Program-made: the position numbers and the translations under genes
Part shown: positions 1 through 64,000 of the stretch, one piece after another
Layout: the number at the start of each line of letters is the position of its first letter
How positions within the stretch are numbered: position 1 is the stretch's first letter
Source of the DNA: Candidatus Latescibacterota bacterium
GTDB taxonomy: Bacteria; Latescibacterota; UBA2968; GCA-2709665
Assembly (NCBI GenBank): GCA_965222075.1
Contig: OZ244937.1
Coordinates: 2,816,001 to 2,880,000 of the forward strand
Reading direction: 5' to 3'
DNA: 64,000 nucleotides
Notes under the pieces: model-generated
Database searches by the model: none
What the model was told of the DNA's origin: nothing
What the model saw: the letters and a program-made list of their open reading frames with translations, nothing else

Positions 1-2
1 TC

Positions 3-215
3 GATCCCTTCAACGGCGGTCAGGTGCTGACCAAAAATGCGTGTGCAGAGATCCTGGCGCGTTTCCAGGTCCACTCTGAAGAGGTCCCCCTTCCGGAGGC
101 TACCAACCGGAGAATTCTGGTCCGGATGATGCACAACCTGGTCAATTCCTATACCGTTCTGAGCGACCAAAAGCGGGCGGAAGCCCTCTTCAAATTTGTC
201 CAGATCCTCCAGTAG
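3..215 (+). CDS. C-terminal part of a SirB1/transglutaminase-like TPR protein (5'-truncated by window)
   Basis: Frame reads DPFNGGQVLT...ILVRMMHNL, typical of the SirB1 family. Confidence 0.6.
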   Translation, partial: DPFNGGQVLTKNACAEILARFQVHSEEVPLPEATNRRILVRMMHNLVNSYTVLSDQKRAEALFKFVQILQ

Positions 216-226
216 TCACCGCGCAC

Positions 227-250
227 GGGCGCACGGCCGTGCGCCCCTAA
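227..250 (-). repeat. REP-like palindrome (GTAG-family variant)
   Basis: GGGCGCACGGCCGTGCGCCC perfect palindrome followed by CTAA; intergenic. Confidence 0.6.
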
Positions 251-310
251 ACATCCATTTGCTTCTCCTGCCGAATTTTCTTATTATTCATCAACGCCAC
301 GAACGCTGCC

Positions 311-784
311 ATGTCCAACAGCATCAAAATCATTGTCCAGAACCGCAAGGCCCGCCGCGACTACAAAGTCCTGGACACCTACGAAGCCGGCCTTGAACTG
401 CGGGGCACCGAGGTCAAATCCCTGCGTCAGGGCAGGGGCAACCTCAAAAACAGCTATGCCCGGATAGAAGCGAACGAAGCCTTTTTGCACAATCTTCACA
501 TCAGCGAATACGCCCAGGGCAACCGGTTCAACCACGACCCCGTCCGAAAACGCAAGCTCCTGCTTCATCGGCACGAAATCAACCGCTTGAGAGGGCGCGT
601 GGAGGAAAAAGGCCTCACCCTGATCCCCCTCAAGCTCTACTTCAAACGGGGCAAGGCCAAGGTCGAACTCGCCCTGGCAAAGGGCAAGCGGGAATACGAC
701 CGGCGGCACGACATTGCAGAGCGCGATGCCAAACGAGAAATCGAAAGGGCCTTTAAGGAGAGAACGCTCACCCACCGGAGGTAA
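311..784 (+). CDS. smpB: SsrA-binding protein
   Basis: [44 protein letters not shown] motifs. Confidence 0.98.
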
Positions 785-2047
785 ATGACAGAACGAGATC
801 GGTGCACGCAGCGCAAAGATTTCCCCTTCTGCCTGTTCTGCGCCTGCCTGGTGCTCCTCTTGTTCTCCCCTTTCACATATGCCCAGACGCCCGGGACCGA
901 CGCCATCTCCCAAGTTCGGCTCCACACGGTCCAACTTGGAGGTGTTCCCTATCTCTCGCTGGGGGGCCTGGCGGAGACCCTGGGGGGACGGCTTCGTTCC
1001 CACCGGCTCAAGCAAAAAGTCGAACTGAAACTGGGCGGACACACCGTTGTCCTCACCTGGCTCTCGGCCCTCGTTGTCATAGACGATGTGGCCTGCCGGA
1101 TGCCCCTGGAAACCCGGCTCTACAGCGGCGGCGTCCACGTACCGGCGGATGCCTTCCTGACGCTTCTCCAGCGAATCATCCCCAAAGGGCGCATCCGGGT
1201 GGTACGGGAATCCCCCACGGCTGGCGCCGCGCCCCCTCCCTCCCCCGGCCGCCAGACAGAATCCGACGGGCGTGTGCCGAAGGTCGATCCGAAACGCTGG
1301 ACCCTCGACACCGTAATCGTTGATCCCGGCCACGGCGGCAAAGACCCGGGCGCCACAGGTCCGGGTGGAACGGCAGAAAAAAAGATCGCCCTGCGGGTCG
1401 CCAAACGCCTCAAAACCCTCCTGGAAAAGCGGCTTCGCGTCCGTGCCGTCCTCACCCGGGATGACGACACCTTTGTCCCGCTCCGGAAACGGGCTCAAAT
1501 GGCCAGAAAAAGCGGGGGGAAACTCTTTCTCAGCCTCCACTGCAACGCCAGCGAAAACCGGCGTTCCCGGGGCATGGAAGTCTACTTCCTCTCCGAGGCC
1601 AAAACCCTCGAAGCCGCCGAAGTGGCCAGGCGGGAAAACGAGGCTATCGCGTTCGAGAAAAACGGCGCTGATTCAGACCTGCCTGCAGCGCAGAGCACTG
1701 CGCAGGCAGGTGGACTCGATCCAGGACTTGGCGGCATCACCTCCGGTCTCCTCTCCACGCAATTTTTGAAAGAAAGCCAGAATCTGGCCGCCTCGATACG
1801 CACCGAAATTGCTCAGACCCTGGTCGGCGTGGAAGACCGGGGGGTGAAACAGGCCAACTTCTATGTGATGCGATACACCATGGGCGATATGCCCTCTGCC
1901 CTGGTCGAAATGGGCTTTCTTTCCAACCCCACAGAGGAAAAACGGCTGCGCAGCACCGCCTTTCAGAAAGCGATGGCTGAAGCCATCTACCGCGGCCTCA
2001 AAACCTTTAAACGCCGCTATGAACAACAACTCTCAACAGCCAGGTAG
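785..2047 (+). CDS. N-acetylmuramoyl-L-alanine amidase (Amidase_3) with signal peptide; contains an 11-aa hairpin insertion
   Basis: VIVDPGHGGKDPGA, LTRDDD, FLSLHCNA, ALVEMGFLSN Zn-binding motifs. Confidence 0.93.
   Translation: MTERDRCTQRKDFPFCLFCACLVLLLFSPFTYAQTPGTDAISQVRLHTVQLGGVPYLSLGGLAETLGGRLRSHRLKQKVELKLGGHTVVLTWLSALVVIDDVACRMPLETRLYSGGVHVPADAFLTLLQRIIPKGRIRVVRESPTAGAAPPPSPGRQTESDGRVPKVDPKRWTLDTVIVDPGHGGKDPGATGPGGTAEKKIALRVAKRLKTLLEKRLRVRAVLTRDDDTFVPLRKRAQMARKSGGKLFLSLHCNASENRRSRGMEVYFLSEAKTLEAAEVARRENEAIAFEKNGADSDLPAAQSTAQAGGLDPGLGGITSGLLSTQFLKESQNLAASIRTEIAQTLVGVEDRGVKQANFYVMRYTMGDMPSALVEMGFLSNPTEEKRLRSTAFQKAMAEAIYRGLKTFKRRYEQQLSTAR
1678..1710 (+). mobile_element. Hairpin micro-insertion copy 1 (33 bp), in-frame in the amidase
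   Basis: CCTGCCT GCAGCGC AGA GCACTGC GC AGGCAGG; near-identical to 6639 and 15015 copies. Confidence 0.85.
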
Positions 2048-2918
2048 ATCCTCTCCTTCCCGGATTGATCTCCATCCCCGCGATCCCGGCTACTACTACG
2101 ATCCCCATGTCGAAGCTGGACTACACGGAAAAATTAAGCTTTCACCTCGTGTTGAACACCACTGCAAATGTGGCGGGAAACCGCCTTATCAGATTTTCGA
2201 AAGTCCCGACGTCGAACCGGTCTGGTGCCCCTGCCGGTCCTATCAGATGAAGATCCGGCAGATCAATCGCTTCATTGTCGAATCGGGTATTCCGGCGCCG
2301 TTCCGATACAAATTCATAGACGACTTTCACGAAAGCTACGATGGGAAGCCGATCCCCGGGGCAGATCAACTTAAACAGCATCTCAGGACCTTGATAGAAA
2401 AAGCCCGTAGCCGGGAAGCATCATCCCAATCCAATGCTTCTACGGATTCGGTTCCGCCCCTCAGAGGATATTTTTTATGGAGTAAACCCGGCGCCGGTAA
2501 AACCTATTTCTCTTATATAGCCCTTAACGAACTGATCTTCTATTCCGTCCGACCCGGAAAGTTCATCAGCCTTTCCAAGGAATTCTTCCAGACGCTCAGA
2601 TTCGCTTTCGAAGAAAAAAGTCCTTTGCACGGTCAGTCGGAGACATTTATAAAAATCCTTAGCAACGCCCCCTTCCTGGTTATCGACGACTTCGGCGTAC
2701 AGCGCAACACGGAGTGGGAACTCGAGATGCTCTACAACCTGGTGGATACGCGCTACGCCAACCGGCGTTTTACGATTATTACAACCAACCAGAATATCGA
2801 AAGCATCAAGGATCTTGCAGACGGCAGGCTTTACTCCCGATTCCTGGAAATGTGCTACACCATCCACGTCCAGGCCCCGGACTACCGGGAACACTTTAAA
2901 AAAAAATACGAAATCTGA
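2019..2918 (+). CDS. DnaC/IstB-like AAA+ ATPase with N-terminal Cys cluster
   Basis: CKC...CPC, Walker A KPGAGKT, Walker B LVIDDFG, LVDTRY, TIITTN. Confidence 0.85.
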   Translation: MNNNSQQPGRSSPSRIDLHPRDPGYYYDPHVEAGLHGKIKLSPRVEHHCKCGGKPPYQIFESPDVEPVWCPCRSYQMKIRQINRFIVESGIPAPFRYKFIDDFHESYDGKPIPGADQLKQHLRTLIEKARSREASSQSNASTDSVPPLRGYFLWSKPGAGKTYFSYIALNELIFYSVRPGKFISLSKEFFQTLRFAFEEKSPLHGQSETFIKILSNAPFLVIDDFGVQRNTEWELEMLYNLVDTRYANRRFTIITTNQNIESIKDLADGRLYSRFLEMCYTIHVQAPDYREHFKKKYEI

Positions 2919-2930
2919 TAAACCATAGAA

Positions 2931-2987
2931 AGGGCAGAGGGCAAAGGTAAAACCCGTTCGTCTCGCTTTTTCTGCCCTTTGCCCTCT
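2931..2987. repeat. Inverted heptamer-repeat hairpin (AGGGCAG/CTGCCCT units)
   Basis: agggcagagggcaaagg ... ctgccctttgccctct between the ATPase and rph. Confidence 0.5.
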
Positions 2988-2998
2988 AAGGAGAACCC

Positions 2999-3715
2999 AT
3001 GACCCTGCGCCTCGACGGCCGAAGGCCGGATGAACTCCGCCCCACCAAAATCACCCGGGGCTTTATGAAACACGCCGAAGGATCGGCCCTCATCGAAATG
3101 GGGGAAACCAGGGTCATCTGCACGGCCAGCGTTGAAAACCGCGTCCCCCCCTTCCTTGTGGGCAAACGCACCGGATGGCTCACCGCCGAATACGCCATGC
3201 TCCCCCGCTCCACCCAAACGCGCAGCCAGCGGGAAACCCGGGGCACCAAAGGCCGCACCCAGGAGATTCAGCGCCTCATCGGCCGCACCCTCCGCGCCGT
3301 CGTCAACCTCGACAAACTGGGTGTACGTACCCTCTGGATCGACTGCGACGTCATCCAGGCCGATGGCGGCACCCGCACCGCCGCCATCTCCGGGGCCTAC
3401 GTCGCCGTCGCCGACGCGCTTGCCCATCTGTTCAAACGGAGACAGATCGATAAAAACCTGCTGCGTGACTCCGTGGCCGCCGTCAGCGTCGGCATCATCC
3501 ACGGCCAGCCCATGCTCGACCTCTGCTACACGGAGGATGTCTCTGCCGAAGTCGACATGAACATCGTCATGACCGGCTCCGGCAAATTCATCGAACTGCA
3601 GGGCACCGCCGAAGGCCAGCCCTTCAGCCGAACGCAGATGGACGCCATGGTCGTCCTGGCCAGAGCGGGCATCCAGCAGATCAGAGCGATTCAGGACGAT
3701 GTCCTTGAAAAATGA
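2999..3715 (+). CDS. rph: Ribonuclease PH
   Basis: [39 protein letters not shown]. Confidence 0.98.
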
Positions 3716-4311
3716 ATCCCCTCATCATCGCCACCCGCAATCCCGGCAAACTCGAAGAGATCCGCCAGATCCTCGGCCCTGAAATCCAGCTCCGTTCCCT
3801 TGCAGACTTCGCAGACCTCCCCGGCATCGTCGAAGACGGGGACACCTTTGAGGCCAACGCGGTCAAAAAGGCCCGCGCCGTCGCTCGCCATACCGGTTGT
3901 CCTGCCCTGGCCGATGATTCCGGCCTGGAGGTGGATGCGCTCGGCGGCGCCCCCGGCGTCCACTCTGCCCGTTTTGCGGGCGAAAAAGCGACCGACGCAC
4001 AGAACAACGCCAAACTCCTCCACCTGCTCGGTGAAACCCCAAAAGAAAAACGGACCGCACGCTTCCGGTGTGTCATTGTAGTCACAACACCAGACGGCGC
4101 GGTCCGCACTGCCCAGGGCAAGTGTGAAGGACGAATCCTGAAAAGGCCCAGAGGCCGTGGGGGATTCGGTTACGATCCCCTCTTTCTGGTACCGGCCCTC
4201 AAGCTTACTTTTGCTGAACTTTCTCCTGGTGAAAAAAACCGGATCAGCCACCGGGGCCGGGCCCTCAAGGCCGCCAGGCCCCTTATTCTGGACGCCCTGG
4301 CCCTCGACTAA
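3712..4311 (+). CDS. rdgB: dITP/XTP pyrophosphatase (Ham1 family)
   Basis: ATRNPGK, ADDSGL, GVHSARF, FGYDPLF, SHRGRA; follows rph. Confidence 0.96.
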
Positions 4312-4312
4312 T
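4289..4312 (+). repeat. Left 24-bp direct repeat (attL-like), the 3' end of rdgB
   Basis: TGGACGCCCTGGCCCTCGACTAAT identical to 20792-20815. Confidence 0.92.
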
Positions 4313-4375
4313 GGTGTGGTCTAAGAAGTCCTCGCCCACAGGTAACGCCAGGGGAACTCGACAGCAAGCGGCCCC

Positions 4376-4445
4376 CATTACTCCCCCCTTGAGGGGGAGT
4401 CGCAGAAGCCGAGCCGACAGGCGACGGCTGATGCGGTGGGGGGAT
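4376..4445 (+). repeat. MITE/REP-like element, copy A
   Basis: CATTACTCCCCCCTTGAGGGGGAGTCGCAGAAGCCGAGCCG...GATGCGGTGGGGGGAT; inverted copy at 20646-20760. Confidence 0.85.
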
Positions 4446-4484
4446 CGCAGATATGCCAGCGTAAACAAAAACGTGAAATATAGC

Positions 4485-4513
4485 GTAGGGACAGGGATTG
4501 CCTTTGCCCCTGC
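4485..4513 (+). repeat. Degenerate GTAG REP-like hairpin
   Basis: GTAGGGACAGGGATTGCCTTTGCCCCTGC. Confidence 0.4.
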
Positions 4514-4802
4514 GAGGTCACCCCCAAAGGGAGTCTCCAGCAACCTCGATACCCGTTCCCTACCTGAACATGAACAAATTCTACCTTGATAACAAAACAC
4601 CTTTTTTGTATATTTCCTTATGTCAACTATCAGGCAAACCTGCATGTCGGTAGCCTGCCGAATACAATAGCCAACGATCAATTGAAGGTATGCTGGAAGG
4701 ACAAGTCTTAAAATCTGCTCAACAATGAGGGACCAGAGGTCCAGTTAAGCGCCGTCCATATATTGGTGTTCCCCTCGGACCTGTTGAGTTAAGGAAGACG
4801 AC

Positions 4803-4988
4803 ATGCCAGCTTCTCAAGAATTTATGGACTATCACGCGGAAAGTCTTGCAGAACTCAAAGGGCTATCCCAACAGATGGACAAGCGTATTGAGTTTATGGA
4901 ACGTCTGTACATCAGTATAGATCGAAAATTGTGGGCAATTATCTTGCTTGTTATTGGTGCTATTGTTATTCCCCTCATTCGAAGTTAA
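4803..4988 (+). CDS. Small protein with coiled coil and C-terminal TM helix
   Basis: RBS AAGGA; hydrophobic tail LWAIILLVIGAIVIPLI. Confidence 0.6.
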   Translation: MPASQEFMDYHAESLAELKGLSQQMDKRIEFMERLYISIDRKLWAIILLVIGAIVIPLIRS

Positions 4989-5115
4989 AGGGGATAGGTA
5001 GCCTTCGCAAGCTCAAGAGATACTCTTCCCGACAGGCCGGAGCGCATGGCTTTGGTTATTCCCCCCAAAAAGAAAGTTCGAAAATTCCCCATAAAAGACG
5101 TAATGATGTAAAGCT

Positions 5116-5325
5116 TCAAGGGGTAAGCGTCCGGGCAACTCGAAAACCCCCATCGTTGTACCGGTAATCGGAACTGTACCTGATGCGACTCGCCGAGCGA
5201 AGGAGCCCCGGATAGCTGCACCACGAACCACCACGCAACACGCGCCTCGAGCACTCCCCGGACTCCCACGCAGACCCGTCAGCAGGTGCCCCCTCGTAAT
5301 TGCCGTTCCACACGATTGCGTCCAG
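5116..5325 (-). pseudogene. Orphan C-terminal fragment of an FGE-sulfatase (C-type lectin fold) domain
   Basis: [15 protein letters not shown]...RVLRGGSW...[10 protein letters not shown] with no intact N-terminus. Confidence 0.75.
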
Positions 5326-5356
5326 GTCGGCACAGCCTCCCTCCGAAGCACCCTCA

Positions 5357-5378
5357 CGCCCACAAGGGGCGCCCCTAC
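5357..5378 (-). repeat. Truncated GTAG REP at the junction of two gene fragments
   Basis: Minus strand GTAGGGGCGCCCCTTGTGGGCG. Confidence 0.55.
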
Positions 5379-5394
5379 CAGGATGACAATTCTG

Positions 5395-5665
5395 GCCAGC
5401 TGACGCCCGAAATCGTCCCTCCCGTCCCAATTCAGCGTGTAATACCCCGCCTCCAGGGTTGCATCGACCAGGGTCCGAACCTCCTGCCCCAGCAGGTTGT
5501 AAACCCCCAGATGGACCTGCCCCGACTCTGGCAACTGATATCCGATGGTCGTGGAAGGGTTGAACGGATTGGGCATATTCTGATCCAGACCGAAGCTGTC
5601 CGGCAGCGGCTTCAGGTTGCCAACCTCCAGGTGGTGGACCGGAAATTGCTGCCCATCGGGTGAAA
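5395..5665 (-). pseudogene. Fragment of a secreted protein: FlgD-Ig/secretion C-terminal sorting domain
   Basis: [15 protein letters not shown]...[13 protein letters not shown]...[12 protein letters not shown], truncated; ends approximate. Confidence 0.75.
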
Positions 5666-5702
5666 AAGCTTCAGGTACCGAGCCCGTACCAACGAAAATT
5701 GC

Positions 5703-5740
5703 TTGACTGGCTAAGTATTTTGTAACATATTTTGTAACAT
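5703..5740 (+). promoter_or_regulatory. Putative sigma70 promoter with a 12-bp tandem repeat
   Basis: TTGACT-17 nt-CATATT overlapping (TATTTTGTAACA)x2. Confidence 0.45.
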
Positions 5741-5803
5741 GTAAGAGGATGAAGTCCGTATCTTGTAATTGCGACGGGATGTTGTTGACTACGGAGGTCC
5801 GCC

Positions 5804-6319
5804 ATGGTCAGTGACGCTACTCGAAAGATGGCCTGGAATGAGTATCTGGATGTAGAGAGGGCGGCCAGATACTACGATGAACTTTCTCGTTATTATCGTA
5901 GGCGACACAATGCTGTCATGATAGGACTTGCGCTGTGCGCAATAGCTGGGGCTGGTCGCTTTATGTTTTCGGACTACGTAAGCAGGCTGGCTGAAGTCAT
6001 GGTAGATTTGGGCATTATAGCAGTTAGCGTGCTTGGCTTACTTGGGAATCATGCAAGAAAATCCGCCAGTCTTCATGCGGTTAGCGTGATGTGTTTTGAT
6101 TTGCAAGACAAACACAAAGCGTTGTGGTCGAAGATAGAAAACAATGCGATAGACAATAACGAAGCCTACGATATACTGATGGACCTTATTGAATCCGGCG
6201 AGAGGGCAACAAGTATTCCTGGTTGGGCAGATATTTCAGTAAATGACAAATTGAACAGCAAGAGCCAAAGAGAAGCAGATGATTCGCTGGTAGATCAATA
6301 TTCAATCAGGGAGGCATGA
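5804..6319 (+). CDS. Two-TM membrane protein, SLATT-like
   Basis: GGAGG RBS; helix (RYY...YYRRRH), two TM segments, helical tail. Confidence 0.6.
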   Translation: MVSDATRKMAWNEYLDVERAARYYDELSRYYRRRHNAVMIGLALCAIAGAGRFMFSDYVSRLAEVMVDLGIIAVSVLGLLGNHARKSASLHAVSVMCFDLQDKHKALWSKIENNAIDNNEAYDILMDLIESGERATSIPGWADISVNDKLNSKSQREADDSLVDQYSIREA

Positions 6320-6463
6320 TGGGGAAAGAGGCAGAGAAGAAAGAGCCATAAGGCCACCGCGTAATCCCGAAAGCCCCAGGCCAGCACCGCCCCCAAGGCC
6401 AGAAACAATTCCACAGTCACCACCCAGGCCACAATCACCGCCCGGACCACGAGAAAATAGATG

Positions 6464-6499
6464 ACAAAGAAGCCGAGGCGAAAACCTCGGCTTCTTTGT
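6464..6499 (+). terminator. Strong hairpin, probable intrinsic terminator
   Basis: ACAAAGAAGCCGAGG-cgaaaa-CCTCGGCTTCTTTGT, perfect 15-bp stem. Confidence 0.7.
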
Positions 6500-6631
6500 G
6501 CCTGTCGCATTCTCTATTTCAGGACGCCAGGTGGTGGATGCGGATGGGATTGGGTATGTGGTATCGGTATTCCATCGCATCGAATTGTCCCCAAACCCGG
6601 TTCGTTGCACGCGCCGACCACGTCACCCAAC

Positions 6632-6690
6632 GTAGGGGCCTGCCTGCAGCGCAGACCGCTGCGCAGGCAGGCAACCCTTGTGGTTGCCCT
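6632..6690 (+). repeat. GTAG REP interrupted by a micro-insertion
   Basis: Removing 6639-6671 gives GTAGGGGCAACCCTTGTGGTTGCCCT. Confidence 0.8.
6639..6671 (+). mobile_element. Hairpin micro-insertion copy 2 (33 bp)
   Basis: CCTGCCT GCAGCG CAGAC CGCTGC GC AGGCAGG. Confidence 0.9.
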
Positions 6691-6789
6691 GATTTCTGTA
6701 ACGGTGACCGTCGCTTCTGATCCGGTCACAGGCGATGTGGCACTCCCGGGCGTAACTACAGCGCCTTCAGTGATCGGGCTTCCCTGCTC

Positions 6790-7464
6790 TCACTCTTCCG
6801 CTTGGCCACAGGTACAGTCTTTCTCCCGATTTCTTTCCTCCAGACTGAAACCGATTTTATATCCTCCTTCTGTCCCCTTACCTGAGATACAGAGGTCCTT
6901 TGAGGCCCCATCCCCTGGTAGGTCTTCGTCTTTGAATTTGCGCGATCCTCTGAACAGGACCTTATCACCCCCGGCAAGCTTCTTCAAGAGGAAAGATTGC
7001 ACATCGTCGGCAGCGCCTCCCAAAGTTTCTGGAAGGGATAAGGGCAATGTCTCCGGGATGACGCCTTTGATCTTGCCGATGACAGCTCCAACAATTCCCC
7101 CCAGGGTATTCTTCACCTTGTCCCAAGCATCTTTCCGATCGACATCAATCACCTTGAACTGGATGGAATGAACGCTGTTTCCCTTCACGAGAAGAATCAG
7201 CCTATCCCAATCGTCGACGGCGCACATGTCAAACTGACTGTAACAGCCTTTATCCTCACTGTGACGGACATAGTTCGGCCTGTCCTTTCGACCCGTGTCG
7301 CACTCCCAGAAGGTATCCAGGCTCGGCATCACGGCGTGTTCCGTCGTGAACTGACCCTTGCTGTTGATGAACCGCAGGTCAACAACGAACCGAAAGTTGG
7401 CCTTGCCATTCGACAAGTCCTTGGGAAATAGAAACTTTGCGAGTGTGAGTTCGAAGGTTTTCAC
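6790..7464 (-). CDS. Hypothetical protein downstream of patatin (beta-rich, possibly C2-like)
   Basis: GTG start with GGAGGA RBS; alternating beta-strand patterns (FRFVVDLRF, SIQFKVIDVD). Confidence 0.6.
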   Translation of the reverse strand: MKTFELTLAKFLFPKDLSNGKANFRFVVDLRFINSKGQFTTEHAVMPSLDTFWECDTGRKDRPNYVRHSEDKGCYSQFDMCAVDDWDRLILLVKGNSVHSIQFKVIDVDRKDAWDKVKNTLGGIVGAVIGKIKGVIPETLPLSLPETLGGAADDVQSFLLKKLAGGDKVLFRGSRKFKDEDLPGDGASKDLCISGKGTEGGYKIGFSLEERNREKDCTCGQAEE

Positions 7465-7644
7465 GGGCGATTCCTCCTTGGTTGTCTTGTTTGGATCCAT
7501 AGCTCGGTAACCCCAAGACTCATGAGATCGAAATGAACTGGCCTCGTTCACCCCCCTTGCTCTTGACCATTTCCTCGCTTTCACGATGAACTGGCGTCCA
7601 TTCACGGCTTCATTTTGCGAGCAAAAATGAGGGCGTATTTTCAA

Positions 7645-9936
7645 TCATCTACACTCATCCTCCAGCAGTGCCTTAAGGCCTACCCCGCAGATCATTTTCT
7701 TGGCAATCTTGTAACCCAGTTCGCGGTAGGCCTCAAACTGCTCTTCATCGAAAAACTGGTCGGCGGTGCTCTGGTCGGGGAAATCAGGGTTTGCGCCTTT
7801 GTAGCCTTTGAGCAGTAGGCCAAGGTTCTGGATCATCGTTGTTTTGAGCAGGATCAGCGTACTCTCGGCCCCGCCCGGGTAGATAATCGTCCCCTTGATG
7901 TAGCCTCGCTCCGCAAATTTGACACCGACGGGATAGGCGTCGGTCTTCGGATCTCGGTCAATGACTTTTTGGGGGGCGGGGTCACGGGGGATGAGGCGTT
8001 CCAGATGGTTGTGGCAGTCAAATTCGATTCGGGCCCCGAAATCGGTGCCGATTCGGCGCACCAAAACCTGCAAATCTTTAAAACTGAACTCGGGGTCAGC
8101 GCCGCCGTCGCAACAGATGATCAGCTTCACCTTGCGGCGCACCAACTCATATACCCCAAGGTTTTCGAAATGACCGCCGTCACTGATTTGGAGCAACTCC
8201 TGGTTTTCCTCATAGCCGTGCGGCCTCAGCTCATCGTAGGCGGCGCGAAAGTGATTTGCGACTCTTCGGGGCTTGGGTTTGCCGGGGTGTGGGACCCAAT
8301 AACCGAGGCGGACGTTCAGCAAGGACATCAACAGAGACAACACAGGATTTCGTGTAGGGCCTGATCCTCCGGCACCTGTGTTCGGATTGGCGGCAGCCCC
8401 GGATATGGCCACCGCCGTCGCCAGGGTGAGGCGGTCTTTCTTCATATAACAGGCGGTTGGCACCCAGCCTGTCGCTGTGCTACCGCAATACTTTGGCGAC
8501 AGAAGAAAGGCGTCTCCGCCCCTAACCCGCCACCGGTGATCGTCGGAGTCAACCAGGACCACATTGGTATTCACCAGATGATAGGGTGCATGCTCGCTAC
8601 ACATGTTACTCAGTTCCGCCTTGTCGGCGTCTTTTGCGGCACCGGTTGTTCCGTCCGTATTCGGGTCGGGCATGAAAGCCTCCATGAGCCGGTCCCGATA
8701 GTAGCGGTGGATCGAGATGTAGTTGAGATTCACACACCAGCCTGTCCCAAGTGAGATGACTAAGCTTAAGCTACCTCCCAGGAGCACCCAATTGAACCAA
8801 GCAGCACAAAAGCACAACAAGGCAAGCTCATACGACGCCCACGCCAGTCCATAGAAAAACGGGATGGATGCGAGAGGTGCGAGGACACCGAGGGGGATCT
8901 TTCCGTTGCTACCCGAGCGGAAAGACAACACCCAGCTAACGACGGCGAGCAAGACTGACGCGACGCCAGCTTCCTTTACGTAACCCTCCAGCCATCCTGT
9001 CACCGCTGGAAGGGATCCCAGTACAAGGAAAAACAGACCTATCCACAGCGGCCACCGGATCCACTTCTCAAATTTTCGTCGTCTCAGGTATGGGTCCTTG
9101 AAGATGAGCTTCCAAAAGATGGGTTTCCGGGTGGCTATTGAATAAAGAATACTCGCAACGAGGAACAAGATCCCCATGAGGCCCGCGGGGTAGAGCAGTA
9201 AATCAAGTCCACCCTCGTTCTTAACGTTGCATGCCTGGCAGATCTTTTGGAGGGCACTCCATATAGCATCCCAGCTGCCGACCGCGTTGAAGTCACTCAC
9301 TATATGCCAAATAGCACGCGACACGAACAAGAGTACGACCATAAGGGTGACCACCAACGGCAACCACACCACAAGGTTGAGAAGGATGCCCCGGAGAATC
9401 ACGGCGATCAGCGATGTCGTCGTGACCCCTTTGCCGGGTATGAGGTATTTACCGTGAAGGCGCAGATGCTTGAGAATGTTGGACTGTTTCTCACGTCGCC
9501 ATTCTTCTTCTGGATCCTTGACGCCGTATGGGAAATTGGCGCAGGTGGTCCCGAAAGCTTTACTGGCGTTGAGGAGCCACGTCAAAGCGCCTCCGATGTA
9601 TCCGCCCCCGGAAACCGTCGAGAGGTAATCCACGTGTTTGAGGCAGCCCGCTTTGGCGAGTCTTTGCATAACCCCCAGTGAGAAGGTCGCCGACCGGATT
9701 CCGCCCCCCGAGAGCGCCAGGCCGACGAGCTTGTCCTTAAGTTCCGATTCTTCGGCTTTTTTTGAGTCAGAATTGGCTTCAGTCGGTGCCTCCTCAGAGG
9801 ACTTGCAGAGGACGGTGTTCCGTCTCTTGCGTATGGTTTCAAGTTCCGCGCATAGGATCTTCTCGGGAATCTCGAACGACTCGCACTTAGGACGAGGTAC
9901 ATACGATTCATTCTGCTCATTCTGCTTGGCTGCCAT
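7645..9936 (-). CDS. Patatin/cPLA2-like phospholipase with multi-TM insertion
   Basis: GLALSGGGIRSA, YLSTVSGGG, ISDGGHFENLG; central hydrophobic helices. Confidence 0.88.
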   Translation of the reverse strand: MAAKQNEQNESYVPRPKCESFEIPEKILCAELETIRKRRNTVLCKSSEEAPTEANSDSKKAEESELKDKLVGLALSGGGIRSATFSLGVMQRLAKAGCLKHVDYLSTVSGGGYIGGALTWLLNASKAFGTTCANFPYGVKDPEEEWRREKQSNILKHLRLHGKYLIPGKGVTTTSLIAVILRGILLNLVVWLPLVVTLMVVLLFVSRAIWHIVSDFNAVGSWDAIWSALQKICQACNVKNEGGLDLLLYPAGLMGILFLVASILYSIATRKPIFWKLIFKDPYLRRRKFEKWIRWPLWIGLFFLVLGSLPAVTGWLEGYVKEAGVASVLLAVVSWVLSFRSGSNGKIPLGVLAPLASIPFFYGLAWASYELALLCFCAAWFNWVLLGGSLSLVISLGTGWCVNLNYISIHRYYRDRLMEAFMPDPNTDGTTGAAKDADKAELSNMCSEHAPYHLVNTNVVLVDSDDHRWRVRGGDAFLLSPKYCGSTATGWVPTACYMKKDRLTLATAVAISGAAANPNTGAGGSGPTRNPVLSLLMSLLNVRLGYWVPHPGKPKPRRVANHFRAAYDELRPHGYEENQELLQISDGGHFENLGVYELVRRKVKLIICCDGGADPEFSFKDLQVLVRRIGTDFGARIEFDCHNHLERLIPRDPAPQKVIDRDPKTDAYPVGVKFAERGYIKGTIIYPGGAESTLILLKTTMIQNLGLLLKGYKGANPDFPDQSTADQFFDEEQFEAYRELGYKIAKKMICGVGLKALLEDECR

Positions 9937-10000
9937 TGGGGACCTCCGGATGCCTTTCTATCTGGTCAGTGGATATTCTATTTCGATACCTATTGCATCT

Positions 10001-10240
10001 TCAAGATGACTTCCAAAATGGTGGAAAGATTGCTGCTGGGATGAAGATATCTCCCAGACCTGACCCCCTCTCCAGCTCAGTTTCGATTTCATCAAGGATT
10101 CTGGTTCTTCTTTCAATCCAATGCTCTGAATCGCTTGCTTGCACCGTTGGAGATGCGTCCTGCACCGCCACGATTCCGGTGGCCGACAGTAGACAAGCAA
10201 CGATGGTTGCAGACAACTGGATTCATCGTGGCACAGTCAT
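10001..10240 (-). pseudogene. Small secreted-protein gene with premature TGA
   Basis: GGAGG RBS, MTVPR*IQLSATIVACLLSATG signal-like sequence. Confidence 0.35.
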
Positions 10241-10296
10241 ATTCTCTTTCCCTCCTTTCTTGTTGCCCTCAATGGGAAGCCTGAAATCAACGGACC

Positions 10297-10474
10297 GCCC
10301 CCCACGGTGGATCGCCAGTGGATGGGGCAACCGCTCCCCTCCGGTCGGGTGGCCTGCAAAGCGCGAGGACAGTATCCGCTGCTCCGGCTCGCCCAACTCC
10401 CTGGGCAAGGCGAACCGGACTTCGCGGTACGCCCGCCCGTTGGCCCACTCGTGCGCACGTCTTTTTGCCCAAAA
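10297..10474 (-). pseudogene. MobA/MobL (MOBQ) relaxase remnant
   Basis: EWANGRAYREVRFALPREL...TGGERLPHPLAIHRGG closely resembles the RSF1010 MobA motif II-III region. Confidence 0.75.
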
Positions 10475-10519
10475 ATCGACCCCACCACCAAAATCCATCC
10501 CCCTCCCTCCCCCACAAAA

Positions 10520-10549
10520 CCTGCCTGCCGCGCTCGCGGCGCAGGCAGG
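10520..10549 (+). mobile_element. Hairpin micro-insertion copy 3 (30 bp)
   Basis: CCTGCCT GCCGCG CT CGCGGC GC AGGCAGG. Confidence 0.88.
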
Positions 10550-10568
10550 GAGGTAAAGAGGTAAAGAT

Positions 10569-13019
10569 TCAAGGCTTAAGCGTCCGGGCAACTCGAAAAC
10601 CGTTGCCGATGCCGTAGAGCCGACGGTCTGCGGATTCCCTGTCGCGCCTAGCGGCGCGGAACGCCCCGTTGCCCGACGATCCGCCGCGCAAAACTCGATA
10701 TGAGCAGTCACCGCTCTCCCAGGCAGAACCGTCCGCTGGTGCTCCACGATAACTGCGGTTCCAGCAGTCCTGAACCCACTCCGACACGTTCCCGTGCATG
10801 TCGTGAAGACCCCAAGCGTTGGGAGCGAACGAACCCACCGGAAGAAAACGCCTAAGGTCTGGCCACCGGATGTCGCAACCATAGCAATTGGCCCGGTTGC
10901 TGCCGACCTCATCCCCCCAGCTATACCTCGTCGTCGTCCCCGCACGCGCGGCATACTCCCACTCCGCCTCGCTCGGCAAACGATACCGGTCCTCTCCCTC
11001 CATCTCGTTCAGCTTCCCTACAAACGACTGTGCATCATTCCACGAAACATACTTCACGGGGCAATCCCCGCACCCCTTGAAGTGTGACGGAGAAAGGCTA
11101 CCCATCACCGCCTCCCACAGCCCCTGCGTCACCTCATACTTACCCAGGTAGAACCCCTGGCTGATCGTCACCTCATGCACCGGCCCCTCGATGTCGCGAT
11201 GACCCTCCTCCGACGGAGGCGATCCCATCTGAAACGTTCCCGACGGTATCCGCACCATCTCCAGCTCTGCGCCCCCCGGCATTATAAAGATGATAGTAGG
11301 TGGTAGAGGACGTAATACTTCCACCTGCACCTGCCTGTCCAACCCGTTTGGCCGGTCGAACACAGTCAGAGTCGTTATCTGCCCGGAGTCCCCAACCGCG
11401 ATCGCCCCTGCCACCGACGCATCAACCGGATCCGGCTCGATCGCGATGATATCGCCGTCGCTCGACTCCCAGCGATACTGCGGGGATTTGAACTCCGGGA
11501 ACGTCACCGCCTGCAGGCGCACCGTATCGCCCTCGCCGATCCACAATTTCTGGATCCCGTCCGGGTTGGTAGGCAACGGTTTGACGAACACTTCCGGGCG
11601 CACCGAATAGAAATCCCTGCTATTGAAACTCCCTTCGATCGTGTAATTGACCTCATTCCCCTTCACACTCAACGCCAGCGAATGCTCCCCGTCCCCACGC
11701 TTGGGGCTGAGGTATCTCAGCCAGTAGAAACTGTCCGCGAACGAGACGATCCTTTTCTGAATCTCGATAAACCGGTCAGCCAGTTGATCAGCCAGTTTGC
11801 TCACGTCCGAGATCTGGAAGAATCCGGCGTTGCCCAGTTCCTTCAGGACTTCCGGGTCAATCTCGTTCCCCAGGCCGATGGTGTAGACATTCTTGTTTTC
11901 CCGCGCCGTAAGCGCCTCCGACAGCGTATAAGACCCCTGCGTGTCGCTCCCGTCGGTCAGGATGACCAGGAACCCCTGCTGGACTTCGGTTGTCGTAAAG
12001 ATGTCCTGCCACCGCCGGGTTCCGGTGATAATACTACCGTACAGGTTGGTGGTGGGAAAACCCAGACGGATCTCCCGAATCGCTTTGGTCAGGGCCGCCA
12101 CGTCGTCGGTGAAATCCTGCAAGAGCTCCGGCTTTTCAGAGAATTCGTACAGGGCGATCTCCTGGTTCTCGGTCATGTTTTGCACCAGAATGATCGCCGC
12201 CTGTTTAATCTGCTCCAGGTGTTCCTTTACGCTCGTGCTGGTGTCCAGCATCAGAACGGTCTTCACCCTGAAAGTATGCGGAATGGCCTCCCGCTTTTGG
12301 ACGCGCATTGCCGACTCGGTAGGGGACACGACCTGATCGTCCTCGCGCACTTCAAAGTGTTCGGTGGTCAGTGACGTCACTCCCCAGTTATCGGAGTCGA
12401 TTACCTGGAAGAGAATATTGACAAAGCTGGGCTCCTCGGTCGTGATCCGGTGTCTGACCAGCCTGAACCGAAATTCCACCACCCTCACGGTGATCGTCTC
12501 CGAAGCCCTCCCGCCCCGGCTGTCTCTTACCGTGAACGTGATGCGGTGGGTCTCGCCCTCGCCGCCTGTGGGGGTCCAGCGGAAGGTGGACCCCGAAAGC
12601 GACGATCCCTCGGGGTGGCCGCTCACACGGTAGGTCAGATCACCCCCATCCGGATCGGAAGCGACCAACTCTATGATCAGGGTACCGCCTTTTGGTACGC
12701 CCTGGTCGCCGATCCGCTCCAATATCGGCGCCTCGTTGGGAACGGCGCTTTGACCAAAAAATCCGGCGAACGCCACAAAATCCCCGAAACCCACCTGTCC
12801 GTCGCCATCCAGATCGTACTTTGCCTCGTACCTGCCATCGCCCTGGCTGGTCCCGAATTTGCCTGCAAACGACACAAAATCGCTGAAACCAACCTTGCCA
12901 TCGCCGTCAAAATCCGCATCCGCTGCGGTTTGGGCATACACAAAAGCAAGCCCTGCGAAAACAATCCCCAGCCCCACCAACAATCCACCAACAGACCTTC
13001 TCGTGAATTTCATTGCCAT
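10569..13019 (-). CDS. Secreted multidomain protein: dockerin/EF-hand-like, Ig, vWA and FGE-sulfatase domains
   Basis: DFDGDGKVGFSDF x2; LDTSTSV and ILTDGSD (MIDAS); YRLPSEAEWEYAARAG, GNVSEW, GFRVART. Confidence 0.88.
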   Translation of the reverse strand: MAMKFTRRSVGGLLVGLGIVFAGLAFVYAQTAADADFDGDGKVGFSDFVSFAGKFGTSQGDGRYEAKYDLDGDGQVGFGDFVAFAGFFGQSAVPNEAPILERIGDQGVPKGGTLIIELVASDPDGGDLTYRVSGHPEGSSLSGSTFRWTPTGGEGETHRITFTVRDSRGGRASETITVRVVEFRFRLVRHRITTEEPSFVNILFQVIDSDNWGVTSLTTEHFEVREDDQVVSPTESAMRVQKREAIPHTFRVKTVLMLDTSTSVKEHLEQIKQAAIILVQNMTENQEIALYEFSEKPELLQDFTDDVAALTKAIREIRLGFPTTNLYGSIITGTRRWQDIFTTTEVQQGFLVILTDGSDTQGSYTLSEALTARENKNVYTIGLGNEIDPEVLKELGNAGFFQISDVSKLADQLADRFIEIQKRIVSFADSFYWLRYLSPKRGDGEHSLALSVKGNEVNYTIEGSFNSRDFYSVRPEVFVKPLPTNPDGIQKLWIGEGDTVRLQAVTFPEFKSPQYRWESSDGDIIAIEPDPVDASVAGAIAVGDSGQITTLTVFDRPNGLDRQVQVEVLRPLPPTIIFIMPGGAELEMVRIPSGTFQMGSPPSEEGHRDIEGPVHEVTISQGFYLGKYEVTQGLWEAVMGSLSPSHFKGCGDCPVKYVSWNDAQSFVGKLNEMEGEDRYRLPSEAEWEYAARAGTTTRYSWGDEVGSNRANCYGCDIRWPDLRRFLPVGSFAPNAWGLHDMHGNVSEWVQDCWNRSYRGAPADGSAWESGDCSYRVLRGGSSGNGAFRAARRDRESADRRLYGIGNGFRVARTLKP

Positions 13020-13057
13020 ATCCTCCCAACTCCTTGATCCGGACCCGATCTTTCATA

Positions 13058-13076
13058 CCTGCCTGCAACAGGCAGG
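13058..13076. repeat. Minimal 19-bp variant of the micro-insertion palindrome
   Basis: CCTGCCTG CAA CAGGCAGG; no inner stem or GC bulge. Confidence 0.6.
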
Positions 13077-13085
13077 CAGCAACCA

Positions 13086-13118
13086 CCTGCCTGCCGAGCA
13101 GATCTCGGCGCAGGCAGG
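13086..13118 (+). mobile_element. Hairpin micro-insertion copy 4 (33 bp)
   Basis: CCTGCCT GCCGAG CAGAT CTCGGC GC AGGCAGG. Confidence 0.88.
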
Positions 13119-13123
13119 CAGGG

Positions 13124-14653
13124 TCAGAATGCTGATCCCTCCACCAGATCGTATGCCTTGATCCGGCGACGGAGGGTATTGCGCGAAATGCCAAGCAACC
13201 CGGCAGCCCGGCTCTGATTTCCATCGCACCTGCGGATGGCCTCCCCCACCGCCTGCCGTTCAAGCGCGGCCAGATTCAGGCTCTCCACCCCGGCCACATC
13301 CAGCGCAACGGGCAGACCGCCCGCCTCGCAAGGGACAGGCCTGCCTGCTGGCGCGCCAGCGCAGGCAGGCGCCGTCTGCCTGCGGCTGTCCGGCAATCCA
13401 CCCGCCTGCCTGCCGGGCAGATCTCGGCGCAGGCAGGCGCCAACAGTCAGATCCTGCAGGTGATCTGCCCTCACCTGACCGTTCCCGCACAGAATCGCAG
13501 CCCGTTCAATCGTATTGTTCAACTCTCGAACATTGCCAGGAAAAGGGTAGGCCTCCAGCAGCGCCACCGCCTCCGGGGCAAACCCCTGGATCGACTTGCG
13601 CATCTCCTTCGCATACCGGCTTAAAAAGTACTGCGCCAGCGGGAGAATATCCTCCAAACGCTCCCGCAGCAGCGGAACCCGGATGGTGAACACATTGAGC
13701 CGGTAGAACAGATCCTCCCGAAAAACACCCTCACGGACCATCCCGGACAGATCCCGGTTCGTGGCCGAGACCACCCGCACATCCACCGCAACCTCCCTGC
13801 ACCCGCCCACCCGACGGATACACTTCTCCTCCAGGGTGCGCAACAGCTTCCTCTGCATCCCCAGGTCCATATCGCCGATCTCGTCCAAAAACAGCGTGCC
13901 CCCGTCCGCCTGCTCAAAGTGGCCCTTCCGTGCCCGCCGGGCATCGGTGAACGCACCCTGTTCGTGGCCGTAGAACTCGCTTTCAAACAGCGCCTCAGGG
14001 ACGGCCGAGCAATTCACAGGCACAAACGGTCCGCCTGCCCGGGCGCTTTCGGTGTGAATGGCCCGCGCCACCAGCTCCTTGCCCGTACCCGTCTCGCCGC
14101 AGACGAGCACCGTGGTATCCACAGACTGGCAGACCTGCCGGATCTGCTCCCGCACCGCGCAAATGGCCCCACTCTCCCCCACAATCGCCGCCAGCCCAAA
14201 GCGCTGCCTGGACTCCGTGTTGATGCGCTCCAGACGCGCCTGCATCCTGTTCTTCTCCCGATGAAGCCCCTGGTAACGCATGGTCCGCTGCAAAGAAGCG
14301 TTCAGCTCCTCCACCTTGAACGGCTTCGTAAAAAAATCAAAAGCCCCATCCCGCATCGCCCGAAAGGCATGCTCGACCTCACTGAAGGCCGTAATCACAA
14401 TCACCTCCGTATCAGGAGACAGGCGCTTGACCTCCCTTAAGACCTCGAACCCATCCATCCCCGGCATCTTCACATCCGTGATCACGATGTCAACAGCCTC
14501 CCTCCGAAGGACCTTCACGCCCACGAACCCGTCTGCGGCCTCGTAGACCATGTGCCCCCGCGCCTGCAGAAACATCCCCACGGAAGACCGGATCTCCGGG
14601 TCGTCATCAATCACCAGAATGGACATCGGGATCTTTTTGTCGGACCTGGGCAT
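13124..14653 (-). CDS. Sigma-54-dependent response regulator (REC-AAA-Fis HTH)
   Basis: ILVIDDD, DVKMPGMDG, GETGTGKE, GAFTDA, FLDEIG, FREDLFYRL; GGAGG RBS before 14653. Confidence 0.93.
   Translation of the reverse strand: MPRSDKKIPMSILVIDDDPEIRSSVGMFLQARGHMVYEAADGFVGVKVLRREAVDIVITDVKMPGMDGFEVLREVKRLSPDTEVIVITAFSEVEHAFRAMRDGAFDFFTKPFKVEELNASLQRTMRYQGLHREKNRMQARLERINTESRQRFGLAAIVGESGAICAVREQIRQVCQSVDTTVLVCGETGTGKELVARAIHTESARAGGPFVPVNCSAVPEALFESEFYGHEQGAFTDARRARKGHFEQADGGTLFLDEIGDMDLGMQRKLLRTLEEKCIRRVGGCREVAVDVRVVSATNRDLSGMVREGVFREDLFYRLNVFTIRVPLLRERLEDILPLAQYFLSRYAKEMRKSIQGFAPEAVALLEAYPFPGNVRELNNTIERAAILCGNGQVRADHLQDLTVGACLRRDLPGRQAGGLPDSRRQTAPACAGAPAGRPVPCEAGGLPVALDVAGVESLNLAALERQAVGEAIRRCDGNQSRAAGLLGISRNTLRRRIKAYDLVEGSAF
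13340..13369 (+). mobile_element. Hairpin micro-insertion copy 5 (30 bp), in-frame in the regulator linker
   Basis: CCTGCCT GCTGGC GC GCCAGC GC AGGCAGG. Confidence 0.88.
13405..13437 (+). mobile_element. Hairpin micro-insertion copy 6 (33 bp), in-frame in the regulator linker
   Basis: One mismatch from copy 4 (13086-13118). Confidence 0.88.
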
Positions 14654-15014
14654 CGTTATCGGCCTCCCCTGAGGTGATGAAAATTCTTCCCTGAACCCTT
14701 TTGTCGGTGCTGCAAAGACCGTCACGGGCGCGAGGGACGTGTCGGTACCCTCCCTGAATCGCCCTTCCAGGCCAGCAGAGCGAGTCCGAGAGTGGACATG
14801 GCCTTGTGGCAACGTCGTCCCAAGGACGTGATCCATCACTCCGACCAGGGATCGCAGTATACCTCCATCGCCTTTGGTCTGCGCTGCAAAAGGGCCGGTG
14901 TCCGTCCCTCCACAGGATCGGTCGGAGACTGCTTCGACAACGCGATGTGCGAGAGTTTCTTCGCTACACTCGAATGCGAACTGCTCGACCGCCACTGCTT
15001 CCGCATTTACCAGG

Positions 15015-15047
15015 CCTGCCTGCAGCGCAGGGCACTGCGCAGGCAGG
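15015..15047 (+). mobile_element. Hairpin micro-insertion copy 7 (33 bp) in the IS3 remnant
   Basis: One mismatch from copy 1; removal gives FRIYQEAQRALF. Confidence 0.9.
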
Positions 15048-15078
15048 AAGCGCAACGGGCCCTCTTCGCGTATATCGA

Positions 15079-15105
15079 CCTGTCTGCGTGCTACGCACAG
15101 GCAGG
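15079..15105 (-). mobile_element. Hairpin micro-insertion copy 8 (27 bp) in the IS3 remnant
   Basis: Removal restores TAT ATC GAG GGG TGG TAT AAT (YIEGWYN). Confidence 0.92.
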
Positions 15106-15407
15106 GGGGTGGTATAATCCACATCGCAGACATTCAGCTCTGGGATACGACTCACCCACAACCTACGAAGAAAAACACCAGGCATGGGCTTGACACCCAA
15201 GCCTAAAACCGTCCACGAAACCGAGGTAACTCCAGTTAAAGCACTCTATTTCAATCAGCATTACCTGGATCGAATTATTCGCATCTTCGGTTGGGCGCGG
15301 TCCCATAGTGTGACAAAAAAGATAGCATAACATCCTCAATAATTTCTTATGGTTAGAGGAAAGTTTGGGAAATTTACTTCTAACCAACAAGAATCAGAAA
15401 GGACGTT

Positions 15408-16925
15408 ATGCTGGATCATATCATAGATCAAGTGACAGAAAAAGTCAACCAAAAGTTGCCTAAGATGGTGAGCGACCTGCAAGAGAGTCTTTCGTTTGCC
15501 GACTTGGAGCATGGCTTGATCGGTTTGCTCCAGGAGGTGGTGGGCATCGTCGTGAGTCCGGTGTTGAATCAGGTTTTTCAGGATGAGGCCTTGCTGTTTG
15601 GGCTGCGTCAGGCAGCCGGTAGTATGGGCTACAGATATAAGGAACATCGGCCTTTGACCGTACGGGTTTTGGAAGGTGTAGAAGTTGAAGTCTCTTCGCC
15701 CTATTTCGTTAAGCGGGGTCGCAAACGGGGCAGGAAGAAGCGGGGTCCCAATGGTCGAGGGTGTCATCTGTTATTGGATGTGCTTGGGTTTATCGGTCGG
15801 TGCAGTCCGGAGTTTGTAGATGAAGCTGTGAAGTTGGCCTTGTTATGCCCCTCCTTTGAGGTGGCCACTCAGGTGTTGGATGCCCGTCAGATAAAGCTGG
15901 ACAAAAAAACCCTTCGAAGATTGTGCAAAGCTTTAGGCGAATTGGGTCTGGAGCAGAGAGCCACGATTGCTCTAAAAGATGAGCTCTCCTTTTCAGGTCG
16001 CACGGTGTATATCGGCATCGATGGGGGTCGGATGCGGATGCGTGAGCCCAAGCGGGGTCGAAAGCCAAAGGGAAAGAAATATCCCCGATATGATACACCT
16101 TGGAGAGAACCCAAGTTGTTTACCATCTACATGTTGGACGAAAAAGGTCGCGTCGAAAAATCGTGGACGCCTATCCACGATGCGACTCGGGGCAATGCCG
16201 ATTTGATGTTTGAGATGCTGGAAGCTACCCTTTTGGAACTGCCCCTGCAACAGGCCGATCGGGTCGTGTTTATCGCCGATGGGGCAGAATGGATCTGGCC
16301 GAGGGTAGAGCGTCTGATCTGGAGGTTGGGGGTGCCTCCAAGCAAGGCGATCCAGATCCTCGACTATTACCATAATAGTGAAACCCTCTTTGAACTGGTG
16401 CAACTCCAACCCAAGCTTAAAGAAAAGGCACAACGTGCCCTGTATGAGACGTGGAAGACCTGGATGTGGAATGGGGAGCTTTTAAAACTCCGACCTGCCT
16501 GTGCGTGCTGTCTCACGCACGCAGACAGGAAAGAAGTGCTCCAGCAGCTTCGCGGGGAAAAACGAAAACAGGCCATCACATCCCTGAACCATTTCGACCG
16601 TCATGCGCATCGAATGCGCTATCCTACCTTCAAAGAACAGGGCCTTCCCACCTGTCTGCGTGCCACGCACAGGCAGGTCGGAAGTGGACACGTCGAAAGC
16701 GCCATCCGTCGTGTCATCAACCTTCGGATCAAAGCACCAGGCACGTTCTGGAAAAAAGACATGGGCGAATACTTCCTGTTTCTGCGCTCACAGTTGATCT
16801 GTGGAAGATGGCCTATCTTCTTCCAGAATGTCACAGGACGATACCGAACGGGTGAGTTTGCCCAACATCTCTTTCCCTCTTCTCCGAAAATGGGTTTGCT
16901 CAAGACAGGGACAGATGATCACTAA
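15408..16925 (+). CDS. DDE transposase (ISKra4/ISLre2-like) with two in-frame insertions
   Basis: IGIDGG, FIADGAEWIW, ILDYYH, GLP[insert]GSGHVESA. Confidence 0.88.
   Translation: MLDHIIDQVTEKVNQKLPKMVSDLQESLSFADLEHGLIGLLQEVVGIVVSPVLNQVFQDEALLFGLRQAAGSMGYRYKEHRPLTVRVLEGVEVEVSSPYFVKRGRKRGRKKRGPNGRGCHLLLDVLGFIGRCSPEFVDEAVKLALLCPSFEVATQVLDARQIKLDKKTLRRLCKALGELGLEQRATIALKDELSFSGRTVYIGIDGGRMRMREPKRGRKPKGKKYPRYDTPWREPKLFTIYMLDEKGRVEKSWTPIHDATRGNADLMFEMLEATLLELPLQQADRVVFIADGAEWIWPRVERLIWRLGVPPSKAIQILDYYHNSETLFELVQLQPKLKEKAQRALYETWKTWMWNGELLKLRPACACCLTHADRKEVLQQLRGEKRKQAITSLNHFDRHAHRMRYPTFKEQGLPTCLRATHRQVGSGHVESAIRRVINLRIKAPGTFWKKDMGEYFLFLRSQLICGRWPIFFQNVTGRYRTGEFAQHLFPSSPKMGLLKTGTDDH
16494..16529 (+). 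mobile_element. Hairpin micro-insertion copy 9 (36 bp)
   Basis: CCTGCCT GTGCGTG CTGTCT CACGCAC GC AGACAGG. Confidence 0.88.
16651..16677 (-). mobile_element. Hairpin micro-insertion copy 10 (27 bp)
   Basis: One mismatch from copy 8; removal restores GLPIGSG. Confidence 0.92.
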
Positions 16926-17691
16926 CGCAATCAACCGCTTATTCAACAACTTAACACGACTTTCTATATGTCATACTTTAGGACTGCACCCTCTTCGGTT
17001 TGGACAATATGGTGAACAGTTTTTCTGCGTATGAGTTCAAATAAATCAAGGGGTTACAAATGGACGCCCTTTTTTTTTAAACTTAGCCCATCCCCTGAGT
17101 TTAAAAAAACGGCTGATTTAAAAAAGGCTTGTATTTTAACAACTTATCATTTTTAAGCCGTTAAGAACTTACCAAAAAGTATTCACAGTATTGATATCGT
17201 TGCCACAATGACAATAACGAAGATCACGAAAATAAAAACCAACATCAACATGTTGAATCTCCTTTCACGTCAACAGGGGGGTAATGTCTTAAATTTCCTG
17301 CAAAAAGAACCGGCGCGAACTATCTTCCTGAGGTCATTATCAAACTCAACGCCCCGAGTGGGCACAATGCCATCGGCATGGACAAACGGGATGGGCGGGT
17401 TGGACTTCACATGTAGCCGATCATCACCGCGGTAACAGGCGGAACGTCTTCTTCGCTCATTTCCTCCTCCTTTCAGTTGATGTTCGAGAGTCCGCCGTGG
17501 ACGGTGCTGCGTGGTCCGTTCATCGAACAAGAGCGCCCGCGAAGCGTTCGTGGGCTCGGGAGATTCCCCAGCAGACAGCAGGTCGGGTCACGCTCATGAC
17601 CGCCACGGCGGGCTCGATGCTCCATTTTGTCCGAACCTCGTCATGCGTTCCCAGAATGTTGACCCCCGGCACCTCCTGGTGAAGAGACTGA

Positions 17692-18456
17692 TCAGCGAGG
17701 GCTTAACCGGATCGTCCAGATGACGCCGGGCGGAGCATTCATCCTCCCCAACATCGAACGATTATTTGTGCTATATTCTTCAAGTTCCTCTAAATCCTCA
17801 AGAAGCTCCAATAAATAGTATGTTCCTACTGCCACCCCCGCGAGAGTCCAAAACCAGCCATACCAATTGGTTTCTGATTTTTGCACTACAACTACCTTTG
17901 TCGGCAGTTCTTCCTCCTTCTCTTTCTCCTTCTCTTTCTCCTTCTCTTTCTCCTTTCCAGCTTTCTCATCTATCATGAAGTCCATGTTATCCTTCGCGTA
18001 AAGACTGATCAACGTGGGCTTCAAAGGATCACCGAAGTGGAACTGGTCGATGTATCGGATGTCCCGCTTCGTGCCTTCCTGCTGGGCTAGAAGAGGCAGG
18101 TCTCCCAGTGTCATGCCAGGCCGTGGCGCCTCGTTGCCGAAACTGGCAAAACGCGCTACGGCGATATGGCTGGACAAGCGGAGAGACCGCCACGGACTTT
18201 GAAGTAGCACGGCATAAGGCTGTTGAAGGGCGCTGGCAAAGAATGGCGTCGGTTTCAACGGCAGGTCACTCAAATGGTTGTCACGGTAGTAAATCCGCCA
18301 GTCTGTGTAGTTGAGATCCTGTTGCACCAAGTTGTCGGCGTCCATATACCGTGTGATCAACGAATTCCCGTTTGTTTTGGATGTTGCCGCGCTGGTCACC
18401 AATAGCACGGACCAGAGCACGACAACAGCATCTGTCAATATCATTAGCCTTCTCAT
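17692..18456 (-). CDS. Hypothetical exported/membrane protein with a KE repeat
   Basis: AAGGAGG RBS, signal-like N-terminus, KEKEKEKEKEKEEE, TM WFWTLAGVAVGTYYL. Confidence 0.6.
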   Translation of the reverse strand: MRRLMILTDAVVVLWSVLLVTSAATSKTNGNSLITRYMDADNLVQQDLNYTDWRIYYRDNHLSDLPLKPTPFFASALQQPYAVLLQSPWRSLRLSSHIAVARFASFGNEAPRPGMTLGDLPLLAQQEGTKRDIRYIDQFHFGDPLKPTLISLYAKDNMDFMIDEKAGKEKEKEKEKEKEKEEELPTKVVVVQKSETNWYGWFWTLAGVAVGTYYLLELLEDLEELEEYSTNNRSMLGRMNAPPGVIWTIRLSPR

Positions 18457-18858
18457 CTTTCCTCCTTATTGAAGTGGACCCCAAAGTCAAGACCAATTTG
18501 AGGCGGATTTAAGGTGGATAGCATTTTTCTTCTCGATAGGGTTCTCCTTTCCGGGATTTTACGTGAAGCCGTAAATGCCCCTCTAAACTCCTCGAAGTGA
18601 AACGCGCCCCCCCAAAAAAACCCGCGCCGGGTCTGGACCGCTTACGCTGACTTATCCGCCTTGCGCCGTGTTTTGATATTCACGGCAGCCATTACTGTCG
18701 AACCACGTCCATGCCAACTGCCGCTCAGAATTCGTCAACCAAGTCACACCCGCCCGCAGATCTTGCACCAGGCCTTTAAACACCTTGACCACGTAACGGG
18801 TCGAATGACATCGCAGCTGACGCATGGTTTCCTTCCTTCCAATTACGCAGGGAGCACA

Positions 18859-19917
18859 TTATTTCAAATTCATACGCCAGATATTGTATTTCCCTTCTGC
18901 CGTCGCTCGCTGTGACACAAAATACAGGGAACGACCATCGTGTGACCATCGAGGGCATATATCGTGGCCAGGATGAAAAGTCATCTGCGTCAGATCAGTT
19001 CCATCTATGTTAACGAAAAAAATGTCCAAATTGCGTGGAGTATTTCCTCCATAACTGGCTGCAACAACGGCCAGTTTCTTACCATCTGGCGAAACCGAAC
19101 ACTCGGAGTAACCTCGATCTTGAGAAGAAAGGATGAGGAATTCCTGTCCCTTTTCAAGATCAACCAACCAGATTTCGGCATATCCGGTTTCTCTATTGCC
19201 TCGGATAGTCGCAACTTTTTTGCCATCAGGCGTGAACGATAACCCTCTTCCCTCGACATACTGAGTCAGGGCATTATTGGTTAAATCGTACGTCCATAAA
19301 TAGGCCCTTTCTCCCTGGTATTCGTAAAATAGAATTTTCGAATTGTCAGGAGAGAAAACCGGATAAAATGTCTTCGTTTTGCTCCTTGTTATCTGACGTA
19401 TCGCAAAGCCGCTTTCTGAGGCTATTGTATAAATATTCGTATTACCATCCCGGTTGTCTGCAAATGCTAAATTTTGCCCATCAGGCGAAAATGAAACATC
19501 CCAGATATCTTCGCTGAATGTCCTTTGCAGCACCGCCCTCCCGCCCTTTAAATTCTTGATGAACACATTGTCTTTTTTGTTTTTACGGCCTACGTAGGCT
19601 ATTTTCTCGTTCGTAATACTGAAAATCTGCCGCGGGGTGTAACTGAGGCCTCTGCCTTGTCGTGTTTTTTTTATCGGCGGCGTAATAACCGTCTCTTCAT
19701 CCTCGGTCAACCTCGTAAAGCTGATGCCGCCTTCTTCCGGAACGCTGGGAAGACTGTAATCTATCCGAGGTGGTGGAGGTGGTGGAGGTGGAGGTGGTGG
19801 AGTCGTTGCGCACCCACACATTAATAGCAATAAAGTAAGGTGTGACTTTAAATAGACAAGAGGAGGAACCTTCCGTATAATTAGAACTTTCCTGAACAAC
19901 GAAGACGTTGAAGACAT
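18859..19917 (-). CDS. TolB-like beta-propeller lipoprotein with poly-Pro linker
   Basis: LMCGC lipobox-like, poly-P, repeated FSPDG/FTPDG/WSHDG (PD40) motifs. Confidence 0.82.
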   Translation of the reverse strand: MSSTSSLFRKVLIIRKVPPLVYLKSHLTLLLLMCGCATTPPPPPPPPPPPRIDYSLPSVPEEGGISFTRLTEDEETVITPPIKKTRQGRGLSYTPRQIFSITNEKIAYVGRKNKKDNVFIKNLKGGRAVLQRTFSEDIWDVSFSPDGQNLAFADNRDGNTNIYTIASESGFAIRQITRSKTKTFYPVFSPDNSKILFYEYQGERAYLWTYDLTNNALTQYVEGRGLSFTPDGKKVATIRGNRETGYAEIWLVDLEKGQEFLILSSQDRGYSECSVSPDGKKLAVVAASYGGNTPRNLDIFFVNIDGTDLTQMTFHPGHDICPRWSHDGRSLYFVSQRATAEGKYNIWRMNLK

Positions 19918-20081
19918 GATGGACCTCCCGTGTTATTGGAAGCTGCCGTGGCCCTGGAGGACGCCTAATTCAACTACGGGTCGTCTGTTCATCCAGTCCT
20001 GTGATTTGACTCATCTTGCGGATGCTCCCGTGACCCATGCGCTAAAAATCAGCTGATCCCAGGTGATTTCCGATGTACAAA

Positions 20082-20114
20082 ATAAAACCCACCCGCAATG
20101 CGAGTGGGCATTTT
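20082..20114 (-). terminator. Putative terminator/attenuator hairpin upstream of the TolB-like gene
   Basis: Minus strand CCCACTCGCATTGCGGGTGGG followed by TTTTATT. Confidence 0.4.
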
Positions 20115-20207
20115 CCGATCATGCACAGCGAGTCCGGAGATGCTGACAGCTTCACCGGACAGACTGTTAACTCTTTTGTTAGTTCCCTAACACTCTCCCT
20201 CAAAATT

Positions 20208-20225
20208 GGGGGGGGGGGGGGGGGG
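20208..20225. repeat. Poly-G tract (18 nt)
   Basis: Seen directly. Confidence 0.9.
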
Positions 20226-20645
20226 TAAGTAAGTTTCTGTTTTTATTACACTTATATGGTCTATATTTGCATAAATCGCCGGTAGTCTGAATGACACCGA
20301 GGAGCACTGGACCCATTTTGACCGCCATGTTAAACCAACCCTGAATGTGTCGCAGTCCAGATTGCAACCGACACCAAAAATATCAGAATGAGGGCATCGC
20401 GCTTCATTTACCCGGCGGGTATTTTCATCATGCCGAATGCAAGCTCAGCCCCTTAAACGGGAACATTATAACACAACTACTACCGTTGTCAAGCAAAAAT
20501 TTGGGAGTTTGGCCCGGATCAGGGCCAGGTTGTCAGGAAGGCAGGATAGGGGTAGGGATACTGGGGGTTGGATACCGGCTTGCAGGGGGAGTGAAGTGTT
20601 TGAGAACTGTTTTGGTGTGCTGGAGAGGGTGTACAAGACGTTGAC

Positions 20646-20760
20646 ATCCCCCCCACCGCATCAGCCGTCGCCTGCCCTTCGACAATCCTTCGACAGGCTC
20701 AGGACAAGGCTCAGGGGACCGGCTCGGCTTCTGCGACTCCCCCTCAAGGGGGGAGTAATG
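20646..20760 (-). repeat. MITE/REP-like element, copy B, with nested insertions
   Basis: Reverse complement of 4376-4445 with 45 nt (20675-20719) in place of one base. Confidence 0.85.
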
Positions 20761-20791
20761 AGGGGGGTGGCGCAGGCAGGTCTGGCTGACA

Positions 20792-20815
20792 TGGACGCCC
20801 TGGCCCTCGACTAAT
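20792..20815 (+). repeat. Right 24-bp direct repeat (attR-like)
   Basis: Identical to 4289-4312; supplies the stop codon of the convergent gene. Confidence 0.92.
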
Positions 20816-21023
20816 TGTCGCCTGCATCCCTCTCTTTGCGCATCCGGTAGCGTTTGACCCGCCGAACAAAAATCCAGATCAGCCCCACCACGGCCACGTA
20901 CTTCAAGACCTCCCAGGTCCATCCGTCCCATCCCAGAATCGTCGGCCACAGCGCAAAAATCGACAGCAGGATAAACAGATCCTCCAAAGCCATCCAAAAC
21001 CACGTCCGATCACCGTTACGCAT
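20811..21023 (-). CDS. Small two-TM membrane protein
   Basis: 70 aa, two hydrophobic helices, basic tail; downstream of Slt. Confidence 0.75.
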   Translation of the reverse strand: MRNGDRTWFWMALEDLFILLSIFALWPTILGWDGWTWEVLKYVAVVGLIWIFVRRVKRYRMRKERDAGDN

Positions 21024-21061
21024 ACCCCGAGCGCCTCCTGTGCGTGTCGGCCCTTGCCGCG

Positions 21062-23227
21062 CTAACGCAAAAGGCCCTTTTCATGCGGCCGATCCTCCCC
21101 CTGCAGGTAGGAATAGACCTGATAGTTCCTGTAGACCAGCTTCACGTAGTTCCGCGTCTCCCGGTAGGGAATGCTCTCCACAAACTCATCCACATCCTCC
21201 CTCGGCAATCTTTTGGACCAGCGCCGGGCCGCCTTCAACCCGGCGTTGTAGGCCGAAAGCGCCAGCCCCAGTTGTCGGTCCTTGCTCCGATCGAAATACC
21301 GGAGGTGGTCCGACAGGTGGCGCCCCCCCAGGCGGATCGACGTCCGGGGCTCCCACAGGTCGGCGGTGGAGAACCCCGCCATGCGAACCTTGCGCGCCAT
21401 CCTCCGCCCTGTCGCCGGCATCACCTGCATCAGCCCCCGGGCGCCTGCCGAAGACAGGGCCTCCTCATTAAACGCACTCTCCTGCCGGATAATAGCCAGA
21501 ATCAGGTTGGGATCCAGATCGACCTCCCGGGCCGTCCGGCTGATCTCTCCCCAGTAGTAGGTCGGATACAGCCGCCGGAACGAAGCCAGCGTGATCCGAA
21601 TCCCCTGCCGCTGTTCCACACCGACCATCCAATTGGAGACCCGCAACGCCTGATACGTCGAACCAATCCGTTCGTAGCGCTGCAGCAGATCGCCCAGGGC
21701 AAACCGGTTGTCTCGATGCGCCCGACCGACGCGCATATACTCCCGTTCGGCCAGCCGGTAGAGCCCCAGCGATGCCAGCACATCCCCTTTCAAAAGGTAA
21801 GCCGACGGCTCATACGCCTCCTCTGCAGCCGCAACGTCCACCTCCGGGACCACCGGGAAGACATCGGACGTTACGCCCAGCACGGCGCGGGCGCGGGCGG
21901 AATAATAAGACATGGGAAACCCCTGAGCTGCCCGCTGCATCCAGAAGGCGCCCTCCTCCTCCTGGCCGGACCGCCGGTAGCACTTTCCCGCCCAGTAAAA
22001 GCCCTGATCGCGCAGGTAGGCTTTGGAGGTCGTCCTGGACAGACGCAAAAAGGTGCGGCCCCCCTCCTTGTAGTCCCCGACCTTGTAAAGCGCAAACCCG
22101 GCCCGCCACCGCCCCTTATCCGCAAACTCGCTCCTGGGATAACGGGCCGCCAGCTTCAAAAAGATCTCCCGGGCCTGCCGGTACCTGCCCCGCCGCTCGT
22201 TGGCCATAGCCGCATTCCAGAGGGCCCTGGCCGCTCCGGTCACAGACGGGTAACGTTGCGCAAACGTCTGAAACTGTTCCACCGCCTCTAAGTCTCGCCC
22301 CAGCCTCACCGAACAACGCCCCAACTCGAACAGGGCCCTGGGCACCCCATAGACCCGATAGGCCTTCTGAAAGGCGCGTTCCGCGGTCCGATAATCCCTT
22401 CGGTTGTAATACATCAGCCCCAGTTCGTACTGCGCCCGCCCGCGCCAGTTCCCATTGGAAGCGTTCCGAATAATCTGCCGGAAGAGCGCCGCCGCCTTCC
22501 GGAATTTCCCCACCTTCGCATAGGCCACCCCGCCGTAAAAGCACTCCTGTACACGCTTCAACGGCCCCATCTGCTTCAGGGCGACAATCGCCTGAGGGGT
22601 CTTCGGATAGTCCCGAACCAGTCGCAATCGGGCCTTTCGGGCCTCTGTTGAGTCCCCTGAAGCCTCCAGCGCCTCCACCAGACCGACCAGGGCTCGCACC
22701 TCCTGCCTGCTGATCCCAAGCAGATGCCGGTAGCGCGCAACCGCGTCTCCCGCACGGCCCTGCGCTAAGTGCAGATCTGCCACCCGCAGCACGGCCGAAT
22801 CCTTCAGCAGCGATGCCATCTGCAAAACGTGCGTGTACGCCGACACCGCACGGTCAAACTGGCCCAACGCCTCAAAACACTCACCCTGCCAGAAAACCAG
22901 ATAGTCCTCAACGGTTTCAACTTTCGCCTCCAGGACTCTAAATCCGGCCAGCGCCTCGCCATATTGCCCCAGGAACTTCTGGCACACTGCCCGCTGGAGC
23001 AGAACCTTCTGCGCCTCCGACGTATCCAGCCCCTCTGTTTTCAGCCCCGAAAGCAGCGTCAGGGCCTCCCGGTACTGTCCTTTGGAGATCAGCGCCTCCG
23101 CCTGCCACAGCAGGTCCAGGCGTTCGCTCATGGCCAGCCGTCCGGGAGTGCCCAGCAGTGCCCCGATAACCAGCAGCACAACGCCAGATACGACCGGCCA
23201 GTACCGTATTCGCTGTTTTTTTGTCAT
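21062..23227 (-). CDS. TPR-containing soluble lytic transglycosylase (Slt70-like)
   Basis: AIIRQESAF, GARGLMQVMP, AYNAG, IPYRETRNYV; TPR repeats. Confidence 0.92.
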   Translation of the reverse strand: MTKKQRIRYWPVVSGVVLLVIGALLGTPGRLAMSERLDLLWQAEALISKGQYREALTLLSGLKTEGLDTSEAQKVLLQRAVCQKFLGQYGEALAGFRVLEAKVETVEDYLVFWQGECFEALGQFDRAVSAYTHVLQMASLLKDSAVLRVADLHLAQGRAGDAVARYRHLLGISRQEVRALVGLVEALEASGDSTEARKARLRLVRDYPKTPQAIVALKQMGPLKRVQECFYGGVAYAKVGKFRKAAALFRQIIRNASNGNWRGRAQYELGLMYYNRRDYRTAERAFQKAYRVYGVPRALFELGRCSVRLGRDLEAVEQFQTFAQRYPSVTGAARALWNAAMANERRGRYRQAREIFLKLAARYPRSEFADKGRWRAGFALYKVGDYKEGGRTFLRLSRTTSKAYLRDQGFYWAGKCYRRSGQEEEGAFWMQRAAQGFPMSYYSARARAVLGVTSDVFPVVPEVDVAAAEEAYEPSAYLLKGDVLASLGLYRLAEREYMRVGRAHRDNRFALGDLLQRYERIGSTYQALRVSNWMVGVEQRQGIRITLASFRRLYPTYYWGEISRTAREVDLDPNLILAIIRQESAFNEEALSSAGARGLMQVMPATGRRMARKVRMAGFSTADLWEPRTSIRLGGRHLSDHLRYFDRSKDRQLGLALSAYNAGLKAARRWSKRLPREDVDEFVESIPYRETRNYVKLVYRNYQVYSYLQGEDRPHEKGLLR

Positions 23228-23398
23228 CCTGGTTGTTCTGAAAAATGTTCACAGTATCGCAACTACAAATTTACACAGAAAATAGCCCGATTGTCAAGTC
23301 CGAGGGGAGTCGCGCAACTTTGATTATAAGACAAAATAGGCGCCAGGTTCCCATTTTTGTTGTCCCGAACCCCGGGATCGCGTATAATTAGCATCGGG

Positions 23399-24526
23399 AT
23401 GGAAAAAAACATGGCACACCATTCAGCAGCCTCTCTATTGAAGGCGGCAGACCGGAAGCGCGAAGGCAGCCAGTTCGACGAGGCCCTATCGCTCTACCGC
23501 AAAGCCCAGACGCACTTCCGCACGGAAAAGGACCTGGAGGGCCTCCTCACCTGTCGTCTGTCCAAAGGGCACTGTCTGCGTCTCATCGGCCGCTTTAAGC
23601 AGGCCCTGTCCGAATACCGGACCGCCCAACGCCTGGCGCTCGATGCTGGAGACGAGGTTGCGCTTGCCGATGCCGTCGTGGGCCGGGGGATGGCCGTGCG
23701 GGCTTTGTGGGACATCCCCGAATCGCTCCGGCTCTTTGACCGGGCGGTGACCCTCTATCGGGCGCTTGAGGACGGCGCCGGAGAGGCCTATACCCTCTGG
23801 GCCAAAGGCGGCGCCCTCCGCGTGCGGGGAGACCTCACCCTCGCCTTAAAGACCTTCCACGACGCCCGTCAGCGGTTTGACGCACAGAGCAACCGGGAAG
23901 GAACGGTCTATGCCCTGTGCGGCCTGGGCGGCATCTCCCGTATCATGGGCCGGTTCGACGACTCCCTCGCATTCTACACCGAAGCAAACGAGCGCCTCCG
24001 CCGCTCCCGTGACAGGTTCGGCCGGGCCTACTCCTTCTGCGGCCGGGCGAATGCGTGGCGCGTGCTGGGCGACTACGACACTTCTCTGTCCCTCTTCGAC
24101 CGCGCCCGGTGGCTCTACGACGAAATCGGCGACCGCGTCAGCTACGCCTACACCGTATGGGGAGAAGGCACGGCCTACAAGATGCTCAAGCGCTACGACG
24201 ATGCCGAACAGAACTTCCGGGAGGCCGAAGCCCTGTTTCGAGCTACCAAAGACTTGCGCGGCAGGGTCTACACCCTGCTGGGGCGGGGAGAACTCCGACT
24301 GCTGGCGGGTAAAACCGGCCCGGCGGATCGGCTGTTCCGGAAGGCCTCCGACACCGCCCGGCAGTTCGGCCTCCGGCTTGAGGAACACCACGCCGAGCTT
24401 CTCTTAAAACTCCTCCAAAAGGAACAGGGAAGGCGCGTCTCCTTCCACGGCCTCCGCAAGCGGTACGAACGCCTGGGCACGACGTTTCTGGAGGATGAAC
24501 CTTCAGTACCATTAAACCTGCCTTGA
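23399..24526 (+). CDS. Tetratricopeptide-repeat protein
   Basis: Repeated ~40-aa TPR-like helices; start approximate. Confidence 0.8.
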   Translation: MEKNMAHHSAASLLKAADRKREGSQFDEALSLYRKAQTHFRTEKDLEGLLTCRLSKGHCLRLIGRFKQALSEYRTAQRLALDAGDEVALADAVVGRGMAVRALWDIPESLRLFDRAVTLYRALEDGAGEAYTLWAKGGALRVRGDLTLALKTFHDARQRFDAQSNREGTVYALCGLGGISRIMGRFDDSLAFYTEANERLRRSRDRFGRAYSFCGRANAWRVLGDYDTSLSLFDRARWLYDEIGDRVSYAYTVWGEGTAYKMLKRYDDAEQNFREAEALFRATKDLRGRVYTLLGRGELRLLAGKTGPADRLFRKASDTARQFGLRLEEHHAELLLKLLQKEQGRRVSFHGLRKRYERLGTTFLEDEPSVPLNLP

Positions 24527-24531
24527 GCCCT

Positions 24532-25500
24532 TTATTTCACCGCAATCGGGTTTCCCGGAGATCCTGTGCCCCCCTTCAACCGCAGCGGTGCAAACACAAA
24601 CGCGAACTCGTACACCCCGTCTGCGGCCAGCCCCTCCAGGTCCAGGTTCTCTAAATTGTAGATCCCGTTCCGGTTAATCAGGACCTGGTGGGCTTCAAAC
24701 GGCCGGTTCGGATCGTCTCCCGGCACCGCCTCCACGGCCCAGCTATCCCCGCCCGTCATCGCAACCTTCTGCTCCACCAGCCACCGGGCGGCCTCCAGCC
24801 CGATGCCCGGCTCGCCCGAATTGTACGTCTTATTGTCCACCATCCACAGCTTCCCGTGGCCCGTCCGAAAAAGCACCACATCCCCCTCGGTAATCTCCAC
24901 CCCCTGTTTTTTCAACGCCCCCTGAATATCCCCCACCGTAACAATGTACCCCACCTCCAGTCGTTCGGCCCCCTTGTATCCGGCCACATCAACCAGCACC
25001 CCCCGTGTGAAGAACACCCCCACGTTCTCGACCCCCAGCTTTTCCAGGCCATACGCCTTGCTAAACTCCGACCGCTTGAACCCGTTGTAGAAAAAATCCT
25101 CATCTCCCACCCGGGTGCCGATGTGTCCCAGGCCGTCGAACTGGGTGCCGATCTGTCCGATCTCTCCACTGAACATCTCATCGTGCCAGACCAGTTGATT
25201 CGCTCCCTCGGCCACGCCGGACGGAGACCCCACAATTGTCAAACTGTAGTGTCGGTTGCCAAACAGCGGCATCCCGTTCTCGTAGACCCTGCCCAATTGA
25301 TAGACCTTCCCCTCTTTAATCAACCCTGCGGCCTGGAGCACCTTCTGGGGCGTAATCCGGTTGATTGCCCCGCGCTGGTCCTCCGGCCCCCACTCGGAGG
25401 GCCACCATTTCGGCCCTATCGGGGTCTCCTGGGCCTTCAACGGTACAACGGTCAGCCACACATACCCAAGTGCGAGAAAACATCCATACAGACACCGCAT
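24532..25500 (-). CDS. Cyclase/kynurenine formamidase family protein, exported
   Basis: GTQFDGLGH, GDVVLFRTG, NLENLDL, LKGGTGSPGNP. Confidence 0.88.
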   Translation of the reverse strand: MRCLYGCFLALGYVWLTVVPLKAQETPIGPKWWPSEWGPEDQRGAINRITPQKVLQAAGLIKEGKVYQLGRVYENGMPLFGNRHYSLTIVGSPSGVAEGANQLVWHDEMFSGEIGQIGTQFDGLGHIGTRVGDEDFFYNGFKRSEFSKAYGLEKLGVENVGVFFTRGVLVDVAGYKGAERLEVGYIVTVGDIQGALKKQGVEITEGDVVLFRTGHGKLWMVDNKTYNSGEPGIGLEAARWLVEQKVAMTGGDSWAVEAVPGDDPNRPFEAHQVLINRNGIYNLENLDLEGLAADGVYEFAFVFAPLRLKGGTGSPGNPIAVK

Positions 25501-25696
25501 ATTCTACCTCCTATCGCATTGAGGTAACAGCCTGTTTCTCGTGATATCGACGCCAAGATAATGCGCCCCCGCCTGAAACGCAAGGGCAGAATATTTCCAT
25601 CGGAAATGGGAATAGAAGGTCGTTGCATTGGCCCGCGCTCCATGCTATCTTACCTCTGCTTCAGAAACTTGTGTAGATAAACTAAGGAGAAAAACA

Positions 25697-26665
25697 ATGA
25701 AAACCAAACCCCTGGGCCGGACCGGCCTGGAGGTCTCCATCGTGGGGCTGGGCGCTGCATTCATCGGCATCCCCGACCCCAACCGGGCCGCCCTGGAATA
25801 CGACGGCCAGCCGGGGCAGATGCAGGATGACCTGGGTGTCCGGACCGTCCACGCGGCTATCGAATCCGGATGCACCCTCATCGACACCGCCCCCCTCTAC
25901 GGCCGGACCCGCAGCGAAGAGATCGTCGGCCGGGCCCTCAAAGAGCGCCCGGACCTGGCCGCTCGATGCACCGTCACCACCAAAGTCGGCTGCCTCGCAG
26001 ATGGATTCGACTACACCTACGACGGCATCATGCGCCACGTGGAAGCGAGCCAGCAGCGCCTCGGCCTGGACACCTTCGAGGTCCTCTACATCCACGACGC
26101 CATGGATGTCCCGGTAGAGCAGGTGATGGGCAAAGACGGCGCCCTGGGCGCCCTGCGCAAACTCCAGGACGAGGGCGTTGTGCGGTTCGTCGGTGTCGCC
26201 GCCAACGAACCTGAAACCAACGCCCCTTACATCGAAACCGGGGAATTCGACGCCGCCGTCATCCCCGAGGCCTGGAGCCTCTTAAACCAGCTTGCCGCAC
26301 AACGCATCCTGCCTGCCGCAGAGAAACACAACGTCGGCCTTGTCATCGCCACCCCGGTCGAGCGCGGCCTCCTGGCCACCGGCCCCGCCCCGGGCACCAA
26401 CTACCTGGCCCGCAGCTTCAGCCAGGCCTGCTTAGACCACGTCACCAAAATCCAGACCCTCTGCCGGGACCACAACATCCCCATGGTCACCGCCGCCCTC
26501 CAGTGGTGCACCCGCCACCCCCAGGTCGCCGCCGCCATCCCGGGCGCTCGAACCCCCGGTGAGGCCGCCGAAAACGCCCGCGCCGGCGAAACAGACATCC
26601 CCGGGGCCTTCTGGGAAGACCTGGCGCACCTGGTCCGGCACTTTGAGGCGGGAGTGGACCGGTAG
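25697..26665 (+). CDS. Aldo/keto reductase
   Basis: LGRTGLEVS, IDTAPLYG, TTKVG, IPGART. Confidence 0.9.
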   Translation: MKTKPLGRTGLEVSIVGLGAAFIGIPDPNRAALEYDGQPGQMQDDLGVRTVHAAIESGCTLIDTAPLYGRTRSEEIVGRALKERPDLAARCTVTTKVGCLADGFDYTYDGIMRHVEASQQRLGLDTFEVLYIHDAMDVPVEQVMGKDGALGALRKLQDEGVVRFVGVAANEPETNAPYIETGEFDAAVIPEAWSLLNQLAAQRILPAAEKHNVGLVIATPVERGLLATGPAPGTNYLARSFSQACLDHVTKIQTLCRDHNIPMVTAALQWCTRHPQVAAAIPGARTPGEAAENARAGETDIPGAFWEDLAHLVRHFEAGVDR

Positions 26666-26712
26666 AGCCCTCACCCCCCGTGAAACCCTTACCAACGGAG
26701 GACCTCTCATCG

Positions 26713-27603
26713 ATGTCCCTCACCCTGACCCTTTTGGGAACCGGCACCCCCACCCCCCTCACCTACCGCGCGGGCTCCAGCTATCTCGTCACCCTGGGTG
26801 ATGAAGCCCTTCTCTTCGACTGCGGGCCGATGTGCGTTCACCGCCTCCTGAAAAAAGGCGTGCCCCCAGAACGCATCACCGGTCTCTTCCTCACCCATCT
26901 GCACTACGACCACTGTGTCGACTACGGCTATCTCGTCTTAAACCGCTGGGACCAGGGCGCCGGAAAAATCCCGGAACTTTTAGTCTACGGCCCTCCGCCC
27001 ACCGCCCGGATGACCGACCGGCTCTTTGGAGAAGACGGCGCATTCGGACCCGACCTCGAAGCCAGGACCCGCCACCCGGGCAGCGAATTCGTCTATGAGA
27101 TGCGCGGCGGCACCCTGCCCAGAAAACGCCCCGCGCCTATCGTCACCGAAGTCGCCCACGGCGACGTGGTAGAAAAGAAGGGATGGCGCGTGAAAGTGGC
27201 CGAAGTGATCCACACCCAGCCTCAGCTCACCTGCCTCGCCTATCGCCTGGACACGCCCGACCGCGTCGTCGTCTTTGGAGGCGACACCGCGCCGATAGAG
27301 CGCCTCACCGAACTGTCGGAGGGCGCTGATATCCTGCTGCACATGTGCCACCTCGTCAACAATGCCGTCACCGACCCCAGAATCACAGGCTGTTGTTCGG
27401 GGCACTTAGACGCGGCACGCACCGCACGCGACGCCGGCGTCAACACCCTGGTTCTCGTCCACATCACCGAACAGGTCGAACGTCCCGGCATCCGCGAGCG
27501 GGTCCTGCACGAAGCGGGTGAAATCTTCGACGGCCACATCATCTTTGGCGAAGACCTCCTGGACGTTCCGCTGGGCGACATCGCGCCGGAGAAGATCCAG
27601 TAG
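26713..27603 (+). CDS. MBL-fold metallohydrolase (RNase Z/AtsA-like), paralog 1
   Basis: LLGTGTP, FDCG, THLHYDH, GDT. Confidence 0.9.
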   Translation: MSLTLTLLGTGTPTPLTYRAGSSYLVTLGDEALLFDCGPMCVHRLLKKGVPPERITGLFLTHLHYDHCVDYGYLVLNRWDQGAGKIPELLVYGPPPTARMTDRLFGEDGAFGPDLEARTRHPGSEFVYEMRGGTLPRKRPAPIVTEVAHGDVVEKKGWRVKVAEVIHTQPQLTCLAYRLDTPDRVVVFGGDTAPIERLTELSEGADILLHMCHLVNNAVTDPRITGCCSGHLDAARTARDAGVNTLVLVHITEQVERPGIRERVLHEAGEIFDGHIIFGEDLLDVPLGDIAPEKIQ

Positions 27604-27620
27604 GGGCAGGTCTCCCCTAC
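27600..27620. repeat. Short GTAG REP hairpin between the duplicated hydrolases
   Basis: GTAGGGG-CAGGTCT-CCCCTAC. Confidence 0.55.
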
Positions 27621-27656
27621 GACAACAAACCACCTGATCCAGAAAGAGACCCCCCT

Positions 27657-28547
27657 ATGTCCCTTACCCTGACACTCCTGGGAACCGGCTCCCCCACACC
27701 ACTCCTGTACCGCGCGGGATCGAGCTATCTCGTCACGCTTGGTGATGAAACCCTCCTCTTCGATTGCGGCCCGGCGTGCGTCCAGCGCCTCCTCAAGAAG
27801 GGCGTACCGCCCAAACGAATCACCAGCCTCTTCCTGACCCATTTCCACTACGACCATTGTGCCGACTACGGCTATCTCGTCATCAACCGCTGGGATCTGG
27901 ACGCCGGTCAGAACCCGGAACTGGATGTCTACGGTCCTCCGCACACCGCCCGTATGACCGAGCTCCTCTTCGGAGAAACCGGAGTCTACGGCCCCGACCT
28001 CGCGGCCAGAACTCAGCGTCCGGGCAGCCAGTTCATCTATGAAGTGCGTGGGGGAACATTGCCCAGAAAGCGTCCCCAACCGGCCGTTACCGAGGTCGCC
28101 CACGGCTCCATTGTGAAAAAAGAGAACTGGCGCGTAAAGGTAGCCGAAGTCGCCCATGCCCAGCCCTACCTGATCTGCCTTGCCTACCGGCTGGACATCC
28201 TGAACCGGTCGATCGTCTTTGGAGGGGATACAGCGCCCACAGAGACCCTCACCGAACTGGCCAGTGGCGCCGACGTCCTGCTGCACATGTGTCACTATGT
28301 CAACGGCGCGGTTGAAGACCCCAGAATAAGAGCCGGCTGTTCTGGCCACTTAGACGCGGCACGCACCGCACGCGACGCCGGCGTCAACACCCTGGTTCTC
28401 GTCCACATCACCGAACAACTGGAACGCCCCGGCATCCGCGAGCGGGTCCTGTACGAGGCCGGCGAAATCTTCGACGGCCACATCATCTTTGGCGAAGACC
28501 TCCTGGAGGTCCCGCTGGGCGACATCGCGCCGGAGAAGATCCAGTAG
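27657..28547 (+). CDS. MBL-fold metallohydrolase, paralog 2
   Basis: THFHYDH; highly similar to the preceding gene. Confidence 0.9.
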   Translation: MSLTLTLLGTGSPTPLLYRAGSSYLVTLGDETLLFDCGPACVQRLLKKGVPPKRITSLFLTHFHYDHCADYGYLVINRWDLDAGQNPELDVYGPPHTARMTELLFGETGVYGPDLAARTQRPGSQFIYEVRGGTLPRKRPQPAVTEVAHGSIVKKENWRVKVAEVAHAQPYLICLAYRLDILNRSIVFGGDTAPTETLTELASGADVLLHMCHYVNGAVEDPRIRAGCSGHLDAARTARDAGVNTLVLVHITEQLERPGIRERVLYEAGEIFDGHIIFGEDLLEVPLGDIAPEKIQ

Positions 28548-28574
28548 GGGCAGATTTCTTAAAGGAGGCAGAAC

Positions 28575-29630
28575 ATGGGCCAGACCGCACGCGCGTCCGT
28601 CATGGTCGGAGAACGGTTTGAAATCCGGGAGTACCCCGTGCCCGAACCGGGGCCCGGGACCATTCTCTTAAAGCAGGAACTGGGCGGCATCTGCGGCACG
28701 GACCTCCACAACTGGGAGTATCAACAGCTGGAGGGAGAAATCATCCTGGGCCACGAAAACGTCGGCATCGTCCACAAACTGGGTCAGGGCGCCGAAACCG
28801 ACTACCTGGGGCGACCGCTCAGCGTCGGCGACCGCGTCATCCTGGCTCCCGGCACAAACAAAGGCGCCTACGGATTCATGCAGGCCGAGGAAGAGCCATA
28901 CTTGCGGGGTGGATTCGCCGACTACATCTACCTCTGGAACCCCGACAGCGTGGTCCTCAAAACGGACCTGTCCCCCGAGATCGCGGTCCTCACCGAACCC
29001 TTCACCATCGGCGTGCACGCCGTCATGAGGGCCCGCATCCAGTTTGGAGACACCGTCGTCGTCCAGGGCACCGGGGCCATCGGCCTGGTCACCCTCATCT
29101 GCGCCAGAATCAGCGGCGCTGCCCGGCTCATCATGGTCGGCGGTCCCCCGGGCCGTCTGGAACTGGCGAAAAAGATGGGCGCCGACGTCACCATCGACAT
29201 CGGCGAAATCAAAGACCCCGAAGCGCGCACAAAACGCGTCCTGGAAAACACCCCCCAGGGCAGGGGCGCCGACGTGGTCTTTGAATGCGCGGGCTTCCTC
29301 CCCGCCCTGCCCGAAGGCCTGGGCTACGTACGCCAGAGCGGCACCTACGTGGAAATGGGGCACTTCGTGGATGTCGGTACCATCGACTTCAACCCCAACC
29401 GGCTGCTGATGCGCAAAAACCTCCGCCTCGAAGCCATCTGGGGCAGCCGCCCCGAACACTTCGTGCGCGGCCTGCCCATCCTGGAACGAAACGAATTCCC
29501 CTTCGCCGAAATGGTCAGCCACATCCTCCCTTTAGACCGGGTCGCCGAAGGTTTCAACGCCCTCTCCGGCGGCTACCGCTTAGATGGGAGGGACGCCATT
29601 AAGATTGCGGTCAAAGGTGGAGTGGAATAA
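28575..29630 (+). CDS. Zinc-binding alcohol dehydrogenase family
   Basis: GICGTD, GHE, GTGAIG. Confidence 0.9.
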   Translation: MGQTARASVMVGERFEIREYPVPEPGPGTILLKQELGGICGTDLHNWEYQQLEGEIILGHENVGIVHKLGQGAETDYLGRPLSVGDRVILAPGTNKGAYGFMQAEEEPYLRGGFADYIYLWNPDSVVLKTDLSPEIAVLTEPFTIGVHAVMRARIQFGDTVVVQGTGAIGLVTLICARISGAARLIMVGGPPGRLELAKKMGADVTIDIGEIKDPEARTKRVLENTPQGRGADVVFECAGFLPALPEGLGYVRQSGTYVEMGHFVDVGTIDFNPNRLLMRKNLRLEAIWGSRPEHFVRGLPILERNEFPFAEMVSHILPLDRVAEGFNALSGGYRLDGRDAIKIAVKGGVE

Positions 29631-29650
29631 GAGGGGTCAAGAGAAAAACC

Positions 29651-29702
29651 GATTGTGGAATGCGGATTGCGGAATGATGCTTTTCAATCCGAAATCCGAA
29701 AT
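29651..29702. repeat. Inverted heptamer-repeat element (TGCGGAT/AATCCGA)
   Basis: Similar copy at 56313-56363. Confidence 0.65.
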
Positions 29703-29726
29703 AACCTTCTGCCTTCTGTTTTTACC

Positions 29727-31655
29727 ATGACGCGACGCGCCTTCCTCCTTGGCCTGGTCATGGCCGTGGTGATCAACCTCTGGCCGACCTACTCCAGCCT
29801 GATCGTCCACTCCTCGCGGGCGGACTATGCCCACCTCTCGGTGGCCTTTCTCATCCCCTTCATCTGCCTGCTGGGGCTCAACCTCCTGCTGGAGCGCAAG
29901 GGACAGGGCCTCTCCGCCTCGGAACTGCTGACCATCTGCTGCATCGGCATGGTTGCCGCTACCATGCAGGGCGAATGGCTCTCCGGCTACTTCTTAGGGG
30001 TCACCACCGCCCCCACCTATTTTGCCACCCCGGAAAATCGGTGGGGGGAACTTCTGCTCCATCACATGCCCCGCTGGAGCATCGTGGCCGACAGGCAGGC
30101 CACCGCCGGGTTCTACGAAAGCCTGATGAAGGGAGACACCTTTCCATGGGGGGCCTGGGGCGCCCCGCTCTTCTGGTGGACAAGCTTCTTCGGAGCGGTT
30201 CTGACGGCCAGCTTCTGTCTGGTGATCATCCTGCGAAAGCAGTGGATGGAACACGAACGGCTCACCTTTCCCATCGCCGCTGCCCTGCTGGAACTGACCG
30301 GGGTCTCCGGCTCGGTGGGAACCCTTCAGAACCTGATCCGTTCCCGGCCTTTTCGAATAGGCTTCGGCATTGTCCTGGGCATCATCTGCTGGAACATCGT
30401 CACCTGGTTTGCGACAACCTTCCCTTCGCTTCCCGTACTGACCCGGCGGGACATCCCCATCGCGAAGGGCTTTCCAAGCCTCCGTGTCATCGTCCACCCG
30501 ATGACCATCGCATTCGGCTACTTCACCAAATCGGAAGTCCTGCTCAGCATCTGGGTCTTCCACCTGCTGGCCATCCTGCAGGTGGGCATCTTCGACCGCA
30601 CGGGCTTCAGCATCGGCGGCTCCGACCCCTGGTGTTCCTTCGATCCGGCCATCGGCTGGCAGAGCTTCGGGGGGATGATCGTCTTTGTGGGCTGGGGCCT
30701 CTGGACGGCCCGTTCCCACCTCTCGGCCGTCTTCCAGACGGCATTCACAGCACGGGGAAACATCCAGGATGCCGGAGAACTCCTCTCCTGCCGAACGGCC
30801 GTCTATCTGCTGCTCGCCTGCAGCCTCTACCTGATCTTATGGCTTCACCACGCCGGCATGGAATGGGGGCCCCTGCTGGCCTTCTGGTTCGGCACCCTGA
30901 TCCTCTACCTCGGATTGGCACGCATCATCGTGGAAAGCGGGCTCGTCTTCCTCCGGGGGCCCATCACCGCTCAGGCCTTCACCTGGCACCTCTTCGGCAT
31001 TGCCGGCATGGGACCGGCCAGCGCGGTCAGCCTGGGGCTTACCTACACCTTCTTCTGCGACGCCAAAACCTTCGGCATCACGGCGCTTGCCCACATCCCC
31101 CGCCTCGGCACTGCCATGGCCTCCACGCATCGCCGGTTTCTGGTCCCGGCCGTACTCCTGGCCGCCCTGGCCGGGGCCAGCGCGGCCGTCGGCTACACCC
31201 TCCACCAGGGCTACTACACCGTTGGGAGCTACAACTTCGGGGCCTCCAGCTTCAACGGCTCGGCAGACGGCGCCGTGGGAATCTGGCGGCTCACCGCCAA
31301 CCGCATCCAGCACGGCACGTTCGGAACCGACTGGAACCGCGTTCAATTCCTCGGCATCGGCGCGGCCTTCACCGGACTCCTGTTCTACCTGCGCTACCGC
31401 TTTCCCACCTTTCCCATCCACCCCATCGGATTTACCATCTCCTCCTCCGCCTTTTTGAGAAACAGCGTTTCATCCATCTTCTTAGTCTGGCTGGCCAAAA
31501 CCCTGCTGCTCAAACTCGGAGGCTTAGAGCGCTACCGGCGCACGGCGCCCCTCTTCCTGGGCATCGCCCTGGGCTACTTGACCGGCATCGGGCTGGGGCT
31601 CCTCATCGACATCATCTGGTTCAACGGAAACGGACACCTCGTCAACAGACCTTAA
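29727..31655 (+). CDS. Polytopic membrane protein, DUF6785/DUF6784-like putative peptide transporter
   Basis: RKQWMEHERLTFPI, FPIHPIG; many TM helices. Confidence 0.75.
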   Translation: MTRRAFLLGLVMAVVINLWPTYSSLIVHSSRADYAHLSVAFLIPFICLLGLNLLLERKGQGLSASELLTICCIGMVAATMQGEWLSGYFLGVTTAPTYFATPENRWGELLLHHMPRWSIVADRQATAGFYESLMKGDTFPWGAWGAPLFWWTSFFGAVLTASFCLVIILRKQWMEHERLTFPIAAALLELTGVSGSVGTLQNLIRSRPFRIGFGIVLGIICWNIVTWFATTFPSLPVLTRRDIPIAKGFPSLRVIVHPMTIAFGYFTKSEVLLSIWVFHLLAILQVGIFDRTGFSIGGSDPWCSFDPAIGWQSFGGMIVFVGWGLWTARSHLSAVFQTAFTARGNIQDAGELLSCRTAVYLLLACSLYLILWLHHAGMEWGPLLAFWFGTLILYLGLARIIVESGLVFLRGPITAQAFTWHLFGIAGMGPASAVSLGLTYTFFCDAKTFGITALAHIPRLGTAMASTHRRFLVPAVLLAALAGASAAVGYTLHQGYYTVGSYNFGASSFNGSADGAVGIWRLTANRIQHGTFGTDWNRVQFLGIGAAFTGLLFYLRYRFPTFPIHPIGFTISSSAFLRNSVSSIFLVWLAKTLLLKLGGLERYRRTAPLFLGIALGYLTGIGLGLLIDIIWFNGNGHLVNRP

Positions 31656-31669
31656 ATGGAGGACTTTTC

Positions 31670-33217
31670 ATGCGGTTCGACACCCTCATCCGCAACAGCA
31701 CCGTCGTCGACGGCGCCGGCATTCGAGACCCCTTTCCCTCCGACCTGGGCATCACAGGCGACCGCATCGCCGCCCTGGGTGATCTCAAGGACGCGCAGGC
31801 GGACCGGGTGATCAACGCGGCAGACCGGATCGTCAGCCCCGGCTTCATCGACGTCCACGTCCACTCCGAAATCGCCCTCCTCACCGGCAGGGACCAATTC
31901 GCCGGTATCCAGCAGGGCGTCACTACCCAGCTCACCGCGCCCGATGGCTTCGGCTGGACCGGCCTCTCTCCCGAGCAGACCCAACAGATGTGGGAGTACA
32001 CCCGCTTCGCTACCGGAGAGGTCGACTTCGACATCGGCTGTCCCACCCTCGAAGACTACCTCTCTCTCTTCCCGGGAAACACCCCCTGCAACGTCTACCC
32101 CCAGGTCCCCCACTGCGCCATCCGCCTCAGCGTCTGCGGCTGGGACCCCGCCCCGGCCAGCGACAACCAGACCGCCGCCATGGCCGACCTCACCCGGGCA
32201 TGGATGGACGCCGGTGCCGGCTGCCTCTGCCTGGGCCTGGACTACCAGCCCAGCGCCAACGCCGACCTGCGCGAACTCGTCGCCCTCTGCAAAGTCGCCG
32301 CATCGTATGGCGGCATCTACGCCGCCCACATCCGCTATCACACCCTCGGCCGGACGGCCGCCTGGGAAGAAACGATCGATCTTTCCCGCCAGGCCAACAT
32401 TCCCGTCCACATCTCCCACGAAAGGGTAGACGACGAATCCGCCGACCTCCTCGACCGTGTCGACCGCGAGGACATCGACCTCACCTTCGAGTCCTACCTC
32501 TACCCCGCCGGCATGAGCCACATGACCATCATGCTCCCCGTCGAATACCAGATCGGCACGCCCGAGGAGGTTATCGGACGCCTGAAAGATCCCGACATTC
32601 GGGAAAAGACCCTCCCTCACCTCTCAGGATGGCTCGGCGAATGCAATCAAACCGTCGGCTACACCTGCTCCGGGCGCTATATCGGCCGGACCCTCTCCGA
32701 AATCGCCGCAGAAGCCGGCAAATCCCCCGAGGCCTTCGCCTACGACCTCATCCTCGAAGAAGAGGGCCTCTCTGCCTTCATCTTCCCCTGGCAGGTCCCC
32801 TCTGAAGAGGCCGAAAGCACCATCGCCCGAACCGCTGTCCACCCTCGCATGCTGGTCGCCAGCGACGGCATCTACAACATCCCCCATCCCCACCCCAGAG
32901 GCTTCGGCTGCTTCGCCCGCGTTCCCGGCCGCTTCGTCCGGGAGAAAAAGCTCCTCTCTCTGAAGGAAGCCATATACAAAATGAGCGGCTTCCCCGCCCG
33001 CCGCTACGGCCTCAAAGACCGGGGAGAGATCGCAAGAGGCAAGGCCGCCGACCTCGTCATCTTCGATCCCCAGACCGTGCACGCCTGCGCCACGTTTGAG
33101 GACCCCATTCAGCCCCCGGTCGGTATCGATTATGTGATGGTCAACGGTGAACTGGCCGTCGAAAACGGCACGCCCACGGGGAAGTTGCCCGGTCGGGTGT
33201 TGCAACGCTCTGCCTGA
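31670..33217 (+). CDS. N-acyl-D-amino-acid deacylase (amidohydrolase)
   Basis: PGFIDVHVHS, PVHISH, HPRGFG, GKAADLVIFDP. Confidence 0.9.
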   Translation: MRFDTLIRNSTVVDGAGIRDPFPSDLGITGDRIAALGDLKDAQADRVINAADRIVSPGFIDVHVHSEIALLTGRDQFAGIQQGVTTQLTAPDGFGWTGLSPEQTQQMWEYTRFATGEVDFDIGCPTLEDYLSLFPGNTPCNVYPQVPHCAIRLSVCGWDPAPASDNQTAAMADLTRAWMDAGAGCLCLGLDYQPSANADLRELVALCKVAASYGGIYAAHIRYHTLGRTAAWEETIDLSRQANIPVHISHERVDDESADLLDRVDREDIDLTFESYLYPAGMSHMTIMLPVEYQIGTPEEVIGRLKDPDIREKTLPHLSGWLGECNQTVGYTCSGRYIGRTLSEIAAEAGKSPEAFAYDLILEEEGLSAFIFPWQVPSEEAESTIARTAVHPRMLVASDGIYNIPHPHPRGFGCFARVPGRFVREKKLLSLKEAIYKMSGFPARRYGLKDRGEIARGKAADLVIFDPQTVHACATFEDPIQPPVGIDYVMVNGELAVENGTPTGKLPGRVLQRSA

Positions 33218-33401
33218 GACGGGGAACACCAGCTTGGGGGCATTGTTTTCACCCTTGATTTCTGATCAAAATGCGCCTATATTTTCGACTTTAGTGAATG
33301 ATTCAGGTTCAAAAGGCCTGGACATACGCATCGTGGATAGAGACGCTGCGGCGGATCTGAAAAACACCGGTTCAAACGGCTGATCAAAAGGAGGAAGAGC
33401 T

Positions 33402-33644
33402 ATGGAGCGCGAAGAGATTAAAGCGCAGGTCTACAGCGTCATCGCGCAGGCCCTCAAGATTGACCCCGAACAGATTCAGGAAGAGCACATGTTCACGGCC
33501 GACCTGGGCGCCGAATCCGTCCAGTCCGTCGAACTGATGGCCGGCTTCGAGGAAGTCTTCGACATCGAAATGGACGAGGACGAGGCCCTGGCCGTGCAGT
33601 CCGTCGGAGGGGCCATCGACTTTATCGCGAAATATGTGAATTGA
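33402..33644 (+). CDS. Acyl carrier protein
   Basis: Acidic, 80 aa; DLGAESVQSVEL (Ser attachment site); strong RBS. Confidence 0.88.
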   Translation: MEREEIKAQVYSVIAQALKIDPEQIQEEHMFTADLGAESVQSVELMAGFEEVFDIEMDEDEALAVQSVGGAIDFIAKYVN

Positions 33645-33664
33645 GGGAAGAGGAGGATCACACC

Positions 33665-35056
33665 ATGAAAACCTGGAACCTCATAGAAACCGATGAACCC
33701 AACCTGCTCGATGAGCAGTTTGACTACGACTTGCCCCCCAGAATCCTCTTTGACGGTCCCATTTACGAAGCGATCGACGGGCAGACCGTTAAGTTTGACC
33801 CTCAGGAGGCCATCTCCCGCGACCTGGTCATCACCGACACCACCTTCCGCGACGGCCAGCAGGCCCGGCCGCCCTATACCGTGGAGCAGCAGGTCACCCT
33901 CTACAATATGATGGCCAGACTCGGAGGGCCCAACGGCATCATCCGCCAGACCGAGTTCTTCCTCTACACCAGGAACGACCGCAGGACCTTGGACGAGTGC
34001 CGGGCCCTGGGGCATCGCTACCCCGAGATCACCTCCTGGATCCGCGCGGACAAGGGCGACTTCCGCCTGGTCAAAGAGGTGGGCGTCAAAGAGACCGGTA
34101 TGCTCACCTCCTCCTCCGACTACCACATCTTCATGAAACTCAAAAAAACCCGCAAACAGGCCTTCGAGGACTACCTGGAAGTGGTCGACGCCGCCTGGGA
34201 GGCCGGCATCCGTCCCCGCTGCCACCTTGAAGACGTGACCCGGGCGGACATCGAGGGGTTCGTCCTCCCCTTCGTCTCGGAACTCATGCGCCGCTCCGAA
34301 CAGGTCCCCCCGGAGCTGCACGCCAAAATCCGGCTCTGCGACACCATGGGGTTCGGCATCAGCTATCCCGGCGCCGCCCTGCCCCGTTCGGTTCCCAAGC
34401 TGATCTACCGCATGACAAACGACGCCGGGGTACCCTACGACTGCTTAGAGTGGCACGGGCACAACGACTTCCACAAAGTGCACGCCAACGGGGCCACCGC
34501 CTGGCTGTGCGGCTGCAACGCTGTGAACACCACCCTCTTCGGCTTCGGCGAGCGCACGGGCAATCCCCCCCTGGAAGGCGCGGTGATGGAATATATCGGC
34601 CTGAAGGGAGACCTCTGCGGCATCAACACCCGGATGATCCAGGAAATGGCCGAGTATATGCGCTCCATCGGCGTGCAGATCCCGCCCAACTATCCCTTTG
34701 TCGGGCGGGACTTCAACACCACGCGCGCCGGCATCCACGCGGGCGGACTGCGGTCCGACGAGCGGATCTACAATATCTTCGACACCACGACCCTCTTTGG
34801 ACGTCCCCCGAGGGTGGCCATCACCGACAAGACCGGTGTGGACGGGGTGGCCTTCTGGGTCAACGAATACTTAGGCCTCGAAGGCAAAGAGCGGCTCAGC
34901 AAGATCAAGGTCCACAAAATCGCGCGCTGGGTGATGGACCAGTACGAAGTACACGGCCGGATGAGCGCGATTACCGACGAAGAGCTGGAAGAACAGGTCC
35001 AGACCCACCTCTCCGAACACTACGCCCGCTGCAAGGGAGCGCCTGTGGCTGGCTGA
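33665..35056 (+). CDS. DRE-TIM metallolyase, Re-citrate synthase/LeuA-like
   Basis: TDTTFRDGQQ, LCDTMG, WHGHND, GERTGN. Confidence 0.82.
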   Translation: MKTWNLIETDEPNLLDEQFDYDLPPRILFDGPIYEAIDGQTVKFDPQEAISRDLVITDTTFRDGQQARPPYTVEQQVTLYNMMARLGGPNGIIRQTEFFLYTRNDRRTLDECRALGHRYPEITSWIRADKGDFRLVKEVGVKETGMLTSSSDYHIFMKLKKTRKQAFEDYLEVVDAAWEAGIRPRCHLEDVTRADIEGFVLPFVSELMRRSEQVPPELHAKIRLCDTMGFGISYPGAALPRSVPKLIYRMTNDAGVPYDCLEWHGHNDFHKVHANGATAWLCGCNAVNTTLFGFGERTGNPPLEGAVMEYIGLKGDLCGINTRMIQEMAEYMRSIGVQIPPNYPFVGRDFNTTRAGIHAGGLRSDERIYNIFDTTTLFGRPPRVAITDKTGVDGVAFWVNEYLGLEGKERLSKIKVHKIARWVMDQYEVHGRMSAITDEELEEQVQTHLSEHYARCKGAPVAG

Positions 35057-35122
35057 TCGGATGTGGAGAAAACAACAGAAAGAGCCGCATCGAAGCACGT
35101 GCGGCTCTCTGTCCGTATAAAA

Positions 35123-36097
35123 ATGACACTGATCGATCAATTCATCGCACGGGCGAAACAATCGCCCGGACGGGTGGTGCTCCCCGAAGGGGAAGACGAA
35201 CGGGTGGTCCACGCGGCCGCCCGTCTGGCCGCCGAAGGCATCGCCCTTCCCATCCTCTTGGGAAAAAGAGAGACGGTGCTGGGCCTGGCGGAGGGCCGTG
35301 CCCTGGAGGGGGTCACAATCGTCGATCCCGGGACATCTCCGGAATCGCCCCGGTACTGCGAGACCTATGCCGGGCGCAGGGCGAGCGTCACGCCCGGCAT
35401 TGCGGCACGGCTGATGAGGCGCCCGCTCCTTTTCGGAGCGATGATGGTCAGTGAAGGCGATGCGGATGCCCTGGTCGCCGGCGTATCCAAACCCACGGCC
35501 CAGGTCATCTCGGCCGGGGCGCTGGCCATCGGCTATGCCGAGGGTGTCACCCGGTTCTCCAGCCTTTTCATCATGGCCCTTCCCGGTCCGCCCGAACGGG
35601 TACTCGTCTACGCCGACGCCGCCGTAGCGGTCGATCCCTCCCCTGCGGAACTGGCAGAAATCGCCGTAGTCACGGCGCGCAACGCGCAAATCCTGCTGGG
35701 CATCGAACCGAAGGTCGCGATGCTCTCCTTTTCCACCCACGGCAGCGCGGACCACAAACGGGTCAAAAAGGTCCGCGAAGCCGTTTGCCTCGCCCGGGAA
35801 ACGGCGCCGGATGTCCTCATCGACGGCGAACTGCAGGTCGACGCCGCGCTCTGCCCCCGCGTGGCCGAACTCAAGTGCCCTGCCTCTCCCCTGAAAGGAG
35901 AGGCCAACATCCTCATCTTCCCCGACCTCGATTCGGCCAACATCGCCTACAAACTCACCCAGTACCTGGCGGGCGCCCAGGCCATCGGACCGATCCTGCA
36001 GGGCTTTCAAAAGCCCATCAACGACCTCTCCCGGGGCGCCTCGGTAGACGACATCGTCGCCGTCTCCGCCATCGCCGCGCTCCAGGCCGCCAGGTAG
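35123..36097 (+). CDS. pta: Phosphate acetyltransferase
   Basis: VLPEGEDERV, AMLSFST, DGELQVDAA, NDLSRG. Confidence 0.9.
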   Translation: MTLIDQFIARAKQSPGRVVLPEGEDERVVHAAARLAAEGIALPILLGKRETVLGLAEGRALEGVTIVDPGTSPESPRYCETYAGRRASVTPGIAARLMRRPLLFGAMMVSEGDADALVAGVSKPTAQVISAGALAIGYAEGVTRFSSLFIMALPGPPERVLVYADAAVAVDPSPAELAEIAVVTARNAQILLGIEPKVAMLSFSTHGSADHKRVKKVREAVCLARETAPDVLIDGELQVDAALCPRVAELKCPASPLKGEANILIFPDLDSANIAYKLTQYLAGAQAIGPILQGFQKPINDLSRGASVDDIVAVSAIAALQAAR

Positions 36098-36260
36098 GGT
36101 CGCCCTCGTCCCTAATGTTACAACCATCGGGGGCTTATCGGGCACGTTCTCTGGTATCTCTACAAGTCTCCCTAAACCACTGGTCTCCGACCGCCAAATG
36201 TGGTATATTGGACCGTTCAAACCGACCGGCCCAGTTCACCCCAAATCGACCGGGGGGCCT

Positions 36261-37232
36261 ATGGCCACGGTGGGGTTCATCACCCATCCCGACTACTTGG
36301 AACACGACACCGGCCCCAGGCATCCGGAGCGGCCCGACAGGCTCCGGGCCATCCTGCAGCGGCTGGAAGAGACGGGCCTTCAGAAGGAACTCCTGGCCAT
36401 ACCGCCCCGGGCCGCCGAGGTCGCCTGGCTGGAAAAGGTCCACACGAAAGAACACGTGGCCAATGTAAAATTCCGGTGCGAGCAGAACCTCCCCCACATG
36501 GGCGACGGCGAGACCATGGTCTCTTCCCGCTCCTTCAAAATCGCCCGCTTAGCCGTGGGGGCTACCTTCGATGCGGTAGACGCCGTCGTAGACGGGCGCG
36601 CCGGCGCCGTGTTTTGCGCCGTCAGGCCGCCAGGGCACCACGCCGAGCGCGACCGTGCGATGGGATTCTGTCTCTTCAACAGCGTCGTGATCGCCGCCCG
36701 CTACATCCAGGAGACCTGCAACCTGGAACGGGTAGCCATCATCGACTGGGACGTCCACCACGGAAACGGCACCCAGCACATCCTGGAAGGTGACCCCACC
36801 GTCTTCTACTTCAGCGCGCACCAGTACCCCCACTACCCCGGTACAGGAAGCATCCACGAAGTCGGCATCGGGCCGGGAATGGGCGCCACCCTTAACGCCC
36901 CTATGCAGGCGGGCGCCGGAGACGAGGAGTATCTGAAAGCCTTTGACGAGCGCTGCCTGCCTGCTATGGACTGGTTCTGCCCGGAATTCGTCATCATCTC
37001 CGCAGGCTTCGACGCCCACAGGGATGACCCCCTCTCCGCCACCCGCGTCACCGAAGCCGGCTTTTCCGAAATGACCCGACGCGCCATGGCCATCGCCCAG
37101 ACCCATGCCGGGGGTCGCCTCATCTCCGTCCTGGAAGGCGGCTATGACTTAAACGGCCTTTCGTGCAGCGTAGAGGCCCACCTTCGCACCCTGATGGAGG
37201 GCTGTCCCCTCCCTCTTCTCCCACGCTTATAG
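36261..37232 (+). CDS. Histone deacetylase family protein
   Basis: HPERPDR, RPPGHH, DWDVHHGNGT, SAGFDAH, LEGGY. Confidence 0.93.
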   Translation: MATVGFITHPDYLEHDTGPRHPERPDRLRAILQRLEETGLQKELLAIPPRAAEVAWLEKVHTKEHVANVKFRCEQNLPHMGDGETMVSSRSFKIARLAVGATFDAVDAVVDGRAGAVFCAVRPPGHHAERDRAMGFCLFNSVVIAARYIQETCNLERVAIIDWDVHHGNGTQHILEGDPTVFYFSAHQYPHYPGTGSIHEVGIGPGMGATLNAPMQAGAGDEEYLKAFDERCLPAMDWFCPEFVIISAGFDAHRDDPLSATRVTEAGFSEMTRRAMAIAQTHAGGRLISVLEGGYDLNGLSCSVEAHLRTLMEGCPLPLLPRL

Positions 37233-37240
37233 GAGATTCA

Positions 37241-38116
37241 GTGAGCCCATCCAACCCCAGCGTCGCATTCCAGGGAGAACTGGGTGCCTTCAGTGAGATG
37301 GCCGCCCGGACCTACTTCCACGAAGGGGTAACCGTAGTTCCCCTGCCGAGTTTCCCGGAACTCTTCCAGGCTACAGAAAACAAAACCTGTACCCACTGCA
37401 TCGTCCCCATCGAAAACTCCCTGATGGGAAGCATCCACGAAAACTACGACCTGCTCTTAAAACACAACCTTCAAATTGTAGGCGAACTCAAGCTCCGAAT
37501 CGTCCACAACCTGATCGTCAACCCCGGCACCCGTCTGGAAGACATCCGCCACATCTTCTCCCAACCGCCGGCCCTGGCCCAGTGCAGCGAATTTATCCGA
37601 TCTCTGGGGCATGCGGAAGCCGTGGTCGACTACGACACGGCCGGCGCTGTCAAGCGCGTCAAAGAAACCGGCGCGAGGGACGCCGCAGCTATTGCCAGTG
37701 CCCAGGCCGCGGTCGATTACGACCTGAAAATCCTCCGGAAAGGCATTGAAAACAACCACCAGAACTTCACCCGCTTTCTGGTGGTCGCCCAGCAAGCTGT
37801 CGAAGTCAACCCCGAAGACCCGGCCAAAACCTCCATCGTCTTTGCCATGAAAAACGTGCCGGGTGCCCTCTTCAAAAGCCTCGGCGTCTTTGCGCTCCGG
37901 GACATCGACCTGCTCAAAATCGAATCCCGTCCCCTCGACGGAAGGCCCTGGGAATACACCTTCTACCTCGACTTCGAAGGGCACCTCGGGCAGGATCGGT
38001 GCGCTCAGGCCGTTGAACACCTCGAACAGCTCGCAAGCTTCTTGAAAATCCTTGGCTCCTACAAACAGGGAGAAACCGTAGAAGGCAAAGCCAGAAAAAA
38101 GAGGACGAACCCATGA
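37241..38116 (+). CDS. pheA: Prephenate dehydratase
   Basis: AFQGELGAFS, PIENS, NFTRF, KIESRP (ACT domain). Confidence 0.92.
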   Translation: MSPSNPSVAFQGELGAFSEMAARTYFHEGVTVVPLPSFPELFQATENKTCTHCIVPIENSLMGSIHENYDLLLKHNLQIVGELKLRIVHNLIVNPGTRLEDIRHIFSQPPALAQCSEFIRSLGHAEAVVDYDTAGAVKRVKETGARDAAAIASAQAAVDYDLKILRKGIENNHQNFTRFLVVAQQAVEVNPEDPAKTSIVFAMKNVPGALFKSLGVFALRDIDLLKIESRPLDGRPWEYTFYLDFEGHLGQDRCAQAVEHLEQLASFLKILGSYKQGETVEGKARKKRTNP

Positions 38117-39300
38117 AATTTGCGGACCGCATGTCGCTCCTCGGAACCGAGTCAGCCTTTGAAGTCCTGGTCAAGGCCCGTGCCCTGGAGGCCAGGGGCA
38201 GAGACATCGTACACCTTGAAATCGGCGAACCCGACTTCGACACCCCTCCCCACATCGTCGAAGCGGGCCAGAAAGCCCTCGACGAGGGGTATACCCACTA
38301 CGGCCCCTCCGCCGGCCTGCCCGAACTCCGGGAAGCGATTGCCCAAGACGTCTCCAGGTTGCGGGGCATCTCTGCCACCCCCGACCAAGTCGTCGTCACC
38401 CCCGGAGCCAAACCCATCATATTCTACACCATCCTGACCCTCGCCCAGGGCGGCGACGAAGTCATCTACCCCAACCCCGGATTCCCCATCTACGAATCGG
38501 TCATTAAATTCGCAGGCGCCAAACCGGTCCCGATTCCCCTCAGGGAGGAACGGGACTTCAGCCTCGACGTAGACGAACTGGCCGACCTCGTCACCAGCCG
38601 CACGCGCCTGATCATCATCAACTCCCCCCAGAACCCGACCGGCGGCATCCTCCCTCAGGAGGACCTGAAAGCTATCGCCGGGATCTCCGCCGCACACGGG
38701 GTCCCGGTCCTCGCCGACGAAATCTATTCCCGCATCCTCTATGACGACGATTTCCACAACATCTCCGTCTACGACGGCATGGAAGACCTCACCATCATCC
38801 TGGACGGCTTCTCCAAAACCTATGCCATGACCGGCTGGCGCATCGGCTACGGTGTCATGCCCACCGACCTGGCCGAGCACACCACCCGATTGATGACCAA
38901 CAGCAACTCCTGCACCGCCTCCTTCACCCAGCGCGCCGCCCTCGCTGCCCTGCAAGGCCCCCGCGACGCAGTGACCCAAATGGTCGCCGAATTCAAACGG
39001 CGGCGGGATATCTTCGTAGAGGGCCTCAACGCGATTCCCGGCATCCGCTGCGCCCTGCCCAGGGGCGCCTTCTACCTCTTTCCCAACATCGCTGGCCTGG
39101 GCCGCCCCTCCAAAGAGGTCGCCGAGGTCCTGCTCAACAGGGGGAATGTTGCCGCCCTGGCCGGTCCCGACTTTGGCGAATACGGCGAGGGCTACCTCCG
39201 CTTCTCCTACGCCAACTCGATCGAAAATATCCGGAAGGCCCTCGACCGCATCGCCGATGTTGCCGCAACGCTTCTTGCTGTGCCACCCCCTATTGTCTAA
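38113..39300 (+). CDS. PLP-dependent aminotransferase class I/II
   Basis: IGEPDFDTP, NSPQNPTG, DEIY, SKTYAMTGWRIG. Confidence 0.93.
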   Translation: MKFADRMSLLGTESAFEVLVKARALEARGRDIVHLEIGEPDFDTPPHIVEAGQKALDEGYTHYGPSAGLPELREAIAQDVSRLRGISATPDQVVVTPGAKPIIFYTILTLAQGGDEVIYPNPGFPIYESVIKFAGAKPVPIPLREERDFSLDVDELADLVTSRTRLIIINSPQNPTGGILPQEDLKAIAGISAAHGVPVLADEIYSRILYDDDFHNISVYDGMEDLTIILDGFSKTYAMTGWRIGYGVMPTDLAEHTTRLMTNSNSCTASFTQRAALAALQGPRDAVTQMVAEFKRRRDIFVEGLNAIPGIRCALPRGAFYLFPNIAGLGRPSKEVAEVLLNRGNVAALAGPDFGEYGEGYLRFSYANSIENIRKALDRIADVAATLLAVPPPIV

Positions 39301-39313
39301 AGGAGTAAAACAG

Positions 39314-40312
39314 ATGATCAAACTCGGTGTTATTGGATGTGCCGGCATCGCAACACATCAACTGAACTCCGTCTGGAAGGACAACCTGTTCAAACTCGTA
39401 GCGGGCGCGGATGTCCGTCCCGGCCAGATCGACCTGTTCGGGGAGAAGTTCGGGATGGCGCACGGCTACGAGGATTACCGCTGGCTATTGAGTGAGGCGG
39501 ATGTCGAGGCGGTGATGGTATGCACGCCCACCTATCTCCATGCCGAAATCGTCATTGCCGCAGCACAGGCAGGCAAGCAGGTCTTCTGCCAGAAACCAAT
39601 GGCGATGAACTCGCACGACTGCTACAGGATGATAAAGGCCTGCCGCGAGTGCGGCGTCAAGCTCCAGATCGGATTTGTTCGACGGTTCGACAACGATTGG
39701 GGGACGATGAAAGGGCTGATCGATTCGGGTGTGCTGGGGCACCCGGTCCTGTGGCGCACGATCTCAGGAGGACCTCCTCCGGGAAGCCCGTTTTTTATGG
39801 ACAGATTCGAGGGAGGCGGGCCGTTGATAGACGGGATGGTCCACAACTACGACTTCGCTTCCACCTGTTTTGGCCAACCGGTGGAGGTAAAATCGATGCC
39901 GATGAAAATCCACCATACCACCACCGCGCTGGATACCGGCACCGTCCTGGTACGGTTCGAGCGCGGAGACGCCTTGATGTGTTCCTGGTCCTGGGGGCTA
40001 CCGGCGGGGGTTCGCTCAAACGGCTGCGCGGAAATCCTGGGTCCCAACGGTGTCCTCTTCTTTCCCGGAAGCTACGACCCGGCAAAGGCCGAGGGCAAAT
40101 ACGACCCGGCCGCGCAGGGCGCATACCTCCTGGAACGGGCCGACGGGCAGAGCGAGGTGATCACCTTCGAGAAAAAGGACATGTTCCGGGAAGAAATGCG
40201 GCATTTTGCCGACTGGGTTCAAAACGACACCGAACCGCAGGTAACTGGCGATGACGGCCTTCGGGCCACGCGCATAGCGGAACTGGCGCTCAACGGCGGA
40301 GGATTGTGCTGA
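39314..40312 (+). CDS. Gfo/Idh/MocA oxidoreductase
   Basis: GVIGCAGI, VFCQKPMA, GFVRRF. Confidence 0.9.
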   Translation: MIKLGVIGCAGIATHQLNSVWKDNLFKLVAGADVRPGQIDLFGEKFGMAHGYEDYRWLLSEADVEAVMVCTPTYLHAEIVIAAAQAGKQVFCQKPMAMNSHDCYRMIKACRECGVKLQIGFVRRFDNDWGTMKGLIDSGVLGHPVLWRTISGGPPPGSPFFMDRFEGGGPLIDGMVHNYDFASTCFGQPVEVKSMPMKIHHTTTALDTGTVLVRFERGDALMCSWSWGLPAGVRSNGCAEILGPNGVLFFPGSYDPAKAEGKYDPAAQGAYLLERADGQSEVITFEKKDMFREEMRHFADWVQNDTEPQVTGDDGLRATRIAELALNGGGLC

Positions 40313-40404
40313 AGCAAGACCGCTCAACGCCCCAAGCCTGGATCAAGCACCGTAAGAAGATGTCTTAAAATTCCTGGTGAGTTCCCGAGATTGGAGGCTG
40401 ACCG

Positions 40405-41292
40405 ATGCAACGCAGAGAAGTCCGCTGGGAGCGTATGTTTCCCGATGAACTCGAAGCCGCTTTTGACGAATACCCCATCGCCTACCTGCCGTATGGCCTG
40501 TGCGAACCTCACGGACCGCAGAACACGCTCGGCATGGATGCGCTGAGGGCGCACAGCGTCCTCTGCCTGACCGCACGGACGGTTGGAGGCATCGTCGCGC
40601 CGCCCGAGTACTGGCATTGCCACGAGGCTGGCATCTACGGCTCCTGGGCCTACAAGAAAATCGGCGAAGCGCGCTCGTGGCTCACCGCGGTCCCCCCGTG
40701 GATCTTCTTGAAAAACCTCTGTTACCACGTCCGCGCCGTAGATGCCCTCGGCTTCCAGGGGACCATTCTCTTTTCGGGCCATTCCGGACCGCACCACAAG
40801 GACGTTCCAGTCGTCCTGAACATCCTCCAATCGCATGTCTCCACGCGCATCTACTCCCTGATAGGGATCGGAACGGATCAATCCCGGTTCAAAGACGACA
40901 AAGGGATGGGCGGCCATGCCGGCAGAGGCGAAACAACACTGCTCTGGGCCGTTGAGCCGGACTGTGTGGATCTCTCTCGTCTCCCCGCACCGGACGAGCC
41001 CGGCCCCCATTTTGCCATGGGGGATTATGTCGAATCGTCCGACCGCAGAGCAGGAGAGCAGATGGTGGCGGACATCGTCGACCACCTCGCCGCCAAAGCC
41101 GGGGAACTCCTTGCGGAATACGCCAGCTTAAAGCCCCATCACATCCCCCTCACCTTCGAACGGATCGAAGCGATCTGGGAACAGGAAATCCGCCCCCGGT
41201 TGAAAGACTTCGCATCGATGCAGGACGGATCTGAGGCACCGCCTGAAGACTCCCGCTGGCACGATAACTGGCACATACCCGACCGCGGGTAG
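40405..41292 (+). CDS. Creatininase family protein
   Basis: EPHG...D, SGH, GHAGRGET. Confidence 0.82.
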   Translation: MQRREVRWERMFPDELEAAFDEYPIAYLPYGLCEPHGPQNTLGMDALRAHSVLCLTARTVGGIVAPPEYWHCHEAGIYGSWAYKKIGEARSWLTAVPPWIFLKNLCYHVRAVDALGFQGTILFSGHSGPHHKDVPVVLNILQSHVSTRIYSLIGIGTDQSRFKDDKGMGGHAGRGETTLLWAVEPDCVDLSRLPAPDEPGPHFAMGDYVESSDRRAGEQMVADIVDHLAAKAGELLAEYASLKPHHIPLTFERIEAIWEQEIRPRLKDFASMQDGSEAPPEDSRWHDNWHIPDRG

Positions 41293-41562
41293 GTGGACAT
41301 CTGGCACCAGAACATCCTGTGAGTCACCCACAGTCCAGGTTCTTATCGACTCATCCGAATCCCGGCAAAGAATCCGGGCCATACAAAGTACTCGCTACCG
41401 GCACTGCGTTCGTAGGTCTCCGTGGTACGGGCAAGCGTCTTGATGAAAGCTTAACGTCCACGCAGCCTGGCGTCCGGTTTTCGGTTGCAGCAGCCTGTTT
41501 TTTAGTTATCTTTATCCACACGCTCAGGTCGGTTCGCCCATTCACCCATTCGCCCATTCACA

Positions 41563-42360
41563 ATGACCCCCACCGCTCACCTATACTGGGACATCAACCC
41601 CGAACTGTTCAGCCTCGGTCCGCTCACCGTGCGCTGGTACGGCCTGTTCTTCGTCATCACTTTCTTCTTCGGTTTCCTCATTGTCCAGTGGATTTTTCAG
41701 AAGGAAAACCGACCCGAGCACGATTTGAACGCCCTGGTCAATACCATGGTCGCCGGCACCGTCGTCGGTGCGCGTCTGGGGCACTGCCTCTTCTACGACC
41801 CCTCCTATTACCTCGGCCATCCCCTCGAAATCCTCAAAGTCTGGAGGGGCGGTCTGTCCAGCCACGGCGGCGCAATCGGCATCTTTGTCGCGCTCTACCT
41901 CTACACCCGCAGCCGTCCGGACCAGCCCTACCTCTGGATACTGGACCGGATCGCGATTCCCACGGCCCTGGGCGGGTTCTTCATCCGCCTTGGCAACTTC
42001 TTCAACTCCGAAATCATCGGCACCCCCACCGACCTTCCCTGGGCCTTTATCTTCGCCCGCGTCGACGTCCTGCCCAGGCACCCCACGCAGCTGTATGAGT
42101 CCATCGCCTACGGCCTCATCTTCATCCTGCTGCTCGCCGTCTACCGAAAACGATACGCCCGGACACCTCAGGGCCTGGTGCTGGGCCTCTTCCTGGTCAC
42201 CGTGTTCACCTTCCGCTTCTTCATCGAATACGTCAAAGTCCGCCAGGCCGCCTACGGCTATGAGCTGCCGCTCAGTGTGGGCCAATGGCTCAGCATCCCG
42301 ATGGTCGCCATCGGAGCCGTATTGCTTATTCGGACGTTGAACAGGAAACAGGTGAGATAG
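41563..42360 (+). CDS. lgt: Prolipoprotein diacylglyceryl transferase
   Basis: RWYG, GARLGH, GGLSSHGG, RLGNFFNSE, HPTQLYE. Confidence 0.96.
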   Translation: MTPTAHLYWDINPELFSLGPLTVRWYGLFFVITFFFGFLIVQWIFQKENRPEHDLNALVNTMVAGTVVGARLGHCLFYDPSYYLGHPLEILKVWRGGLSSHGGAIGIFVALYLYTRSRPDQPYLWILDRIAIPTALGGFFIRLGNFFNSEIIGTPTDLPWAFIFARVDVLPRHPTQLYESIAYGLIFILLLAVYRKRYARTPQGLVLGLFLVTVFTFRFFIEYVKVRQAAYGYELPLSVGQWLSIPMVAIGAVLLIRTLNRKQVR

Positions 42361-42407
42361 TTGCTACAACAAAGTTCTATTACCCAGTTAAAGAAAGGAT
42401 CGAAAAG

Positions 42408-43163
42408 ATGAGCCTGTATGCTGACGTTGCCAGGACCCTGCAGGAATCCCTGAACCTTGCACTTCCCCCCATCGCCGTATGCATCACCGACAGCGTGCCC
42501 GAAGGCGTCCCAACCTTCCAGGGGCAGGCCCCGGCGGGCTGCCTGTTCTGGCAGGAAGCCGCCGGAGGCGCCTTCGCCACCTCGACCCCGGACCACGAAC
42601 TGTGCGCCATCGGCGTTCACACCCACCACATGGCAGCGCCCGCATCCTCGTACGAATCCGAACTTGGCCGGGTGCTCAAGGTGATGGCCGACATGGAATA
42701 CGTGCGCGAAGAGGACGTTCCGAACATCCCCGTGCTCGCACACGAGACAAAGCACGTGGTCTACGCCCCTCTGGCCGAAACGTCCCTGCCGCCTGACGTG
42801 GTCATACTGTTCGTGCATTCACAGCAGGGGCTGGTCATCACCGAAGCCGTGCAGCAGGTAGAACCGGCTGTTCCCCTTGCTATGGGCCGTCCCGCATGCG
42901 CCGTGATCCCGCAGGCGATCAACACCGGCCAGGCCGCCCTGAGCCTGGGCTGCTGCGGCGCCCGGGCCTACCTCGATGCGCTTTCAGACGACATCGCGCT
43001 CTGGGCCCTTCCCGGCAGCAAGGTCGGGCGCTACGCCGAGCGGATTGCCGCCCTGGCCAGGGCCAACAACGTTCTGGGCGAGTTCCACACACTGCGTCGG
43101 AAAGATGTGGAGGCAGGCCTCAGACCCACGGTTGTCGAATCGCTCTCGCGGCTTGAAAGCTGA
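42408..43163 (+). CDS. DUF169 family protein
   Basis: GCLFW, CAIG, PDVVILF, SLGCCGAR. Confidence 0.75.
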   Translation: MSLYADVARTLQESLNLALPPIAVCITDSVPEGVPTFQGQAPAGCLFWQEAAGGAFATSTPDHELCAIGVHTHHMAAPASSYESELGRVLKVMADMEYVREEDVPNIPVLAHETKHVVYAPLAETSLPPDVVILFVHSQQGLVITEAVQQVEPAVPLAMGRPACAVIPQAINTGQAALSLGCCGARAYLDALSDDIALWALPGSKVGRYAERIAALARANNVLGEFHTLRRKDVEAGLRPTVVESLSRLES

Positions 43164-43233
43164 GCCTCAGGGAGAACATTGTGTCGTCTGCACCTGGTTT
43201 CAACTCCAGGGATGGATCGCAAGGGAAAGTGAC

Positions 43234-45276
43234 ATGGCCGGCCGCGTTCGTATCGGCGTTGATATCGGCGGCACGTTCACCGACATCGTCGCCGTCGATG
43301 GGACGGTGGGAAAATACAATATCCTCAAAGTCCCCTCAACGCCCACCAATTACGTGCTTGGGATCAAAACCGGCTTGGAGCGCCTGTTTTCAGAGCACGG
43401 GTGGCGCCCCAACGATGTGGCGTTGTTCTTCCACGGCACCACGGTAGCAACCAATACGGTCATTGAGAAGAAAGGCGCAAAAACGGGTCTTTTGACCACC
43501 GCGGGTTTTCGCGATGTGCTTGAAGTGGGGCGCACCGAACGTCCCCCCCTTGACCTCTACAACCTCGCCATGGAACGCCCAAAGCCCCTTGTTCCTCGCC
43601 GGCTTCGTTTGGGGGTACCCGAACGTATCAACCACAGGGGGGAGGTGGTAGAACCGCTCGACACGGAGGCCGTCCGCGAGGCCATCGACCGGATGCTGTC
43701 GATGGACATTGAGGCCCTGGCCATCTCCTTCCTCAACGCCTACGCCAATCCCGTCCACGAACGCCGGGCAAGAGAAATTGCCCGATCCCTCCGACCCGAC
43801 CTCTATGTGGCCGTCTCCTCCGAGGTGAATCCCCAGTTCAAGGAATTTGAGCGCACCAGCACAACGGTCTTGAGCAGCTACGTAGGCCCTCGCGTCAGCC
43901 GTTACATGGAAGGCATGAAAACCGTGCTGGCCGAACTCGGCGTCAAATCTCCGCTGCACATCATGCAGGCCAGCGGCGGCGCGATGACCGTGGATGCCGT
44001 GGCAGAACGTGCCGTCCGTACGGTTCTTTCCGGCCCCGCAGCCGGCGTTCTTGGAGCCCTGAAAGTCGGCGAGGCCGTCGATGAACCCAATTTTGTCTCC
44101 TTCGACATGGGCGGGACGAGTACGGATGTCTCCCTGGTAAAAAACGGGCAGTTCCGCATCGTCGAAGAGACAAAAGGAGTGGGCTATCACCTCCGGATGC
44201 CAATGATGGACATCACCACCATTGGCGCCGGAGGCGGCAGCATCGCCTGGATCGACACGGGCGGCGTCTTAAAGGTAGGTCCCAACAGCGCCGGCGCCGA
44301 GCCGGGACCGGCCTGTTACGGTATTGGGAGGAATGCAACGGTAACCGACGCCCACATCCTTCTGGGGTACATTGACCCGGGGTTCTTCCTCGGCGGCGAA
44401 ATGCGCCTCGATACGAAACGGGCGCACAAGTCGATGCAGCAGAAGGTGGCAGTGCCCCTTGGCCTGAGCGTGGAGAAGGCCGCCGCCGGTATCGTCCGGA
44501 TCGCCAATGCCAACATGATCCGCGCAATCAAACGCGTATCCATCGAACGCGGGCACGACGTGCGGGATTTCAGCCTCATCCCATTCGGCGGGGCCGGCGG
44601 ACTCCATGCGGGCCAGCTCCTGGGGGAACTGGGCATGCGGCGGATCATCGTACCCATCTACCCCGGCGTCCTTTCCGCCTGTGGCCTTGTGGAGGCGAAC
44701 CTGGAATACCAGCGCGTGCAGACGATCCTGAAGCGGCTGGACGGTGTCGATGCGTCCACCCTGCGAGGCTTCTACGCCAAGCTGGAGATACGCGGCCGGA
44801 AGGAAATGCGCCACATCCAGGGTGAGGCCCTTCGGTTCAAACGTGCGGCGAACCTGCGGTATCGCAAGCAGGTCCGGCAGGTCACCGTCGAACTCGGCAG
44901 CGAATGGGCAGACCACACCCGCATCCGCCGGCAGTTCTGCGAAGCGCACGAAAGGCTTTACGGCTACGCCACGGATGAACCCGTAGAAATCGTGGACATC
45001 CGTGTTGCGTGTATCCACCCACCCACAGAAGCGGTCGATTGGGGCAAAGCAGCAGGGGACGGGGCAGACCCCAAAAAAGGCAGCCGCCGGGCCTATTTCG
45101 AAGAACTCGACGGCTTTGTGGACTGCCCGGTATATGCGCGCAGCAACCTGGGTCGGGATTTTAGCGTCCAGGGGCCCGCAATCGTCGAACAGGATGAAAC
45201 CAACACCGTTGTCCGCCCGGGCCAGACGCTTACGGTGCACCCTTCGGGCAACCTGTTCATCTCACCAGGTCCATGA
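43234..45276 (+). CDS. Hydantoinase A/5-oxoprolinase subunit
   Basis: GVDIGGTFTD, HGTTVATN, DMGGTSTD, GAGGGSIA. Confidence 0.93.
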   Translation: MAGRVRIGVDIGGTFTDIVAVDGTVGKYNILKVPSTPTNYVLGIKTGLERLFSEHGWRPNDVALFFHGTTVATNTVIEKKGAKTGLLTTAGFRDVLEVGRTERPPLDLYNLAMERPKPLVPRRLRLGVPERINHRGEVVEPLDTEAVREAIDRMLSMDIEALAISFLNAYANPVHERRAREIARSLRPDLYVAVSSEVNPQFKEFERTSTTVLSSYVGPRVSRYMEGMKTVLAELGVKSPLHIMQASGGAMTVDAVAERAVRTVLSGPAAGVLGALKVGEAVDEPNFVSFDMGGTSTDVSLVKNGQFRIVEETKGVGYHLRMPMMDITTIGAGGGSIAWIDTGGVLKVGPNSAGAEPGPACYGIGRNATVTDAHILLGYIDPGFFLGGEMRLDTKRAHKSMQQKVAVPLGLSVEKAAAGIVRIANANMIRAIKRVSIERGHDVRDFSLIPFGGAGGLHAGQLLGELGMRRIIVPIYPGVLSACGLVEANLEYQRVQTILKRLDGVDASTLRGFYAKLEIRGRKEMRHIQGEALRFKRAANLRYRKQVRQVTVELGSEWADHTRIRRQFCEAHERLYGYATDEPVEIVDIRVACIHPPTEAVDWGKAAGDGADPKKGSRRAYFEELDGFVDCPVYARSNLGRDFSVQGPAIVEQDETNTVVRPGQTLTVHPSGNLFISPGP

Positions 45277-47048
45277 CCGGATTTCAGGAGCAGCCCATGA
45301 TAACAATCGATCCCATATCGATGGAGGTCCTGGGCAACGCGGTCCTCTCCATCTGTGAGGAAATGAGCATCGTCCTTTCAGGCACCGCCCGTTCACCCCT
45401 GTTGCGCGAGTCCGGTGATTTTTCCTGTACCCTCCACAGCGGCAACGGCCAGCTGGTCGCCCAGACCAACACCCTTCCGGCGCTGGCGAGCCTGGCCCGC
45501 AGCGCCGTCCTCAGCCTGGGCGAATTTGTTGATATTCCAAACGAAGCGGAGCCGGGTGACATCTACTACACGAATCACCTGGAAATCGGGGGGTCCCACT
45601 TAAGCGATGTGAAGGCAATCGCCCCCCTGTTCTATAAGGACGAAATCGTGGCGTGGGTGGCCAACTGCGCCCACTGGCCAGACGTTGGCGGCGCCTTCGC
45701 CGGGGGCTATGTCTGCGCCACAGACATCTTTCAGGAAGGCTTTCTCATCCCGCCCGTCAGGTTTTTCCGACAAAACCGGTTGAACCGGGAGACCGTCGAC
45801 TTCGTCCTGAACAACGTACGCGCCCCCGACGAGAGGCTGGGGGACATCCTCGCCCAGGCAGCGGCGGTTCGGCGGGGAAAAACCCGCCTTGTGGAACTGA
45901 TCGAAACCTACGGGCTGGAAACGCTTCAGACCTTCTTTAAGGCCTACCTCGATTACACAGAGAAGCGCGTACGGCACGAAATCCGCGGAATAAAAAACGG
46001 CGTTTACACATTCCAGGACAGCATGGACAACGACGGCATCGGCGAGTTGCCCGTGGGCATAAAAGTCAAAGTGACGGTCCACGACGACAGTATAAGCTTC
46101 GACTTCACCGGATCGGACCCGCAGGTGCAGGGGCCGATCAACGCCACCCCCTCGGTCGTCTGGGCAGGGGTCAATTTTGCGGTTCGGGGCGTAACCGATG
46201 CGTTGATTCCGATTAATGAGGGCGTGTACCGGCCGCTGGAGGTGATCGTTCCGGAAGGCTGCTGGTTGAACGCGAAGCACCCCGCGCCCCGGCAGCACAG
46301 CACCCACGAAACGGGCCACCGGGTGATCGATTGCACATTGGGGGCGCTGGCCCGGGCAGTCCCGGACCGGGTGCCCGCTGCGATGCATGGGACCAGCTCG
46401 ATCCTGATCATGTGCGGCGACGACACCCGCCTCGATCCCCCCGAGTTCTTCATGTTTTTCGATTGCGTCGCCGGCGGTTTCGGGGGGCGCCCGGACAAAG
46501 ACGGCATCGATGGCATCCGCACCGGTATAGGCAATGCGACAAATATCCCCGTCGAGCTTGCCGAAGTCGAATTCTCGCTGGTAACCGAAAAATACGAATT
46601 GATCACCGACAGCGGCGGCCCGGGCAAGTATCGGGGCGGCTGCGGCCTGCAGCGTATTATGCGCGTTGATGGCGGTCCCGACGCCAGGGTGCTGTGCATT
46701 TCTTCTTCAGAGCGAACCGTCGGCCGCCCGTACGGGCTGCAGGGGGGAAAGCCCGGCGCACCGGGGCGCTGGGGCGTGAACCTGGCCACCCCGAAGGAGG
46801 CGCCATTGAAAGGGAAAGACCACCGCTGGCTCGGCACCGGTGAGACCTGTTCGGCCGGCGCTCCCGGAGGCGGCGGGTGGGGCGATCCCTTCGAACGTGC
46901 GCCGGACGCCGTTCTGGAAGATGTCTTAGAGGAGAAGATCTCTCTGGCCTCCGCCGCCAGGGATTACGGCGTGGCCATCCGGTCCGACAGCATTGACCGG
47001 GAGGAGACGGCCCGGTTGCGCCGGGGAAAGGGGCATCGCGACGGCTAA
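45273..47048 (+). CDS. Hydantoinase B/5-oxoprolinase subunit
   Basis: DFSC, HLSD, HWPDVGG, DSGGPGKYRGG, GGGGWGDP. Confidence 0.92.
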   Translation: MTGFQEQPMITIDPISMEVLGNAVLSICEEMSIVLSGTARSPLLRESGDFSCTLHSGNGQLVAQTNTLPALASLARSAVLSLGEFVDIPNEAEPGDIYYTNHLEIGGSHLSDVKAIAPLFYKDEIVAWVANCAHWPDVGGAFAGGYVCATDIFQEGFLIPPVRFFRQNRLNRETVDFVLNNVRAPDERLGDILAQAAAVRRGKTRLVELIETYGLETLQTFFKAYLDYTEKRVRHEIRGIKNGVYTFQDSMDNDGIGELPVGIKVKVTVHDDSISFDFTGSDPQVQGPINATPSVVWAGVNFAVRGVTDALIPINEGVYRPLEVIVPEGCWLNAKHPAPRQHSTHETGHRVIDCTLGALARAVPDRVPAAMHGTSSILIMCGDDTRLDPPEFFMFFDCVAGGFGGRPDKDGIDGIRTGIGNATNIPVELAEVEFSLVTEKYELITDSGGPGKYRGGCGLQRIMRVDGGPDARVLCISSSERTVGRPYGLQGGKPGAPGRWGVNLATPKEAPLKGKDHRWLGTGETCSAGAPGGGGWGDPFERAPDAVLEDVLEEKISLASAARDYGVAIRSDSIDREETARLRRGKGHRDG

Positions 47049-47067
47049 CGAAAAGGTTATGCGCCAT

Positions 47068-47538
47068 CTAATCCCCTTCCCGCTCCTGCCACACCAGTTC
47101 CAGCCCGGACTCCTTGAGAAGCTGCTGGTAGACCTCCTCCAGTTCAAACTCGTAATCGTATGGTTCCACATACAATATCCTGGTGACCCCCGCCTGGATC
47201 GACTCCTTGAGGCACCAAAAACAGGGCCGCGTGGTCGAATAAAGCACAGCCCCCTCGGTGCGCGCCCCGTGCCGCGCGGCAAAGGCAATCGCGTTTTGCT
47301 CTGCATGTACGCACAGGCAGGTATCCGTCCCCTGTCCCGAAGGAATATCGGACGCGCAGCGTGGGCAGCCCCCCTCAAAGCAGTTCTTCACCCCCATCGG
47401 CGTCCCGTTGTAGCCGGTACTGATGATATTCCGGTCCTTCACAATCACCGCCCCGATCTGCCGGCGGATGCAGTTGGACCGCTCCGACACATTGTAGGCG
47501 ATATTCATAAAATAGCGGTCCCAGTCTGGCCTGTTCAT
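47068..47538 (-). CDS. dCMP deaminase family protein
   Basis: WDRYFM, TGYNG, HAEQNA, PCFWC. Confidence 0.92.
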   Translation of the reverse strand: MNRPDWDRYFMNIAYNVSERSNCIRRQIGAVIVKDRNIISTGYNGTPMGVKNCFEGGCPRCASDIPSGQGTDTCLCVHAEQNAIAFAARHGARTEGAVLYSTTRPCFWCLKESIQAGVTRILYVEPYDYEFELEEVYQQLLKESGLELVWQEREGD

Positions 47539-47744
47539 GCCTGGAAATCCTTTCGGTGTTTTGGACGTGCCCTTAATATAATTCCTCACAAACGGAGAAA
47601 CAAGCATCAGACGAAAAGATATCAATTTTTACTTGTATCAAACACAATCTAAGGTATATTTTCTCAAGCTAAAAACCAACAGACCAAATCGGTGCAACCG
47701 CCGGTCTTCAAAACAATAAGAACCCAAAAGGTGAAATATTGCAA

Positions 47745-48473
47745 ATGCATCCCACAACAACAGCCGAAGCCCTGGACATCCGGGAAAGAGGCAAGCCCAT
47801 AGACGGCGTACCCCAGATCATCGACCGCCGACTTTACATGCAACTCCACGTGTTTGGCAACTGTCCCTACCCTGAAACGCTCATCGATCCCGTACAGAAC
47901 AGCGGCCTGGAATGCGTCCTCTACAGCGACCTGAACGACCCGTGCGGCGTTGGCATGTTAACCATCGCCGAATCCCCTGACACGCTTGTGGAGGAAGCCC
48001 GGTCGCTCCTGCGGAACGAACCGTTTGCATCCCTGCATCGCAAGCCGGAACTGACGATGGTCGGACGGACCTATTCCACCGGTTTCGAACCCGACCTGGA
48101 AGACATGCTCTTGGCCAAACCCCGCCGGAACAGTCTCAACCCCCAGTGGCTCTGGGCCGTTTGGTACCCCTTGCGGCGCAAACCGAAATTCGGACTCCTC
48201 TCCGGGGAAGAAACAGGGAAAATACTGGGAGAACACGCCCGCATCGGCAGGACCTACGCCCGGGCCGGCTACGCGAACGACATTCGCCTGGCCTGTTACG
48301 GCCTCGATCAGAATGACAACGACTTTGTCATCGGCCTTGTAAGCGCCGACCTCTATCCCCTCTCCCGCATCGTACAGGAAATGAGAAAGACCCAGCAGAC
48401 GGCAAGATACATCCAGTCTCTCGGCCCCTTCTTCGTGGGCAAGGCCGTCTGGCAGAGCCCGATGCAAGCGTAG
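47745..48473 (+). CDS. Chlorite dismutase/coproheme decarboxylase family
   Basis: WYPLRRK, EHARIG, GLDQNDNDFVI, GPFFVG. Confidence 0.8.
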   Translation: MHPTTTAEALDIRERGKPIDGVPQIIDRRLYMQLHVFGNCPYPETLIDPVQNSGLECVLYSDLNDPCGVGMLTIAESPDTLVEEARSLLRNEPFASLHRKPELTMVGRTYSTGFEPDLEDMLLAKPRRNSLNPQWLWAVWYPLRRKPKFGLLSGEETGKILGEHARIGRTYARAGYANDIRLACYGLDQNDNDFVIGLVSADLYPLSRIVQEMRKTQQTARYIQSLGPFFVGKAVWQSPMQA

Positions 48474-48544
48474 AAAATCACAGGAATCAACGAACTCACC
48501 TTCCAGACCCTTCTCCTGCGTGCGGGAGAAGAGAAGCAAAAGAG

Positions 48545-49315
48545 CTAAGAAGCTGATTCGTTCAGCTTATCCAGGATGGCCCGCCGCATCGCCCACTCCG
48601 TCACCCGCGGAAACCACAGCCCAAGCGTCGCAAACACCCGATTTCCAACCCCTGGAATCAGCACCCGTTTCCGCGCCACCACCGCCCGGTAGATCCGGTC
48701 TGCCAGCGCTTCAGGCGGCATTCGGCGGTGTTCCCGGCTGTTGTCCGGGCTGTACCGTCTGGCGTGCGCCGTCCGCGTTGGCCCCGGAAAAACCGTCAGC
48801 ACGTGCAGGTCGGCCAGTGCGGCCGAAAGACTCCGCGCATACGACGCCAGCCCGGTCTTGCTTGCCGCATACGCCGCAGCTCCGGGGTAGCTGACAAAGT
48901 GTGACAGAGAAGACACAAACACCAGCGTTGCCCCGGGGGCCAGCTTATCCGCCTTCAGAAGCTCCGCTGTCAGCACCATTGGCGCGGTCAGATTCAGGTC
49001 GATCACCGCCCGCTGCCGGTCGATCCGCACCTCCGGAAACCGGCCCACCGCGCTGATGCCTGCATTGTAGACCAGCACATCGATCGCTGGCCCACCGCAC
49101 AGGGCCTCCACAGCCCGATCGATCCCCTCCTCTGTGCCAAGATCGGCAACCACAAAAGAGACCGTCCCCCCTTTCCGCTCCAGATTGACCCATGTCTGCG
49201 CCGCCCGGTCCGCATCCACATCGATCCCCACAACCGATACGCCTGTCTGGGCGAACCGCCCGGCCAGCGCCCGACCGATTCCGTCGGCCGCGCCTGTAAT
49301 CACGCAGTGGGTCAT
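48545..49315 (-). CDS. Short-chain dehydrogenase/reductase
   Basis: TGAADGIG, NAG, YAASK. Confidence 0.9.
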   Translation of the reverse strand: MTHCVITGAADGIGRALAGRFAQTGVSVVGIDVDADRAAQTWVNLERKGGTVSFVVADLGTEEGIDRAVEALCGGPAIDVLVYNAGISAVGRFPEVRIDRQRAVIDLNLTAPMVLTAELLKADKLAPGATLVFVSSLSHFVSYPGAAAYAASKTGLASYARSLSAALADLHVLTVFPGPTRTAHARRYSPDNSREHRRMPPEALADRIYRAVVARKRVLIPGVGNRVFATLGLWFPRVTEWAMRRAILDKLNESAS

Positions 49316-50067
49316 CGTGATGTTCTCCGCATCGCACCGTCAACCGCCCCGCCCAAGAACCGCCCGGCAAACCTCAACAAACGGTTCCCTGCGCCTACCG
49401 TCACAACCGGCCGTCTCCCCGCAATCGCCCGTGCAATCTTTGCCGCAACCCGCTCCGCCGGTGAAAACCGTTCCCAGTCCACCCTGTCCCGCGTCAACCC
49501 GATCTTGGCGTGCAGTCCCGTCCGCGTCGCCCCCGGGTGGACCACCTGCACCCAAACCCGGCCCTTCAGTTCTGCTCGCAAACTCCGGCCAAACGCCTCC
49601 AGCGCCGCCTTCGTCGCGGCATAAACCGCATAGTCCGGGCACGCAATCGCCGACGCAACCGACCCGATCAGCACCATCTTCCCCCCGGTCTGCTCCAGGT
49701 AGGGATACAGCCTGTGCGACAGCAGAATCGGCGTGGTCAAATTCACGGCCAGAACTTGCCGAATGCTCGCCCGCGTCTGCTCCTCCACCGGCCCGTAATA
49801 CCCCGTCCCCGCGTTCTGAATCAGCAGATCGATCCCCTCGATTTCCTGCGTCTGGAGAAACCGCTCGATTTCATCCGCACAATAATCCCCCGACAGGTCC
49901 GCCCGGCAATACGTCTGAGGCGTAAAAAAATCAGGGTCCAGATCCGAAAGCGAACGCCGCCCCACCAGCACCGGCCGCGCCCCCTGCACCCGATAAATCC
50001 GGGCCAGCGCCAGCCCGATCCCGTCCGTCGCCCCGGTAATCAGCACCGTTTTTGCAGAAAAAGCCAC
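49312..50067 (-). CDS. Short-chain dehydrogenase/reductase
   Basis: TGATDGIG, NAG, YAATK. Confidence 0.9.
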   Translation of the reverse strand: MAFSAKTVLITGATDGIGLALARIYRVQGARPVLVGRRSLSDLDPDFFTPQTYCRADLSGDYCADEIERFLQTQEIEGIDLLIQNAGTGYYGPVEEQTRASIRQVLAVNLTTPILLSHRLYPYLEQTGGKMVLIGSVASAIACPDYAVYAATKAALEAFGRSLRAELKGRVWVQVVHPGATRTGLHAKIGLTRDRVDWERFSPAERVAAKIARAIAGRRPVVTVGAGNRLLRFAGRFLGGAVDGAMRRTSR

Positions 50068-50222
50068 CTTATCACGCCTCGAAGTCGGAAAATAATGAAG
50101 AGGGGTGCGCGCCCCACAGATAAAAGATACAACAAAACACTTGACGAAAGGGCCTCCAACATGCTATCAATATCTTAGACCGTTGATGGGATACCCATTG
50201 CCTCGATCCGGGAGAGCGGACC

Positions 50223-51476
50223 ATGATCCAAAACATCGAAGCACTTCACTTTCGATGCCTTCGCTACATTGCTCAACCACTCGCCCCTTTCCACATCCTG
50301 GTCGGACCCAATGCCAGCGGCAAAACGACCTTCTTGGATACTGTCGCATTCCTGGGCGACCTCATCTCCGGCGGACTTGAAAGCGCAATCGAAGGCCGCA
50401 CGAACGACCTGCGGGACCTCGTCTGGCAGCGAAAAACCGACCGGTTTGAACTGGCGGTCGACCTGCGGGTGCCCGAAGGGAAAAACGACCTCTTCCCGGA
50501 CCGCGAATACAGCCGGTGCCGCTACGAAATCGCCATTGGCCCGGCGCCTGAAACCGGAGAAACCGTGATCCTCTCCGAACGCGTCCTGCTCCTCTCCAAC
50601 GGCCACAGAGGTGACCGGGAAGTTGTGCAGGAATCTCTCTTTCCGGTAGACCGACCGGCCCCGGAAACCCTTGCCCTCCCCCGCATCCGGGGCGCCAAAA
50701 CCGTTGTCCATAAAGTCAGGGGCGGAAACGACAAATTCTACGACGAAAACGGAACGGGATGGGACCACTCCTTCAAGCTGGGCCCCGGAAAGTCCGCCCT
50801 GGCCAACCTGCCCGAAGACGAAACCCGGTTCCCCATCACCACCTGGCTCAAAAGCGTGCTGATAGAGGGCGTCCAGCGCCTCGTCTTAAACAGCGCGCGC
50901 ATGCGTCGCCCCAGTCCCCCGGGCCAGCCCCGCCGCTTCAGTCCAGACGGCTCCAACCTCCCCTGGGTCGTTTCGGCCCTGGAAGAAAAAACGCCCCTCC
51001 GCCTCTCAGAGTGGGTCGCACACCTCCAGACGGTCCTGCCCGATCTGGAAGCCATACGGACCGTCGAACGCCCGGAAGACCGGCACCGCTACCTGGTCGT
51101 CGAATACAAAAACGGCCTCGAGATCCCCTCCTGGACAATCTCGGACGGCACCCTGCGCATGCTGGCCCTTACCCTGCCGGCCTACCTCCCCGACTTTGAA
51201 GGCATCTACCTCATCGAAGAACCGGAAAACGGCATCCATCCACGTGCCGTGGAAACCGCATTCCAGTCCCTCTCATCTGTACAGGACGCCCAGATCCTCC
51301 TGACCACCCATTCGCCCGTCATCATCAGCATCGCAGAAGCCTCCCAGATCCTCTGCTTCTCAAAAACCGAAGCAGGCGCGACGGACATCGTCTTAAGCAC
51401 CGAAAACCCCGCCCTGCGCGACTGGCGTGGAGAGACAAACCTCGGCGTCCTGTTTGCAGAAGGCGTGTTTGGGTAA
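50223..51476 (+). CDS. ABC-type AAA_21 ATPase (defence-associated family)
   Basis: GPNASGKT, SDGT, LIEEPENGIHP, TTHSP. Confidence 0.85.
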   Translation: MIQNIEALHFRCLRYIAQPLAPFHILVGPNASGKTTFLDTVAFLGDLISGGLESAIEGRTNDLRDLVWQRKTDRFELAVDLRVPEGKNDLFPDREYSRCRYEIAIGPAPETGETVILSERVLLLSNGHRGDREVVQESLFPVDRPAPETLALPRIRGAKTVVHKVRGGNDKFYDENGTGWDHSFKLGPGKSALANLPEDETRFPITTWLKSVLIEGVQRLVLNSARMRRPSPPGQPRRFSPDGSNLPWVVSALEEKTPLRLSEWVAHLQTVLPDLEAIRTVERPEDRHRYLVVEYKNGLEIPSWTISDGTLRMLALTLPAYLPDFEGIYLIEEPENGIHPRAVETAFQSLSSVQDAQILLTTHSPVIISIAEASQILCFSKTEAGATDIVLSTENPALRDWRGETNLGVLFAEGVFG

Positions 51477-51502
51477 ACATCCCAGTTGCGAGAAAGGAAC
51501 CC

Positions 51503-52678
51503 ATGTCAGACAAGGAACTCACCCTCCGCTACGGATGCAACCCACACCAGACCCCGGCCAGGGTCTATCACAAAAGGGGTCCCCTGCCCTTCACCGTCCT
51601 CAACGGCGCCCCCGGCTACATCAACCTCCTGGACGCCCTCAACGCCTGGCAGCTCGTGCGGGAACTCCGCCAGGTGCTCGACCTGCCCGCTGCGGCCTCG
51701 TTCAAACACGTCAGCCCCGCCGGGGCGGCCGTATCCATTCCCTTAAGCGACCCCCTCAAAAAGGCCTACTTCGTAGACGACATGGACCTCTCCCCCTCAG
51801 GCGTTGCCTATGCCCGCGCCCGGGGTGCAGACCGGCTCTCCTCTTATGGAGACTGTGCGGCGCTCAGCGACCCGGTTGACGTCCCCACTGCCCGGCTGCT
51901 GCGCCGGGAGGTCTCCGATGGGGTGATTGCCCCCGGCTATGAACCGGATGCCCTGAAAATCCTGAAAAAGAAAAAAGGGGGCAGCTACATGGTCCTCCAG
52001 ATTGACCCCGATTACGAACCGGAAGAGATGGAGACGCGGCACGTCTTCGGCATTACTCTGGAACAGAAGCGGAACAGCCTGGTCATCGGCCCGGAAATCC
52101 TCGAAAACGTCGTCACCAAAAATAAGCAACTCCCTCCCGACAAAGCCAGGGACCTCCTGGTCGCCACCATCGTCCTGAAATACACCCAGTCCAACTCTAT
52201 CTGTCTCGCCACCGACGGGCAGGCCGTCGGCATCGGCGCAGGACAGCAGAACCGGCTCGCCTGCACCCACCTGGCCGCAACCAAGGCCGAGGCCTGGTGC
52301 CTGCGTCAGCACCCGGCCGTGCTCGACCTGAAATTCAAAAAGGGCCTGAAACGGCCCGAAAAGATCAATGCCATCGAACGCTACCTGAAGGGAGAAATGA
52401 CCCCGGAAGAGCAAAATGTCTGGAAGGCCGCCTTTAAAGAGGTCCCCCAGGATTTAAGCGCCGAGGCCAAACGGGAATGGCTGAGGCGCTTAGACGGTAT
52501 CTCCCTCAGCTCAGACGCCTTAATTCCCTTCCGGGACAACATCGACCGGGCCGCCCGTAGCGGAGTGAAATACGTGGTCCATACCGGAGGGTCCATGCGG
52601 GATGACGACGTCGCCGCCGCCGCCGACGAATACGGGATGGTCATGGCCATCTCCGGCGTCCGGCTCTTCCACCATTGA
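51503..52678 (+). CDS. purH: AICAR transformylase (short PurH type)
   Basis: LRYGCNPHQ, SFKHVSPAG, KYTQSNS, GAGQQ, SSDA, RLFHH. Confidence 0.88.
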   Translation: MSDKELTLRYGCNPHQTPARVYHKRGPLPFTVLNGAPGYINLLDALNAWQLVRELRQVLDLPAAASFKHVSPAGAAVSIPLSDPLKKAYFVDDMDLSPSGVAYARARGADRLSSYGDCAALSDPVDVPTARLLRREVSDGVIAPGYEPDALKILKKKKGGSYMVLQIDPDYEPEEMETRHVFGITLEQKRNSLVIGPEILENVVTKNKQLPPDKARDLLVATIVLKYTQSNSICLATDGQAVGIGAGQQNRLACTHLAATKAEAWCLRQHPAVLDLKFKKGLKRPEKINAIERYLKGEMTPEEQNVWKAAFKEVPQDLSAEAKREWLRRLDGISLSSDALIPFRDNIDRAARSGVKYVVHTGGSMRDDDVAAAADEYGMVMAISGVRLFHH

Positions 52679-52724
52679 AATCCGTTCCGAAAGCCTGCGC
52701 CCCTGGGTTGGACGATTTCATACC

Positions 52725-52776
52725 TTAACGTTACGTCAAATTTTCGATTGACTTTAACGTTACGTCAAAGTATATT
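52725..52776 (+). promoter_or_regulatory. Promoter with duplicated MerR-type operator
   Basis: TTAACGTTACGTCAAA at 52725-52740 and 52754-52769; TTGACT...TATATT. Confidence 0.65.
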
Positions 52777-52829
52777 TATGAAGAAATTCAGTCCCCCATC
52801 CAGAAAGAGAAAAACCGGGAAATTGCCCT

Positions 52830-53324
52830 ATGTCCCATCGCAGCGATAAGGAAAACGAAACCATGCACATCGGCAGGTTGGCTCAGCAGGCGGGTACCAC
52901 CACTCGCACCGTACGCTACTACGAAGAGATGGGACTGATACGGCCCGAAAGTCGGAGCCCTGGAGGCTTTCGCTGCTACTCCGGAGAGCAACTCGCCCGG
53001 CTGCGGATGATCCTGAGTCTCAAGGAAATGGAGTTCGACCTTGAACAGATCAAGGTCATTCTGGACAAACAGCACGAAAACGGCACCGGCGGAGAACTGG
53101 CCGCTGCCATTTTAAAAGACCTCAACAGTCGTCTCGAAGAGGTCGACAACCAGATCGAACACTACCTCCAGCTTCGCGACAAATTGAGGCGGAGCATTGA
53201 CAGCCTCTGCAGTTGTCTCCCCTGTGAACTCAGGCTGGAAGAGCGCCTCTGTCCCAGTTGTGATGTGCTGCGCATAGAAAAAAAGGAATCCCTTCCCTTC
53301 TTCCATGCGATCCTGTCCAACTGA
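52830..53324 (+). CDS. MerR-family transcriptional regulator
   Basis: IGRLA...RTVRYYEEMGLI; C-terminal Cys cluster. Confidence 0.92.
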   Translation: MSHRSDKENETMHIGRLAQQAGTTTRTVRYYEEMGLIRPESRSPGGFRCYSGEQLARLRMILSLKEMEFDLEQIKVILDKQHENGTGGELAAAILKDLNSRLEEVDNQIEHYLQLRDKLRRSIDSLCSCLPCELRLEERLCPSCDVLRIEKKESLPFFHAILSN

Positions 53325-53513
53325 TTTAGACTAAAAAATGCACCGCCAGTTCCCGGACCTCCTACAGTCGAAAACTGGCGGCTTGCAAGAGGATGCACCC
53401 CAGAGAATGTGACAACAGAGAATACAGCCTCCTGTTTCTGATTAATATAAAATATAAAGGACGGTTCTCAAATTGTCAACCCGCCTGTCTACACAACGAG
53501 AGATGTCACAGAG

Positions 53514-54353
53514 ATGAAACGGAAAACCACATCGGGTTCGGAAAGGACTCCGGGCGAAGCCACCGCCATCTATCTGAGGGATATCCGGAAGTATCTCCCC
53601 TTAAACCGTGAGGAAGAGGCCAGCCTGCTCGCCGCTGCGCGTAAAGGCGACCGAAAGGCCCTGAACCACCTCATCACCGCCAACCTCCGCTTCGTGGTCC
53701 GGGTCGCAGGGAAATATAAGGGTCGGGGGTTGCCCCTTTCCGACCTGATTGCAGAGGGCAACCTGGGCCTGATTCGGGCTACGCAAACCTTCGAACCCGA
53801 CCGGGGGCACAAGTTTATCACCTACGCGGTTTGGTGGATCCGGCAGGCCATCCTCTCAGCGCTCAACCGGCAGACCCATCCGGTGGCCTTCCCGGTGAAT
53901 CAGATCGACGACCTCGAAACCGTCAACCGGGCTGCCAGCGTCCTTTCCCAGGCACTGGGGCGTCCTCCCGGTTTGGATGAGCTTGCCGAAGTGACCGAGA
54001 TGAGCCCCAGACGGATGCGTCGCGCCCTGGAGGCAAACCAGTCGCCCTTCTACCTGGACAGCCCCATCTACGACGATAGCAATATCCTGTATGCCGATAT
54101 CTTTCCGGCCTCTGATCCGGGCCCCGACGAGTGGGTGGACGAGGTCCGGCTGCGGCAGCTCCTCCGGGAAAGCCTGGATGAACTGCCAGAACGAGAGGCG
54201 CAGATCCTCAACCTCTATTTCGGGCTTGATGCCGACAAGCCCCAATCTTTGGAACGGGTTGGAAAGCGGTTCCAGATCAGCCGGGAGCGTGTCCGGCAGA
54301 TTAAAGACCGCGCCCTCAACCGACTCCGTCAGCGCATGGCCAAGAACAGGTGA
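53514..54353 (+). CDS. Sigma-70 family factor (RpoD/RpoS-like, no region 1.1)
   Basis: ANLRFVV, DLIAEGNLGL, TYAVWWIRQ, SRERVRQI. Confidence 0.92.
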   Translation: MKRKTTSGSERTPGEATAIYLRDIRKYLPLNREEEASLLAAARKGDRKALNHLITANLRFVVRVAGKYKGRGLPLSDLIAEGNLGLIRATQTFEPDRGHKFITYAVWWIRQAILSALNRQTHPVAFPVNQIDDLETVNRAASVLSQALGRPPGLDELAEVTEMSPRRMRRALEANQSPFYLDSPIYDDSNILYADIFPASDPGPDEWVDEVRLRQLLRESLDELPEREAQILNLYFGLDADKPQSLERVGKRFQISRERVRQIKDRALNRLRQRMAKNR

Positions 54354-54372
54354 TGCTGCTCCTTCATAAAAA

Positions 54373-54412
54373 TAAAAAACGGGAAAACCGTTTTCTGCTT
54401 CCCCGTTTTTTC
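54373..54412. terminator. Putative bidirectional terminator
   Basis: AAAAAACGGG...CCCGTTTTTT between convergent genes. Confidence 0.55.
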
Positions 54413-54424
54413 GTCTGTCCCGGC

Positions 54425-55609
54425 TCATCTACTCTGGAGAACCTGCTGCCGCAGCTGCCACAGTTCCTGCTGCAAACGGTCGATTTTCTGAAATAGCGCC
54501 TCCTGACTCCGATCCGACGGAAGAGAAGGAGGGGAGAAAAAATCGAACACGTCGTTTTCCATGAGAACCTCCGCAGACATCCGCCCTACCTCGACCCGGG
54601 CGGTCATAGACGTGACACCCCGTCTGATCTGCATCTGAACCGGGGCCCCGGGAGACGTTGCCGCAACCAGACTTTTGAGATGCTCACCGCTTAAAATTGG
54701 CTTCCCCTGGTAGGAGAGAATGAGGTCTCCGGGACGTATGCCGCTCGCTGCGGCCGGACCCCCAGCCGATACGTTGATAACCCGGACTCCCTGTTCTGGA
54801 TCGTACTCCCCCTCGACCCCCAGCCATCCATAGACGACTTCCTGTTCGGCGATAAGCCTTCGAGCGATCCGGACGGCCCGGTTGATAGGAATAACAAAGA
54901 CCGTAGCGGGAAACTCTTGCCACCCCGAGATGACCTCGGAATCTCCGTCCTGTTTCCCACTCTTTCGAAGCGCGGCCCACGGGTTCAGGAAGGTCCAGGC
55001 TATCCCGACAACCTCTCCGGTGCTGCTGAATACCGGCGCGCCTCCATAGCCAGAGTGCACCGGAGCCATAATATGAATGAGACCCCCATCTCGGTTAACC
55101 TCGTAGACCGACCCGAACGAAGGGGTCAGGTTGCCAAAGGTATTGCCCAAAATGAAAGCATAGTGACCGATCCGTACCCGACCGGAACTTCCAAGCGTAG
55201 CAGCAGGGAGGCTGTCCGCCTCAACCCGAATAACCGCCACCTCCGAAGCAGGATCTGAAGCAACAAACGTGGCCCGGGTTTGCAGCCCCGAAGCCAGCGT
55301 GACCCGAATCTCTTCTGCCCCCCGAACCGCTTCCTCGACGGTCAGAATATATCCTCTTGGATCAAACACAAAACCGGTCCCGTGCATAAATCCCGCTCCA
55401 AACCCAGCCTCTTCCCCCGAATGGGCGTAAAAGGCATGAATGCGAACAACGCTGGACCGATTGTCTTCTAAAATGGTGGCTCTCTCCTCCTCAATCTTGT
55501 GCAGCAGGCTCCGCTGTTCCCCGGCCCACCCCATCCCTGGCCCGCAAAGGAGCGCCAGCCCCACCAGGATCGTAAAGATCCATATCGCGCTTTTCCATCC
55601 CACGTCCAT
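54425..55609 (-). CDS. HtrA/DegP-like trypsin-fold plus PDZ protein
   Basis: GTGFVF, ILT, GGAPVF, PDZ (GIRPGDLIL); catalytic motifs look altered. Confidence 0.8.
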   Translation of the reverse strand: MDVGWKSAIWIFTILVGLALLCGPGMGWAGEQRSLLHKIEEERATILEDNRSSVVRIHAFYAHSGEEAGFGAGFMHGTGFVFDPRGYILTVEEAVRGAEEIRVTLASGLQTRATFVASDPASEVAVIRVEADSLPAATLGSSGRVRIGHYAFILGNTFGNLTPSFGSVYEVNRDGGLIHIMAPVHSGYGGAPVFSSTGEVVGIAWTFLNPWAALRKSGKQDGDSEVISGWQEFPATVFVIPINRAVRIARRLIAEQEVVYGWLGVEGEYDPEQGVRVINVSAGGPAAASGIRPGDLILSYQGKPILSGEHLKSLVAATSPGAPVQMQIRRGVTSMTARVEVGRMSAEVLMENDVFDFFSPPSLPSDRSQEALFQKIDRLQQELWQLRQQVLQSR

Positions 55610-55671
55610 AAAACCCGTTATCCCTCTTCCTCAGCCTCCTGGCCCTGTCCTGCCAACCAGGAAGGAAACGG

Positions 55672-56277
55672 TTAGAATCGGACCGACACCCGCTGCACCC
55701 CCGACGGGCGCCTGCGCTGTCGGGCAGGGGTGCGAGTCGCAGGCCTCATACTATCCGATTGAGAAGTGTAGAACTGCAAAGCAGAACGCGAAATCGGATA
55801 CGACGCACCCTGGGAAACCTGCTTGAGGGCGCCCCGACCGTTCATTGTCGGATAGGCCGGCAAAGTCCCTGCAGGCCTCTGTACACCTCCCGATCCAGGG
55901 ACCTCCCAGGCCACCGATTTCTCGCTGGGTTTCTCATTCAAAACAGTCGTCACGCCCAGCGCCAGAAGAGCGACGGCCACTCCGGACACAAGCACGCGTG
56001 GGACGGAAGGAAAAAGAAACGCCTGCAGCCTCCGCCGCCACTGTTTCGCTTCGGCAACCTCCATTAAAAGACGGCTTCGAAGCGCAAAATCGAATCCTAC
56101 GGAAGGGCGCACCCAGGACAACCGGGCCAGCCGATCCATCAGGGGCTGCATATTCTTCACAATTTCAGCGCACGAGGGACAATCAGCAATGTGGCGGTCC
56201 ATCGTCGCCCGATCATCCCCTGCGACTTCCCTTTCAATATAGTCCGAAGCCCGTTCCGAAAACTCACCACAGGTCAT
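55672..56277 (-). CDS. Anti-sigma factor (zf-HC2)
   Basis: HIADCPSC, TM helix; downstream of the ECF sigma. Confidence 0.85.
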   Translation of the reverse strand: MTCGEFSERASDYIEREVAGDDRATMDRHIADCPSCAEIVKNMQPLMDRLARLSWVRPSVGFDFALRSRLLMEVAEAKQWRRRLQAFLFPSVPRVLVSGVAVALLALGVTTVLNEKPSEKSVAWEVPGSGGVQRPAGTLPAYPTMNGRGALKQVSQGASYPISRSALQFYTSQSDSMRPATRTPARQRRRPSGVQRVSVRF

Positions 56278-56312
56278 TGAACGATCCTTCCCTCAAAACC
56301 ACCCCGTTTATA

Positions 56313-56363
56313 TTTTGGATTGCGGATTGTGGAATAAAGGCTTTTCAATCCAAAATCCAAAAT
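56313..56363. repeat. Inverted heptamer-repeat element
   Basis: Similar to 29651-29702. Confidence 0.65.
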
Positions 56364-56975
56364 TCAAACCTCCAGCCCCACATCCCGTCCCTCGTTTTTG
56401 AGCTTCTGCTGAAGCTTCAGCCTGGCCCGGTTCACGCGCGATTTGACCGTCCCAACGGGACATACAACGATCTCCGAAATCTCCTGATAAGAGAGGCCCT
56501 CTACATCCCGCAGCAGGATCACCTGGCGGTAGTTCGCAGACAGCGACAGGATGGCCTGCTGAATCTGGACATCTGCGATCGAAGATTCCGTCACCGTGTC
56601 GGGGCGGTAAGACTCATCCGGCAGGTCCAGCCCGGTATCGAACGCCTCATCCTTGTGCAGGGAAAAAAGCCGCCACCGCTTGCGCCGCCGCAGTTCGCTT
56701 TTGGCCAGATTGCCGGCAATCGTAAAAAGCCAGGTGGAAAAATTGGCGATGGCCCGGTACTCTTGCCGCTTCCGAAATGCCCGCAGGAAGGTCTCCTGAA
56801 CAATATCTTCGGCCGTCTCCCGGTCTCCTACAAACCGGAAAATAAAGTTATAAAGCCTTATCCTGTAGCGGTTTACAATCTTTCCATAGGCGTCTATATC
56901 TCCGCTTGAAACATCTGCCAATACCTCGACATCCGACTGATCTTCGGCCCCAGTTCTGGAGTTGACCATAAGCAT
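56364..56975 (-). CDS. rpoE: ECF sigma factor
   Basis: AEDIVQETF, FSTWLFTIA, GLSYQEI, GTVKSRVNRAR. Confidence 0.88.
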   Translation of the reverse strand: MLMVNSRTGAEDQSDVEVLADVSSGDIDAYGKIVNRYRIRLYNFIFRFVGDRETAEDIVQETFLRAFRKRQEYRAIANFSTWLFTIAGNLAKSELRRRKRWRLFSLHKDEAFDTGLDLPDESYRPDTVTESSIADVQIQQAILSLSANYRQVILLRDVEGLSYQEISEIVVCPVGTVKSRVNRARLKLQQKLKNEGRDVGLEV

Positions 56976-57427
56976 ATATTCTCCTCCCCTTTGAGCCTAT
57001 ACTCCCCTCTTTTAAGCCTCTGGACAGACTCTGATGAATAAAACAACCCTGAAAACGGCAAGCCCCAATGTAGTGTCACATGTGAAAATATGCTTAATAG
57101 GCGACTTTTAAACCCGTTGGAGCCTGAAAAGTTCCCCAAAAAAACAGTTTGCCCCATCCCCCCAACCCCAATCCCAAGTTGCGAGTGCACCAAGACGTCC
57201 TCTTGCCGCTCACGACTCACGACACTTTTAATATAACAGAATCCAGAAGCCCAAAACAGAGGAAAAATCGACGCGCCATCCCCTTGCCAGTGCCCGCTTT
57301 CTCTACTTGACATCGCTTCGATTCTCCCTATATTACTACCCTGCTGGCAACATCGGTTTCCACAGTCTTTAGACAGCTTTCTGGATCGCTGTCGGGTTGT
57401 CCAAAACAGAAAGTGAGGGACATTCTA

Positions 57428-59434
57428 ATGGCAGCAAAACCGGATGCATCGCTGGTGACAGAACAGGATGGGAAGTTCCTCCCACCCGCAGACTTCAGCA
57501 GCCGGGCCTACATCAAAAACCTGGAGGAGTATCAGAAGCGCTACCAGGAATCGATCGAAGACACGGAGGGGTTCTGGGATAGGGTGGCCGAAGACTTTCA
57601 CTGGTACAAGAAATGGGACAGGGTGCGGTCCTTCAACTACGATCTGAACCAGGGGCCCATCTCCATCAGATGGTTCGAAGGCGCCAAGAGTAATATCACC
57701 TACAACTGCCTGGACCGGCACTTAGAGACGCGCGGCGATCAGGTGGCCATTATCTGGGAAGGCAACGAACCGGGAGAGGATGCAAAGCTTACCTACCGGG
57801 AATTGCACGAACAGGTCAGCAAGTGCGCCAATATCCTTAAGTCCCGGGATGTGAAAAAGGGCGATCGGGTCTCCATCTATATGCCGATGATCCCCGAGCT
57901 GGCCATCGCGATGCTGGCCTGTGCCCGCATCGGGGCGGTTCACAGCATCGTCTTCGGCGGCTTCTCGGCCGATTCGCTGGCCGACCGGATCGTGGACTCG
58001 ACCTGCCAGGTGCTCCTGACCACAGACGGGATGTTTCGAGGAGACAGACCCATGCCCCGGAAAGAGCCCGCCGACGAGGCCATGGCCCTGGCCGACACGC
58101 GGATGGGCGGGAAAAAGGTGGAGACCTGTATCGTGGTCCGCCGCGTGGGAGAGGGCAAGGGCATCGAATGCACGATGCAGGAAGGACGGGATATCTGGTG
58201 GGATGAGGCCATGCAAAGCGCCAGCCCGGAGTGCCCCTGCGAAGAGATGGATGCGGAAGACCCCCTCTACATCCTCTACACCTCCGGGTCTACGGGCAAG
58301 CCCAAGGGGGTGCAGCACAACGTGGGCGGGTATATGGTCTACACCGGCTTTTCCCACAAGACCATCTTCGACTACCACGACGGTGACATCTACTTCTGCG
58401 CAGCCGACATCGGCTGGGTGACGGGGCATTCCTACATCATCTACGGACCGCTGGCCAACGGGGCCACCTCGGTGATGTTTGAAAGCACGCCGTTATATCC
58501 CCAGCCGGACCGCTACTGGAAGGTGATCGACAAATACGGCGTAAACCAGTTCTATACCGCCCCCACCGCCATCCGGGCGCTCACCAGGGAGGGCGAGGAG
58601 TGGCCGGCCAAATACGATCTGTCTTCGCTTCGGCTTTTGGGCACGGTGGGCGAACCCATCAACCCGGAGGCGTGGCTGTGGTATCACCGCAACATCGGTC
58701 GGGAACGCTGCCCGATTGTGGATACCTGGTGGCAGACCGAGACGGGCGGCATCCTGATCACCCCGCTGCCGGGAGCGACCCCCACCAAGCCTGGATCGGC
58801 CACCCTGCCCTTTTTCGGGACCAAACCCGTGGTGATCGATCCGGAAAACGGGAAGGTGCTGGAGGAGAACGACGTAAGCGGAGTGCTGGCGATTGCCGAA
58901 CCCTGGCCGGGGCAGATGCGGACGATCTACGGCGACCACGCCCGGTTCGAGCAGACCTATTTTGAGACCTACAAGGGGTTCTACTTCACCGGGGATGGTG
59001 TTCGGCGAGATGAGGATGGCTATTACTGGATCACCGGCCGCGTGGATGACGTCCTCAATATCTCCGGCCACCGGATGGGCACCGCAGAGGTCGAAAGCGC
59101 CCTGGTGTCGCACGCGAAGGTGGCCGAGTCTGCCGTGGTAGGCTTCCCGCACGAGATCAAGGGTCAGGGCATCTACGCCTATGTGACCCTCAACGCAGGA
59201 GAGGAATACACCGAGAACCTGCGCGAGGAACTCCGGCAGTGGGTGCGCAAAGAGATCGGACCGATCGCCACGCCCGATGTGATCCACTGGGCACCCGGTC
59301 TGCCAAAGACCCGGTCGGGGAAGATCATGCGCAGGATCCTCCGCAAAATTGCCTCGGACGACACGGACGATCTGGGAGACATCTCCACCCTGGCCGACCC
59401 GGCCGTGGTGGACCAGCTACTGGTGAACAAATAG
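57428..59434 (+). CDS. acs: Acetyl-CoA synthetase
   Basis: [32 protein letters not shown]. Confidence 0.97.
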
Positions 59435-59457
59435 GCAAAATGCCTGCATCAACCATC

Positions 59458-59486
59458 GTAGGGGCGCCCCGGCGAGGCGCCCCTAC
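59458..59486. repeat. GTAG REP hairpin
   Basis: GTAGGGGCGCC-CCGGCGA-GGCGCCCCTAC. Confidence 0.75.
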
Positions 59487-59507
59487 CCTTTTTCTGTTCC
59501 TGAGCCT

Positions 59508-60197
59508 ATGTCTGATCCCCAAAAGGCCCTGCTGCTCCTCTCCGGCGGCATGGACTCCACCACGCTCCTCTGGTGGATGCGCGCCGAGGGCATCCCCGAA
59601 ATCCATACCGTCGCGGTCAACTACGGACAGCGGCACGCCGTCGAACTCGCGTACAGCGCAACTCTCTCCCGCCTGGCCGGTGCCCGTTCACACCGCTGTC
59701 TCAAGCTCGACCTGCAGCAGATCGGTGCAACCCCTCTCACCGACGCGGGCCTGTCGGTCCCCCAGGCCGCCCAGAACCAGCAGATCCGGACCGTGGTCCC
59801 CTACCGGAACATGCTCTTTGTGACCCTGGCAGCTGCCTTGGCAGAGACGCAGGGCATCTACACGGTCTACATCTCCCCCGTTCGGGACGACTATGCCGCC
59901 TACCGGGACTGCCGGCGGGAATTCTACGACGCCCTGGAAGGGGCGCTCTGTCTGGGCGCAACCCGAGAAACAGACCTCCACATACACACCCCCTTTGTGG
60001 ACAAATGGAAAACCGAAGTGGTCCGAATCGGCCTGGGCCTCAACGTCCCCTACAATCAGACCCACACCTGCTATGAGGGCACGCGCCCCGCCTGCGGCCG
60101 CTGCGACGCCTGCGCCGAGCGTATCGCCGCCTTCCGCGAAAACGGCGTAAGGGATCCCCTCACCTACGAAACGGAAATCGATTGGACCGTCGGGTAG
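59508..60197 (+). CDS. queC: 7-cyano-7-deazaguanine synthase
   Basis: SGGMDST, YGQRH, VPYRN, YRDCR, CGRCDAC. Confidence 0.9.
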   Translation: MSDPQKALLLLSGGMDSTTLLWWMRAEGIPEIHTVAVNYGQRHAVELAYSATLSRLAGARSHRCLKLDLQQIGATPLTDAGLSVPQAAQNQQIRTVVPYRNMLFVTLAAALAETQGIYTVYISPVRDDYAAYRDCRREFYDALEGALCLGATRETDLHIHTPFVDKWKTEVVRIGLGLNVPYNQTHTCYEGTRPACGRCDACAERIAAFRENGVRDPLTYETEIDWTVG

Positions 60198-60267
60198 CCC
60201 GCCGCTTGCACCCCTGCCTCAAAGAAGATTTTTCTCTTTTTTTCGCGTCCTTCCGTGTCCCTCCGTG

Positions 60268-61206
60268 CTACGCATTCTTCAGCGCCATCACCGTCTCAAT
60301 GAGCCGACGGTCGGCCTTGTATCGAAGCTCCAGGATCTGTTCAACATCTTCTAAATTCTCGTCTCCCAACTCCAGCCTGTAGACCTCGATCCGATCGGCC
60401 AGGGCATTCATCACCATATCCAGCAATATGACATCGGTAGCGTCGTCTTCCACCATACACTCGTCGGCCAGCACCTTCCGGATCACCCGCAGGCGCTCCG
60501 ACAGGGCCTGGGTATCGATAGGATTCACAGGACCATCTGTGACCAGAGGAGTGGCAAGCATCGTCAGAAAACCCTCACTGAGAAACCTTCGGGCCTTGTC
60601 CTCGGTCCAGGTTTCCGAAAGGATTTCTGAAATCGCCTGGGAGACGCCCGCAGACGAGCTATTGACCCGGCTGTCCTGGCGGGCATCCGCTTCGACATCC
60701 TCCCGGGCAGAGGAACGGCGACGGCGCGGCCGGCGCCTCCGAGACCGGCGGGCATCCTGAGAGGGCTCTGCTTCGCCTTCGGATTCGGCCGGCTGGACCT
60801 TAGGCTGCAGCTCTGCCTCCTCTGCGGTCTCCTCCGCCTTGGTCTCGGCCGCTACTGCCTTCTTCACCGTCCTGCGCGTGCGCGTCGCCCCCTTTGCAGA
60901 TGCCCCCTTAGCACGCTTCGCTGGCCGACGCGACACCACCTTCTTCTCTGAAACCTCCGCCGCGGGCTGAACCTCTCCCGCACCCTCTTCCCCCCCCACT
61001 TCGGCCGCTACCGCCTTCTTCACCGTCCTGCGCGTGCGCGTCGCCCCCTTTGCAGATGCCCCCTTAGCACGCTTCGCTGGCCGACGCGACACCACCTTCT
61101 TCTCTGAAACCTCCGCCGCGGGCTGAACCTCTCCCTCTTTTGGGCTTTCCACATCCATCTCAATTTCCTTCTGGGGATCTGGTTCCGAACCTGACAAAAC
61201 TTCCAT
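60268..61206 (-). CDS. Hypothetical protein with a duplicated basic low-complexity region
   Basis: 45-aa K/R/A-rich repeat x2, Arg tract, helical C-terminal domain. Confidence 0.75.
   Translation of the reverse strand: MEVLSGSEPDPQKEIEMDVESPKEGEVQPAAEVSEKKVVSRRPAKRAKGASAKGATRTRRTVKKAVAAEVGGEEGAGEVQPAAEVSEKKVVSRRPAKRAKGASAKGATRTRRTVKKAVAAETKAEETAEEAELQPKVQPAESEGEAEPSQDARRSRRRRPRRRRSSAREDVEADARQDSRVNSSSAGVSQAISEILSETWTEDKARRFLSEGFLTMLATPLVTDGPVNPIDTQALSERLRVIRKVLADECMVEDDATDVILLDMVMNALADRIEVYRLELGDENLEDVEQILELRYKADRRLIETVMALKNA
60845..61135. repeat. Two 135-bp direct repeats (period 156 bp)
   Basis: 60845-60979 vs 61001-61135, one mismatch seen. Confidence 0.9.
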
Positions 61207-61342
61207 AACCCTCCCTTCCGTACTGCCCCTTCATACCTGGACATACGGGTAAAAATCCCTGCGTGGATTCCGAATCGGGCGGATAAACGTTCACCCGGCG
61301 TCCTGATAATATAGAAAAAATATCTCCGAAATCCAACTGTTC

Positions 61343-61378
61343 AAAAAAAGGGATCGGCTCCTTTGGGCCGATCCCTTT
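61343..61378 (-). terminator. groEL intrinsic terminator
   Basis: AAAGGGATCGGC...GCCGATCCCTTT plus T-run on the minus strand. Confidence 0.75.
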
Positions 61379-61400
61379 ACCGTTGACATCCAACGGGGTC

Positions 61401-63355
<1,955 letters not shown>

Positions 63356-63414
63356 GGAAGTTCCTCCTTTAAAAGTTAGTAAAGATTATTGATTTATATA
63401 GACTTTGGAAGTTG

Positions 63415-63441
63415 TTAGCACTCTCAATAGATGAGTGCTAA
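63415..63441. promoter_or_regulatory. CIRCE element (HrcA operator)
   Basis: TTAGCACTC-N9-GAGTGCTAA, perfect consensus upstream of groES. Confidence 0.96.
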
Positions 63442-63510
63442 CACCTATGAATATACAACCTTTCCCGAAATCGCGCAAGCATAATTTGTCCAAAACAGTG
63501 TAGCGCCCCC

Positions 63511-63993
63511 TTACCGGCCCATTTTTGCCTGCTCCAGCCGGCGTTTCCTCTCAGACAGCACCTGTTCCAAGTGTCCGATTTCGGCCTCCAGCAGATCCGG
63601 GTTCTCCGGCCCCCCCTCCTCATCGGGCGCAGGGGGATGCACCGCAGGCAACCCCGCATCGGCCCAGTCTTCGAATCCGCCCTCCATAGAAATCACCCGC
63701 TCGTATCCCAGATCCTTCAGGGACTCTGCAGCCAGGAGAGACCGTACACCACCGGCGCAGTAGACGACCACATGCCGGGATTTGTCGGGCGCCTTAACCT
63801 CCACTTCGCTCTCCAGACGCCCCCGGGGAATGTGAATCGCCCCCTCCAAGTGCCCCCGCTCCCACTCATCCAGCCCCCGCACGTCTAAGAGAACAGGAGT
63901 CTCTCCCTTCTTCAGGTGCTCGTGGACCTCCTGCACCGTCATCTCCGGCACCTCCTGCCGGGCCTCGTTCAACAGATCTTCGCGTGACTTCAC
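63511..63993 (-). CDS. Rhodanese-domain protein
   Basis: LLDVR, GHLEGA, YCAGGVRS, GGFEDW. Confidence 0.88.
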   Translation of the reverse strand: MKSREDLLNEARQEVPEMTVQEVHEHLKKGETPVLLDVRGLDEWERGHLEGAIHIPRGRLESEVEVKAPDKSRHVVVYCAGGVRSLLAAESLKDLGYERVISMEGGFEDWADAGLPAVHPPAPDEEGGPENPDLLEAEIGHLEQVLSERKRRLEQAKMGR

Positions 63994-64000
63994 GTCGCTT

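What the first reader, a model, noticed from the sequence alone, without database searches (positions are those of the whole stretch)
1678..16677. Family of frame-preserving 27-36-bp hairpin micro-insertion elements with conserved structure but variable sequence
Seen: ten copies at 1678, 6639, 10520, 13086, 13340, 13405, 15015, 15079(-), 16494 and 16651(-). All fit one architecture: outer stem CCTGCCT / AG(G/A)CAGG, a fixed 2-nt GC bulge on the 3' side, and an inner stem whose sequence co-varies (GCAGCG/CGCTGC, GCCGCG/CGCGGC, GCCGAG/CTCGGC, GCTGGC/GCCAGC, GTGCGTG/CACGCAC, GTGC/GCAC) around a 2-6-nt loop. Lengths are 33,33,30,33,30,33,33,27,36,27, all multiples of 3, including the three intergenic copies. 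Eight have no stop codon in any of the six frames; the other two have one only on the non-coding strand. Seven lie in-frame in coding sequence, on either strand and in different frames. Four reconstructable empty sites show precise insertion without target duplication. Established: Rickettsia palindromic elements insert in-frame but are far longer; HUH (IS200/RAYT) enzymes and integron integrases recognise bulged ssDNA hairpins, and HUH transposases leave no TSD. Inference: a non-autonomous, structure-recognised micro-mobile element that adds 9-12 aa peptides to proteins and is mobilised by an enzyme encoded elsewhere. I cannot confirm from here whether the family is already described.
Basis: partly seen in the sequence, partly recalled or inferred. 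Interest (0 to 1): 0.93.

Follow-up and report, generated by a model that had tools for sequence, protein, structure and literature searches.

The report
Tiny mobile hairpins, often inside genes
This bacterial genome carries about 240 copies of a 19-39 base hairpin that has inserted cleanly between and inside genes, usually adding whole codons, so it resembles known bacterial palindromic repeats but moves as an unusually small single unit.

Summary
All ten copies lie where stated, and there is an eleventh at 13058-13076. The motif was never seen in 100 shuffles. The genome holds 240 copies.

Clean empty sites, without target duplication, occur in three places:
- paralogues within the genome;
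- orthologues in a congener and a more distant relative;
- contigs of public runs from three studies.

So these are mobile single hairpins, not an assembly artefact.

- **Position:** copies are depleted in coding DNA. Still, 43 of 240 sit in frame between clearly coding flanks.
- **Length:** 195 of 240 are multiples of three, including 75 of 93 copies with non-coding flanks. The share falls to 66 of 94 and 39 of 82 in two relatives, so it depends on lineage.
- **Enzyme:** not identified. RAYT-like tyrosine transposase genes co-occur with high copy number in the family, but each is flanked by its own different palindromes.
- **Closest known:** REP elements, for which copies inside genes are already described (PMC3733652). 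This family lacks their GTAG or CGTC tag, their doublet organisation and a flanked transposase.

Verdict: a new variant of a known kind.

The parts
1678..1710 (+). 33-bp element with symmetric ends, in frame inside the N-acetylmuramoyl-L-alanine amidase gene; encodes LPAAQSTAQAG
   Evidence: None of 8 orthologues has the 11 aa. The G004 DNA lacks exactly 33 nt. A contig of run X5 spans it.
6639..6671 (+). 33-bp element; both flanks lack coding signal
10520..10549 (+). 30-bp element, 20 bp beyond the stop of the gene at 10569-13019 (- strand)
13058..13076 (.).
13086..13118 (+). 33-bp element between two genes, followed by one extra CAGG
   Evidence: Contigs of X1, X3 and X5 join 13084 to 13124 with 6 other letters between, a net loss of 33.
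13340..13369 (+). 30-bp element in frame in the linker between the AAA+ lid and HTH_8 domains of a sigma-54 activator (gene on the - strand)
13405..13437 (+). 33-bp element in frame in the same linker; the paralogous gene piece at G000 500150 also carries it
15015..15047 (+). 33-bp element in the doubtful N-terminal extension of the open frame 13124-15133; probably upstream of the true start
   Evidence: (the receiver domain begins at residue 172).
15079..15105 (-). 27-bp element with the asymmetric 3' end GCAGACAGG; same doubtful region
16494..16529 (+). 36-bp asymmetric element in frame in an ISKra4-like transposase gene
   Evidence: Contigs of X1, X3, X5 and X18 join 16493 to 16530, skipping exactly 36.
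16651..16677 (-). 27-bp asymmetric element in frame in the same transposase gene
   Evidence: X18 record 14 has a 27-letter gap in 16530-16745 and only 4 other differences in 544 letters.
785..2047 (+). Host gene: Amidase_3 protein of 420 aa
   Evidence: E 2e-52.
13124..15133 (-). Host gene: sigma-54-dependent response regulator (open frame of 669 aa; true start probably later)
15408..16925 (+). Host gene: ISKra4-like transposase (505 aa). The paralogue at G000 3463599-3465300 carries extra element insertions.

Best explanation
The window copies belong to a genome-wide family of very short (19-39 bp), G+C-rich hairpin repeats. Each has fixed ends (5' CCTGCCTG, 3' GCAG(G/A)CAGG) and a variable, self-complementary middle. 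I read them as orphan REP-like mobile elements.

Shown:
- Single hairpins are present or absent at otherwise matching sites, with exact boundaries and no target duplication.
- They also sit inside one another.
- They lie preferentially between a purine and a pyrimidine.
- They are about four-fold enriched in intergenic DNA. A minority lie in frame in real genes, where they encode short, mostly Ala/Gln/Pro/Arg-rich loops or linkers.

Inferred:
- Copies are made in trans by an enzyme that reads the fixed ends together with the hairpin on single-stranded DNA. The most likely candidate is an HUH tyrosine transposase of the RAYT / IS200-IS605 kind. The unpaired 5' CCTG would then play the role of the tetranucleotide tag of REPs. 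I put this at about 40%; any protein-mediated transposition at about 85%.
- Because 88% of the genome is coding, lineages whose length is a multiple of three and that are free of stops leave more surviving copies. Those copies can be copied again, so such lineages came to dominate even among intergenic copies.
For: Family size and chance:
- 240 minimal copies in the genome.
- 0 matches in 100 shuffles of the window.
- The reversed-pattern control gives 0-1 per genome in relatives.

Empty sites within the genome: 3464535 (27 bp), 3464970 (25 bp), 3018895 (25 bp) and 297352 (27 bp). A 27-mer also sits inside a 33-mer at 3341949.

Empty sites in the congener G001, flanks 93-99% identical. Six elements were examined.
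- Four sites are clean empties: 39 bp, 36 bp, 36 bp, and a nested 27+33 = 60 bp.
- One is ambiguous and one has no orthologue.

Amidase: none of 8 orthologues has the 11 aa, and the G004 DNA lacks 33 nt.

Public contigs: three DNA runs from three studies carry the elements. Four runs hold a form without the 36-mer at 16494.

Flanks: a purine at -1 in 209 of 234 oriented copies and a pyrimidine at +1 in 208 of 234.

Position:
- 124 of 240 copies lie in the 12% of the genome called intergenic.
- 53 of 240 have both flanks coding, against 1338 of 2000 random places.
- 43 of those 53 are 3n and in one frame.
- No 25-mer is among the 53.

Length: 3n in 195 of 240 copies and in 93 of 120 distinct sequences. 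The share is 75 of 93 with non-coding flanks and 46 of 53 with coding flanks (Fisher p 0.37).

Distribution: at least 16 copies in only 13 of 168 genomes of the phylum, and close relatives range from 0 to 232.

Enzyme lead:
- All 12 genomes of the family with at least 16 copies have a RAYT-like hit. Six of the 10 with 3 or fewer have none.
- The RAYT-like cassette of this genome is missing at the matching site of G001, which has a tenth as many copies.
- Two of 22 RAYT-like loci in relatives have an element within 30 bp.
Against: No enzyme is tied to the family.
- The RAYT-like gene of this genome (3242104-3242871) is flanked on both sides by GTAG-type palindromes, not by these elements.
- The RAYT-like paralogues of relatives are flanked by three other kinds of hairpin, none of which occurs here.
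- G024 has 65 copies and no RAYT-like hit at E 1e-5.
- Classical Y1_Tnp matches do not follow copy number: G004 has 32 matches and 2 copies, while G019 has 0 matches and 76 copies.
- No gene in this genome is regularly bracketed by elements.
- No IS-like repeat ends in the motif.
- Orientation shows no clear bias by replication arm.

The co-occurrence could simply reflect shared ancestry, since the genomes are kin.

The selection account of 3n lengths is an inference.
- Copies are not independent events.
- The share drops to 39 of 82 in G024 (hand count).
- Stop avoidance (89%) is only modestly above a palindrome-keeping shuffle (75%).
- Absence in a relative cannot by itself tell insertion from precise loss.
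Confidence: 0.62

Rival explanations
1. The elements are mobile, but the enzyme is not an HUH transposase. It could be a recombinase that acts on folded hairpins, as integron integrases do on attC. It could also be a so far unrecognised nuclease or ligase, or a reverse-transcriptase route.
For: Every RAYT-like gene examined has other cognate hairpins. G024 has 65 copies without a RAYT-like hit. The bulged hairpin with fixed ends and a free middle recalls attC (recalled, not tested).
Against: No candidate gene was found next to elements. Elements are 19-39 bp, far below attC size (recalled), and are not next to gene cassettes. A DDE transposase would be expected to leave target duplications (established knowledge), and none is seen.
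Confidence: 0.22
2. They are host-serving structural sites, kept by selection rather than spreading as parasites. Possible roles are terminators, mRNA stabilisers or binding sites for a host protein.
For: REPs have such proposed roles (PMC3733652, passages). The hairpins are stable: -5 to -19 kcal/mol with DNA parameters.
Against: Intergenic copies fall among convergent, tandem and divergent spacers as expected from spacer length (16, 76 and 32 observed; 16.6, 83.8 and 23.6 expected). They are only slightly nearer to 3' ends, 46 of 76. Close relatives have 0-3 copies. Copies lie inside coding frames on either strand, 21 in the same sense as the gene and 22 antisense among the 43. No Rfam family matches.
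Confidence: 0.08
3. They are footprints left by excision of a larger transposon, or the presence/absence differences come from precise deletion of old sequence rather than from insertion.
For: Hairpins are prone to deletion (established knowledge). Direction cannot be read from a two-genome comparison.
Against: No larger repeat in this genome ends in the motif. Identical middles recur at many unrelated sites: 22 copies of one 33-mer and 13 of one 27-mer. Elements lie nested in the loops of others. None of 8 amidase orthologues across four other genera has the insert, which makes gain the simpler reading.
Confidence: 0.05
4. Assembly or adapter artefact.
For: None found.
Against: Contigs assembled independently from runs of three studies contain the elements. 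Twelve further genomes hold 16 to 232 copies each. Copies keep reading frames open in conserved genes.
Confidence: 0.01

Closest known systems
REP elements (repetitive extragenic palindromes), GTAG- and CGTC-tagged superfamilies (Di Nocera et al. 2013, PMC3733652; abstract and passages read)
   Same: 20-40 bp G+C-rich imperfect palindromes in tens to thousands of copies. Sub-families carry alternative complementary stems. They are mostly intergenic, with some units wholly inside genes that encode extra residues in loops or linkers. Distribution among relatives is patchy. CGTC REPs likewise lack a dedicated transposase.
   Different: The tag is neither GTAG nor CGTC; both ends are fixed instead (CCTGCCTG ... 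CAGRCAGG). The copies are mostly singlets, not dimers or clusters, and show no preference for 3' gene ends. Clean single-unit empty sites are documented. The length classes fall on multiples of three, which I did not find reported: 'multiple of' occurs 0 times in that paper, and one full-text search found nothing. Its supplementary table of intragenic REPs could not be seen.
REPINs and RAYTs (Bertels and Rainey 2011, PMC3116915; passages read)
   Same: Non-autonomous palindromic repeats thought to be moved in trans by a single-copy HUH tyrosine transposase through single-stranded DNA. This genome has such a RAYT-like gene flanked by REPs.
   Different: In that work the replicating unit is the doublet, and no singlet excision was found in 56 million reads. 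Here the single hairpin is the unit that is present or absent. The RAYT-like gene is flanked by a different, GTAG-type palindrome with about 8 copies.
Rickettsia palindromic elements (RPE; recalled, and as cited in PMC3733652)
   Same: Palindromic repeats inserted in frame in functional genes.
   Different: RPE-1 is about 100-150 bp (recalled). This family is 19-39 bp and lives in an unrelated phylum. The short RPE-4 and RPE-6 are filed as CGTC REPs in PMC3733652.
Small dispersed repeats of cyanobacteria (Elhai et al. 2008, Genome Res 18:1484; not held, recalled; reference seen in PMC3116915)
   Same: Mobile repeats of about 21-27 nt, with hairpin potential, found nested and present in some copies of a repeat but not in others (recalled).
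   Different: Different sequence and phylum. As far as I recall they are rare in coding DNA, and no length rule was reported. I could not check the text.
IS200/IS605 (IS608) single-strand transposition (recalled; summarised in PMC3116915)
   Same: Hairpin recognition, a tetranucleotide next to the hairpin foot, and precise insertion without target duplication.
   Different: Those elements are hundreds of bases or longer, have different left and right ends, insert 3' of one fixed tetra- or pentanucleotide, and favour one replication strand. Here the target is loose (purine^pyrimidine) and no strand bias is seen.

Membership tests
REP (repetitive extragenic palindrome) | Imperfect palindrome of 20-40 bp that folds as a stem-loop | tested here: met
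   Lengths are 19-44 bp, mode 33. DNA folds give -5 to -19 kcal/mol. Inner stems pair in 199 of 216 cells.
REP (repetitive extragenic palindrome) | Many dispersed copies, mainly outside genes | tested here: met
   240 copies. 124 lie in the 12% of the genome called intergenic, and 53 have both flanks coding.
REP (repetitive extragenic palindrome) | Terminal GTAG or CGTC tag (PMC3733652) | tested here: not met
   The ends are CCTGCCTG and CAGRCAGG. Flanks show only purine at -1 and pyrimidine at +1.
REP/REPIN-RAYT system | A RAYT gene flanked by members of the same repeat family | tested here: not met
   The RAYT-like gene of this genome is flanked by GTAG-type hairpins. Of 22 RAYT-like loci in relatives, 2 have an element within 30 bp. 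The rest are flanked by three other hairpin kinds.
REP/REPIN-RAYT system | Inverted doublets at a fixed spacing as the replicating unit | tested here: not met
   Only 42 of 239 neighbouring pairs lie within 400 bp, with mixed spacing, orientation and type. Single units are the present/absent segment.
MITE | Terminal inverted repeats, target-site duplication, about 50-500 bp | tested here: not met
   8-bp inverted ends are present, but there is no duplication at any clean empty site and the size is 19-39 bp.
IS200/IS605-derived palindromic elements | Insertion 3' of one fixed tetra- or pentanucleotide, and no target duplication | tested here: inconclusive
   No duplication is seen. The upstream four bases are biased (C at -4 in 146 of 234; CCGA in 32 of 234) but not fixed, and part of the bias comes from nesting in other copies.
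Integron attC | 57-141 bp bulged hairpin with core sites, at cassette boundaries next to an integrase | not tested
   The size alone (19-39 bp) does not fit. Integrase genes and cassette context were not searched.
Any Rfam RNA family | Match to a curated covariance model | tested here: not met
   Only two weak, unrelated matches (E 0.22 and 0.45) in window 1-17500, neither at an element.

The most novel reading that the evidence does not exclude
These may be the smallest self-propagating DNA units yet seen in bacteria. Single hairpins of 19-39 nt would transpose as singlets on single-stranded DNA. Their lineages would have been shaped by selection to be harmless to reading frames: lengths in multiples of three and no stop in any of six frames. 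The coding nine tenths of a compact genome then becomes habitable for them, and proteins steadily gain short loop insertions. The responsible enzyme may be of a kind not yet linked to such repeats.
Probability: 0.3. Interest if true: 0.8.

Novelty: new variant of a known kind. Interest (0 to 1): 0.6.

Why it matters
REP-like repeats are common, but how single units spread is unsettled. The best-studied case argues that only doublets move. This family offers many clean filled/empty pairs for single hairpins, at paralogous, orthologous and population level, in complete genomes of an uncultured phylum.

It also shows a measurable imprint of coding constraint on the make-up of a repeat family: the length classes 27, 30, 33 and 36. 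If this imprint holds for independent insertion events, it is a simple example of selection acting on a genomic parasite through the damage it causes. It would also be a source of small in-frame insertions in proteins.

The sharp differences in copy number among close relatives make the enzyme question answerable by comparative genomics.

Tried and rejected
- Classical Y1_Tnp (PF01797) does not follow copy number across 41 genomes. The intact IS200-like gene at 2071880-2072323 has no element nearby.
- Genes bracketed by elements: 5 were found, of unrelated kinds.
- IS-like repeats of 600 bp or more: 77 merged segments, none ending in the motif. Where a boundary touches an element, it is a filled/empty difference.
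- Bias by replication arm: none clear.
- Doublet organisation: none.
- Preference for 3' gene ends or convergent spacers: none.
- Rfam: nothing.
- The cognate hairpins of the RAYT-like paralogues of relatives are not present in this genome: 0 hits at up to 2 mismatches for two kinds, 2 for a third, and 6-14 hits at 1-2 mismatches for the G+C-rich fourth.
- A scan allowing one mismatch per arm was confounded by register shifts of the CCTG repeat and was not used.
- A first blastn comparison with G001 returned nothing because of my gap settings. It was redone with flank anchoring.
- Elhai et al. 2008 is not held.
- Literature: a full-text search for Latescibacteria with repeat and palindromic gave 7 papers (6 listed), none about such repeats judging by titles and abstracts. 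A search for palindromic element, multiple of three, in-frame and bacteria gave nothing relevant.
- In one search, parts of the stretch without cover in some runs, and joints with sides of 20-30 letters (for example 13406 to 13440), are not counted as evidence.

Full report
**1. What is there**

It matches nowhere in 100 dinucleotide-preserving shuffles. The eight-base arm CCTGCCTG occurs 29 times against 3.06 expected, and this reveals an eleventh, 19-bp copy at 13058-13076.

The window is bases 2816001-2880000 of a single-contig genome of 5,360,005 bp with 59.3% G+C. Two relatives that carry the same 33-mer are public records titled 'MAG: Candidatus Latescibacterota bacterium'.

Genome-wide I find 240 minimal copies. 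Their lengths are:

| Length (bp) | Copies |
|---|---|
| 33 | 93 |
| 27 | 53 |
| 30 | 20 |
| 25 | 16 |
| 36 | 13 |
| 21 | 9 |
| 19 | 8 |
| 34 | 7 |
| other | 21 |

There are 120 distinct sequences. They fall into two broad types: 131 copies with symmetric ends, and 109 with the 3' end GCAGACAGG.

All types share one plan: CCTGCCT, an inner hairpin of free sequence, GC, then AG(G/A)CAGG. Predicted DNA fold energies are -5 to -19 kcal/mol.

Among the 36 distinct 33-mers, the six inner pairs are formed in 199 of 216 cells. Controls that permute the partners between sequences give 82% on average, and the highest of 500 is 87%. Slid registers give 26-56%.

**2. They are present or absent as exact single units**

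*Paralogues within the genome* at 82-95% identity differ by exactly one element, with no duplicated target. Examples are TGCCGA^TTTGAT for a 27-mer at 3464535, TGCGCA^TCGAAT for a 25-mer at 3464970 and CTCATT^TACATT for a 25-mer at 3018895. A 27-mer lies inside a 33-mer at 3341949. A 30-mer lies in the loop of a 27-mer at 3208656-3208716.

*The congener G001* was compared over two 20-kb stretches holding six elements, with flanks 93-99% identical. Four sites are clean empties: 39 bp, 36 bp, 36 bp, and a nested 27+33 = 60 bp. One is ambiguous and one has no orthologue. All four clean sites are inside genes.

*The window's amidase gene* (785-2047, Amidase_3, E 2e-52) carries the element at 1678 as LPAAQSTAQAG. 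None of the 8 orthologues found in 25 relatives has these residues. The closest, at 72% identity, lacks exactly 33 nt. The insert falls in a gap-rich stretch between conserved blocks.

*Public runs.* Contigs of three DNA runs from three studies contain the elements; for example, a contig of X5 spans 1678-1710. Contigs of four runs join 16493 to 16530, skipping exactly the 36-mer. One 544-letter contig of the RNA run X18 also lacks the 27-mer at 16651 and has only 4 other differences. Because the joined form stands in DNA runs too, it is an empty DNA allele and not RNA processing. These are contigs, not raw reads.

An assembly artefact is excluded.

**3. Where they sit**

I called genes with a self-trained hexamer model, which gave 4,022 genes covering 87.7% of the genome. 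It recovers the Pfam-supported genes of the window.

- 124 of 240 copies lie in called intergenic DNA, 110 inside called genes and 6 on gene edges.
- Long open frames run through stop-free elements. I therefore also scored 150 nt on each side. Only 53 of 240 have both flanks coding on one strand, against 1338 of 2000 random positions.
- Of the 53, 43 are 3n and keep one frame. Three are 3n+1 with flanks whose frames would join if the element were removed. Seven are other cases.
- The 43 use all six phases, but 16 use the phase that reads x-L-P-A/V ... Q-A/T-G.
- No 25-mer is among the 53, although there are 16 in the genome.
- Intergenic copies are spread over tandem, divergent and convergent spacers as spacer length predicts: 76, 32 and 16 observed against 83.8, 23.6 and 16.6 expected.
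- Only 42 of 239 neighbouring pairs lie within 400 bp, with no fixed spacing or orientation.

The flanks are biased. There is a purine at -1 in 209 of 234 oriented copies, a pyrimidine at +1 in 208 of 234, and C at -4 in 146 of 234. Empty sites keep both flanking bases, so these belong to the target.

For the window's own copies:

| Copies | Reading | Basis |
|---|---|---|
| 1678, 13340, 13405 | solidly coding | |
| 16494, 16651 | probably coding, in an ISKra4-like transposase frame | NCBIfam alignment over residues 105-468, |
| 15015, 15079 | N-terminal extension without coding signal on that strand | |
| 6639, 10520, 13058, 13086 | non-coding | |

**4. The length rule**

In this genome 195 of 240 copies, and 93 of 120 distinct sequences, have lengths that are multiples of three.

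- The share is 75 of 93 for copies with no coding flank and 46 of 53 for copies between coding flanks. These are not different (Fisher p 0.37).
- So the rule is a property of the family's dominant lineages, not a filter applied site by site.
- Within stem lineages, the length variants 27, 30, 33 and 36 hold most copies.
- The rule is not universal. By my hand counts from printed coordinates, it holds for 66 of 94 listed copies in G003 and 39 of 82 in G024. In those genomes 19-, 20-, 26- and 31-mers are common.

Stop codons are absent from all six frames in 213 of 240 copies. Random genomic pieces give 28%, inner-shuffled copies 53% and palindrome-keeping shuffles 75%. Most of this follows from G+C-rich symmetric sequence.

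My reading is an inference. In a genome that is 88% coding, lineages that do not break frames leave more surviving copies, which can be copied again, so they come to dominate everywhere. Copies are not independent events, so the nominal binomial p value overstates the case.

**5. Distribution**

Of 168 genomes of the phylum, 13 have at least 16 forward matches: 12 in the window's own family and G024 in the next family. The others have 0-5. Within one genus, counts run from 0 to 232. The reversed-pattern control gives 0-1 per genome. This patchiness, together with the empty sites in the congener, points to recent, lineage-specific spread.

**6. The enzyme**

Classical Y1_Tnp matches do not follow copy number.

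*The RAYT-like gene of this genome.* The genome has one RAYT-like gene (3242104-3242871). Its C-terminal part matches the NCBIfam REP-associated tyrosine transposase model at E 5e-15, below that model's cut-off. It lies within an aromatic amino-acid gene cluster and is flanked on both sides by GTAG-type hairpins. That GTAG family has about 8 copies. This is the textbook RAYT arrangement, but with a different palindrome.

The cassette is absent at the matching site of G001, which keeps a single GTAG hairpin there.

*RAYT-like genes across relatives*:
- All 12 genomes of the family with at least 16 copies have a RAYT-like hit. Two of these hits contain a stop.
- Six of the 10 genomes with 3 or fewer copies have none.
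- G024, with 65 copies, has none.

*Flanks of the RAYT-like loci.* Of 22 RAYT-like loci fetched from relatives, two have an element within 30 bp and two more within about 0.3-0.9 kb. The loci are otherwise flanked by three further kinds of hairpin. None of these kinds occurs in this genome beyond chance-level near-matches. One kind shares the nine bases GCAGACAGG with the asymmetric 3' end, which may or may not mean anything.

*Other searches.* No gene here is regularly bracketed by elements. No IS-like repeat ends in the motif.

The mobilising enzyme is therefore unknown. An HUH enzyme acting in trans remains the best guess. The arguments for it are the hairpin plus a tetranucleotide, the precise insertion without duplication, and the nesting in loops. 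I put it at about 40%.

**7. Comparison with what is known**

Di Nocera and co-workers (PMC3733652; abstract and passages read) describe REPs of 20-40 bp. These have sub-families of alternative complementary stems. They are sorted by a GTAG or CGTC tag and often form dimers. Some units lie wholly inside genes and encode residues. CGTC REPs have no dedicated transposase.

Bertels and Rainey (PMC3116915; passages read) argue that doublets, not singlets, are the replicating unit.

The family here works like a REP, but it fails three membership tests. It has no GTAG or CGTC tag, no doublet organisation, and no RAYT flanked by it.

It adds two things:
- well-documented movement of single units;
- length classes on multiples of three. 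I did not find this reported, but I could not see that paper's supplementary table of intragenic REPs, nor Elhai et al. 2008 on 21-27-nt cyanobacterial repeats (recalled only).

No paper on such repeats in this phylum turned up.

**8. Verdict**

It is a new variant of a known kind rather than a new category. The open questions are the enzyme, and whether the length rule holds for independent insertions. Both can be tested with data that already exist in public archives.

Noticed in passing
window 4380-4443: A repeat of about 64 nt that starts with a perfect hairpin (8-bp stem, 4-nt loop). It is found at 96-99% identity on at least a dozen contigs of G001 and at summed contig depths of 2,500-7,000 in public runs, with loose ends at 4380 and 4443. 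A variant of its hairpin appears inside the larger repeat seen.
   Followed up: partly
G000 3992300-3992780 and more than 60 other places: A repeat family of about 250-450 bp. About ten copies carry the commonest 33-mer at one fixed position, and many others are empty there, since the alignments end at the element's two edges. The same or a similar repeat sits at many contig ends of G001.
   Followed up: partly
G000 3241466-3242984 (locus L035 466-1984): A cassette holding a 66-aa gene and a RAYT-like gene, bounded by direct repeats that contain GTAG-type hairpins. It lies within an aromatic amino-acid biosynthesis cluster. The congener G001 has only one GTAG hairpin at this site.
   Followed up: yes
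window 800-2017: The amidase gene is missing from the matching place in G001, where window 237-799 and 2018-4315 abut. Its closest relative is in another genus (72% identity). Much of window 5-17 kb has no close counterpart in G001, so the element-rich part of the window looks like variable DNA.
   Followed up: partly
G000 3463599-3465300: A paralogue of the window's ISKra4-like transposase gene (95% identical) has further element insertions, among them a 27-mer and a 25-mer. The 25-mer would shift the frame.
   Followed up: partly
loci L029-L051 (relatives G001-G021): RAYT-like paralogues come in subgroups, each flanked by its own hairpin repeat (three kinds). Some lie in open frames of 1,200-1,441 codons. 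One hairpin kind shares GCAGACAGG with the asymmetric element end.
   Followed up: partly
G047, G064, G079 (other families of the phylum): A few copies identical or nearly identical to this genome's 27- and 33-mers sit on small contigs of distant genomes that otherwise lack the family. This could be transfer or mis-binned contigs.
   Followed up: no
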